DNA of 32,000 nucleotides from Rhodobacter capsulatus SB 1003 (GTDB lineage: Bacteria; Pseudomonadota; Alphaproteobacteria; Rhodobacterales; Rhodobacteraceae): contig NC_014034.1 in the NCBI RefSeq assembly GCF_000021865.1, forward strand, positions 2,490,001-2,522,000. Reading direction: 5' to 3'. Under the pieces are notes generated by a model. It worked only from the letters and a program-made list of their open reading frames with translations. It did no database searches and had not been told where the DNA came from. A program made the position numbers and the translations under genes. Positions 1 through 32,000 of this stretch are shown one piece after another; position 1 is the first letter of the stretch, and the number at the start of each line of letters is the position of its first letter.

Positions 1-67
1 TGAACTTGAAGGCGAGCGGTTTGGAGCGGTCGATCAGACGGCCGCCCGAAGACAGACGATGGCTCAT
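1..67 (-). CDS. soxA: sarcosine oxidase alpha subunit, N-terminal fragment (continues beyond window start)
   Basis: Reverse strand from ATG (65-67) reads MSHRLSSGGRLIDRSKPLAFKF, like the conserved SoxA N-terminus. ATGA start/stop overlap with soxD. The soxB-soxD-soxA order is canonical. Confidence 0.55.
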   Translation of the reverse strand, partial: MSHRLSSGGRLIDRSKPLAFKF

Positions 68-387
68 TTCCAGCCCTCCCAGCCCGGACGTTTCTCTTTG
101 ATTTTGGCGATCAGTTCGGCGGGCGGTTCGGAGGTCTGCGCCGGATAGGTGCCGAAAACCTCCCAGGTGACGGTGCAGCGCGCGGCGAGGAACCACTTGC
201 CGCAGCCATAGGCATGGCGCCAGCGTTCAAAATGCACGCCCTTGGGGTTCTTGCGGGCGAACATGTAGGTTTCAAACTCGGCATCCGAGGAGCCCGGGCC
301 GAAGCGCTTCAGATGCGCCTCGCCGCCGGGGGCCAGTTCGGTTTCCTCGACGGTGACGCCGCAGCAGGGGCAGGTCAGTGTCAGCAT
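64..387 (-). CDS. soxD: sarcosine oxidase delta subunit
   Basis: 107-aa product MLTLTCPCCGVTVEETELAPGGEAHLKRFG...HFERWRHAYGCGKWF, a small Cys-rich Zn-binding subunit between soxB and soxA. ATG verified at 385-387; the longer ORF-track extension is unsupported. Confidence 0.85.
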   Translation of the reverse strand: MLTLTCPCCGVTVEETELAPGGEAHLKRFGPGSSDAEFETYMFARKNPKGVHFERWRHAYGCGKWFLAARCTVTWEVFGTYPAQTSEPPAELIAKIKEKRPGWEGWK

Positions 388-440
388 GTCAGCAGGCCTT
401 TGGCTGGGCAGGCGCCGGGGGCTTCGCGCCCCCGGACCCC

Positions 441-469
441 CGCGGGATATTTCGGGCAAGATGAAAGGG
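441..469. repeat. single arm of palindromic intergenic repeat family (type 1: GGGATATTTCGGGCAAGATGAAA)
   Basis: CGCGGGATATTTCGGGCAAGATGAAAGGG in the soxB-soxD spacer. Near-identical to both arms of the 3986-4052 palindrome. Confidence 0.7.
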
Positions 470-478
470 CGAAGGGCA

Positions 479-1723
479 TCAATGCGCCACCCCGGCGGCG
501 ACGGATTCGTCGATGAACTGGCCTTCCTTGAAGCGGTGCAGGCCGAATTCGGCGGCCAGCGGCGAATAGCCCTTGGCCACCAGCTCCGCCATCGCAAAGC
601 CCGAGCCCGGGATCGCCTTGAAGCCGCCGGTGCCCCAGCCGCAGTTGACGAAGATGCCGTCCACCGGGGTTTTCGACAGAATGGGCGAGCGGTCGCCGGT
701 CATGTCGACGATGCCGCCCCATTGCCGCAGCATCTTGAGCCGCGAGATCACCGGGAAGGTCTCGATCAGGGCGCGGGTGGTTTCCTCGACATGGTGCCAG
801 CTGCCGCGCTGCGAATAGTTGTTGAACCCGTCGGTGCCGCCGCCGATGACAAGTTCGCCCTTGTCGGATTGCGACATGTAGCCGTGCACAAGGTTCGCCA
901 TCACGACAACGTCGATGGTGGGCTTGATCGGTTCCGACACCCAGGCCTGCAGCGCCATCGATTCGATCGGCAGACGGAAGCCCGCCATGCCCGCCAGCAC
1001 GCTCGAATGCCCGGCGACGACGATCGCGAGCTTGCCGCAATCGATCGACCCGCGCGAAGTGTCGACGCCGACGACGCGGCCGCCCTCGGTGCGCACGCCG
1101 GTAACCTCGGTGTTTTGCAAAAGATCCATGCCCATGTCGGAACAGGCCCGCGCATAGCCCCAGGCCACGGCGTCATGCCGCGCGGTGCCACCCTTTTCCT
1201 GCAAGAGCGCCCCCAGCACCGGATAGCGCGGCCCGGCGATGTTCAGGATCGGCACGAGCTTTTTCACTTCCTTCGGCTCGATCCAGCGGGTTTCGACATT
1301 TTGCAGATTGTTGGCGTAAACCGTGCGCTTGTAGCCGCGCATCTCGTGTTCGCTTTGCGCCAGCATCAAAAGGCCGCGCGGGCTGAACATGACGTTGTAG
1401 TTCAGGTCCTGCGACAGCCCCTCGTAAAGCGAGCGCGCCTTTTCATAGATCGCGGCGGAGGGGTCCTGCAGGTAGTTCGAGCGGATGATCGTGGTGTTGC
1501 GCCCGGTGTTGCCGCCGCCCAGCCACCCCTTTTCGATGATGGCCACATTCTTGATGCCATGCACCTTGCCCAGATAATAGGCCGTGGCTAGGCCATGCCC
1601 GCCCGCCCCCACCACGATCACGTCGTAGCGTTTCTTCGGCTCGGGCGAGGCCCAGGCCTTTTCCCAACCGCTGTGGTAGCGCAGCGCCTCGCGCGCCACG
1701 GCGAAGATCGAATAGCGTCTCAT
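479..1723 (-). CDS. soxB: sarcosine oxidase beta subunit (FAD-dependent)
   Basis: 414 aa beginning MRRYSIFAVAREALRYHSGWEKAW...YDVIVVGAGGHGLATAYYLG (GxGxxG FAD fold). ATG verified at 1721-1723. The upstream part of the 799-aa track ORF is an Arg/Pro-rich artefact. Confidence 0.9.
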   Translation of the reverse strand: MRRYSIFAVAREALRYHSGWEKAWASPEPKKRYDVIVVGAGGHGLATAYYLGKVHGIKNVAIIEKGWLGGGNTGRNTTIIRSNYLQDPSAAIYEKARSLYEGLSQDLNYNVMFSPRGLLMLAQSEHEMRGYKRTVYANNLQNVETRWIEPKEVKKLVPILNIAGPRYPVLGALLQEKGGTARHDAVAWGYARACSDMGMDLLQNTEVTGVRTEGGRVVGVDTSRGSIDCGKLAIVVAGHSSVLAGMAGFRLPIESMALQAWVSEPIKPTIDVVVMANLVHGYMSQSDKGELVIGGGTDGFNNYSQRGSWHHVEETTRALIETFPVISRLKMLRQWGGIVDMTGDRSPILSKTPVDGIFVNCGWGTGGFKAIPGSGFAMAELVAKGYSPLAAEFGLHRFKEGQFIDESVAAGVAH

Positions 1724-1957
1724 CGGCCCTCTCTCGCTTCGGGTTGGGGGTGGCACAGGCTGCATCCCCGAGTCTGGCTGTTTCACCTTAGATGAACCGC
1801 CCGGACCCCCGAAAGCCCCCCCCATGCGGCAATCGGCAGCAAAAAGCGACATCGTGCCCGACAGGCGCAACACAGAGCCGTGAGACAGCCTTTCACGCTC
1901 TTGTCTCTTTCTGCACGGCGCCAAAAGCCTTATGGGAGATGCAGGATAGGAGACCCC

Positions 1958-3232
1958 ATGCTGTTCTGGATCATCTGCGCGACGCTGGTCGCCGCCATCG
2001 CCTTCGCCCTTGCCCTGACGCTGCTGCGCCCGCGCGGACAGGGCCTGCCCGCCGGGGCGCAGGATCTGCAGGTCTATCGCGCGCAACTGGCCGAGGTGGA
2101 GAAAGACCTTGCCCGCGGCGTGCTGAGCCCGGAAGAGGCGGCGCGGTCGCGGGTGGAAATCTCGCGCCGGCTGCTGGAGGCGGACCGGGCGCTGCAGGCG
2201 GCGGGCACGGCGGCGGCCGAGGCGCCGCGGCGCGGCACGGTGGCGGCGGCGGCGCTGGTGGTGGCGGCGCTGGCGGGGGCTTTCGCGATCTACGACCGGC
2301 TCGGCGCGGCCGGTCTGCCCGATGCGCCGCTGGCCGGGCGGCTGGCCGAGGCGGAGACGCTTTATCAGGCCCGCCCGGATCAGGCCGCGGCGGAAGCGAC
2401 GGCCACGGCCGAGCGCAAGGCCGCCGAGGCGCAGGCGGCGGCGGCGGGCAACCCGGTGCCGCAGCCCGATCCGAAATTCCTCGAGCTGATGGAGCGGCTG
2501 CGTCAGGCGGTGGCGGCGCGGCCGAATGATCCGCAGGGGCTGGCGCTGCTGTCGGAAAACGAGATGGCTTTGGGCAATTTCCGCGCCGGATGGGAGGCGC
2601 AGCGGCGGCTGATCGCGCTCAAGGGCGACCGGGCCGAGGCGGCGGATTACACCCGTCTGGGCGAGCTGATGACCATTGCCGCGGGCGGGCTGGTGACGGC
2701 CGATGCCGAGGCGGCCTTTGCCAAGGCGTTGGACATGAACCCGAAAGACGGGCTGGCGCTGTTCTATGTCGGGCTGATGATGGGGCAGAACGACCGCCCC
2801 GACCGGGCCTTCCGGCTCTGGGATGCGTCCTTGCGGGCCTCGCCGCCCGAGGCGCCCTGGGTGGCCGAGATCGCGCAAGGGATCGAGACGCTGGCCTGGC
2901 TGGCGGGCGAGCAGGATTACACCCCGCCGCTGCCGGTGCCCGCGGGCCCCTCGGCCGAGCAGATGCAGGCCGCCGAGGGCATGGCCCCCGCCGACCGTCT
3001 GGCGATGATCCGCGGCATGGTCGAAAACCTGAACGCGCGGCTGGCGAACGAGGGCGGCAGCGCCGAGGATTGGACGAAGCTGATCTCCTCGCTGCGGGTG
3101 CTGGGCGAGGCGGACCGCGCCGCGGCGATCGCCACCGAGGCGCGGACGAAATTCACCGGCCGCGCCGGGGATCTGGCAAAGATCGAAGCGGCCACGCAGG
3201 TGCCGCTTGGCACGATCGGAGCCGCGCCATGA
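1958..3232 (+). CDS. ccmI: c-type cytochrome biogenesis protein CcmI/CycH (TM anchor plus TPR-like periplasmic domain)
   Basis: Starts MLFWIICATLVAAIAFALALTLL (TM helix), then an Ala-rich linker and a second hydrophobic stretch, then a TPR-like C-terminus (NDPQGLALLSENEMALGNF...). GGAGA RBS upstream of ATG 1958. Confidence 0.7.
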   Translation: MLFWIICATLVAAIAFALALTLLRPRGQGLPAGAQDLQVYRAQLAEVEKDLARGVLSPEEAARSRVEISRRLLEADRALQAAGTAAAEAPRRGTVAAAALVVAALAGAFAIYDRLGAAGLPDAPLAGRLAEAETLYQARPDQAAAEATATAERKAAEAQAAAAGNPVPQPDPKFLELMERLRQAVAARPNDPQGLALLSENEMALGNFRAGWEAQRRLIALKGDRAEAADYTRLGELMTIAAGGLVTADAEAAFAKALDMNPKDGLALFYVGLMMGQNDRPDRAFRLWDASLRASPPEAPWVAEIAQGIETLAWLAGEQDYTPPLPVPAGPSAEQMQAAEGMAPADRLAMIRGMVENLNARLANEGGSAEDWTKLISSLRVLGEADRAAAIATEARTKFTGRAGDLAKIEAATQVPLGTIGAAP

Positions 3233-3708
3233 TCTGCCCCGGGATGGACGACTTTGCCGCGGCGCTGCCGCGGGTGGGGGCGCTGGCCGGGCTCGATCTG
3301 GGCACGAAGACGATCGGGGTCGCGGTCTCGGACACGCTGCGGGGCATCGCGACGCCCCTGCGCACGATCCGGCGCGAGAAATTCTCCCTCGACCTGGCGG
3401 ATCTGATGAAGACCGTGGCCGAGCGGCAAATCGCCGGGTTCGTCCTCGGGCTGCCGGTGAACATGGACGGCTCCGAGGGGCCGCGGGCGCAATCGACCCG
3501 GGCCTTCGCGCGCAACCTTGAAAAGCTGACGCCCTTGCCGATAACCTTCTGGGACGAGCGGCTCTCGACGGTGGCGGCCGAGCGCGCGATGCTGGAAGCC
3601 GATCTGTCGCGCAAACGCCGGGCCGAACTGGTCGATCACGTCGCGGCGGGGTTCATTCTGCAAGGCGCGCTCGACCGCCTTGCGCATCTGGGGCGCGCGC
3701 ATGGCTGA
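3229..3708 (+). CDS. ruvX: Holliday junction resolvase-like protein RuvX/YqgF
   Basis: 159 aa with GLDLGTKTIGVAVSD...GFVLGLPVNMDGSEGPRAQ...FWDERLSTVAAE, the classic YqgF signature. ATGA overlap with the ccmI stop. Confidence 0.85.
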   Translation: MICPGMDDFAAALPRVGALAGLDLGTKTIGVAVSDTLRGIATPLRTIRREKFSLDLADLMKTVAERQIAGFVLGLPVNMDGSEGPRAQSTRAFARNLEKLTPLPITFWDERLSTVAAERAMLEADLSRKRRAELVDHVAAGFILQGALDRLAHLGRAHG

Positions 3709-3952
3709 GAACAGGCCGGAAAACACCGACGGGATCTGGAAACGGGCGGAAATCGACACGCCCTGCGTGAAGATCTGCCAGATCCACCCGACCGAGCGGC
3801 TTTGCATCGGCTGCCTGCGCACGCTGGACGAGATCGGCCGCTGGTCGCGGATGAGCCCCGAAGAGCGCCGCGCGGTGATGGCCGAGCTGCCCACCCGCGC
3901 GCCGCGTCTGGCCCAGCGCCGCGGCGGGCGCGCGGCACGACAGGCCGAGTAA
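3701..3952 (+). CDS. DUF1289-type small Cys-rich protein
   Basis: MAENRPENTDGIWKRAEIDTPCVKICQIHPTERLCIGCLRTLDEIGRWSRMSPEERRAV, the typical DUF1289 C-x3-C...C-x2-C pattern. Start overlaps the ruvX stop. Confidence 0.7.
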   Translation: MAENRPENTDGIWKRAEIDTPCVKICQIHPTERLCIGCLRTLDEIGRWSRMSPEERRAVMAELPTRAPRLAQRRGGRAARQAE

Positions 3953-3985
3953 GGGGGGGCGCTGCCCCCGTTCCGCAAGCGGACT

Positions 3986-4052
3986 CCCCCCGGGATATTT
4001 GCAGCAAGATGAAACCGGATGCCTTTCATCTTGCCCGAAATATCCCGGGGGG
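3986..4052. repeat. palindromic intergenic repeat (two inverted type-1 arms, about 29 bp each, 9-nt loop)
   Basis: CCCCCCGGGATATTTGCAGCAAGATGAAA-ccggatgcc-TTTCATCTTGCCCGAAATATCCCGGGGGG. The arms differ only in the 4-nt GCAG/CGGG block and are flanked by extra G/C hairpins. Confidence 0.85.
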
Positions 4053-4151
4053 TGAATGGCGAGCAGAAGGGGGGCAAGCGCCCCCTGCCCCGGCGGTCCG
4101 TGGCGGCGCCTTGACGGGCGGGGGCGCGGGCATTAACCGAAATTGCAACAG

Positions 4152-5189
4152 ATGCTGCGATCCTCGCCCAACCCCTCGTTCCCCGGACCCGCCATGACCG
4201 CCTCGCGTTCCCTGCCGCCTCAGGTCGTCCACGTCTATGAGGCCGATCTGATCTGGGTGACCTCGGGCGCCAATCAGGGCGACGGGCTTGATCTGGCCGC
4301 GCTGTGCCAGCCGGGCGACATCTATCAGCTGGACCGCGCCGCGCGGCCGTTGCGGCTGCTGATCGCCGCCGATCCCGAGACCGGGCAGCGCATCTGCGCG
4401 GGCTCGGAGCTGGGCGCCGAGGGCGACCGGATCGCCCTGATGGCGCGGCATGTCTTCATCACGCCCGACGGCGATACGGTCGATATCCTGTTGATCCGGC
4501 ACGAGGAAACGCAGATCCTTTACGCCCTGCCGCTGTCGCCGATCGCGCCGCGGGTCGATTACACGCTGCTTGAGGCCACCGATGATCCGGGCGATGTGCG
4601 GCTCTCGGATCTGGTCTGCATCGCCTTCACCACCGGCACGCTGATCACCATGGCGGGCGGCGCGCAGCGCCCGATCGAGACGCTGGCCCCGGGCGACCGG
4701 GTGCTGACGCGCGACAGCGGACCGCAGCCGGTGCGGCTGGTGGCACGCGCGACGCTGCGCGCGCTCGGCTCTTTCGCGCCGGTGGTGATTTCGGCCGGAA
4801 CGCTCGGCAATGAAAGCGATCTGGTCGTGGCGCCGCATCACCGCGTGTTCCTCTATCGGCGCGGCGAAAAGCGGCTGGGCGACACGGCGGAAATCCTTGT
4901 GCAGGCCAAGCATCTGGTCGATGGCGAACATGTCTGGCGCCGCGAGGGCGGCTATGTCGATTATTTCGCGCTGGTCTTCGACCGCCACGAGATCGTCTAT
5001 GCCGAGGGCGTGCCGGTCGAAAGCCTGCAGGTGTCCGAGGCGACGCTGAACCTGATGCCCGAGGAACTGTCGGCCGAGATCAAGGCCCGTCTGCCCGATC
5101 TGACCCACACCCCCCATTTCGGCACCGAGGCCGGGCGCGAGATGCTTGACCGCGTCGGCCGCGAGGCGCTGTTTCGCAAGAAGGACTGA
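4152..5189 (+). CDS. Hint (Hedgehog/intein-like) domain-containing protein
   Basis: The central CIAFTTGTLITMAGGAQRPIETLAPGDRVLTRDSGPQPVRLV...HHRVFL...EIVYAEGVPVES matches the bacterial Hint_2-type domain common in Rhodobacterales. Start is ambiguous (ATG 4152 or 4194, no clear RBS). Confidence 0.7.
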   Translation: MLRSSPNPSFPGPAMTASRSLPPQVVHVYEADLIWVTSGANQGDGLDLAALCQPGDIYQLDRAARPLRLLIAADPETGQRICAGSELGAEGDRIALMARHVFITPDGDTVDILLIRHEETQILYALPLSPIAPRVDYTLLEATDDPGDVRLSDLVCIAFTTGTLITMAGGAQRPIETLAPGDRVLTRDSGPQPVRLVARATLRALGSFAPVVISAGTLGNESDLVVAPHHRVFLYRRGEKRLGDTAEILVQAKHLVDGEHVWRREGGYVDYFALVFDRHEIVYAEGVPVESLQVSEATLNLMPEELSAEIKARLPDLTHTPHFGTEAGREMLDRVGREALFRKKD

Positions 5190-5190
5190 G

Positions 5191-5403
5191 CTACCCCGCC
5201 GCGCGGCCGCAGCGGTCTTCCGGGCGCGCATGCGGATCGGTGCAATCGGCGCAATCCCAAGCCCCCTCGCCCTCGGAACGGCACAGTTTCAAGTCCAGAT
5301 GTCTTTCACGATCCCTGGCGCTGAACAGCGGCACCCCGCAATAGGGGCACAGAACCGTTTCGCGCACATTCAAGGACCCGGCAGCGGGATCGACCCTTGC
5401 CAT
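5191..5403 (-). CDS. small Cys-rich (zinc-ribbon-like) hypothetical protein
   Basis: 70 aa with CPYCG...C...CADC. Strong AGGAGG RBS 6 nt upstream of the ATG on the reverse strand, and GC-rich third codon positions. Confidence 0.55.
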   Translation of the reverse strand: MARVDPAAGSLNVRETVLCPYCGVPLFSARDRERHLDLKLCRSEGEGAWDCADCTDPHARPEDRCGRAAG

Positions 5404-5606
5404 GGCAGCCTCCTGTCCCGATCGGGGCCGGGCGCGTAAACGACCCCTCCGCCGAAGACAGGCTCCCCCACGAAACCCGCCCGACGAGGGTGGAAGCTTG
5501 GAACGATTCTACGCAGCGCGCCATGATCCGGATCAATTTGCCGCAGGTCGGGCGCGAAAAATCCGTCCTTCTTGCCCGCCATCCCGCCTTGCGGTAAAGG
5601 CCGCGC

Positions 5607-7202
5607 ATGAGCAACCGTGCCCCCCTCCCGCCCGAAATCGCCCGCCGCCGGACCTTTGCGATCATCTCGCACCCCGACGCCGGGAAAACCACGCTCACGG
5701 AAAAATTCCTGCTGTTTGGCGGCGCGATCCAGATGGCCGGTCAGGTCCGGGCCAAGGGCGAGGCGCGGCGCACGCGGTCGGACTTCATGAAGCTGGAACA
5801 GGAGCGGGGCATCTCGGTTTCCGCCTCGGCGATGAGCTTTGACTTCCGGCATTACCGCTTCAATCTGGTCGACACCCCCGGCCACTCGGACTTTTCCGAG
5901 GACACCTATCGCACGCTGACCGCGGTTGACGCCGCGATCATGGTGATCGACGGGGCGAAGGGGGTGGAAAGCCAGACGCGGAAACTGTTCGAGGTCTGCC
6001 GGCTGCGCGATCTGCCGATCCTGACCTTTTGCAACAAGATGGACCGCGAAAGCCGGGATACGTTCGAGATCATCGACGAGATTCAGGAAAATCTGGCGAT
6101 CGACGTCGCCCCGGCTTCCTGGCCGATCGGGATGGGGCGCGACTTCGTCGGCTGCTACGACATCTTGCACGACCGGCTGGAACTGATGGACCGCGCCGAC
6201 CGCAACCGGGTGGCCGAAAGCATCAAGATCGACGGGCTTCAGGATCCGAAGCTCGCCGATCACGTCCCCCCCGATCTGCTGGCGAAGCTGCGCGAGGAAG
6301 TGGCGATGGCGCGCGAGTTGCTGCCCGCCTTCGACCGGCAAAGCTTCCTGGAAGGCCACATGACGCCCATTTGGTTCGGCTCTGCGATCAATTCCTTTGG
6401 CGTCAAGGAGTTGATGGACGGCATGGGCGAATACGGCCCCGAGCCGCAGCCGCAAAAGGCGGCCGAGCGGCAGATTGCCTCGGACGAGACCCCGGTCACC
6501 GGCTTCGTCTTCAAGGTGCAGGCGAACATGGACCCCAAGCACCGCGACCGCGTGGCTTTCGTGCGTCTGGCCTCGGGGCATTTCGAGCGCGGCATGAAGC
6601 TTTTGCATGTGCGTTCGGGCAAGCCGATGGCGGTGTCGAACCCGGTGCTGTTTCTGGCCGCCGACCGCGAACTGGCCGAGGAGGCCTGGGCGGGCGACAT
6701 CATCGGCATTCCGAACCACGGCCAGCTGCGCATCGGCGATGCGCTGACCGAGGGCGAAAAGCTGCGCTTCACCGGCATTCCGTCCTTTGCGCCGGAACTG
6801 CTGCAGGCCGTGCGCTCGACCGATCCGATGAAGGGCAAGCATCTGGAAAAGGCGCTGATGCAATTCGCCGAGGAAGGGGCCGCCAAGGTCTTCAAGCCGA
6901 TGATCGGCTCGGGCTTCATCGTCGGCGTCGTCGGCGCGCTGCAATTCGACGTGCTGGCCAGCCGGATCGAGGTCGAATACGGCATTCCGGTGCGGTTTGA
7001 GAGCTCGCAATTCAGCAGCGCCCGCTGGGTGCAGGGGCCGAAGGATCTGGTCGAGAAGCTGGTGAACGTGAACAAGCAGCACATTGCGACCGACCACGAC
7101 GGCGACATCGTCTTCCTGACCCGGCTGCAATGGGACATCGACCGCGTCGTGCGGGATTATGAGGGCGTGAAGCTGTCGGCGACGAAGGAAATGATGCAAT
7201 AA
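5607..7202 (+). CDS. prfC: peptide chain release factor 3 (GTPase)
   Basis: 531 aa: RRTFAIISHPDAGKTTLTEKFLLFGGAIQMAGQVRAKG...DTPGHSDF...NKMDR, with G1-G4 motifs and full-length RF3 architecture. Confidence 0.95.
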   Translation: MSNRAPLPPEIARRRTFAIISHPDAGKTTLTEKFLLFGGAIQMAGQVRAKGEARRTRSDFMKLEQERGISVSASAMSFDFRHYRFNLVDTPGHSDFSEDTYRTLTAVDAAIMVIDGAKGVESQTRKLFEVCRLRDLPILTFCNKMDRESRDTFEIIDEIQENLAIDVAPASWPIGMGRDFVGCYDILHDRLELMDRADRNRVAESIKIDGLQDPKLADHVPPDLLAKLREEVAMARELLPAFDRQSFLEGHMTPIWFGSAINSFGVKELMDGMGEYGPEPQPQKAAERQIASDETPVTGFVFKVQANMDPKHRDRVAFVRLASGHFERGMKLLHVRSGKPMAVSNPVLFLAADRELAEEAWAGDIIGIPNHGQLRIGDALTEGEKLRFTGIPSFAPELLQAVRSTDPMKGKHLEKALMQFAEEGAAKVFKPMIGSGFIVGVVGALQFDVLASRIEVEYGIPVRFESSQFSSARWVQGPKDLVEKLVNVNKQHIATDHDGDIVFLTRLQWDIDRVVRDYEGVKLSATKEMMQ

Positions 7203-7295
7203 GGGCCCCCGCCGGAAGGCATGGCATGCGCGTTAAAGTTGTGTTAGGCTGAGGATGCGACAGAGGTCGCCTGTCTGAACACTTTGGAGGATGCC

Positions 7296-7460
7296 ATGTC
7301 CGACGACGATGTGATGGACAAGAAACGTCAGAAGGCCGCCGACAAGATCATCACCCGGATGACCGAGGAGGGCGCGAGCCCCGGCGACATCAAGATCCAG
7401 AAAAAGGCGAACAAGGATGCCTTCGGTCACGAAGGCGAATGTGACGCCGAAGCTGGCTGA
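7296..7460 (+). CDS. small hydrophilic hypothetical protein (54 aa; below ORF-track cutoff)
   Basis: GGAGGA RBS 5 nt upstream of ATG 7296. Translates MSDDDVMDKKRQKAADKIITRMTEEGASPGDIKIQKKANKDAFGHEGECDAEAG with GC-rich third positions. A terminator hairpin follows directly. Confidence 0.5.
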   Translation: MSDDDVMDKKRQKAADKIITRMTEEGASPGDIKIQKKANKDAFGHEGECDAEAG

Positions 7461-7466
7461 GACCGG

Positions 7467-7501
7467 TGCGCCGTCCCCTTGCCCCGGGGGACGGCGCATT
7501 T
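7467..7501 (+). terminator. stem-loop terminator candidate (12-bp perfect stem, short T tract)
   Basis: TGCGCCGTCCCC-ttgccccg-GGGGACGGCGCA followed by TTT. Lies between the convergent small ORF and dgt. Confidence 0.5.
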
Positions 7502-7518
7502 CGCCGCGCCGATGACGG

Positions 7519-7570
7519 CGCGCATTTCACCCAAGGAAACTCCTGCGTTTCTTCTTGGCGCAAATACGCG
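7519..7570. repeat. palindromic intergenic repeat (type 2, left arm degenerate)
   Basis: GCGCATTTCACCCAAGGAAA-ctcctgcg-TTTCTTCTTGGCGCAAATACGCG. The right arm matches the arms at 30855-30908. Confidence 0.65.
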
Positions 7571-7579
7571 ACTGCGCGC

Positions 7580-8728
7580 TCAGTCCGCGCCGAAGAGCCG
7601 CTGATGCTCCTGGATCGCGAAGCGGTCGGTCATGCCCGCGACGTAATCCAGCACCGTCCGCGCCAGTTCCGAATTCCCCTTCGCCCGCGCGCGGGCGACA
7701 TCGGCCTGCCAATCCTCGGGCAAAAGCTCGGGACGTTCCAGAAACAGCGGGAAAAGCGCATTCACGATCCCCGTCACCCGCTGCCGTTCCACCACCACCG
7801 AGGGGGCGCGATACATGCGGGTGAACAGGAACCCCTTGATCGCCTTGATGTTCTGGTAAAGCGGTTTGGAAAACCGGATGATCGGCCCCTGCATCGCGCG
7901 GATCTCGTCGACATGGCGTGGCCGCAGGGACTCAAGCCGGTTCTTCGCCACGGCGATCACGTCTTCGACCATCACGCCAAAGACCCGCCGCAAGGCCTCG
8001 TGGCGGCGCCGCATCGGGTCAAGGCCGGGGTAAAGCTTGTCCACCGTGGCAAAGCACTCGCCCAGCACCGGCAATTCGCACAGGTCGGATTCGGTGAACA
8101 GCCCGGCGCGAAGGCCGTCGTGCAGATCGTGGTGGTTGTAGGCGCAGTCATCGGCGACGGCCGCCACCTGCGCCTCGGCGCTGGCGTTGGTGCCCAGTTC
8201 CAGATCCCATTGCGCATTCACCTCGGCCAGGGCGTAATTCCACGGCTGCGCCACCGGGCCGTTGTGCTTGGCGATGCCCTCCAGCGTCTCCCAGGTCAGG
8301 TTCAGCCCGTCGAAATCGGCGTAATGGCGTTCGAGCCGCGTCACGATCCGCAGCGCCTGGGCGTTGTGATCAAAACCGCCATAGGGCTCCATCAGCAGCG
8401 CCAGCGCATCCTCGCCGGTATGACCGAAGGGCGGATGGCCCAGATCATGCGCCAAGGCCACCGCCTCGGCCAGATCGGTGTTCAGCCCCAAGGCGCCCGC
8501 GATCGTGCGTGCCACCTGCGCCACCTCGATCGTATGGGTCAGCCGGGTGCGGTAATAATCGCCCTCGTGTTCGACAAAGACCTGGGTCTTGTGCTTGAGC
8601 CGCCGGAACGCCGAGGAATGGATGATCCGGTCGCGGTCGCGCTGAAACGGCGTGCGGAAGGTGGAATAGCTTTCGGCGAAACGCCGCCCCCGGCTGGCCT
8701 CGGGATTGCAGGCATAGGGTTGCAGCAT
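7580..8728 (-). CDS. dgt: deoxyguanosinetriphosphate triphosphohydrolase-like HD-domain protein
   Basis: 382 aa: FQRDRDRIIHSSAFRRLKHKTQVF...RTRLTHTIEVAQV...LAHDLGHPPFGH, the dGTPase family signature. Confidence 0.9.
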   Translation of the reverse strand: MLQPYACNPEASRGRRFAESYSTFRTPFQRDRDRIIHSSAFRRLKHKTQVFVEHEGDYYRTRLTHTIEVAQVARTIAGALGLNTDLAEAVALAHDLGHPPFGHTGEDALALLMEPYGGFDHNAQALRIVTRLERHYADFDGLNLTWETLEGIAKHNGPVAQPWNYALAEVNAQWDLELGTNASAEAQVAAVADDCAYNHHDLHDGLRAGLFTESDLCELPVLGECFATVDKLYPGLDPMRRRHEALRRVFGVMVEDVIAVAKNRLESLRPRHVDEIRAMQGPIIRFSKPLYQNIKAIKGFLFTRMYRAPSVVVERQRVTGIVNALFPLFLERPELLPEDWQADVARARAKGNSELARTVLDYVAGMTDRFAIQEHQRLFGAD

Positions 8729-8801
8729 TTCTCACCTCACCTTGTCGCAGGGCATGCCCCCTCCTATACTCTAAAGGGAACAACAGAACAGGTCCAACCC
8801 G

Positions 8802-9131
8802 ATGCTTTTGCCGCCGAAAGTCACCCCCCGCGCCTTTGCGCGCCTGGCGAAACTGAATGCGCAGGAAGCGACGCCCAAGGCGCTGCGCGTTGCGGTCGAG
8901 GGCGGCGGCTGTTCGGGGTTCCAATATGACCTGAAGCTGGAGGCCGAGGCCGCCCCCGATGATCTGGTGATCGAGGCGGAAGGTCAGCGCGTGCTGATCG
9001 ACCCGGTCAGCCTGCCCTTCCTGCAAGATGCGGTGATCGACTACACGCAAGAGCTGATCGGGGCGCGGTTCGTGGTGCAAAACCCGAATGCGACGGCCAG
9101 CTGCGGCTGCGGGATTTCCTTCTCGATGTGA
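8802..9131 (+). CDS. erpA: iron-sulfur cluster insertion protein (HesB/IscA/ErpA family)
   Basis: 109 aa: LRVAVEGGGCSGFQYDL...NPNATASCGCGISFSM, with the conserved Cys triad of A-type carriers. Confidence 0.85.
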   Translation: MLLPPKVTPRAFARLAKLNAQEATPKALRVAVEGGGCSGFQYDLKLEAEAAPDDLVIEAEGQRVLIDPVSLPFLQDAVIDYTQELIGARFVVQNPNATASCGCGISFSM

Positions 9132-9135
9132 AGGA

Positions 9136-9152
9136 TGGTCGGGGCGGCGAGA
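9136..9152. repeat. attL core (copy of the tRNA-Pro 3' end)
   Basis: TGGTCGGGGCGGCGAGA is identical to 26819-26835. Sits 5 nt after the erpA stop. Confidence 0.85.
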
Positions 9153-9225
9153 ACATAATAATGTTTTCGCCAAGCCCTTATTTTCCCCTAACAATATGCA
9201 AAACATTGACTTTTCGGCCTCAATC

Positions 9226-9247
9226 TGTAACACATGGATGTAACACA
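9226..9247 (+). promoter_or_regulatory. two direct copies of the TGTAACACA motif (candidate integrase arm-type or regulator sites), overlapping a possible int promoter
   Basis: TGTAACACA-tgga-TGTAACACA, 74-95 bp from the att core. TTGACT at 9206-9211 lies 16 bp upstream of TAACAC. Confidence 0.5.
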
Positions 9248-9271
9248 CAACCCTTCCACTTGGTGCATTTC

Positions 9272-11080
9272 ATGGCGCGCATTAGCCACCTCATCCGGCG
9301 CGGTTCTGCCTATTCAGCGCGAATCCGCGTCCCCCTAGATCTGGTCGAAACCCTCGGAAAGCGTGAGCTGGTGAAAGCACTTGGCACGAATGACGAGGCC
9401 GAGGCGAAGCGGCGGCTCTATCCGGTGCTGTCCAACTGGCAACGCGAGTTCGACGACCTTCGGACCCGCAAGGCCCTGGTGCCTGCCGACCGTGACCATG
9501 CCGTTTGGGACCATTACACCACCACCTTGGCCCGCGACGAAGCCGACCGGGCCGCCCTGCCCTCGCCCGCGCAGATCGAGGCAGAGAAGACGAAGCTTGT
9601 CGAAAAGGCGCAGCGCGGCGAGATCAAGGACGCCGAGCCGCTGACAATTCTGGACGCGACCCTTGATCTTCAAGTGATGCAGCGCGCCGGTGAAGTCTCG
9701 GCCCATGCGCGCGAGGCGAAGCTGAAAGACATGCGGAAGCACCTCATTGAAGGCAACACCGCTCTTATCGCGCATGAGGTGAACGCCTACCTGCACAACA
9801 ATCGCCTTTTGGTCGAACCCGGAACGCCGGATTGGATCAGCCTCGCCCGGCACATGATGCGGGCAGAGATCGAAGCGCTTCAACGCACCCTTGAGCGTGA
9901 CCGGGGCGATTACACCGGCCACCCGTCCGACCCGATCGTGAAGCCGCCCACCGGCGGGCGCCGTGAGTTCGCCAAGCCCGGCGAGACGATCATGGAAGTC
10001 TTCGAGACGTTTGCGAGCGAAAACCCGAACAGGGTGACGCCCGACCGGCTCAATCAGATCAGGCGCGACATCGGCATCTTTGTCGAAGTCGTGGGGGCGG
10101 GCTTTCCGGTTCATGCGATCGACAAGATGGCCGTTCGCGATTGGAAGGCCCTTCTGGTGAAGTATCCGATCCGGGCAACCGAGGTGAAGGACTTCAAGGG
10201 CATGACAATTCGGCAGATCGTGAAGGCGAACGAAAAGCTCGGGCGGCCCAAGTTGTCCGACCGCACCGTGAACCGTTACCTGTCGAGCCTTGGTGCCTTC
10301 TGCAATTGGCTTGTCGAGAATGGCTATCTGGCACAGAACCCCGTGTCGCGCATGGCCCTTAAGAAAGAGAAGAACTCAAAGACCTTCACCTTCACGTCCG
10401 ATCAGTTGAACACGCTGTTCAAGTCGCCGCTCTTCACCGGGGCGCAAAGCGACAAGGAAGGCGAATGGCGCTATATCTCCCGGCCCGGCAAGGTGCTGAT
10501 CCGCGACCACCGCTATTGGGTGCCCCTGATCATGCTGTTCAGCGGCGCAAGGAATGGCGAGATCGGCCAGCTTGCGACAAGTGACGTGCGCGAGCTGCAC
10601 GGCCACTGGATTTTCCACATTACCACCGAGGGCGAACAGACCGAGCAAGGCAAGTCGGTCAAGACCGAAGGTTCCATGCGGGTGCTGCCCATTCACCCCG
10701 AGCTGATCCGCCTCGGCTTCCTGCAATACCACGCGGAACGGGTGAAGGCGGGCGACAAGCAACTTTTCCCCGGCGCCAAGCGCAACGAACGGGGGCAGAT
10801 GATGGCCGAATTCTCGCGCGAGTTCGGCAAGTATCTGACGCGGATCGGCCTCAAGAACGGGCGCGGCCTGTCTCTCTATTCTTTCCGTCATGGCGCGACC
10901 GATGCGCTGCGCCGGGCCGGGTATCTGGACAGTCAGTTCGGTTTCATCCTTGGGCACACCGAGGCTTCGATGACCGGGCGTTATGGTCAGATGCCACAAG
11001 GGATGCTGCAACAGCGCGTGGAACTGGTGAACTCCATTGCCTACCCCGGCCTGAGTTTGGACCACCTCATTCCGCAATAA
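9272..11080 (+). CDS. int: tyrosine-type site-specific integrase (602 aa, extended N-terminal domain)
   Basis: The N-terminus MARISHLIRRGSAYSARIRVPLDLV resembles DUF6538-type integrases (from memory). The C-terminal catalytic region has ...GARNGEIGQL..., SFRHGATDALRRAG, LGHTEASMTGRYGQ (R, HxxR, H, Y). Confidence 0.85.
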   Translation: MARISHLIRRGSAYSARIRVPLDLVETLGKRELVKALGTNDEAEAKRRLYPVLSNWQREFDDLRTRKALVPADRDHAVWDHYTTTLARDEADRAALPSPAQIEAEKTKLVEKAQRGEIKDAEPLTILDATLDLQVMQRAGEVSAHAREAKLKDMRKHLIEGNTALIAHEVNAYLHNNRLLVEPGTPDWISLARHMMRAEIEALQRTLERDRGDYTGHPSDPIVKPPTGGRREFAKPGETIMEVFETFASENPNRVTPDRLNQIRRDIGIFVEVVGAGFPVHAIDKMAVRDWKALLVKYPIRATEVKDFKGMTIRQIVKANEKLGRPKLSDRTVNRYLSSLGAFCNWLVENGYLAQNPVSRMALKKEKNSKTFTFTSDQLNTLFKSPLFTGAQSDKEGEWRYISRPGKVLIRDHRYWVPLIMLFSGARNGEIGQLATSDVRELHGHWIFHITTEGEQTEQGKSVKTEGSMRVLPIHPELIRLGFLQYHAERVKAGDKQLFPGAKRNERGQMMAEFSREFGKYLTRIGLKNGRGLSLYSFRHGATDALRRAGYLDSQFGFILGHTEASMTGRYGQMPQGMLQQRVELVNSIAYPGLSLDHLIPQ

Positions 11081-11157
11081 TATAACATTTCCCTTGCGGC
11101 TGGATTCGGGCATGTGGTATTATTATACCCATACGAGTGCCCCTGTTTTCAGTTGCG

Positions 11158-12363
11158 ATGTTTCAAAAGTTCCTTTCTGCATTTCAGAAAAAGGCGGTGG
11201 GCGTTTCGACGCCTGCCGCCCTTCCGCTGTTTGGGCTTGCCCCGACCCTGACCGGCAAGACCGTCACCACCGAAAGCGCCCTGCGTGTGCCTGCCGTCGC
11301 CTGTGCGGTGGCGCTGATCGCCGAGACGGTGGGCTCGCTGCCCGCGAAGCTCTTCGAGAAAGACGGGCGGGCGAGCGTCACCGATCACGCGGCCTTTTCG
11401 CTGATCCATGACGAGGCGAACCCCTGGACCTCGGCCGAGGCGCTGCGGGTGCAGCTTACCACCGATGCGCTCTTGCGCGGCCACGGCTTCGCCCTTGTCG
11501 TGCGCAATGCCACCGGCGCCCCTGTCGAGCTGCATCGGCTCGAACCGCACATGGTTCAGGTCGAAACCGACGACTTCGGCGAACCGGCCTATCTGGTGCA
11601 GCTCGCCGATGGCCGCCACCGCTACCCCTTCACCGACATTCTGCATGTGAGCGCCTTCGGAGGTGCCTCGCCGATCACGCTTGGCCGCGAAGCCATCGGT
11701 CTTGCCCTCGCCTTTGAAGAACATATCGCCAAGCTCTTTGCGAACGGCGGCAAGCCCGGCGGCATCCTGAAGACCGAAAAGACCCTCGGCGACGAAGCCA
11801 AGGCGAAGCTGGCGACAAGCTGGACGGCGGCGCATGGCGCGGGCCGTTCGGGCGGCACCGCGATTCTGGACGAGGGCATGAGCTATGAAGCGGTGACGAT
11901 GACGCTCGCCGACACGCAATTCGCCGAGAACCGTCTGGAACAGATCCGCGAGATTGCCCGCGCCTTCCGCGTGCCACCGACGATGCTCTTCGAGCTGACG
12001 CGGGGCACCTGGAGCAATACCGAAGAGATGGCCCGGCAATTCCTGCAAGTGACGCTGAAGCCGTGGCTGGCGTCCTGGTCCTGGGCCTATGCGCGCTGCC
12101 TGCTTTCGCCCGAGGAACGCCGCCGCCTTTATGTCGAGTTCGTCACGGACGACCTGACCACCACCGACACCGCCGCCCGTGCCGCCGCCTATGGGCAGTA
12201 TCGCAGCATGGGCGCGATGACCGCCAACGAGGTGCGCGCCGGTCTGAACCTGCCGCCGCGCGCCGATGGCGACACGCTGCAAAACCCCTACACCACCACC
12301 GGCGCCGCCCCTGCGGTTGATCCGGTGGCTGATCCTGCCCCCGAGGATGCCCCGCATGACTGA
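11158..12363 (+). CDS. phage portal protein, HK97 family
   Basis: 401 aa: ...ALRVPAVACAVALIAETVGSLP...NPWTSAEALR...GGILKTEKTLGDEAKAKL...TAILDEGMSYEAV...QFAENRLEQIREIARAFRVPP, the typical HK97-type portal pattern. Start set at ATG 11158 (GTG 11137 is possible). Confidence 0.85.
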   Translation: MFQKFLSAFQKKAVGVSTPAALPLFGLAPTLTGKTVTTESALRVPAVACAVALIAETVGSLPAKLFEKDGRASVTDHAAFSLIHDEANPWTSAEALRVQLTTDALLRGHGFALVVRNATGAPVELHRLEPHMVQVETDDFGEPAYLVQLADGRHRYPFTDILHVSAFGGASPITLGREAIGLALAFEEHIAKLFANGGKPGGILKTEKTLGDEAKAKLATSWTAAHGAGRSGGTAILDEGMSYEAVTMTLADTQFAENRLEQIREIARAFRVPPTMLFELTRGTWSNTEEMARQFLQVTLKPWLASWSWAYARCLLSPEERRRLYVEFVTDDLTTTDTAARAAAYGQYRSMGAMTANEVRAGLNLPPRADGDTLQNPYTTTGAAPAVDPVADPAPEDAPHD

Positions 12364-12676
12364 CCGCATCACCCTGCGCGCTTTCTTTGGCGATGCCGAG
12401 CGCGCCTTCACCCTGACCGACCCGATGCTGACCGAGCTGGAGCGCCTGACCGGCCTTGGCACCGGCGCGCTCTATGCCCAGCTCGTCAACATGGCCTTCC
12501 CGGTGCAGGTTCTCGCGCAGGTGATCCGCCTTGGCCTGATCGGCGCAGGGATGACCCCCGAAGAGGCGAAGCACCTTTGCGCCGCCTATGCCGAGAACCG
12601 CCCGCTGGCCGAGGTCTTCCCGCTCGCCTTCGCGATCCTGGATGCGCGCTGGAGCGGTGTTGAGGTCAAGCCATGA
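12356..12676 (+). CDS. small hypothetical protein, GTA-gp10/tail-assembly-chaperone-like
   Basis: 106 aa: ITLRAFFGDAERAFTLTDPMLTELERLTGLG...VIRLGLIGAGMTPEEA follows the pattern I recall for the GTA gp10 (Phage_TAC_11-like) family. Coupled to the portal stop and the protease start (ATGA). Confidence 0.4.
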   Translation: MTDRITLRAFFGDAERAFTLTDPMLTELERLTGLGTGALYAQLVNMAFPVQVLAQVIRLGLIGAGMTPEEAKHLCAAYAENRPLAEVFPLAFAILDARWSGVEVKP

Positions 12677-14184
12677 CCGACCGGCTCGAAATCAAGGCGC
12701 AGCTCGCCGTGACCGAGGCGGGCGAGATCACCGGGATTGCCTGGCCGTTCGGCTCTGCCGACCGCGTGGGCGACGTGATCGTGAAAGGCGCCTTCACCGC
12801 CCCCGCCGCGCTGCCGATGCTCTTTGCCCATGATCAGGCGCAGGTGATTGGCGTCTGGGACCGGATCGCCGAGACCGAGGCCGGTCTGACGGTGAAGGGG
12901 CGCCTTCTGATCGACGACGTGGAACGCGCCCGCGAGGTGCGCGCGATGGTCAAGGCGGGGGCCGTCTCGGGCCTGTCGATCGGCTTTGTCACCAAGGATG
13001 CCAAGCGCGAAGGCCGGGGCCGCCGGATCACCGCGCTTGAGCTGCACGAAATCAGTATTGTTGCCGTCCCGGCGCATCCGGGCGCGCAGATCACCTCTTT
13101 CAAATCAACGCATTGCAATTCGGAGTTCACACAGATGGAACAAGAAGACATCGCGGCCCAAGCGCCGCAGATCGACACCAAAGCCTTTGACGAGATCAAG
13201 GCCCGCCTCGACAAGCTTGAAGCGAAGACGAACCGGCCGAGCCTGGCCGTGACCGGCGTGCAAAGCCCGATCATGGCCGCCGACGAGGTGAAGGGCTTCG
13301 TGCATTACCTGCGCACCGGCGACAAGTCCGAGACGAAGAGCCTCGCCTATGGCGCCCCCTCGACCGGCGGCATCCTCGCCCCCGAAACCGTCTCGACCGC
13401 GATCATCGAAAAGATCGCCGAACAATCGCCCGTGCGCGGGCTTGCCTCGGTCATTTCCATGAGCGGGCCGCTGCTGCAACTGCCCCGGCTGGTCAACGAG
13501 GTGCAGCCCGCCCATGTGACCGAGACCGCCGCGCGCCCGGAATCCGAGCCGACCTTCGAACAGATCGACCTCAAGCCGCATGAGATGGCGGTGATCGTGC
13601 CGGTGACGCGGGTTCTGCTCGAAGATGCGCAGGTCGATCTGAATGGCTATCTGAGCGCCCATATCGCCCGCCGCTTCGGCCAGCTCGAAGCGCAATGGTT
13701 CGTCAAGGGCAACGGCACCACCGCGGCCGAGGGCGTGCTGACCGCGACCGAGGTGCAGGAACTCGACGCGCCGACCCTGACGGCCGACACGCTGCTGGAC
13801 CTCTTCTATGCGGTGAAGACGCCCTATGCGCAGAATGGCGCGTGGATGATGAACCGCAAGACGATGGCGAGCATCCGCAAGCTGGCCGACCTCGACGGGC
13901 AACTTCTGTGGCAAAGCGGCCTTGCGGCGGGCCAACCGTCGCTGTTGCTCGGCCGCCCGGTCTATGAGGCGCCCGACATGGACGACGCGACCACCGGCAA
14001 GACGCCGATCGTCTTCGGGGACTTCGCCTCGGGTTACACGATCGCCGACCATACCGGCTTCAGCGTCATGCGCGACGATTACACCGGCGCGACGAATGGC
14101 ATCGTCAAGCTGCACGCCCGCCGCCGTGTCGGTGGTCGCGTGACGCCGGGCGAGGCGCTGGTGAAGCTCAAGCTTGCCGCCTGA
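12673..14184 (+). CDS. prohead serine protease (S78/HK97) fused in frame to an HK97-fold major capsid protein
   Basis: Residues 1-150 (LPMLFAHD...GLSIGF...HEISIVAVPAHPGA) are protease-like. Residues about 155-503 (coiled-coil delta-like start, then ...GGILAPE...LLQLPR...MAVIVPVTRVLLEDAQVDL...LLGRPVY...) are HK97 MCP-like. No stop lies between them. Confidence 0.85.
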   Translation: MTDRLEIKAQLAVTEAGEITGIAWPFGSADRVGDVIVKGAFTAPAALPMLFAHDQAQVIGVWDRIAETEAGLTVKGRLLIDDVERAREVRAMVKAGAVSGLSIGFVTKDAKREGRGRRITALELHEISIVAVPAHPGAQITSFKSTHCNSEFTQMEQEDIAAQAPQIDTKAFDEIKARLDKLEAKTNRPSLAVTGVQSPIMAADEVKGFVHYLRTGDKSETKSLAYGAPSTGGILAPETVSTAIIEKIAEQSPVRGLASVISMSGPLLQLPRLVNEVQPAHVTETAARPESEPTFEQIDLKPHEMAVIVPVTRVLLEDAQVDLNGYLSAHIARRFGQLEAQWFVKGNGTTAAEGVLTATEVQELDAPTLTADTLLDLFYAVKTPYAQNGAWMMNRKTMASIRKLADLDGQLLWQSGLAAGQPSLLLGRPVYEAPDMDDATTGKTPIVFGDFASGYTIADHTGFSVMRDDYTGATNGIVKLHARRRVGGRVTPGEALVKLKLAA

Positions 14185-14187
14185 GCC

Positions 14188-14826
14188 ATGACCCCGCTTG
14201 CGCGCAACGAAGAGGTGACTTTGCATCACGGGGGTTGGGCCGTGGTGCTGCGCCCCTCGCTGCGCGCGGCGATGACGCTTGAACGCCTGCACGATGGCTG
14301 GCCGGGTCTTCTCCTTGGGCTCGGGCAGTTCCGCTTGCAGACCGTTCAGGCGATCATCCGGGCTTCGGCGGTTGAACGCAACGCCGCCGAGGCCCTTCTG
14401 GCCTCTTTCGCTGCCGCCCCCATCTCGGCGGTGAAAGAGGCCGTCACCGCGCCGCTCGGCGCGCTTCTGACCCTCTTCCTTGCCCCGATGACCGAGACGG
14501 CCGAGACGGCAGAGACCGCCACCCCGGCCGCACCGAAGCCCTGGGCGGATGCCTATTCAGAGCTTTACCGCTTCGGCACGGGGTGGCTTGGCTGGAGCCC
14601 GGCCGAGACCTGGGCCGCGACACCGACCGAGATTGCGCAGGCGCTCGACGGCAAGCTCGCGCATCTGATCGCGTTGAACGGGGACGAGGGCAACGCCGGT
14701 CCCAGCGGTCCCGCCGGTCCCGGCCCCGACGCCTACACCCCCGCGCGGCTGCGCGAGATCGAAGAGCTGGGCTTCGACCCGGCCTTTGACCGCGAGGGCC
14801 TGCGCCGTCTGAAAGCGATGACCTGA
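14188..14826 (+). CDS. tail assembly chaperone-like protein (G-like N-terminus fused to a T-like C-terminus)
   Basis: The N-terminus VVLRPSLRAAMTLERL is GTA-gp10-like. The C-terminus YRFGTGWLGWSPAETWAATPTEIAQAL matches the phiE125-gp8/GTA g10.1-type chaperone motif (from memory). An ETAETAETA linker joins them. Confidence 0.55.
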   Translation: MTPLARNEEVTLHHGGWAVVLRPSLRAAMTLERLHDGWPGLLLGLGQFRLQTVQAIIRASAVERNAAEALLASFAAAPISAVKEAVTAPLGALLTLFLAPMTETAETAETATPAAPKPWADAYSELYRFGTGWLGWSPAETWAATPTEIAQALDGKLAHLIALNGDEGNAGPSGPAGPGPDAYTPARLREIEELGFDPAFDREGLRRLKAMT

Positions 14827-14828
14827 CC

Positions 14829-15173
14829 ATGCCCCGCCCGCCCCATATCTGCGCCTGTGGCCGCCTTGTGCCGCATGGCGAGCGCTGCACTTGCCAGAAA
14901 GACGCCGACCGCGCCCGCAAGCGCCGCCACGATGCGAAACGCCCCTCGGCCCGTGAACGCGGTTACACGACCGATTGGGAGAAAGAGCGCGCGGCGTTCC
15001 TTGAAGCGCACCCCTGTTGCGCGATCTGCGGGGCGGTGGCGAGCGTGGTCGATCACATCACCCCGCACAAGGGGAACAAGGCGCTCTTCTGGGACCGCTA
15101 CAACTGGCAAGCCCTCTGCAAGCCCTGCCATGACCGGGTGAAGCAAAGGCAAGAGCGAGCGGGCGATGTTTGA
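14829..15173 (+). CDS. HNH endonuclease (terminase-associated, HK97 gp74-like)
   Basis: 114 aa: CxCG...C.C N-terminal Cys cluster, then CCAICG...VDHITPHKGN...NWQALCKPCHDRV, the HNH/Zn motif. Confidence 0.85.
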   Translation: MPRPPHICACGRLVPHGERCTCQKDADRARKRRHDAKRPSARERGYTTDWEKERAAFLEAHPCCAICGAVASVVDHITPHKGNKALFWDRYNWQALCKPCHDRVKQRQERAGDV

Positions 15174-15432
15174 AGCGCCTTCACGCTGGAACCCTGAGCG
15201 GAACCTGTGGCTTGAGGTGCTTTATCGCACGGTGGAAGACGCGACCAAGGGGCCGCGCCATGTGCCCAAGCCCGCCGACAAAGCCCTGATCATGCGCGAG
15301 GCACGCGACTACCTGACCCGGCCGAGTCGCGACCTTGCGATGGTATGCGCCTTGGCCGGGGTGGACATGGGAGCCGTGATTGATCACATAGGCCGGAAGC
15401 TGGCCGGTGGAAGAAGTGCTGCGCCCCGGTGA
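15166..15432 (+). CDS. hypothetical protein
   Basis: 88-aa ORF whose ATG overlaps the HNH stop. Host-like GC and codon usage; no family recognised. Confidence 0.5.
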   Translation: MFEAPSRWNPERNLWLEVLYRTVEDATKGPRHVPKPADKALIMREARDYLTRPSRDLAMVCALAGVDMGAVIDHIGRKLAGGRSAAPR

Positions 15433-15540
15433 TCTGCGGGGCAAGTATATAAGTGTGGAAACTGCCTGACATGTCGCTGTTTGAGTAGCCAAGAGGCGCG
15501 ACTGATTGTAGCCTGATCTGGCATATGATCGGGGATCCAC

Positions 15541-15786
15541 ATGGACAAGAAAATTCCGACCTACGAAGTCATTGCCAATTACTTCAATGAAAGCCCGCTT
15601 GGCCTTTTCGAGTGCCCCTGCGGGGTGCGACACAGGCACGGACTACCGAGCCAACAAGGAGAGCCGGAACACAGGGTAGCCCATTGCCATGATAGTTCGC
15701 TTCATCCTAACGGATACTATATTGTCTGGAACGGCAAGAAGGATGGGGTGCGTCGGAACAAAAAGCTAGGGTGGGTAATCCCCTAG
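15541..15786 (+). CDS. small Cys/His-rich hypothetical protein (low-GC cassette gene 1)
   Basis: 81 aa: ...FECPCGVRHRHG...EHRVAHCHD.... GGGGA RBS 6 nt upstream. Lies at the start of the GC drop. Confidence 0.5.
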   Translation: MDKKIPTYEVIANYFNESPLGLFECPCGVRHRHGLPSQQGEPEHRVAHCHDSSLHPNGYYIVWNGKKDGVRRNKKLGWVIP

Positions 15787-15793
15787 TGTTTTC

Positions 15794-15807
15794 ATTGATT
15801 AATCAAT
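15794..15807. promoter_or_regulatory. perfect 14-bp palindrome between the cassette genes (candidate operator)
   Basis: ATTGATTAATCAAT, in the spacer between the 81-aa ORF stop (15786) and the membrane-protein gene. Confidence 0.4.
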
Positions 15808-15856
15808 TTAACTCTTGGTTGCTAAGAGCCAGCGGCTATATTCAATAGGGCATGGA

Positions 15857-16408
15857 ATGGCGATAGACCAAAAGACCACTCAAGAAAGAGTTAGCAACAT
15901 AGAAAATGATTCTGAGAACCGAATGAGCCAATTTCATGCTTGGCTTGGAATTGCATCTGCGGGTGGCATTGTGTCTCTCTCCAGCTTTGCGGGAGGCTCG
16001 CCTGATCCAGATTATACGTTTGCGCAACTCGTTCCGAGTTATATCTGTTTCTTGTTTGGAATTATCGCTGCCGCCGCGGTCGTATACTCATTATCGCTAT
16101 CGAGATCAAAATTTGCTGAACATATTGCATGCTCTTCAAATCGGGAAATTGCCAATGAGGCAATTCAAAGCATTCCCGTGATTATGAGTTACCCAAGAAG
16201 CATGACTGAAGGCGCAAATGGATCGAGGGATGAACTAATTTCAAAATCTCAGAGATTTCATGACCTGGCTGAACGTTCTTGGAGCGCCCACAGAAGGTGG
16301 TCGATTGTTTCCTCTATGTCTGTTGCAATATCTGCTCTTGCGTTTGTTCTTGGCTTCCTTTGGCCCATATATGTCGTGGTTTTTACGGAGAAAGGACTTA
16401 TCCCTTAA
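15857..16408 (+). CDS. membrane protein with three predicted TM helices (low-GC cassette gene 2)
   Basis: Hydrophobic segments are WLGIASAGGIVSLSSFAG, YICFLFGIIAAAAVVYSLSL and WSIVSSMSVAISALAFVLGFLWPIYVVVF, with a roughly 70-aa polar loop. G+C of hand-counted lines is 35-55% against about 68% in a flanking line. Start uncertain (TTG 15815, ATG 15857 or ATG 15923). Confidence 0.6.
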   Translation: MAIDQKTTQERVSNIENDSENRMSQFHAWLGIASAGGIVSLSSFAGGSPDPDYTFAQLVPSYICFLFGIIAAAAVVYSLSLSRSKFAEHIACSSNREIANEAIQSIPVIMSYPRSMTEGANGSRDELISKSQRFHDLAERSWSAHRRWSIVSSMSVAISALAFVLGFLWPIYVVVFTEKGLIP

Positions 16409-16546
16409 CCTCGCCGGTATAAAGTGTCGCCTAATTCAATAAAGCGGGTGGGGGCACCTTCCGACTTCTCCCCATTCCCCGGACCGGCGGGGGGAGGTCC
16501 GCGCAGGATGGGCGCTAAATAACTTTTTCGCAGACTCTTCAAACCG

Positions 16547-16578
16547 TTGACAGGATGTGTTACATTATTACACACGCC
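16547..16578 (+). promoter_or_regulatory. candidate promoter of the head-tail joining operon, overlapping a TGTGTTACA motif
   Basis: TTGACA (16547-16552), 16 bp, then TACACA. The spacer contains ATGTGTTACAttaTTACACACGCC, homologous to ATGTGTTACACACGCC at 26739-26754. Confidence 0.45.
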
Positions 16579-16599
16579 TTCTTTGACGAGTTTTCGAGT

Positions 16600-16884
16600 A
16601 TGCCTTTCGTTACCGTGCCCGAGCTGAAAGCCCAGCTCAACCTCGACCATGACCTCGACGACGCGCTTTTGTCGCACCAGATCGACGCAGCCGAAGCCCA
16701 TGTCGCAAGCTTCATCGGTGCGCCGCTGACCGACCCCCTTCCGGCCGCGATCCGGCAAGCGGTGCTGATGCTCGCCGCTTACTGGTATGAGACCCGCGAG
16801 ACCGCGCAGGCCGGGGGTGCGCCCTTTGCCGTGCCGTTCGGGGTGCATGACATTTTGCAACCGCACCGGGTCTGGGTGGTCTGA
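16600..16884 (+). CDS. head-tail connector protein (gp6-like, Phage_connect_1 type)
   Basis: 94 aa: MPFVTVPELKAQLNLDHDLDDALLSHQIDAAEAHVASFIG...AIRQAVLMLAAYWYETRE, the characteristic gp6-like pattern. Confidence 0.75.
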   Translation: MPFVTVPELKAQLNLDHDLDDALLSHQIDAAEAHVASFIGAPLTDPLPAAIRQAVLMLAAYWYETRETAQAGGAPFAVPFGVHDILQPHRVWVV

Positions 16885-16885
16885 C

Positions 16886-17365
16886 ATGGCCGAGCTGGAC
16901 CTGAACGCCCAAGCCGCCCGGCTGGCGCGGCGCCTTGAAGCGATTCCTGCGACCGTTCTGGAAGCCCTGCGCCCCGCCGTGGTGCAGGCGGCCGAAGACC
17001 TCGCCGCCACCGCGCGCAGCCTTGCCCCCGAGGCCGAGGGTGATCTGAAAGCTTCCATCGTCGTGACCCCGCCCGGCGCCGAGACCCCGGCTTATGCCGA
17101 AGGCGGTGGCCGTCGCGTCGCGGGGGCCAATCAGGCGCTTGTCACCGTGGGCAATCCCGAACAGCGTCACGGCCACCTTGTCGAGTTCGGCACGAAGCCG
17201 CATGTGAACGCCGGGCAGTTCGCAGGGACGCAGCACCCCGGCACCGCGGCGCAGCCCTTCCTTCTGCCCGCTGCGCGTCTGACCGAGGATCGCGCCCGGC
17301 GCCGGATCGCCCGCGCCATCGGTCAAGCCGTGCGCAAGGCCGCGCAAGGGGGTGGTCATGCTTGA
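16886..17365 (+). CDS. HK97 gp10-family head-tail joining protein
   Basis: 159 aa: ...LKASIVV...HGHLVEFGTKPH...AQPFLLPA..., the gp10-like motif set. Confidence 0.7.
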   Translation: MAELDLNAQAARLARRLEAIPATVLEALRPAVVQAAEDLAATARSLAPEAEGDLKASIVVTPPGAETPAYAEGGGRRVAGANQALVTVGNPEQRHGHLVEFGTKPHVNAGQFAGTQHPGTAAQPFLLPAARLTEDRARRRIARAIGQAVRKAAQGGGHA

Positions 17366-17780
17366 CCCGGCTCTTGCCTTTCAAACCGCCGTGCGGGCGG
17401 CGCTGATCGACGCGCCCGAGGTGCTGGCCCATGTGCAACCCGCGAACATTCGCGCAGGCAGCATCCGCCCCGAGCGCCTGCCTTCGGTGGTGCTGGGCGA
17501 TGCCCGCACCGAGTTCCTGGGCTGCGCGGCCGGGTCGCAACGTCTCGCGCGGGTGTTCCTGACGCTGCATATCTGGGCGCAGGAAGACGGTGCCGACACC
17601 GCGCGCCAGATCGGGGCGGCGATCTATGGTGCGCTGGAGTTCGGGCCGAAGGACACGGCGGAAATCAGCCTCGACGACTGGGCGCAACCTCGCATGGTCT
17701 GGTTGCGCGATCCGCAGCCCGAGCTGACGCTGACACATGGCGCGATGGCGCTTGAGGCCGTTGTCCGGTGGCGGGTGTGA
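17358..17780 (+). CDS. DUF3168-type tail completion/terminator-like protein
   Basis: 140 aa: ...LAFQTAVRAALIDAPEVLAHV...PSVVLGD...LTLHIWAQ..., a pattern typical of DUF3168 phage proteins. ATG overlaps the upstream stop. Confidence 0.6.
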   Translation: MLDPALAFQTAVRAALIDAPEVLAHVQPANIRAGSIRPERLPSVVLGDARTEFLGCAAGSQRLARVFLTLHIWAQEDGADTARQIGAAIYGALEFGPKDTAEISLDDWAQPRMVWLRDPQPELTLTHGAMALEAVVRWRV

Positions 17781-17782
17781 CG

Positions 17783-18094
17783 ATGCAGGCCGGAAAGCTT
17801 CAAAACCGCATCGCCCTGCAACGGCTGACCGAGACGGTGGCGGCTTCGGGGGCCGTCACGACCACCTGGGCGACCTATGCGCAAGGCCGGGCCGAGCTGC
17901 GTCAGGCGGGCGTGTCCGAGTTCCTGACCGCTGCGACCGAGGCCACGACGAAGAACGCGGTGTTCCTTCTGCGCTGGCTGCCGGGCGTGTCGGTGGCCGA
18001 TCGCATCCTTCACGATGGCACGGCATGGAACATCGTTGCCATTGCCGAGATCGGGCGCAGGCGCGGCCTTGAGCTGCGGGCGGTGGCCGCATGA
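17783..18094 (+). CDS. phage head closure / head-tail adaptor protein (Phage_H_T_join type)
   Basis: 103 aa: MQAGKLQNRIALQRLTETVAASGAVTTTWATYAQGRAELRQ...NAVFLLRW...RILHDGTAWNIVAI, the classic head-closure pattern. Confidence 0.75.
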   Translation: MQAGKLQNRIALQRLTETVAASGAVTTTWATYAQGRAELRQAGVSEFLTAATEATTKNAVFLLRWLPGVSVADRILHDGTAWNIVAIAEIGRRRGLELRAVAA

Positions 18095-18097
18095 AGC
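18079..18097 (+). repeat. 19-bp perfect direct repeat, left copy (flanks the MTase-like gene)
   Basis: GGCGGTGGCCGCATGAAGC, identical to 18717-18735. Each copy spans a ...AVAA stop with an overlapping ATGAAGC start. Confidence 0.9.
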
Positions 18098-18732
18098 CCG
18101 CAGCGATCTTCCTTTATGAACTCTCGGGCAAGTCTGCCGAGCCCTTCGCGGCTGCGGGTTGGGATTGCTACTGCATCGACATTCAGCATCCGGGCAACCG
18201 CACCGAAGGCAATGTCCACTTCGTTCAGGCCGATGCGCGGCGCTGGAAACCGACCCGCGACATGGTGGAGCGCTGCCGGTTCTTCGCGGCCTTTCCGCCC
18301 TGCGATGATCTGGCGACCTCGGGCGCGCGCTGGTTCAAGGGCAAGGGTCTGCACGCGCTGGCCGATGCCATCGAACTTTTCGCCATCGCCGCGGAATGGG
18401 CCGAGTTCTTCGAAGTGCCCTATCTGATCGAGAACCCGCGCAGCACGATCAGCACTTATTGGCGCAAGCCCGATCACAGCTTCGACCCCTGCGACTATTC
18501 CCGGCTGGCACCCTCCGAGCATTACACCAAGAAAACATGCCTCTGGACCGGGGGCGGTTTCGTGATGCCCGCCAAAACCCCGCTGCCCGGCCCGGCGCAG
18601 GCCAATGTGATCCGTGACATGAAGGGCAAGGGCCGCGCGCGGGCGAATGCGCGCAGCGTGACCCCGACCGGCTTCATGCGCGCGGCCTTCGAGGCGAACT
18701 TCGGCGCGACGGCGCAGGCGGTGGCCGCATGA
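18091..18732 (+). CDS. compact DNA (cytosine-5) methyltransferase-like protein
   Basis: 213 aa. It has a degenerate motif I (FLYELSGKS...AAGWDCYCIDI), a motif IV-like AAFPPCDDLATSGA (PC dipeptide), a motif VI-like YLIENPRS and a C-terminal RSVTPTGFMRAAFEANF. No room for a normal target-recognition domain. Confidence 0.5.
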   Translation: MKPAAIFLYELSGKSAEPFAAAGWDCYCIDIQHPGNRTEGNVHFVQADARRWKPTRDMVERCRFFAAFPPCDDLATSGARWFKGKGLHALADAIELFAIAAEWAEFFEVPYLIENPRSTISTYWRKPDHSFDPCDYSRLAPSEHYTKKTCLWTGGGFVMPAKTPLPGPAQANVIRDMKGKGRARANARSVTPTGFMRAAFEANFGATAQAVAA

Positions 18733-18735
18733 AGC
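18717..18735 (+). repeat. 19-bp perfect direct repeat, right copy
   Basis: GGCGGTGGCCGCATGAAGC, identical to 18079-18097. Confidence 0.9.
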
Positions 18736-18737
18736 GC

Positions 18738-19142
18738 TTAGTAGAACATCCAGCGCTCTTGGGCCGGTCCTTCAAGCGAATACATCATGCCGCTTTGCGC
18801 ATCGAAGGTGCAAAGGAAGTTCCCGGTCTTCCGTCCGATTTGATCCTTCGGCACGATGACTTCGAAAACCATCTGGCCGTATTTCTTCCAAGAACGCCCA
18901 AGGTAGAATTCACCGTCGCGCTTCCCGTCCTTGGTGCCCTCTTCCCTCAGCCATTTGACGCATTCTTGCCCGTAGTTCTCGCGCTCGAAATCCGTGGTCT
19001 TCGTGGATTCCATTTCGGCGATCTTCTGTCGGGCCTCGACGAACTGCGTCCGAACCCGTTCGTATTCGTCGATCCCTTGGAACAGGGCGTATCCCGTCGC
19101 GGCATTGGTCAAAACGAGAAAGACGATAAGGCAATTTCGCAT
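18738..19142 (-). CDS. secreted/periplasmic hypothetical protein (the only reverse-strand gene in the island)
   Basis: 134 aa starting MRNCLIVFLVLTNAATGYALFQG (signal-peptide-like), followed by a charged globular part with 2 Cys. Third-position G/C bias supports this strand over the + strand ORF 18729-19208. Confidence 0.6.
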   Translation of the reverse strand: MRNCLIVFLVLTNAATGYALFQGIDEYERVRTQFVEARQKIAEMESTKTTDFERENYGQECVKWLREEGTKDGKRDGEFYLGRSWKKYGQMVFEVIVPKDQIGRKTGNFLCTFDAQSGMMYSLEGPAQERWMFY

Positions 19143-19204
19143 GGCTGTTCTGTCTCTTGCTTCAATGGCTGGGGGCAGTTTTCCACTTATCTTAAGGACT
19201 TGCA

Positions 19205-19600
19205 ATGAGCGCCATTGCCCTTCGCGGGGTGAAGCCCGCACTCAAACCCGATGCCGAGGCGCTGACGAAGGTGCCGCCCGCGCCCGCCTATCTCTCGCTT
19301 CACGCGAAGGCGGAATGGAAGCGCATCTTTCCGCAACTGATCGCGCGCCGGATCGTCACCCGTGCCGATCTGGCGGGCGTCGAAGCCTATTGTTCGGCCG
19401 TGGGCATCTGTCGGCAGATCGAAGCCGATCGCACGGCGGCAGGCGGGGTGATCGACAAGACCGCCTTCGGCATCTGGAACCGCGCAGCCCAGACCGCCCG
19501 GCAACTTGCTTCGGAATATGGTCTCACGCCGACCTCGCGCGCCCGCATCGGCTCGGCCGCGCCCGAGGATGCCGAAGACGATGACCCGCTGTCGGTGTGA
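19205..19600 (+). CDS. terS: phage terminase small subunit, P27 family
   Basis: 131 aa: ...APAYLSLHAKAEWKRIFPQL...ADLAGVEAYCSAVG...ARQLASEYGLTPTSRARI, the P27/Terminase_4 pattern. AAGGA RBS. Confidence 0.8.
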   Translation: MSAIALRGVKPALKPDAEALTKVPPAPAYLSLHAKAEWKRIFPQLIARRIVTRADLAGVEAYCSAVGICRQIEADRTAAGGVIDKTAFGIWNRAAQTARQLASEYGLTPTSRARIGSAAPEDAEDDDPLSV

Positions 19601-19603
19601 CGC

Positions 19604-21217
19604 ATGACGAGCCAAAGCACCTATCCGACCTGGGTCTTCGACGGCTCGCCGATCGACGACCCGCAAGGCGCGGGCGAGCGGGCGGTGCAGTTCCTGCGAC
19701 GGCTGCGCCATCCGGCCAGCACCGCGCCGAAGCGCGCCTTTCAGCTTGCGCCCTGGCAAGAGCGCATCGTTCGGCGCATCTATGGCCCGCGCGATGCGCA
19801 GGGCGCCCGCGTCGTGAAGATGGTCTTCCTGATGATCCCGCGCGGCAACCGCAAGACCTCGCTCGCCGCCGCGCTGGCGCTGTTGCACTTGCTTGGCCCG
19901 GAACGGGTGCCCGCCGGGCAGATCATCTTTGCCGCCTCGGATCGCGAACAGGCGGGCATCGGCTTTCGCGAAGCGGCCGAGATCATCCGGCAAGACCGGC
20001 GCCTTGAGGCCGTGACCCGGCTTTATGACGCCCATAACGCGCCGAAGGCGATCAAGAGCACCCGCGACGGCTCGGCGCTGAAGGCTGTTTCCTCGGATGG
20101 GCGCGCGCAGCACGGCACGACGCCCACCTTCGTTCTGGCGGACGAGATTCACGTCTGGCAGGGGCGCGAGCTTTGGGAAGCGCTGCAATCGGGCATGGCG
20201 AAGCGCGCGGGCGGGCTGACCGTCATTGCCACCACCGCAGGACGCGGGAACGAAGGTCTGGCCGCCGAGCTTTACGCCTATGCGCGCGGTGTGGCGCTTG
20301 GGCAGATCGTGAACCCCGAGTTCCTGCCGATCCTCTTCGAGCCCGATCCGGGCGCGGATTGGGAAGACGAAGCGCTCTGGCATCGGGTGAACCCCGGCCT
20401 GGCGCATGGCTTTCCCGACCTCGACGGGCTGCGCTCGCTGGCCCGCAAGGCGAAGGACAGTCCGGGCGAGCGTTACAGCTTCGAGCAATTCAACCTGAAC
20501 CGATGGCTCGGGAACTCGCGCGACCCGCTCTTCGACTTCGACACCTATGATGCGCGGGTGTTCGACGATGACGAGGAAGACCTTGAGCAACTGCCTTGCT
20601 GGCTTGGGGTGGACCTGTCGCGCTCGGGCGATCTGACGGCCGTTGTCGCAGCCTTCCATCACCCGGACGGGCAAGTGACGCTCAAGCCCGCGTTCTTCGT
20701 GCCCGGCGAAGAGCTGAAAGCCCGCGCCGACCGCGACGGGGTGCCCTATGAGCGCTGGCGCGATGAAGGGCTGATCCGGGTTTGCCCCGGCCCGATCATC
20801 GACGAAGGCATGGTCGAAGACGAGATCCGCGACCTCTGCGGCCGTTATGACGTGCAAGAGATCGCCTTCGACCCGCATCTGGCCACCCGGATGATGCAGC
20901 GCCTTTATGATGATGGCTTGCCGGTGGTCGAAGTCCGACAAGGCCCGCTGACGATGGGCGCCGCCGGGGCCGACCTTGAGCGCATCGTGAACGGCAAGCT
21001 GGTGCGCCATGACGGCCACCCGATCTTGCGTCAGCACTTCGCAAGCGTGGTGGCGGTGCGCACCGACTCCGGGCTGGTGAAGATGCACAAGGGCCAGAAG
21101 CGCGACCGGATCGACGGCGCGATTGCAAGCGCGATGGCCGTTTACCGCCTGAGCCTCGGGCAAAGCAATGCAAGCGCCTATAACGCCCCCGCCTCAAGCG
21201 GGCTTTTCGTGTTCTGA
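19604..21217 (+). CDS. terL: phage terminase large subunit (Terminase_1 type)
   Basis: 537 aa: ...LAPWQERIVRRIYG...MIPRGNRKTSLAAALAL (Walker A-like)...FVLADEIHVW (Walker B)...and the C-terminal nuclease region IAFDPH...DRIDGAIA. Confidence 0.9.
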   Translation: MTSQSTYPTWVFDGSPIDDPQGAGERAVQFLRRLRHPASTAPKRAFQLAPWQERIVRRIYGPRDAQGARVVKMVFLMIPRGNRKTSLAAALALLHLLGPERVPAGQIIFAASDREQAGIGFREAAEIIRQDRRLEAVTRLYDAHNAPKAIKSTRDGSALKAVSSDGRAQHGTTPTFVLADEIHVWQGRELWEALQSGMAKRAGGLTVIATTAGRGNEGLAAELYAYARGVALGQIVNPEFLPILFEPDPGADWEDEALWHRVNPGLAHGFPDLDGLRSLARKAKDSPGERYSFEQFNLNRWLGNSRDPLFDFDTYDARVFDDDEEDLEQLPCWLGVDLSRSGDLTAVVAAFHHPDGQVTLKPAFFVPGEELKARADRDGVPYERWRDEGLIRVCPGPIIDEGMVEDEIRDLCGRYDVQEIAFDPHLATRMMQRLYDDGLPVVEVRQGPLTMGAAGADLERIVNGKLVRHDGHPILRQHFASVVAVRTDSGLVKMHKGQKRDRIDGAIASAMAVYRLSLGQSNASAYNAPASSGLFVF

Positions 21218-21230
21218 GTGAGTATGAGTG

Positions 21231-23597
21231 ATGAATGACCTTACCCTTCCCGGCCTGATTGTTCCCGTCGAAGCCCGGATCGACAAACTGGAAAAGGCCC
21301 TGAAACGGGCGAGCCAGGCACAGGCCCGCGCGGCGCGTCAGATGGAAGACCGCGCCCGGCAATCGGTGGACCGCATGGCAAAGAGCTATGACGGGCTCGG
21401 GGCAAAGATGGCGGGGGCGCTTGGCAATCTGCCTTTGCCGGGTCTGGGCGTGGGCATCGCGGGGCTTGCGGGGGCCGGTCTTGGCGCCGGTCTGGGCATC
21501 GCCGCCGGACAGGTGCGCGCGACCGTGCGCAGTATCGCCGAGATCGGCAACGAGGCCCGCCGGGCCGGTGTGGCCGTCGAAGCGTTTCAGCGCTGGCAGT
21601 ATGTCGCCGATCAGAACCGCGTCAGCCTCGACGCGCTGACCGATGGCTTCAAGGAACTGAACTTGCGCGCCGACGAGTTCGTGACCACCGGCGCGGGCGC
21701 AGGGGCCGAAGCCTTTCAGCGCCTCGGCTTCACCGCCACCGACCTTGCCACGCGCCTCAAAGACCCCTCGGCGCTGATGCTGGAAATCATCAAGCGGCTT
21801 CAGGGCATGGACAAGGCGGCGCAAATCCGCATCGCCGATGAAGTCTTCGGCGGCACCGGCGGCGAGCGCTTTGTCGAAATGCTCGGCCGGGGCGAAGCCG
21901 GTATTGCGGCGATGATGGGGCGGGCGTCGGTGCTGACCGCCGATCAGATCGCCAAGGCCGACGACCTCGATCGGCGCTATACCGCGCTGACGGCGAGCCT
22001 GCACCGGGGCTGGCAACAGGCAGCGCTTGGCGCGGCCGACTTCGCGGCGCAGGTGTTGAACATTCAGACCGGCACCGACCGGCTGGCCGCCTCGGACCTG
22101 TTCCGCAACCGGGCACAGGCGCCGCAAATCCTCGGACCGGGCGTTGACAAGGCGCTCAAGGACAACGGGCAGGCGGTGGCTGACAATGCCAAAGCGATCG
22201 GCGATTTGTTGAGCCTTTACGAGCGCTTCGGAAGCGAAGCTGACAGGCTTGCGCCGATCCTGACGCGCTTTGGCGGCGAGCTGAACCGGATGGGCGAGAC
22301 CGGGGCCGGGCAAAGCTTGCAGGACGTGGCGCTCGCGATGCAGACCCTCACCGGCAAGCTTGACTCGGGCGAGATCAGCGCGGCCGACTTCGAGCGCCAG
22401 ATGGGCGATCTGATCAAGAAGGCGCAAGGGGCCTTTGCCTCGCTCGGCGAGATCGACGACGCGCGCTTCACCAAGGTCATTGAACGCCTGGGCGGGCTCT
22501 GGAGCGCGCTTGAGGCGCTGCGCACGAAGGCGGCCGAAGCACGGGCTGCCCTGCCGGGCGGGGCTGCAACGCTGGACGATACCCGCGGCGCAGCCATCGC
22601 CGAGGCCCGTTCGGGCAGCTATGAGAACAGCAGCCCCTATGTGCTGACGACCTCGCCCCGGCCGAAACAGCCGCCGCCGCTTCTGGGCGAAACCGGCCCG
22701 GTGGTCGGATCTGGCCAAGGGGCCGGTGGTGGTGGTCGCAATGCCGGTGACTTCGCACAGGCCGTCGCTGATCTGGAGCGTGAGAAAGCCGCCCTTGACG
22801 CTGAAGCCGCTGCGCTTGTCACCGCGGCCGCTGCGGGCCGGGGCTATGCCGAGGCGGTGGACTTCGCCCGCAAGCGCGCCGAGCTTCTGACGGCGGCGCA
22901 GCGCGAGGGCAAGGCGATCACCCCGGAACTGAGCGCGCAGGTCGATCAGCTCGCGCGCTCCTATGTCGAAGCGGGCACCCGCGCCGAGAAAGCCGCCGCC
23001 AAGCTGAAAAAGGTCGAAGAGGCGGGCAAGCGCGGGGCCGAGGCCCTGACCGACACCTTCCTTTCGGTGCTGAACGGCTCGAAGAGCGCCGAAGAGGCGG
23101 TGGCCGATCTGTTGCTTCAGCTCGCCGAGGTGCAGATGAAACAGGCGCTCATGGGGCTCTTTTCTGGCGCGTTTGGCGGCTTTGGCACATGGTTGGGCGG
23201 TCTCTTTGGCTTTGCCTCGGGGGGCTACACCGGCCGGGGTGGCACGTTCGAACCGGCGGGCATCGTGCATCGGGGCGAGTTCGTCATGTCGAAAGCTGCG
23301 ACCGAGCGCCTGGGCGTGGGCAATCTCGAAGCCCTGCACGGGGCTGCGCTGCGCGGTTATGCGACCGGCGGCTTCGTGGGTGGCAGCACCCCGAACGCGA
23401 TGCAGGCGCTTGGCGGGGCGAAGGCCGGGCCGGTGGTCACGATCAACGCGCCGGTGACGGTGAACGCGACCGGGGGCACGCAGGAACAGAACGCCGACCT
23501 TGCCTATCAGGTGGCAAAGCAGACCGAACAGATGATGCGCAACATCGTGACCGAAGAGATCATCCGTAACATGCGACCGGGCGGAATACTGCGCTAG
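21231..23597 (+). CDS. phage tail tape measure protein
   Basis: 788 aa. The N-terminus has a Gly/Ala hydrophobic stretch and ...FKELNLRADEFV...IADEVFGGTGGERFVEML (PhageMin_Tail-like). A long Ala/Glu coiled region follows. The C-terminus is GGYTGRGGTFEPAGIVHRGEFVMSKAAT. Confidence 0.8.
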   Translation: MNDLTLPGLIVPVEARIDKLEKALKRASQAQARAARQMEDRARQSVDRMAKSYDGLGAKMAGALGNLPLPGLGVGIAGLAGAGLGAGLGIAAGQVRATVRSIAEIGNEARRAGVAVEAFQRWQYVADQNRVSLDALTDGFKELNLRADEFVTTGAGAGAEAFQRLGFTATDLATRLKDPSALMLEIIKRLQGMDKAAQIRIADEVFGGTGGERFVEMLGRGEAGIAAMMGRASVLTADQIAKADDLDRRYTALTASLHRGWQQAALGAADFAAQVLNIQTGTDRLAASDLFRNRAQAPQILGPGVDKALKDNGQAVADNAKAIGDLLSLYERFGSEADRLAPILTRFGGELNRMGETGAGQSLQDVALAMQTLTGKLDSGEISAADFERQMGDLIKKAQGAFASLGEIDDARFTKVIERLGGLWSALEALRTKAAEARAALPGGAATLDDTRGAAIAEARSGSYENSSPYVLTTSPRPKQPPPLLGETGPVVGSGQGAGGGGRNAGDFAQAVADLEREKAALDAEAAALVTAAAAGRGYAEAVDFARKRAELLTAAQREGKAITPELSAQVDQLARSYVEAGTRAEKAAAKLKKVEEAGKRGAEALTDTFLSVLNGSKSAEEAVADLLLQLAEVQMKQALMGLFSGAFGGFGTWLGGLFGFASGGYTGRGGTFEPAGIVHRGEFVMSKAATERLGVGNLEALHGAALRGYATGGFVGGSTPNAMQALGGAKAGPVVTINAPVTVNATGGTQEQNADLAYQVAKQTEQMMRNIVTEEIIRNMRPGGILR

Positions 23598-23796
23598 GAC
23601 TCCACAGGAAGGCCGTGGAGCGCCCTATTGTGCCGGGGGTGGGGTTGGGCCGGAACGGGGCAGGATGGGACTCAGAGGCGCCTTCCTGAGTCTCTGGCGC
23701 GTGCCGCGGTGCAGGGACCGGGAACGGGGTCACAAACCGAGGGAGGGAAGCGGGCGCAGCCCGCGACCGACCGGGGAAGGGAGGCGTGTCGACATT

Positions 23797-23868
23797 CCTT
23801 TCCGCGGTTTCTTATTTTAGCCCCCCTTTATTTTAAGGAGTAAACTAGAAGAGAAAGCCGCGGAAAGG
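23797..23868. repeat. 11-bp inverted repeat (CCTTTCCGCGG / CCGCGGAAAGG) bracketing a ~50-bp AT-rich core
   Basis: CCTTTCCGCGG at 23797-23807 and its reverse complement at 23858-23868. The intervening tttcttattttagcccccctttattttaaggagtaaactagaagagaaag is the most AT-rich stretch of this region. Confidence 0.7.
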
Positions 23869-23884
23869 ATTGCTGACACCTCCG

Positions 23885-24031
23885 CGGTTCTAACCCTCCC
23901 TTCCTCGGTTCTAACCCTTCCTTCCTCGGTTCTGATCTTCTCTTCGCCGGTTCCAAGCAATCCTTCCCCGGTCATAAGCAATGCCGACCCGGCCTGACAA
24001 ATCCGCGGACCGACCAGAATACCACTTGACG
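23885..24031 (+). repeat. 21-bp phased iteron array (5 clear units, 2 degenerate), running into the RHH promoter
   Basis: The units are CGGTTCTAACCCTCCCTTCCT, CGGTTCTAACCCTTCCTTCCT, CGGTTCTGATCTTCTCTTCGC, CGGTTCCAAGCAATCCTTCCC, CGGTCATAAGCAATGCCGACC, CGGCCTGACAAATCCGCGGAC and CGACCAGAATACCACTTGACG. Inverted iteron-like AACCGAGGGAGGGAAG and ACCGGGGAAGGGAGG lie at about 23735-23785. Confidence 0.7.
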
Positions 24032-24055
24032 CGTATACGCGTATCGCGGTATATT
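24026..24055 (+). promoter_or_regulatory. sigma70-like promoter with an embedded 14-bp perfect palindrome (operator candidate)
   Basis: TTGACG (24026-31), 18 bp, then TATATT (24050-55). ACGCGTATACGCGT (24029-24042) overlaps the -35 and spacer. Sits 37 bp upstream of the RHH gene start. Confidence 0.6.
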
Positions 24056-24091
24056 GCGGGCAATGAGAACCTAGCCCCTAAAGGACACAAG

Positions 24092-24538
24092 ATGGCTTAC
24101 ATGTTGAGATTGCCCGACGAACGCGGCGCGCAACTGCGTCAAATCGCGGAAAAGAAGAACACGACCGTGAGTGAGCTGATCACCGATTACATCCGTTCGG
24201 AGATCAAAGCTGGCACCATTCCGAGCAACATCCCCGGTATCAATGTCGCCAAGGCGGGCGAAAGCATCGCCATTTCCGCGCCCGGCTTCGAGGCGAGCGT
24301 TCCGGCGCATAAAGGCCAGACCCTCGCGGACCTGCTGCGCAAATCCGCGGCCCTGACCCCCTCGGCCTTCGAGCACAAGAAGGAATGGCTCGAAGGCATC
24401 GCCGCTCTGAGCGGCATCAAGTTGAAACGCATGGGCGCAGGCGTGCGCATCGTGTCGCCGATCACAGGGGCAGAATACCCGCTCGCCTCTGGTGTGGCCG
24501 AAGACCTCGCGAGCGAAATCGAACGCGCTGCCAAATAA
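24092..24538 (+). CDS. ribbon-helix-helix (CopG/Arc-like) DNA-binding protein with a ~100-aa C-terminal extension
   Basis: The N-terminus MAYMLRLPDERGAQLRQIAEKKNTTVSELITDYIRSEI fits a beta-strand/helix/helix RHH pattern. AAGGA RBS 6 nt upstream of ATG 24092. Confidence 0.6.
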   Translation: MAYMLRLPDERGAQLRQIAEKKNTTVSELITDYIRSEIKAGTIPSNIPGINVAKAGESIAISAPGFEASVPAHKGQTLADLLRKSAALTPSAFEHKKEWLEGIAALSGIKLKRMGAGVRIVSPITGAEYPLASGVAEDLASEIERAAK

Positions 24539-24604
24539 GAACAGGGGCGAGCGCGGCAGCGCTCACCCCCTGAATGCGTCCCTCTATGACCTTCAAAAGA
24601 TACC

Positions 24605-25285
24605 ATGTGCGCTGACACTACCAAAGCCCCGACCCTGAGCTTGACCCCCTATGCTGGCCAATCTGACGAAGAGATTGCGGCGTGGTTTCGCTGGAAATAC
24701 CCCAAAGGCAAGACAGACAAATCTTCCGGGGCCTATGCGGCCGCACTCTACAAATCGCGACCGGGCCGCGACGATCCGGCCGCCGAAAATGACTGGTATA
24801 CCCGCCTCACCGAAGCGCAGCGTGCCATCCTGGACGACGCAAAGCGCGTGAAGGGCGCCGCAGCGGACGAAAAGAAGCGCATCGAGTTTCGGGACAAATA
24901 CAAGCTGAGCGACGAGGAAAGCCGCAAATACTGGGCGCTTCGTGACCTGCCACCCGTGGGCGGCAAGAGGGTGGAATGGGACCGGGCGCGGGATATGTTG
25001 CGAAGACGCAAGAGCGCCAAGCCTCGGCAGAACGAAGACCTCTCGAAAATGACACCCGCCGAGCGGGAGAAACACCGCCGCAAACAGAAGACCGAGGCCA
25101 AGCAACGCGAGCGCGCGCGGAAGAAAGCCGAAGAGGCGGCGGCGGCCCTCGGCGCCCCAGCCACCGCCGTTGCGTCAACTCAGGTCGCGCCGAGCGACGA
25201 AATCACCGCGTTGCTTGCAGTTCTCGAAGCGGCCGAGGCCGCCGAGATCGCCGCTGAGCGTGAAGAAATGGCCCGGAATAGCTAG
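24605..25285 (+). CDS. highly charged/basic hypothetical protein
   Basis: 226-aa ORF with a Lys/Arg/Glu-rich centre (RRRKSAKPRQ...REKHRRKQKTEAKQRERARKK). No family recognised; weak RBS. Confidence 0.5.
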   Translation: MCADTTKAPTLSLTPYAGQSDEEIAAWFRWKYPKGKTDKSSGAYAAALYKSRPGRDDPAAENDWYTRLTEAQRAILDDAKRVKGAAADEKKRIEFRDKYKLSDEESRKYWALRDLPPVGGKRVEWDRARDMLRRRKSAKPRQNEDLSKMTPAEREKHRRKQKTEAKQRERARKKAEEAAAALGAPATAVASTQVAPSDEITALLAVLEAAEAAEIAAEREEMARNS

Positions 25286-25323
25286 GTAGCCATATAGCTA
25301 AGTATTTGACAAAAAAGACTTCC

Positions 25324-25353
25324 TTGACGGCGAAATCCGATCGCGGCTAGATT
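25324..25353 (+). promoter_or_regulatory. sigma70-like promoter candidate
   Basis: TTGACG (25324-29), 18 bp, then TAGATT (25348-53), the same geometry as the 24026 promoter. An extra TTGACA lies at 25306-11, and a 7-bp hairpin CCGGGGG/CCCCCGG lies in the leader. Confidence 0.45.
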
Positions 25354-25385
25354 CCGGGGGTAAACCAACCCCCGGAGCATCACCA

Positions 25386-25547
25386 ATGCCGACTTTCATT
25401 GACGACAACGCTTACACCCGCCTTTTGTTTGATCTGCGCATGGCCGCGCGGGCCGCCGACTGGGAAACGGCCCTGACCGAAGTTCTCTGTGACGCAAACA
25501 TCCTGCCCGCTACGTGCCGAGGGGAGATTGAGATCACGGCTTCGTGA
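25386..25547 (+). CDS. small hypothetical protein (53 aa; below ORF-track cutoff)
   Basis: GGAG lies 9 nt upstream of ATG 25386. Translates MPTFIDDNAYTRLLFDLRMAARAADWETALTEVLCDANILPATCRGEIEITAS. Sits downstream of the 25324 promoter. Confidence 0.4.
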   Translation: MPTFIDDNAYTRLLFDLRMAARAADWETALTEVLCDANILPATCRGEIEITAS

Positions 25548-25575
25548 TCAATCCAGACAAACTTTCCTGTGGTCG

Positions 25576-25609
25576 CCGTTATCGTTTCCCCTTATGGAAA
25601 CGATAACGG
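25576..25609 (+). promoter_or_regulatory. perfect 14-bp-stem palindrome/hairpin upstream of the 170-aa ORF
   Basis: CCGTTATCGTTTCC-ccttat-GGAAACGATAACGG with no T tract after it. It is immediately followed by a GGAGAGAGAG RBS and ATG 25624. Confidence 0.6.
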
Positions 25610-25623
25610 AAGCGGAGAGAGAG

Positions 25624-26136
25624 ATGGCCAAGTCAAACGCTGAACGACTGCGCGCTTTCAAAGAGCGCAAGAAAGAGAAAGAGAAAGTCGCGAGCCTGAC
25701 CCTCGACGGTGTTTTCAAAACCCCGTTCTTCGAGACGCTGCCCCCTGACTACGATACAGAGTCGCAGTTCGCGGACAGCTTCGAGTTCATCGGCCTGCCG
25801 ACGCCGGTCTTCAATGACGACCTCGGGATTGAGCATCACACGCTCTACAGCGATGAATCCGCTGCCGAGCTGTTTGAACTGAACCGCCGCTCGCTCGGCC
25901 GTGCCGAGATGATGATCACAGCGCTGAACGAAGCCGCCGAAAACCTCGCGTTCTACGTCAATAAATACAAGCGCACCGAGATCAAAGCGCGCCTCGCCGA
26001 GATCGAAGCCTCCGATCTGTCAGACCCCGAAACGAAAAGAGCCGCGCTGAAAAACGCCGCGCGGCTGAACAAGATGCTCGAACAGCTTGATAAGCAGGTT
26101 CGGCTGACCTTTCCCCAGTGGAAGGTGACAGGCTGA
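25624..26136 (+). CDS. hypothetical protein
   Basis: 170 aa from ATG 25624 (strong GGAGAGAGAG RBS). Basic N-terminus (KSNAERLRAFKERKKEKEK) and helical C-terminus. No family recognised. Confidence 0.55.
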   Translation: MAKSNAERLRAFKERKKEKEKVASLTLDGVFKTPFFETLPPDYDTESQFADSFEFIGLPTPVFNDDLGIEHHTLYSDESAAELFELNRRSLGRAEMMITALNEAAENLAFYVNKYKRTEIKARLAEIEASDLSDPETKRAALKNAARLNKMLEQLDKQVRLTFPQWKVTG

Positions 26137-26245
26137 AAGCAGCCCTGAACCGTCAACCTGCGCCCGGTTCAGTAACGACAAGAGCGGTCAATCGACCAAA
26201 ACCGCCCGCTCTTGCCGTGTAGCAGACATAAAAGAGGAGACTGCT

Positions 26246-26638
26246 ATGAAAGCTCATAGCACGAATGCCGCTCACGCGGCCAACAAAAAAGCTTCCGGCT
26301 TTCAGCTGATCGAAGTTCTTCTTTACGGTATCGCCTGCATTCAGTCGCTGCCGAAAGAGCAACAAGAGCGCGAGAAGATGCTTGAGATGTGCAAGATCGC
26401 GCGGCTTAGAGATACACCGACGCTCGCCCTTACTCTCTGGGGTATCGAAACTCTCATCGGCCGCGAGATCGACCTTTGGCCTGCTGGCGGCGGCTTCCGC
26501 TTCGACGGCGCCTACTCCGACGAAGAGCTTGATCAAGAAGCCGCCGTCCGCGCTGAGATCAAACAGCGCAAAGAGCGGTTCGAAGAGACCGGCGCCCTGA
26601 TCGACGCGCCCCCCTCCGATGTGATCAGGTTCTTCTGA
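26246..26638 (+). CDS. hypothetical protein
   Basis: 130-aa ORF with a strong AGAGGAG RBS 6 nt upstream. A Rho-independent terminator follows. No family recognised. Confidence 0.55.
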   Translation: MKAHSTNAAHAANKKASGFQLIEVLLYGIACIQSLPKEQQEREKMLEMCKIARLRDTPTLALTLWGIETLIGREIDLWPAGGGFRFDGAYSDEELDQEAAVRAEIKQRKERFEETGALIDAPPSDVIRFF

Positions 26639-26676
26639 CGCGAAGCGACCGCTGCCCCATCAAGAACGATAGAGCC

Positions 26677-26703
26677 GGGCGAGGTGAAAACCTCGCCCGT
26701 TTT
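26677..26703 (+). terminator. Rho-independent terminator
   Basis: GGGCGAGG-tgaaaa-CCTCGCCC followed by GTTTT. Confidence 0.7.
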
Positions 26704-26737
26704 CATGTCACAGGCGAGTCGGCCCAACCGGAAAGCC

Positions 26738-26769
26738 CATGTGTTACACACGCCTGACTGTAACACATG
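26738..26769. promoter_or_regulatory. 11-bp perfect inverted repeat carrying two TGTAACACA motifs (candidate arm-type or regulator site next to attR)
   Basis: CATGTGTTACA-cacgcctgac-TGTAACACATG, 50-80 bp from the att core. Confidence 0.55.
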
Positions 26770-26818
26770 GCCGACTGAGCTGCCACCTAAGCCATTGAAT
26801 ATAAAGGGAAATTCGGAT

Positions 26819-26835
26819 TGGTCGGGGCGGCGAGA
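26819..26835. repeat. attR core (the 3' end of tRNA-Pro)
   Basis: TGGTCGGGGCGGCGAGA, identical to 9136-9152. Confidence 0.85.
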
Positions 26836-26895
26836 TTCGAACTCACGACCTTCTGTACCCAAAACAGACGCGCTACCAGGCTGCGCTACGCCCCG
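26819..26895 (-). tRNA. tRNA-Pro (anticodon UGG)
   Basis: The 77-nt reverse-strand sequence CGGGGCG-TA-GCGC-AGCCTGGTA-GCGC-G-TCTGT-TTTGGGT-ACAGA-AGGTC-GTGAG-TTCGAAT-CTCGC-CGCCCCG-A-CCA folds into a full cloverleaf. The anticodon loop gives TGG. Confidence 0.95.
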
Positions 26896-26942
26896 CTTCG
26901 CCTTCCATAGCGGCAGGCAGGGGCGCTGAAAAGGGGAAATGC

Positions 26943-27491
26943 CTAGTCGAGCGGCAGAACGCGCTGGCCGGGCCGCAGACCCAGCGCCGCCGCCTGCCCG
27001 CCCGCGATCTCGAGCACATAGCGCACCGGACCGGCCGACCAGATCGGCGTGTCGTCAAAGGGCCGGGCGTTTTCGTGCAAGGTCTCGATCCCGCCCCCGG
27101 CCTCGATGAACAGCATGTCCAGCGGCAGCGGCGTGTCATGCATCCAGAAGGCCACCCGCCGCGGCGTCGGATAGATGAAAATCATCCCGGTGCCGGGCGG
27201 CAGGTCCCGCCGCCCCATCAGGCCGCGTTCGCGTTCGGCCTCGGTATCGGCAATCTCGACGCTGAGCCGCACCGGCCCCTTTGCGCCCGCGATGCACAGG
27301 ACCGCCGGGCCCTGTTCCTGCAGCGCCGCCGCCAGCCCCGGCCGGTCGCAGTCGGCGCCCGAAGCCGCCCCGGCCCAAAGCGCCAGCGCCGTCAGCCCGA
27401 GCCCGCGCCTCAGCGCGCGCGCAGCGCCGCTTCCCAGCTTGTGATCTGCGCCGCCATCCGGCCGCGCCGCCCCTCGATCACCCGCAGACAT
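26943..27491 (-). CDS. DUF192 domain-containing protein (exported)
   Basis: ...LRRGLGLTALALWAGAASGA (signal-like)...VRLSVEIADTEAERERGLMGRRDLPPGTGMIFIY...FWMHDTPLPLDMLFI...VRYVLEIAGG, the DUF192/COG1430 pattern. Start is uncertain: ATG 27491 overlaps the csp gene by 82 nt and no nearer ATG or GTG exists. Confidence 0.7.
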   Translation of the reverse strand: MSAGDRGAARPDGGADHKLGSGAARALRRGLGLTALALWAGAASGADCDRPGLAAALQEQGPAVLCIAGAKGPVRLSVEIADTEAERERGLMGRRDLPPGTGMIFIYPTPRRVAFWMHDTPLPLDMLFIEAGGGIETLHENARPFDDTPIWSAGPVRYVLEIAGGQAAALGLRPGQRVLPLD

Positions 27492-27943
27492 ACCGCCTCT
27501 CCCGGCGCCAGATCGGCGAATCCCGAACGGCGCAGCACTTCGACATGGATGAACACATCTTCGGGCCTGCCGAAGACATTTGCAAAGCCAAAGCCCTTGC
27601 CCTTGTCGAACCACTTCACCCGCGCCGGTTCCAGCGGCAGCGCCGCGATCACCTCGGGGTCGGTCTCGCCCAGATCCTCGATCGGCGCCAGCCGGTTGTC
27701 GGTCTCGGGCGGCGAGATTTCCAGCACCTCGACCGCCTGCGCCCCGCGCGGCGTCGCCTGCACCAGAACCCGGATGCCCGCATTGTCGGCCACCGAGCTT
27801 TGTCCGAAATTGCGCAGCACATTGGCATGGAGAAGAATGTCCGGTCCGCCCTCGCCGTCGAGGATGAACCCGAACCCCTTGCCCGCGTCGAACCATTTCA
27901 CCCGACCCGCGACTTCACGCGCCGCGCCCGCTTCGTCAACCAT
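27410..27943 (-). CDS. cold-shock-domain protein with two tandem CSDs
   Basis: 177 aa with GRVKWFDAGKGFGFI and ARVKWFDKGKGFGFA, two RNP1-type CSD signatures. Confidence 0.85.
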   Translation of the reverse strand: MVDEAGAAREVAGRVKWFDAGKGFGFILDGEGGPDILLHANVLRNFGQSSVADNAGIRVLVQATPRGAQAVEVLEISPPETDNRLAPIEDLGETDPEVIAALPLEPARVKWFDKGKGFGFANVFGRPEDVFIHVEVLRRSGFADLAPGEAVCLRVIEGRRGRMAAQITSWEAALRAR

Positions 27944-28127
27944 CCGCTGCCGTCCATTTTCTGATGCGCCGGGACTGTGGACGTCCGCCAGAGCGCTGCT
28001 GATCAGTTGTCACAGGTTCGCAACCGGATTCAAGCTGATTTGGCTTGTCTTTTTGGGCAGTCTGCAGTTGGCGAAGCGTGAAATGCGGTCAATTTGAGCG
28101 GCATTCCGGGCTGACGCTACGTCAGGA

Positions 28128-28751
28128 TCAGGGGTTCAGCCGCAGGATCTGCCAGGCGGCCTCGGGCGTATCGCGGTGCCAGCGGAAGCGATCATGCAGC
28201 CGAAACGCCCCGTCAGCCCAGAATTCGATCTCGAGCGGCACGATCCGGAAGCCGCCCCAGAACGGCGGGCGCGTCGGCGCGGTGCCATGCGCGGCCGTCA
28301 CCTTGGCCACCTCGGCCATCAGCGCCGTGCGGGAAACAAGCGGTTCACTTTGCCGTGACGCCCAGGCGCCAAGCCGCGATTTCAGCGACCGCGAGGCATA
28401 ATAGGCATCCGCCTGCGCCCCCTCCTCGCGCGTGACCAGCCCGCGCACGCGGATCTGCCGACGCAGGCTTTTCCAGTGCAGCACGAAGGCGGCCTTGCCC
28501 GCGGCCGCGATCTCGGCCGACTTTGCAGAGCCGTAATTGGTGTAGAACAGGAACGCCCCGCCCGAGGGCGCATCCCGCCCCTCGATCTCTTTCAAAAGCA
28601 CCATGCGCACATTGGGCAGCCCCGCGGCATCGACGGTGGCCAGCGCGATCGCATTGGGGTCGTTCGGCTCGGTCTTTTCGGCCTCGGCCAGCCAGGATTG
28701 CGCCAGGGCAAAGGGATCCTCGCCCGCAAAGATGCCGGTTCTGTCGCTCAT
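28128..28751 (-). CDS. pdxH: pyridoxamine 5'-phosphate oxidase
   Basis: 207 aa: ...[23 protein letters not shown]...[13 protein letters not shown]...[13 protein letters not shown]...[18 protein letters not shown]...FWGGFRI.P..IEFW...RLHDR, the PdxH signature. ATG verified at 28749-28751. Confidence 0.9.
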
Positions 28752-28876
28752 GTCCTGCCCTTTCCTTGAAGGATGCGACGCCAAGGCGCCGCTGCCCCGA
28801 CGTCAACCCGCCTTGCTGACTTTGCAATCTTCGCCTAAGGAAGGCGCACTTTCCAGAGGCAAGCAGGAGAATCCAG

Positions 28877-29698
28877 ATGACGGCAGGCTTGATGGCGGGA
28901 AAACGGGGCCTGATCATGGGGCTCGCCAATGACAAGTCGATCGCCTGGGGCATCGCCAAGGCGTTGGGCGATGCGGGCGCCGAACTGGCCTTCTCCTATC
29001 AGGGAGAGGCGCTGAAAAAGCGCGTCGAACCTCTGGCCGCAAGCCTTGGCACGCCGCTTCTGTTCGAATGCGACGTCGCGAACGAAGACAGCATGGATGC
29101 GCTCTTCGCGGGCCTCAAGGACGCCTGGGGGACGCTGGATTTCGTCGTCCATGCGATCGGGTTTTCGGACAAGAACGAGCTGCGCGGCCGTTATGTCGAC
29201 ACCTCGCGCGGCAACTTCACCATGACGATGGACATTTCGGTCTATTCCTTCACCGCCGTCTGCGCCCGCGCCGCCGCGATGATGCCGAACGGCGGTTCGT
29301 TGCTGACGCTGACCTATTACGGCGCCGAACAGGTGATGCCGCATTACAACGTGATGGGCGTGGCGAAAGCGGCGCTGGAAGCTTCGGTGAAATACATCGC
29401 CGAGGATCTGGGCAAGCTTGGCATCCGCTGCAACGCGATCTCGGCCGGGCCGATCAAGACGCTGGCCGCTTCGGGCATCGGCGATTTCCGCTACATCATG
29501 AAGTGGAACGAGCTGAACAGCCCGCTGCGCCGCAACGTGACCCAGGAAGAGGTCGGCAAGGCCGCGCTTTACCTGCTCTCGGATCTGGGCTCGGGCACCA
29601 CGGGCGAGAACCTGCATGTCGATGCGGGCTATCATGTTGTCGGCATGAAGGCGGTGGATGCGCCCGATATCGACGTGGTGACGGGGCGCAAGGACTGA
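28877..29698 (+). CDS. fabI: enoyl-[acyl-carrier-protein] reductase (NADH)
   Basis: 273 aa: GKRGLIMGLANDKSIAWGIAKAL...SFTA...LTYYGAE.V.PHYNVMGVAKAALE...NAISAGPIKTLAASGI, the FabI SDR signature. AGGAG RBS. Confidence 0.95.
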   Translation: MTAGLMAGKRGLIMGLANDKSIAWGIAKALGDAGAELAFSYQGEALKKRVEPLAASLGTPLLFECDVANEDSMDALFAGLKDAWGTLDFVVHAIGFSDKNELRGRYVDTSRGNFTMTMDISVYSFTAVCARAAAMMPNGGSLLTLTYYGAEQVMPHYNVMGVAKAALEASVKYIAEDLGKLGIRCNAISAGPIKTLAASGIGDFRYIMKWNELNSPLRRNVTQEEVGKAALYLLSDLGSGTTGENLHVDAGYHVVGMKAVDAPDIDVVTGRKD

Positions 29699-29699
29699 G

Positions 29700-30317
29700 A
29701 TGAGCTTCGCCGCCTTCTTCGGCATCTACATGATTTCGCTTGCGGCGGCGATCTCTCCGGGGCCTGCGGTGCTGCTCGCGGCCCGCACCTCGCTGCGCGA
29801 GGGCTTTGCCCGCGGCGCCTGGCTGGCCGTGGGCATCGGCCTTGGCGCCTGCATCTGGGCCGTGGCGGCGATGTTCGGGCTGGCGATCCTGTTCAGGATC
29901 GCCCCCACCCTGCTTGTCGCGCTGAAAGTCGCGGGGGCGGGCTATCTGCTTTATCTGGCCTGGAAGATGTGGCGCCATTCGGCCGAGCCGATGTCGATGG
30001 ATCTGCCCGAGGATGACGCGAAGCGCAGCGCGCTTGGCCAGGTCTGGCGCGGCATCGCGGCGCAGCTGGCGAATCCGAAACCGGCCGTCTTCTTCGGCAC
30101 GGTCTTCCTGACCTTCCTGCCGCCGGTGGTGCCCTTCTGGGCTTACGGCGTCATCTTGGGCATCATCTTCTTCAACGACACGGTCTGGAACGTGCTTGTC
30201 GCGCGGATCTTTTCGCTCGACCGGACGCGGGCCGCCTATCTGGGCTTGAAGACGCTGATCGACCGCATTTTCGGCGGGCTTCTGGGGCTGATGGGCCTGA
30301 AGCTTGCCCTGACCTGA
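29700..30317 (+). CDS. LysE/RhtB-family amino acid exporter
   Basis: 205 aa, multi-TM. The N-terminal [11 protein letters not shown] motif and ANPKPAVFF are typical of the LysE family. Confidence 0.8.
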
Positions 30318-30327
30318 GGAGTCCTCC

Positions 30328-30834
30328 ATGGCCGAGCGTTTGCCGCATGAAAAAGGCTTTCACGTCAGCTGGGACCAGCTGCACCGCGATGCGCGGGCGC
30401 TGGCCTGGCGGCTCGATGGCAAGGGGCCGGACAATGGCGCCTGGAAAGCGATCGTCGGCATCACCCGCGGCGGCATGGTCCCCGCGGCGATCATCGCGCG
30501 CGAGCTGAACATCCGCATCATCGACACGATCTCGGTCAAGGGCTACAACCACCAGACCCAATCGGACCCGGTGGTGATCAAGGCGCCGCAGGACGATCTG
30601 ATGGGCGCCGATGGCGAGGGCATCCTGGTGATCGACGATCTGGTCGACTCGGGCCGGACGCTGGAACTGGTGCGCCGCCTTTACCCCAAGGCGCATTTCG
30701 CCACCGTCTATGCCAAGCCCAAGGGCCGCGAACAGGTCGATACCTTCATCACCGAAGTGTCGCAGGATACTTGGATCTTCTTTCCCTGGGACATGGCGCT
30801 GCAATACGTCCAGCCCTATCGCGGCACCGACTGA
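30328..30834 (+). CDS. gpt: xanthine-guanine phosphoribosyltransferase
   Basis: 168 aa: ...[16 protein letters not shown]...[25 protein letters not shown]...[13 protein letters not shown] (PRPP loop)...TWIFFPWD. Confidence 0.9.
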
Positions 30835-30854
30835 GCCCCGCCCCGCCCGCGAAA

Positions 30855-30908
30855 GGGCGTATTTGGACCAAGAAAAAGCAGCCGGTTTTTTCTTGGCGCA
30901 AATACGCG
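30855..30908. repeat. palindromic intergenic repeat (two inverted type-2 arms)
   Basis: GCGTATTTGGACCAAGAAAAA-gcagccgg-TTTTTCTTGGCGCAAATACGC, between gpt and the aminotransferase gene. Confidence 0.85.
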
Positions 30909-30982
30909 CCCGCCGCAGGCGCCTCCCCTTGCCAAGGGCGCGGGCGAATGGAAGGGTGGCGCGACACTGACCGGAGGCCGCC

Positions 30983-32000
30983 ATGATCCACCCGCTGAAC
31001 CCCGCGCTTGGCAACACCTTTGCCCCCCCGGTGATGGAGGCGCGGCGCTGGATCGAGGGTGTCACCTTCCCGCCCGAGCGGCCCTTGATCAACGTCAGCC
31101 AAGCCGCGCCGGTCGATCCGCCGCCGCGCGCGCTGCGGCAGGCGATCGCCGAGGCCGCGCTCGACACCCCCTCTGCGCATCTTTACGGGCCCGTCCTTGG
31201 AAATGGCGATCTGCGCGCCGAAGTGGCGGCGCAATGGTCGGTGGCCTATGGCGGCACGATCCGCCCGGCGCAGGTCGCGATCACCCAGGGCTGCAATCAA
31301 GCCTTCTGCGCGGCGATTGCCACGCTGGCGGGCGCAGGCGATGAAGTTCTTCTGCCAACGCCCTGGTATTTCAACCATAAAATGTGGCTCGACATGGCGG
31401 GGGTGCGCACCGTGCCGCTGCCGACCGGGCCGGGGCTTTTGCCCGACCCGGATCATGCGGCGGCGCGGATCACGCCTGCCACCCGCGCCATCGTGCTGGT
31501 CACGCCCAACAACCCGGGCGGCGTCGAATATCCGGCCGATCTTGTGCGCGCCTTTGCCGATCTGGCCCGCCGTCACGGGATCGCGCTGATCCTGGACGAG
31601 ACCTACCGCGATTTCGACGCCCGCAACGGCGCCCCGCATGACCTTTTCACCGATCCCGACTGGGACGAGGGGCTGATCCAGCTTTATTCCTTTTCCAAGG
31701 CCTACCGGCTGACCGGCCACCGCGTCGGCGCCATCGTCGCCAGCCCCGCGCGGCTGGCCGAGGTGGAGAAATTCCTTGATACCGTCGCGATCTGCCCGGG
31801 CCAGCTGGGCCAGATCGCGGCGCTTTGGGGGATGCGCAACCTGCGCGACTGGGTCGCGGGCGAGCGCGCCGAGATCCTGTCGCGCCGCGCCGCGATGACG
31901 GCGGGGCTGGCCGCCCTGCCCGGCTGGGAAACGCTCGGCTGTGGCGCCTATTTCGCCTATGTCGCGCATCCCTCGCCCCTGCCCGCGCCCGACTTTGCAA
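30983..32000 (+). CDS. PLP-dependent aminotransferase (class I/II), 3'-truncated by the window end
   Basis: GGAGG RBS upstream of ATG 30983. My translation is MIHPLNPALGNTFAPPVMEARRW...ITQGCNQAF...LLPTPWYFNH...VLVTPNNPGG...LILDETYRDF...YSFSKAYRLTGHRVG (PLP-lysine motif). It is absent from the ORF track because no stop falls inside the window. Confidence 0.8.
   Translation, partial: MIHPLNPALGNTFAPPVMEARRWIEGVTFPPERPLINVSQAAPVDPPPRALRQAIAEAALDTPSAHLYGPVLGNGDLRAEVAAQWSVAYGGTIRPAQVAITQGCNQAFCAAIATLAGAGDEVLLPTPWYFNHKMWLDMAGVRTVPLPTGPGLLPDPDHAAARITPATRAIVLVTPNNPGGVEYPADLVRAFADLARRHGIALILDETYRDFDARNGAPHDLFTDPDWDEGLIQLYSFSKAYRLTGHRVGAIVASPARLAEVEKFLDTVAICPGQLGQIAALWGMRNLRDWVAGERAEILSRRAAMTAGLAALPGWETLGCGAYFAYVAHPSPLPAPDFA

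Follow-up and report, generated by a model that had tools for sequence, protein, structure and literature searches.

A 17.7-kb insertion that separates erpA from tRNA-Pro(UGG) in Rhodobacter capsulatus SB1003 is, judged from its genes, probably an intact integrative capsid-forming phage satellite with tail-assembly genes of its own. It is a member of a large alphaproteobacterial family that is apparently undescribed, as it is absent from the literature that we found. Our best reading is of an independently evolved satellite that works as cf-PICIs do but falls outside their class, for which tail profiles are forbidden components in SatelliteFinder.

The window (the whole stretch of 32,000 nucleotides that was analyzed) contains exactly two copies of TGGTCGGGGCGGCGAGA, at 9136-9152 and 26819-26835, which form a perfect 17-bp repeat; none of 100 shuffled sequences contained two matches. 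ARAGORN finds a single tRNA, tRNA-Pro(tgg), at 26819-26895. As this tRNA lies on the minus strand, the repeat reads as the reverse complement of its 3' end, CCA included. The stop codon of erpA (Fe-S_biosyn, 8802-9131) is 4 nt ahead of the left copy. Two R. capsulatus strains (GCA_052363435.1 and GCA_000506545.2) have a precise empty attB, in which the erpA stop, AGGA and tRNA-Pro are followed by the right-flank genes DUF192, CSD, PNPOx, adh_short and LysE, and presence of the island is polymorphic among strains of this species. Insertion was site-specific, into the tRNA-Pro 3' end. The original prediction had described a tRNA-Pro island bounded by a 17-bp repeat and had proposed looking for an empty erpA/tRNA-Pro junction in related genomes; both the repeat and the junction are confirmed. 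Its view that the island is intact agrees with the empty sites in sister strains, the precise 17-bp duplication and the dN/dS values of core genes given below. Gene content was annotated by using the Pfam, PHROGs and NCBIfam profile libraries, and the features are as follows (numbers after profile names are E-values).

9136-9152, no strand: attL, a 17-bp copy of the tRNA-Pro 3' end (repeat search; empty site in L077)
9272-11080, plus: tyrosine integrase, 602 aa as annotated (N-terminal DUF6538, 5.8e-19; weak Phage_integrase, 7e-6; XerC/D-like)
11158-12363, plus: portal protein (Phage_portal, 2.5e-94)
12356-12676, plus: G-like tail assembly chaperone (TAC), GTA-gp10 type, whose gene separates those of the portal and the protease (PF11836, 8.5e-27)
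12673-14184, plus: prohead serine protease (S78) fused to HK97-fold major capsid protein (Phage_capsid, 1.4e-72; Peptidase_S78, 7e-24)
14188-14826, plus: second TAC, all-alpha, with a TAC_6 domain at residues 124-156 (profile matches, AF2 model, Foldseek)
14829-15173, plus: HNH endonuclease, packaging accessory of P27/HK97-type terminases (HNH, 2e-6)
15166-15432, plus: small conserved ORF with no family match, in about half of subfamily-A members
15541-16408, plus: low-GC (48%) cargo slot with 81-aa and 197-aa ORFs (composition, locus comparison)
16555-16884, plus: head-tail adaptor, gp6-like (Phage_connect_1, 2.8e-15; TIGR01560)
16886-17365, plus: HK97 gp10-like neck protein (PF04883, 5.6e-10; TIGR01725)
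17358-17780, plus: tail completion/terminator protein, SPP1 gp17, DUF3168 family (PF11367, Tail_completion_gp17, 8.5e-15)
17768-18094, plus: head closure protein, SPP1 gp16 family (Phage_HCP, 3.1e-16; TIGR01563)
18091-18732, plus: DNA methyltransferase-like accessory gene (phrog_757, 2.5e-57)
18738-19241, minus: moron, the sole minus-strand ORF, weakly like RcapNL gp12 (6e-5; GC3 coding signal)
19205-19600, plus: small terminase TerS, P27 family (Terminase_4, 5e-21; TIGR01558)
19604-21217, plus: large terminase TerL (profile match)
21228-23597, plus: tape measure protein (TMP), 789 aa (phrog_10574, 3.1e-119 over residues 8-773; lambda TMP C-domain)
23598-24091, no strand: noncoding control region, a candidate cos, ori or operator
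24092-24538, plus: 148-aa candidate regulator of the ribbon-helix-helix type, kept throughout subfamily A
24605-26638, plus: three ORFs without matches (226, 215 and 130 aa), which may serve regulation or replication
26819-26895, minus: tRNA-Pro(UGG), whose 3' 17 nt (26819-26835) are attR

The longest ORF of the integrase begins at 9128.

The libraries bear out the gene content originally claimed (P27 TerS, TerL, HNH, portal, S78-capsid fusion, neck set and TMP). None of them yielded a match of any island ORF, including those previously unassigned, to a tail tube, sheath, distal tail, hub, fiber, holin, endolysin, primase or helicase, and tube, tip, lysis and primase genes were also absent from 55 non-core ORFs of seven subfamily-A members. 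Together with AlphaFold and Foldseek analysis of a 212-aa ORF, these searches support the predicted combination of a full capsid and packaging set with no tube, baseplate, lysis or replication genes. A tail assembly chaperone is present as predicted, but there are two (12356-12676 and 14188-14826), not one. The second is the 212-aa ORF, located 3' of the capsid gene. A tube identity for it was ruled out by its alpha-helical AF2 model (pLDDT 82), for which the best Foldseek match is RcapNL protein H6WBL9, with many TACs ranking next. We take this ORF as the putative T-like part by analogy with lambda G/GT. In phage RHph_X2_26, a homologue of the first TAC has the major tail protein on one side and the TMP on the other.

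The gene order of the island is non-canonical, and it is kept in every relative mapped (~120 loci, down to a TerL identity of 47%). It is shared by 26 loci from genomes, in which TerL is 47-98% identical, and by all 80 IMG/VR loci found with the TAC. The original prediction held that the TAC, the TMP and the gene order fit no class cleanly; the odd order proves to be a conserved signature of the whole family. Hosts belong to Rhodobacterales, Hyphomicrobiales, Hyphomonas and Sneathiellaceae, and relatives adjoin tRNA-Ser, Phe, Thr, Pro, Arg, Val, Gln or tmRNA. One 98%-identical copy resides at a different tRNA, with its integrase module swapped. All core genes, including both TACs and the TMP (0.05-0.24), are under purifying selection (dN/dS 0.05-0.3).

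Size is also uniform. Eight bounded copies measure 17.1-18.3 kb from att to att, and TerL relatives, which number 2179 at E<=1e-30, are often on 17-19-kb contigs. In IMG/VR, all 35 contigs with TerL relatives are <=19.2 kb, and 79 of 80 with TAC relatives are <=22.1 kb, the other being 30.5 kb, so that 114 of 115 overall are <=22.1 kb. Contigs as long as the element end at att repeats, which is no proof of a free form, and the uniform size could partly reflect shared ancestry and not a capsid limit. Relatives of ~40 kb were sought in IMG/VR and none was found, in keeping with the prediction that the island is closer to capsid-forming satellites than to a prophage or gene transfer agent (GTA).

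A sister group, subfamily B, carries a major tail protein gene (phrog_158, 6.6e-18) in the slot that holds low-GC cargo in SB1003. An HMM of this tube protein has no match in any locus of subfamily A, to which the island belongs. The two also differ in TAC types: the tube-less subfamily A uses PF11836 and TAC_6 types, and subfamily B uses others. Subfamily-B regulators are AlpA-like HTH_17, Arc, Cro/CI-type HTH and ANT/Rha. Subfamily B yielded neither tip nor lysis genes, nor any ORF big enough for a hub or fiber.

The island is remote from known phages. Compared with 50,697 phage genomes, its TerL is at most 33% and its capsid protein at most 38% identical to any homologue, and no nucleotide match was found. 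The best phage match of the TMP is to RcapNL (40% identical across the 160 C-terminal aa), a 40.5-kb HK97-like temperate phage co-resident in SB1003. The best structural match of the second TAC, the 190-aa RcapNL protein noted above, corresponds by length alone to RcapNL gp16, the ORF directly after the major tail protein. RcapNL shares the HNH, terminase, portal, protease, capsid and neck module families with the island; unlike the island, it has the canonical gene order, as well as a tube, distal tail, fibers, holin/lysozyme, a CI-like repressor and primases, and its proteins are only 23-47% identical. The two have no common nucleotide sequence or cos. From these similarities, remote as they are (27-40%), the helper in SB1003 would most likely be an RcapNL-like siphophage.

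We propose the following life cycle for the putative satellite. After induction, the integrase would excise the island, and small procapsids would form from the portal protein and the protease-capsid fusion. A genome of ~17.7 kb would correspond to the content of a T=4 HK97-fold head. The element's own P27-type TerS, TerL and HNH would cut element DNA at a private cos site and package it in unit lengths. This site may be the repeat-rich 490-bp region 3' of the TMP gene. The adaptor and head-closure proteins would seal the head. Because cos packaging needs concatemers, the absence of a recognizable replication gene counts against a satellite. For the tail, the island would give only assembly and length determinants, namely the TMP, two TACs, the tail-completion/terminator protein and the gp10-like neck protein. 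A helper would supply in trans the tube (in subfamily A), the distal tail, hub and receptor-binding complex, and lysis. Given such a gene set, tail subunits would probably be pirated and built on the satellite's own ruler, whereas cf-PICIs capture finished tails. We found no precedent in the literature for a satellite with a TMP and TACs.

Like cf-PICIs (10-18 kb), the island is small and integrative, encodes an integrase as well as every component of the capsid set (portal, protease, major capsid protein, adaptor/connector), and has a private HNH, TerS and TerL, with no lysis genes and no complete tail. Both have structural proteins <40% identical to phage homologues and variable cargo or defense regions. 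The E. coli prototype, EcCIEDL933, is 15.4 kb and has 42-46-nm heads. Unlike cf-PICIs, the SB1003 island lacks AlpA and a primase-replicase; has a TMP, two TACs and a tail-completion protein; and belongs to a family with a different, conserved gene order. It is also found in Alphaproteobacteria, whereas the cf-PICI literature that we found makes no mention of this class and names Enterobacteriaceae, Pasteurellaceae, Firmicutes and others. The Streptomyces satellite viruses MulchRoom and MiniFlayer, compared by description only, encode capsid and packaging functions with no recognizable replication genes, and are of similar size (14-17.4 kb, with heads of ~43 nm; MiniFlayer, which lacks replication genes, is 17.4 kb with 42-nm heads). 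MulchRoom also encodes a tyrosine integrase, and its tail is borrowed from a siphovirus. However, these viruses have direct terminal repeats and not HNH/P27 cos-type packaging, use virulent jumbo-type helpers, lack TMP, TAC and terminator genes, and occur in unrelated hosts.

The island could instead be a grounded prophage remnant, that is, an HK97-like temperate siphophage from which the genes for the tail tip, lysis and replication were lost and which is no longer particle-borne, perhaps persisting because the host benefits from cargo such as the methyltransferase and defense-like genes. Many phage-essential functions are indeed missing, and in GTA studies, RcGTA homologues that form small clusters close to integrases have been regarded as virus-like or decaying. 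Also, one R. capsulatus strain has an apparent copy with a split capsid gene, so some copies decay. We nevertheless consider such decay unlikely for the island, because deletions would vary by genome, whereas the same odd order and a size of ~17.5 kb recur at many tRNA and tmRNA att sites across alphaproteobacterial orders. Purifying selection on all structural genes, including the TMP and TACs, the divergence from phages, the presence/absence polymorphism and the 98%-identical copy with a swapped integrase module argue in the same direction, and no larger parent is present among the 115 IMG/VR loci (the 30.5-kb contig aside) or the 50,697 phage genomes. Siphophage genomes of ~14-17 kb exist, and ~1,250 aa of island ORFs are without annotation, which would leave room for a small complete temperate phage whose tube, tail tip and lysis proteins are too divergent to recognize. 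This is very improbable, since the unannotated ORFs are short (<=226 aa), mostly not conserved in the family and in regulatory or cargo positions; the TMP gene is followed by a 490-bp noncoding region and a regulator gene, not by such ORFs; and the structure of the largest conserved unknown is that of a chaperone. The subfamily-B findings, both the tube HMM and the lack of an ORF fit for a hub or fiber even where a tube is present, point the same way.

The island itself differs, as predicted, from an RcGTA-type GTA. It shares the host class and, by Pfam naming, the chaperone family PF11836 (GTA-gp10), but it carries an integrase and its own P27 TerS and HNH, is flanked by att sites, varies in presence among strains, has many insertion sites and is of a size that fits what it could package; a tube and baseplate are absent. 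The large clusters of the GTA literature are vertically inherited and without integrases. A further alternative is a satellite of RcGTA, with the tube, baseplate (g9, g12-g15) and lysis supplied by a host GTA that is chromosomally fixed in most hosts of the family. The first TAC is in the Pfam family named after GTA gp10, and we take PF09550, to which the second chaperone belongs, and PF11367, to which the tail-completion protein belongs, to be the RcGTA g10.1 and g8 families; presumably, the portal, protease/capsid, adaptor, head closure, tail completion and TAC genes all share Pfam families with RcGTA. The nearest phage homologue of the TAC lies in a tail module that looks GTA-like by gene sizes and annotations, it is the tube-less subfamily that has these TAC types, and Rhodobacterales, Hyphomicrobiales, Hyphomonas and Sneathiellaceae commonly carry RcGTA-like clusters. 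However, these Pfam families are also found in RcapNL, RHph_X2_26 and other ordinary siphophages of Alphaproteobacteria, and the overlap in host range may simply be phylogeny. Moreover, the RcGTA tape measure is far shorter than 789 aa, so a GTA tail would need rebuilding on a much longer ruler. An RcGTA helper thus seems doubtful, and we favor a satellite of a siphophage.

The control region contains an inverted repeat (23786-23820 and 23845-23879), four to five 21-bp direct repeats (23881-23985) and a promoter-like site (24026-24055) that encloses the palindrome ACGCGTATACGCGT. Analogous repeat arrays are found in the same gap in L027, L004 and L029. The original prediction claimed no CI/Cro-type repressor, to which the ribbon-helix-helix regulator candidate at 24092-24538 is added as a correction; its start was picked from homologue lengths and the promoter position. 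The 215-aa ORF farther downstream has a homologue in L029. In relatives, the slot at 15541-16408 holds defense-type genes, and non-core cargo of the seven subfamily-A members is defense- or TA-like (AAA_15/21 AriA/Old/GajA-like, Beta_protein, SocA and NsnB).

We rate the island (9136-26835) as a probable member of an independently evolved and abundant lineage of capsid-forming satellites that carries a partial tail-assembly module, an assessment drawn from its sequence and those of its relatives. Its ORFs were annotated with Pfam, PHROGs and NCBIfam, and are ordered portal-TAC-protease/capsid-TAC-HNH-cargo-neck-TerS-TerL-TMP, where TAC is a tail assembly chaperone, TerS and TerL are the small and large terminases, and TMP is the tape measure protein. 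Protein accessions in the window run from ADE86055 (erpA) to ADE86074, and the island begins at about rcc02325, as reckoned from the published FnrL and RegA sites of rcc02321 at 5432-5536, which place this part of the window near 2.495 Mb of SB1003.

Genes of the island, in order
Gene 1: integrase, DUF6538 plus tyrosine recombinase (profile matches)
Gene 2: portal (profile match)
Gene 3, 12356-12676 (+): PF11836 "GTA-gp10" protein, after the portal (profile match)
Gene 4: Peptidase_S78 fused to an HK97 capsid (profile match)
Gene 5, 14188-14826 (+): 212-aa protein with a short TAC_6 match, after the capsid fusion
Gene 6: HNH, after the 212-aa protein
Genes 7-9: three small ORFs after HNH, two of them at 48% GC
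Neck genes: gp6-like adaptor, HK97 gp10-like, tail-completion gp17-like and head-closure, in that order
After the neck genes: methyltransferase, then one minus-strand ORF
Next: P27 TerS, then TerL
TMP: 789 aa, phrog_10574 (3e-119, full length)
3' part: 490-bp noncoding region, ribbon-helix-helix (RHH) candidate and three ORFs without assigned function

All capsid and packaging components of cf-PICIs, a class of capsid-forming satellites, are present with strong profile matches. In the same three libraries, no island ORF matched a tube, sheath, distal tail, hub, fibre, holin or endolysin, or a primase, helicase, Rep or CI/Cro protein. The libraries thereby agree with the original prediction of a capsid and packaging set lacking tube, baseplate, lysis and replication genes, and the searches for tail, lysis and replication functions that it proposed for the unassigned ORFs yielded no match. 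Tube, distal-tail, hub and receptor-binding proteins were likewise found neither by profiles nor by structure, nor with a tube HMM from subfamily B, a sister group of relatives that has a tube gene. Primase, helicase and Rep proteins were absent from 55 non-core ORFs of seven close relatives as well. As for regulators, HTH_17/AlpA, MerR and CI/Cro profiles had no match in the island, where the RHH protein is the only candidate. No lysis match was obtained; a phrog_1768 match is confined to the last 65 aa of the TMP. Profile searches of the island also revealed no homologues of the peptidase and megatron of the R. capsulatus gene transfer agent (RcGTA) cluster.

A single tail assembly chaperone had been predicted, but we find two TAC-type proteins, the PF11836 protein and the 212-aa protein. 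PF11836 and phrog_8985 are sometimes labelled "tail tube protein". We rejected the PF11836 protein as a tube, because its nearest phage homologue, in Rhizobium phage RHph_X2_26 (38% identity), lies in the chaperone position, flanked by the major tail protein and the TMP. In a structural model built with 30 homologues (pLDDT 82), the 212-aa protein consists of helices preceded by a beta-hairpin. Foldseek matches it best to a 190-aa protein of RcapNL, a siphophage resident as a prophage in SB1003, and to many proteins annotated as tail assembly or tape-measure chaperones. We tentatively take the RcapNL match to be gp16, the ORF that follows the RcapNL major tail protein and is also 190 aa long. 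As modelled, the 212-aa protein is a chaperone and not a hidden tube. Profiles of both chaperones retrieved only designed helical proteins and noise in a PDB sequence search, and hhalign of the two families against each other gave E 0.006 with a probability of 6%, so we make no case for a common G domain.

The window contains two copies of the 17-mer TGGTCGGGGCGGCGAGA and no more (9136-9152 and 26819-26835; two matches in 0 of 100 shuffles), as predicted for a direct repeat at erpA and the 3' end of tRNA-Pro(UGG). The position of the left copy stands, although it begins 4 nt past the erpA stop rather than 5 nt. The sole tRNA in the window, tRNA-Pro(tgg) at 26819-26895, is on the minus strand, so that the right copy is the 3' end of this tRNA in reverse complement. 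The empty junction anticipated for related genomes is present in two other R. capsulatus genomes, in which the erpA stop, AGGA and tRNA-Pro are followed directly by the genes of the window's right flank, while several other R. capsulatus strains carry the island. Therefore, insertion was precise, with a 17-bp duplication, and is polymorphic in the species.

A TerL search using one genome per species identified 26 loci with TerL proteins 47-98% identical. The hosts are Rhodobacter, Phaeovulum, Celeribacter, Mangrovicoccus, Pseudothioclava, Paracoccus, Roseivivax, Roseovarius, Terrihabitans, Cucumibacter, Pelagibacterium, Hyphomonas and a Sneathiellaceae MAG. Because a GC3-based gene caller missed genes in lower-GC relatives (for example, the TMP of the related locus L004), gene maps were built on tblastn and HMM matches. 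Every locus long enough to show it has the order portal-x-protease/capsid-x-HNH-[slot]-adaptor-gp10-gp17-head closure-TerS-TerL-TMP, which cannot be obtained by rotating the canonical HK97/GTA order exemplified by RcapNL. Nearly all loci end 4-9 kb past TerL, at the gene for a tmRNA or for a Ser, Phe, Thr, Pro, Arg, Val or Gln tRNA. Where both att copies lie within the fetched DNA (six genome loci, two Logan contigs and the window), the att-to-att size is 17.1-18.3 kb.

Further searches extend the family. At E<=1e-30, TerL has 2179 relatives in the wider protein database. The best 120, all from Rhodobacterales and Hyphomicrobiales, show no less than 64% identity, and many of them lie on 16.7-19-kb contigs. 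The original prediction had called for a check for larger relatives. All 35 IMG/VR TerL relatives are on contigs of at most 19.2 kb. Of the best 80 of more than 453 IMG/VR relatives of the PF11836 chaperone, 79 are on contigs of at most 22.1 kb, the other contig being 30.5 kb. As far as sequence reaches, these 80 loci all show the order portal-TAC-capsid-TAC-HNH...TerS-TerL and none has a tube gene. Logan and IMG/VR contigs of 17.1-17.8 kb have both ends at att repeats. One of them (L080, Logan SRR25654129, 17,099 bp) starts and finishes with the same 29-bp tRNA 3' end, which may reflect either an excised circle or an integrated copy interrupted at its att repeats. Among sequenced phages, the closest have TerL and capsid proteins at most 33% and 38% identical to those of the island, and the island as a whole had no megablast match among phage genomes.

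When the window is compared with its relatives in Phaeovulum, Celeribacter and R. capsulatus SP18, almost all core genes, the TMP and both chaperones among them, have dN/dS values of 0.05-0.3. The SP18 element (L001, 1-17550) has a structural module 98% identical to that of the island, but its integrase is inverted at the tRNA-proximal end and its att site is tRNA-Ser(cga). Judging by the numbering of protein accessions, SP18 and a further strain seem to have two family members each, one with a split capsid gene. Taken together, the findings on the family exclude random decay. We describe the family as a lineage that is apparently actively mobile and under selection, with a size constraint.

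Clustering and HMM searches split the family into two subfamilies. Subfamily A, which includes the island, has the PF11836 and 212-aa chaperones and no tube. Subfamily B, found in Paracoccus, Roseovarius, Roseivivax, Pelagibacterium and Cucumibacter, has a phrog_313 chaperone between portal and protease, a phrog_5707 protein behind the capsid gene and a TAC_18 chaperone after the TMP. Its HNH-adaptor slot is occupied by a major tail protein (phrog_158, 6.6e-18), which is often present as a tandem pair of paralogues. Such diverged tandem paralogues occur, for example, in locus L014 (7217-7693 and 7651-8151) and also in L016, L017, L021 and L025; the second might serve as a minimal distal-tail-like ring. 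Genes for a tip, fibre or lysis were not found in subfamily B either. Its non-core regulators include HTH_17/AlpA-like, Arc, Cro/CI-type HTH, MerR and ANT/Rha proteins. Family members seem to exchange replication modules. In subfamily B, one member has a gene for an AAA_25 (RepA/DnaB-like) protein (L007, 1558-2925), and a 292-aa ORF in one subfamily-A member (L009, 14758-15633) looks Rep-like by eye.

The HNH-adaptor slot of subfamily A is a hotspot for cargo. It holds an AAA_15/AAA_21 ATPase and a partner gene in L083, and three inserted ORFs (179, 183 and 391 aa) in SP18, which are probably the source of the Peptidase_M78 and Beta_protein matches in a pooled search. A similar AAA_15/AAA_21 pair in L029 adjoins the integrase, not this slot. 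PADLOC models matched in subfamily-A non-core ORFs are AriA/Old/GajA-like, NsnB and "beta". The low-GC ORFs of the island fill a slot used by defence-like genes in relatives and by the tube gene in subfamily B. It appears that the tube gene was lost and replaced by cargo in subfamily A, or was gained in subfamily B. The two cargo ORFs of the island (15541-16408; 48% GC in a 65% GC genome) encode 81 aa (Cys/His-rich) and 197 aa (with hydrophobic segments, by eye), and have no PADLOC, Pfam or PHROGs match. Separately, the sole minus-strand ORF of the island (18738-19241) shows weak likeness (E 6e-5) to RcapNL gp12, likewise a minus-strand ORF, inserted in the RcapNL neck module.

The gap between the TMP and RHH genes contains several elements that suggest a control region.

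Within 23786-24055: a 35-nt inverted repeat, between the TMP and RHH genes
Within 23786-24055: four to five 21-bp direct repeats, TCCnCGGTTCTAACCCTyCCT
Within 23786-24055: a promoter-like site whose spacer holds a perfect 14-bp palindrome, ACGCGTATACGCGT

Loci L027, L004 and L029 have their own arrays of 19-21-bp repeats with an inverted copy in the same gap, and the repeat sequences are unrelated to those of the island. In several members TerS directly abuts the preceding gene, which leaves no intergenic space upstream of terS, where cos usually lies. The noncoding region is a candidate cos, ori or operator.

Functionally, the island is closest to cf-PICIs and MulchRoom-type satellite viruses. 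Its att-bounded size of 17.7 kb, with a 602-aa tyrosine integrase, falls within the cf-PICI range (about 10-18 kb), and like cf-PICIs it lacks holin and endolysin genes. With the aid of a helper phage, cf-PICIs form infectious particles whose small capsids are made by the satellite. The likeness to cf-PICIs originally noted thus holds for function, size, integrase, capsid and packaging genes and the lack of lysis genes, but not for AlpA, the primase-replicase or the rule that tail genes are absent. Specifically, cf-PICIs have a core AlpA-type (or MerR/Stl) regulator and a primase-replicase module, whereas the island has neither, although subfamily-B relatives do have HTH_17. Also, cf-PICIs lack tail genes, whereas the island has a TMP, two TACs and a tail-completion protein; SatelliteFinder treats tail profiles as forbidden components for cf-PICIs and would therefore reject it. 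Classical PICIs and P4-like satellites, in contrast to the island with its portal, capsid, protease and TerL, have no capsid or TerL of their own and remodel or redirect helper capsids, and SatelliteFinder excludes PICI status on the basis of such components.

A complete HK97-like siphophage would have a tube, distal tail, hub/Tal and receptor-binding proteins, a lysis cassette and a replication module, none of which was found in the island. Moreover, the order of the island differs from the canonical TerS-TerL-portal-protease-capsid-neck-tube-TAC-TMP. We concur that the TACs, TMP and gene order fit no class cleanly, and relatives share this noncanonical order. The island was also checked against RcapNL and RcapMu, and is neither. 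According to the GTA literature, a GTA locus has no integrase or att sites and is fixed and vertically inherited. The island, however, has both, is present in some strains and absent from others, and has relatives at many tRNAs. RcGTA also has a complete head-to-baseplate cluster (g1-g15), whereas the island lacks the tube, distal tail, hub, peptidase and megatron. The predicted distinction from an RcGTA-type element therefore withstands these comparisons. GTA surveys counted such regions as "small clusters" or prophages. Our literature search found no published description of the family, and a search by locus tag found no searchable paper that mentions the island genes.

In HK97-like phages, P27-type TerS, TerL and HNH form a cos-cutting packaging machine. 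G/GT-type tail chaperones bridge the tape measure and tube subunits, and an SPP1 gp17-type protein caps the finished tube. By analogy, a ruler, chaperones and a cap without a tube or tip would most simply mean that the island builds tails on its own ruler. Using its own ruler, chaperones and cap, it would assemble tails from helper-made tube and tip proteins, and these would then be joined to its own small heads. By our calculation, scaling an HK97 head from T=7 to T=4 gives (4/7)^1.5 x 39.7 kb, which equals the 17-18 kb of the family. This conserved size agrees with satellite systems that have been measured (15.4 kb in 42-46-nm heads and 17.4 kb in 42-nm heads), and, together with the private TerS and HNH, argues for putative self-packaging. 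RcGTA-type agents, by comparison, package random pieces of host DNA that are shorter than their gene cluster.

TMP length varies from 621 to 870 aa across members, and the TMP, head-closure and capsid proteins diverge much faster than TerL and portal between close relatives. For example, identities with L004 are 83% for TerL, 81% for portal, 53% for capsid and 33% for head closure, and the TMP is barely alignable. This pattern resembles the adaptor/connector swapping that sets tail specificity in cf-PICIs. RcapNL is the first helper to test, because the best phage matches of both the TMP and the 212-aa chaperone are in this co-resident prophage. The TMP is 40% identical to RcapNL over the C-terminal 160 aa, and the two RcapNL TMP ORFs sum to 747 aa, compared with 789 aa in the island. 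The island and RcapNL share no cos and no nucleotide similarity, and their protein similarities are remote. Alternatively, the family might parasitise GTAs rather than, or besides, phages, a scenario that we consider improbable. In subfamily A, the GTA-gp10-type chaperones would load RcGTA tube subunits onto the island's long tape measure, the tail would start on the RcGTA baseplate, and release would occur through GTA-driven lysis.

If a satellite that borrows helper tail subunits is the correct reading, the known range of capsid-forming satellites would come to include Alphaproteobacteria, with a lineage that is independent and very abundant (its TerL clusters number more than 2,000 and its IMG/VR entries run into the hundreds). 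Current satellite finders would discard this lineage because its members carry tail genes. The reading would also suggest a new form of piracy, in which a satellite takes tail subunits and sets tail length itself, and a graded dependence on helpers: subfamily B would supply heads, tube, ruler and chaperones, subfamily A heads, ruler and chaperones, and cf-PICIs heads only. Recognising the family would also clean up the "small cluster" and prophage classifications of GTA surveys. SB1003 is a GTA model strain, and the island could confound particle, DNA-packaging and transfer experiments there; RcapNL and RcGTA mutants are easy to make, so the helper idea is directly testable. Were the GTA scenario true, a selfish self-packaging element would ride a "selfless" one that has been domesticated and is a fixture of almost all host genomes.

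Two observations concern the left flank of the window. A long ORF at 7466-8929 (+) has no family match, and gene calls on identical DNA in other strains instead place a 382-aa HD/HD_assoc (dGTPase-like) protein at 7580-8728 (-). Upstream of the gene at 4026-5231 (-), the published RegA ChIP motif GCGCGTAAACGACCC and FnrL box ATGATCCGGATCAA of rcc02321 are present at 5432-5446 and 5523-5536, respectively.

Follow-up and report, generated by a model that had tools for sequence, protein, structure and literature searches.

Two independent low-GC cargo genes in a hotspot of a capsid-forming, PICI-like phage satellite of Rhodobacter capsulatus SB 1003

The low-GC segment between the packaging genes of a phage satellite in R. 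capsulatus SB 1003 is horizontally acquired cargo in the satellite's variable "defence-gene slot". The two genes of this cargo have been distributed independently in evolution and do not represent a conserved pair. One gene encodes a Cys/His-rich protein of 81 aa (ORF81), the other a predicted membrane protein of 183 aa, which most likely serves as membrane-perturbing defence or exclusion cargo (probability approximately 0.55, as judged from sequence comparisons). The term "window" refers to the whole stretch of 32,000 nucleotides that was analysed (NC_014034.1, positions 2,490,001 to 2,522,000). ORF81 with its Cys/His motif, an intergenic palindrome, the membrane ORF and two repeat words had been described in an initial annotation of the window, and all were found again in the sequence at the positions given there (Table 1).

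Table 1. Coordinates of the satellite, hotspot and cargo features in the window
Feature	Position	Strand	Evidence and remarks
attL	9136..9152	.	17-bp direct repeat TGGTCGGGGCGGCGAGA; left satellite end, just upstream of the integrase gene
Integrase (DUF6538 + Phage_integrase)	9272..11080	+	First gene of the element; gene call and Pfam on the identical contig L014
HNH endonuclease	14829..15173	+	Packaging module; conserved left flank of the hotspot; Pfam HNH 2e-6, PHROG HNH 5e-28
orf88	15166..15432	+	Optional conserved gene after HNH in many family members; homologues 34-95% identity
Variable low-GC cargo segment	15384..16449	.	Fills the hotspot; blastn breakpoints; GC 0.48 vs 0.685 in the flanks
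Direct repeat, left copy	15445..15456	+	GTATATAAGTGT; judged chance
ORF81	15541..15786	+	81-aa Cys/His-rich protein, predicted all-beta; contains CPCG..HRHG..HRVAHCHD
Palindrome	15794..15807	.	Perfect, 14 bp, AT-rich, ATTGATTAATCAAT; within the 70 nt that separate the two cargo genes
Membrane protein	15857..16408	+	183 aa, predicted inner-membrane protein with 3 TM; stand-alone member of an unannotated SLATT-like family; HMMER, AF2
Direct repeat, right copy	16417..16427	+	GTATAAAGTGT; judged chance
Conserved non-coding motif	16481..16527	+	GGACCGGCGGGGGGAGGTCC...TAAATAACTTTT; anchors the hotspot on its right side; candidate cos site or regulatory site
Head-tail connector (gp6-like adaptor)	16600..16884	+	Conserved right flank; Pfam Phage_connect_1 1.7e-15, PHROG head-tail adaptor Ad1 1e-27
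tRNA-Pro(TGG)	26819..26895	-	ARAGORN and Rfam; 3' end holds the attR repeat copy 26819-26835

The satellite and its cargo hotspot

Window positions 9136 to 26835 comprise a 17.7-kb integrative element at tRNA-Pro, which is a capsid-forming, PICI-like phage satellite (cf-PICI-like). An exact 17-mer, TGGTCGGGGCGGCGAGA, is common to 9136-9152 and 26819-26835, and the tRNA gene at the right end was the sole match of an Rfam scan of the whole window. Contig L014, on which genes were called, is identical to the element (L014 coordinate + 5540 = window coordinate). An integrase, a portal, a protease-capsid fusion, an HNH endonuclease, head-tail connector and completion proteins, TerS and TerL were identified using Pfam and PHROG, together with a tape-measure homologue and two TAC-like proteins. 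No tail tube, baseplate or lysis genes were present among the genes called on L014. Since structural and packaging genes are present and no tail tube, baseplate or lysis genes were found, the element was assigned to the capsid-forming PICI-like satellites. Its length between the att repeats falls in the cf-PICI range of ~10-18 kb (bioRxiv 10.1101/2025.02.11.637232). Genes between 24092 and 26638 gave no clear Pfam family; a 148-aa protein encoded there had only weak DUF6364 and DUF6290 matches, and no primase was identified.

Members of this satellite family carry exchangeable low-GC cargo at a hotspot that is bounded by HNH, followed by orf88 in some elements, and by a conserved 47-bp motif just upstream of the connector gene. 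Related elements were gathered via connector and orf88 relatives in IMG/VR and more were recovered via the 47-bp motif, resulting in >40 elements in all. The spacing between HNH/orf88 and the connector ranged from ~200 to 3400 bp, and the genes differed in nearly every locus (~20 elements with genes called). Elements recovered by the motif were likewise variable, with a spacing down to ~130 bp (empty slot).

Breakpoints determined by blastn were sharp. DNA homology to L030, L031, L033 and L034 stops at 15149-15167, and homology to orf88-bearing relatives (L055, 95%; L056, 83%) stops at 15383; on the right side, homology to L031, L033, L034 and L056 resumes at 16449-16451. Homologues of orf88 follow HNH in L035, L037-39, L042, L046-49, L052, L055 and L056, and no family assignment was found for orf88 in profile searches. 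A 20-nt core of the 47-bp motif is identical at 19/20 positions in 12 aligned elements, whereas the coding flanks there are only ~70% identical. The motif is unique in the window and is present once per contig in 39 IMG/VR contigs, where it almost always separates HNH/orf88 from the connector.

Cargo of the sister elements has a GC content of 0.46-0.52 vs 0.58-0.69 in the flanks, and comprises a type II R-M system, an NsnB-like ATPase, a Gop-beta-cII-like set and an NTase with a pentapeptide protein. PADLOC matches were obtained for MTase_II (8e-169), REase_II (1.5e-27), NsnB (4e-37), Gop-beta-cII 'beta' (7e-36) and CapP (1e-29), and Pfam matches for Beta_protein, Peptidase_M78, AAA_21, N6_N4_Mtase and NTP_transf_2; with the exception of L036, these defence matches were tied to single loci by inference from motifs in translated ORFs. 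Gop-beta-cII 'beta' was found together with the M78 peptidase. Low-GC accessory cargo at a module seam, as proposed in the initial annotation, is supported, since the variable part 15384-16449 fills the hotspot slot and this seam carries recognised anti-phage genes in sisters. Presence in the hotspot does not make every gene a defence gene.

The two cargo genes

The sharp drop in G+C reported in the initial annotation was confirmed, with values of 0.495 (15601-16000) and 0.438 (16001-16400) vs 0.66-0.72 in the flanks. ORF81 has a GC3 of 0.61 and the membrane gene one of 0.39, compared to 0.72-0.85 for the HNH, orf88, connector and capsid genes. The gap between 0.61 and 0.39 suggests separate acquisitions of the two genes. 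Both are located on the same strand as the packaging operon and could be transcribed by read-through from this operon and from weak promoter-like sequences of their own. A promoter and terminator scan of 15100-16900 revealed nothing above shuffle expectation, and none was called at the palindrome.

Perfect palindromes of 14 bp or more are found at only three sites in the window, one of them being the intergenic palindrome. Its perfection over 14 bp was verified; its significance is marginal, as a perfect palindrome of at least 14 bp occurred in 28/500 (5.6%) dinucleotide shuffles of the 1066-bp segment. It may represent an operator. It falls at the junction of two sub-modules of differing GC. 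The words of the imperfect direct repeat said to bracket both genes are present, and their interpretation did not hold: a terminal direct repeat equal or better was obtained in 81/500 shuffles, and GTATATAAGTGT and GTATAAAGTGT are absent from all other, non-identical related loci. The repeat is therefore no more than chance and was rejected as an insertion scar, being at chance level and missing from the other cargo modules. A 15-mer, TAGCCTGATCTGGCA, located upstream of ORF81 and of the portal gene in the Salipiger element L016, was likewise rejected as a shared regulatory site; a match of this kind is expected by chance in a search space of this size (blastn E 0.55).

Only L001-L010 and L014 carry both genes, and all of these are identical copies of the present element. 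Approximately nine independent ORF81 loci and at least nine membrane-protein loci were found, none of them shared.

ORF81 has ~8 relatives (seven at 64-80% identity and one distant) in other satellites and in Cereibacter chromids. Eight residues are invariant, i.e. C25, C27, H31, H33, H44, H48, C49 and H55. Purifying selection is indicated by a pN of 0.21-0.25 vs a pS of 0.68-0.89. The AF2 model (pLDDT 72.5) consists of five strands and has no recognisable fold; Foldseek searches against PDB and BFVD with this model gave nothing below E 0.1. No significant match of ORF81 was obtained in Pfam, PHROG, PADLOC, PDB or BFVD, in agreement with the initial annotation, in which the protein was not recognised. 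An assignment to DUF6527 (PF20137) was rejected at 14.1 bits vs a gathering threshold of 23.6 (E 0.045; family consensus, 13.5 bits); the match spans only 35 residues of ORF81, and 2/3 ORF81 family members match weakly. ORF81 is probably a separate small metal-binding-type protein recurring in Rhodobacterales satellites, for which a regulatory or helper-interfering role is our guess.

For the membrane ORF, the ATG at 15857 yields 183 aa, whereas a TTG at 15815 would yield 197 aa; the family alignment favours 15857. Three TM helices had been predicted in the initial annotation, and Kyte-Doolittle and AF2 agree on them: hydrophobic segments at approximately residues 23-46, 53-79 and 148-176 fit the three long helices (5-46, 51-105 and 122-176) of an AF2 model derived from a 32-sequence alignment (pLDDT 94.8). 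The three helices are expected in the inner membrane, with an N-terminus that is cytoplasmic by the positive-inside rule, and would extend into a three-helix bundle on the K/R-rich, cytoplasmic side. The protein has a conserved polar helical domain of ~70 residues, and the conserved polar residues of the bundle are H89, R96, N121, R124, E139 and W142. The family consists of 54 clusters at 50% identity (HMMER cluster representatives), and the gene is under purifying selection (pN 0.38-0.51 vs pS 0.72-0.87).

The membrane protein alone matched no SLATT, PADLOC or Pfam profile at threshold; neither cargo protein is matched by PADLOC. Its family consensus matched NCBIfam SLATT_4 with an E-value of 1.3e-6, collinear over 111/154 profile positions, at a score of 28.4 bits vs a curated cutoff of 55, and TM-rich profiles are prone to compositional matches. 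Among 32 family members, six matched SLATT_4 (best 1.2e-4) and four matched SLATT_1 (best 2.4e-4) of NCBIfam (NF033632 and NF033634, respectively), and these were the only recurrent family matches; Pfam SLATT_1 was matched by 3/32 (best 0.022). PADLOC gave only two single matches for the 32 members, both judged spurious. Foldseek searches of the membrane model against PDB retrieved only generic BAR or coiled-coil bundles (E >= 0.3), and PDB sequence and profile searches gave nothing for either cargo family. SLATT proteins (Pfam PF18181) are SMODS- and SLOG-associating 2TM effectors, described as predicted pore-forming effectors with 2-3 TM helices that move between defence systems (PMC9226505; DRT10 preprint). 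The membrane protein appears to be distantly related to them, by a similarity that is remote and below cutoff. The initial annotation, which recognised neither protein, is thereby revised for the membrane protein, now placed in a family that remotely resembles SLATT and has a member in a CBASS operon.

That member is encoded on a plasmid of R. denitrificans, in an operon with the order CD-NTase, ThiF, MPN, 2TM-SAVED and, as fifth gene, the membrane-family member. The CD-NTase matches PDB 9woo (3e-92) and the 2TM-SAVED protein matches PDB 9om7 (8.5e-10). The fifth gene overlaps the SAVED gene by 11 nt and is translationally coupled to it within this type II CBASS operon; its product matches the membrane protein of the window with a BLASTP E-value of 8e-33 and an hhalign probability of 100. 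This CBASS association comes from a single plasmid, which is represented by two records. Among full-length relatives for which a contig could be retrieved, the closest (P0022, with a contig of only 1 kb) has no SAVED gene directly upstream. The cassette was rejected as a CBASS system, as tblastn of the R. denitrificans CD-NTase, Cap2, Cap3 and SAVED proteins against the window detected no homologue and the cargo consists of only two small genes.

Searches of both family consensuses by tblastn against 50,697 phage genomes gave no matches, and against plasmids retrieved only the CBASS plasmid of R. denitrificans and ORF81 copies on Cereibacter chromids, which are solo and adjoin EPS genes. A search with a sub-alignment of the membrane family yielded six metagenome loci and no viral contigs. 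Other family members are solo cargo on mobile elements, adjoining integrases, primase or relaxase; solo contexts comprise the window copy and at least seven others.

Proposed function and rival explanations

When triggered, the 183-aa protein would perturb or permeabilise the membrane; the lysogen and the satellite would then be protected through abortive infection or through the exclusion of competing phages. The protein stands alone here; it could be triggered by a phage product or by signalling from a host system whose genes lie elsewhere. Membrane perturbation is considered the most likely activity because of the remote SLATT homology and the position of a homologue directly behind a 2TM-SAVED (Cap14-like) gene in a CBASS operon. 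A more far-reaching proposal, which we regard as speculative and quite unlikely, is that solo SLATT-like members form a new class of satellite-borne membrane modules, each a single self-sufficient gene with an immune or anti-immune role. Their conserved cytoplasmic three-helix bundle would then sense infection directly, perhaps aided by ORF81 as a Zn-binding trigger or adaptor recruited locally, or solo members would act in trans by plugging into or silencing host cyclic-nucleotide (2TM-SAVED) channels.

The initial annotation had suggested a sensor plus membrane effector pair, i.e. abortive infection by a dedicated two-gene system whose Cys/His protein would detect infection and gate the effector in the membrane. 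The genes are adjacent on one strand at a distance of 70 nt, they share one cargo segment in a slot that holds multi-gene defence systems elsewhere, and the palindrome between them could be a shared operator. However, each family occurs without the partner in all its other contexts and no independent joint locus was found, which brings this reading near to refutation; the GC3 values differ, the genes are not translationally coupled, and PADLOC recognises neither protein. A two-gene system is therefore quite improbable, and the tempting pair reading is corrected: adjacency within the hotspot does not make two genes one system.

An ordinary membrane function in the satellite cycle, such as holin-like lysis timing or injection-blocking superinfection exclusion with no signalling component, would fit a protein with three TM helices whose gene points in the same direction as the late operon. 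Prophages commonly carry solo membrane morons that block DNA entry, and weak Phage_holin_3_6 matches were obtained for 5/32 family members (best E 0.011). Clear homology to a holin or spanin, which the initial annotation had named as grounds for refutation, was not found, and this route does not apply. The protein exceeds typical holin size and carries the conserved polar helical domain; no endolysin or spanin is located nearby, and no lysis gene was found in the element. A homologue sits in the plasmid CBASS operon, and the membrane gene is missing from sister satellites and is thus not needed for their life cycle. An ordinary function is accordingly rated unlikely. Counter-defence, with the solo protein acting on host membrane effectors as decoy or inhibitor and letting helper and satellite replicate in CBASS-positive hosts, draws on the dependence of satellites on productive helper infection and on the family member coupled to a Cap14-like 2TM-SAVED gene, as this coupling means that the family protein could be a regulatory or partner subunit rather than a killer. 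Sister hotspot cargo is nevertheless mostly defence and not anti-defence, family members on integrative elements occupy typical defence positions, and no CBASS genes were detected in the window; this explanation appears distinctly unlikely. If both ORFs were functionless hitch-hikers, i.e. decaying remnants of earlier insertions, the compositional signal would be everything there is to explain. Their families are rare and named only 'hypothetical protein', and no promoter was called. However, neither ORF is interrupted or shortened in comparison with its family, pN lies well under pS vs all relatives, the membrane protein has a predicted fold with a pLDDT of 95, and the element sequence is identical in >100 assemblies, all of which renders decay highly improbable.

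Comparison with known systems

Among known systems, the 183-aa protein comes close to SLATT proteins, which are likewise small, have 2-3 TM helices extended by further helical parts and are highly mobile between conflict systems. The family described here differs by a third TM helix and motifs of its own (WLGxGSAGG, LPDPD, HNR, N..RN and AE.AW), and no nucleotide synthase, RT or SLOG partner is encoded in the window. Cap14-type CBASS effectors are also inner-membrane helical proteins of anti-phage signalling operons, and Cap14 itself is a Saf-2TM-SAVED, cGAMP-gated chloride channel (PMC10402079). In contrast, the window protein is a separate polypeptide with neither a SAVED nor another recognisable ligand-binding domain. 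An unannotated membrane family whose fold is predicted with confidence, whose relationship to SLATT is remote and of which one member lies in a CBASS operon raises a question for SLATT proteins in general, namely how such effectors are triggered when travelling alone.

ORF81 resembles DUF6527 proteins in its CPCG-type Cys knuckle and predicted small beta fold. The DUF6527 protein BubE is a zinc-finger serine protease of Bub ubiquitination-like operons (bioRxiv 10.1101/2024.11.21.623953); ORF81 has about half the length, and E1, E2 or Ubl neighbours are present in none of its contexts.

A cargo hotspot inside the packaging operon of this widespread alphaproteobacterial satellite family was previously undescribed. 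It shares with the P4 and P2 hotspots and with the immune cargo of PICIs and cf-PICIs the arrangement of conserved flanks around interchangeable low-GC cargo including known defence systems, and one sister element holds the Gop-beta-cII-like set, the classic P4 hotspot cargo. In enterobacterial cf-PICIs, variable regions have been reported before and after the packaging operon, whereas the hotspot described here lies inside the packaging/head operon, between HNH and connector and beside the conserved 47-bp motif, and its hosts are Alphaproteobacteria. With at least 40 IMG/VR elements carrying it, this hotspot is a ready place to mine new defence genes, as are those of P4, P2 and PICIs.

The satellite element and its features

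Gene order was taken from a contig identical to the window element (L014) and from direct scans. Host prfC, an HD hydrolase and an Fe-S protein lie to the left of the element, followed by the integrase. The integrase is succeeded by the portal, a TAC_11-like protein, an S78 protease-capsid fusion, a TAC_6-like protein, HNH, orf88 and the cargo. To the right of the cargo follow a gp6-like connector, a gp10-like protein, a gp17-like tail completion protein, the head completion protein, a 213-aa protein, a 134-aa protein on the minus strand, TerS, TerL, a 788-aa protein and several small genes. The length of the integrated element, set by the att repeats, is 17.7 kb. No replication module was recognised in the element, and the called genes included no tail tube or baseplate gene.

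Positions of features in the window
Feature	Position	Remarks
Att repeat TGGTCGGGGCGGCGAGA	9136-9152 and 26819-26835	17-bp direct repeat, both ends of the element
tRNA-Pro(TGG)	26819-26895	3' end is the right att copy
TAC_11-like protein	12356-12676	tail-assembly-chaperone-like
TAC_6-like protein	14188-14826	tail-assembly-chaperone-like
Direct-repeat words	15445-15456 and 16417-16427	
ORF81	15541-15786	
Palindrome ATTGATTAATCAAT	15794-15807	perfect, 14 bp
Membrane ORF	15857-16408	ATG at 15857, set by family alignment; 183 aa
Motif GGACCGGCGGGGGGAGGTCC...TAAATAACTTTT	16481-16527	47 bp, non-coding, just within the conserved right flank
213-aa and 134-aa genes	18091-19142	interval from head-completion gene to TerS
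788-aa protein	21231-23597 (+)	tape-measure homologue
Palindrome ACGCGTATACGCGT	24029-24042	perfect, 14 bp; ~50 bp upstream of the 148-aa protein gene
148-aa protein gene	24092-24538	

The packaging operon may contain a second cargo slot, in the interval that separates the head-completion gene from TerS. DNA of the 213-aa gene there resembles phage DNA (cytosine) methyltransferase genes, and the reverse-strand 134-aa gene sits in a local GC dip (0.53). The palindrome ACGCGTATACGCGT may serve as an operator for the regulatory region of the satellite; Pfam signals of the adjacent 148-aa protein were limited to weak DUF6364/DUF6290 matches.

A cargo hotspot between HNH/orf88 and the connector

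The comparison set consisted of IMG/VR relatives of the connector and of orf88, an optional conserved gene 3' of HNH, on 10-20-kb contigs that share the backbone of the window element. The HNH/orf88-connector distance varied from about 200 bp in L046-L048, where the slot is effectively empty, up to about 3.4 kb in L036, and among additional elements found via the 47-bp motif the orf88-to-motif distance was as low as about 130 bp (L078). In the sister elements, the intervening DNA had a GC content of 0.46-0.52 versus 0.58-0.69 in the flanks. Its ORF content differed in nearly every sister element, and the cargo was often encoded on the opposite strand.

Scanning of 25 sister-element cargo proteins against PADLOC and Pfam yielded strong matches to recognised defence components. 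PADLOC matches comprised MTase_II (E 8e-169), REase_II (E 1.5e-27), NsnB for the L036 ATPase (E 4e-37; also AAA_21/AAA_15), Gop-beta-cII 'beta' (E 7e-36) and a CapP-like M78 peptidase (E 1e-29). Pfam added Beta_protein (E 4e-41), a nucleotidyltransferase and a pentapeptide-repeat protein. Judged from variable spacing and content and from these defence matches, the seam is a cargo hotspot, and ORF81 and the membrane gene are satellite cargo; cargo at a module seam had been suggested in the initial annotation.

Homology to the closest relatives breaks on the left at 15149-15167 in elements without orf88 and at 15383 in those with it (L055, L056), and is resumed at 16449-16451. From the breaks at 15383 and 16449-16451, the variable cargo is placed at about 15384-16449, which is essentially the interval originally annotated.

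The right boundary is adjoined by the 47-bp motif, in which a 5-bp inverted repeat encloses a G-rich loop. In 12 aligned elements, 19 of 20 core positions were identical, versus only about 70% DNA identity in the coding flanks; the motif is better conserved than the flanking genes. It occurs once in the window and, hardly altered, in one copy each in at least 39 IMG/VR satellite contigs (loci within L030-L102), where its place is nearly always the stretch from HNH/orf88 to the connector. The motif is a candidate for the cos site or for a control site of the late operon. In some elements a second small cargo slot, not the connector gene, lies directly downstream of it. Such an extra gene was located in L035 (3320-3829), L038 (3313-3936) and L041 (3339-3884), in each case on the minus strand and between motif and connector. 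Its product has 169-207 aa and resembles a lipoprotein or a protein with a signal peptide, and the gene forms a second small variable slot.

Two cargo genes of probably separate origin

Both ORFs, the palindrome and the repeat words were located where the initial annotation had placed them, and the sharp GC drop was recovered, with 0.44-0.50 across 15601-16400 versus about 0.66-0.72 on either side. GC3 was 0.61 in ORF81, 0.39 in the membrane gene and 0.72-0.85 in neighbouring genes. The significance of the palindrome ATTGATTAATCAAT is marginal (equal or greater length in 28 of 500 dinucleotide shuffles of the cargo segment). The direct repeat described as bracketing both genes was ruled out as a significant feature, being equally good in 81 of 500 shuffles; its words were absent from all other related loci.

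Seven relatives of ORF81 were found at 64-80% identity, plus one distant relative (P0009). They were situated directly upstream of the portal gene in a broadly similar type of satellite from Salipiger pallidus (L016), adjoining divergent HTH regulators and a capsid module (L017/18), upstream of a ClpP-capsid module (L011), and 3' of an AAA_25 replication gene and 5' of HNH and TerS (L029). Solo homologues occur on Cereibacter/Rhodobacter chromids (L015, L025 and L057, the last on C. azotoformans pORIO1), flanked by a giant cadherin/RTX-like adhesin or PHB depolymerase gene on one side and an EPS biosynthesis cluster on the other, so that the family also extends beyond satellites. Rhodobacter sp. 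NSM carries two ORF81 paralogues.

No independent ORF81 context contained a membrane-family neighbour, and no independent membrane-family context an ORF81 relative. By tblastn over 64 loci, the only ones with both families were L001-L010 and L014, all of them identical copies of the window element, and all 38 further loci obtained via the motif lacked both genes. The families are independent in distribution, and the missing co-occurrence together with the differing GC3 points to two separate acquisitions into one slot. The sensor-effector pair proposed in the initial annotation is not supported by this survey.

AF2 modelling of ORF81 (7 sequences) predicted an all-beta protein of five strands whose basic tail is disordered (pLDDT 72.5). 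The accompanying Foldseek comparison with PDB and BFVD returned nothing, as did PDB profile searches. The sole library signal was DUF6527 (BubE) over the CPCG...HC region, at 14 bits versus a gathering score of 23.6, and was not improved by the family consensus. Residues C25, C27, H31, H33, H44, H48, C49 and H55 are invariant, and P0009 retains CPFC..H.HG..EHRVAHCHD. These Cys/His residues make metal binding plausible. A regulatory or helper-interference role of ORF81 is conjectured from its position between early and late modules in several satellites.

A word-indexed search with the 183-aa protein returned only the protein itself. Full HMMER against 1.84 billion representatives gave 54 clusters, of which 38 reached E 1e-10 or better; full-length members are collinear, about 180-240 aa long, and every named one is a 'hypothetical protein'. 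The AF2 model (32 sequences) was confident (pLDDT 94.8), with three long helices (5-46, 51-105, 122-176), and supports a helical, three-TM architecture; Foldseek against PDB was uninformative. TM segments were predicted at about 23-46, 53-79 and 148-176 from hydropathy and charge distribution, which also predict the acidic DPD loop outside. The N-terminal helix and two helix extensions are predicted to form a three-helix bundle on the K/R-rich side of the membrane, which is cytoplasmic by the positive-inside rule; the bundle includes the conserved polar positions H89, R96, N121, R124, E139 and W142.

SLATT was the only family recurring in library scans (NCBIfam SLATT_4 in 6/32 members and SLATT_1 in 4/32; Pfam SLATT_1 in 3/32). 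The family consensus matched SLATT_4 (E 1.3e-6) in a collinear alignment that covers profile positions 18-128 of 154. Its score of 28 bits lies under the cutoff of 55, and the match is taken as a remote SLATT signal.

A tblastn search of plasmids with the consensus revealed a homologue on a 106-kb plasmid of Roseobacter denitrificans, as fifth gene of a type II CBASS operon (L058, NZ_CP027406.1, 22652-27759). The preceding genes encode a CD-NTase (PDB 9woo, 3e-92), ThiF/Cap2, MPN/Cap3 and a Cap14-like SAVED protein with two N-terminal TM helices (PDB 9om7, 8.5e-10). The fifth product, the unannotated WP_143090276.1, matches the window protein by BLASTP (32% identity, E 8e-33) and hhalign (probability 100%); its start overlaps the SAVED gene by 11 nt, and it is translationally coupled to this 2TM-SAVED effector gene. 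An accessory membrane subunit of Cap14-like effectors was not found in the CBASS literature searched, and the CBASS link was not reproduced in a second lineage. All other readable contexts were solo on mobile elements: adjoining an integrase in R. capsulatus (again at low GC, 0.48 vs 0.64), in an int/DUF927 island, 3' of an int-alpA-primase module, near a relaxase and a SIR2-like gene, and in an Asticcacaulis island.

Proposed function and comparison with known systems

The membrane protein would be a membrane-perturbing effector, active on a trigger, and the outcome would be abortive infection or exclusion; ORF81 would act separately. A true pair would suit their adjacency in the window and is set against their joint occurrence in copies of one element only. 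Both ORFs are real genes, because non-synonymous differences were far below synonymous ones versus every relative; the rival that both are junk has to be weighed against this. A holin or injection-exclusion protein would suit the three TM helices and is set against the homologue in a CBASS operon. An anti-CBASS decoy would draw on the homology to the fifth CBASS gene and is set against the sister elements, whose hotspot cargo is mostly defence. The strongest version, in which the protein is a self-sufficient or anti-immune solo membrane module, is considered quite unlikely, at roughly one chance in eight.

Capsid-forming PICIs (cf-PICIs) have been defined as elements of 10-18 kb with an integrase and with a capsid and packaging module of their own, HNH, TerS and TerL among its genes, without lysis or complete tail module (bioRxiv 10.1101/2025.02.11.637232). 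The window element fits in size and in its integrase and capsid/packaging module, and no lysis, tail tube or baseplate gene was found among its called genes. It differs in its tape-measure homologue, which shares 57% identity with part of the TMP of a Sinorhizobium phage (E 2e-47), and in two TAC-like proteins; these are unusual for cf-PICIs and by which it may manipulate helper tail assembly. SLATT proteins are described as 2-3-TM predicted pore-forming effectors that move readily between systems; in CBASS, RADAR, DRT3, DRT10 and AbiA they act as effectors, as accessory modules or as replacements (PMC9226505; DRT10 preprint). Hotspots in satellites and SLATT-type effectors are known as kinds. 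New are the position of the hotspot within the head/packaging operon in a cf-PICI-like family of Alphaproteobacteria, its conserved anchor motif, the ORF81 family, and an unannotated SLATT-like family of three-helix proteins whose genes mostly occur alone.
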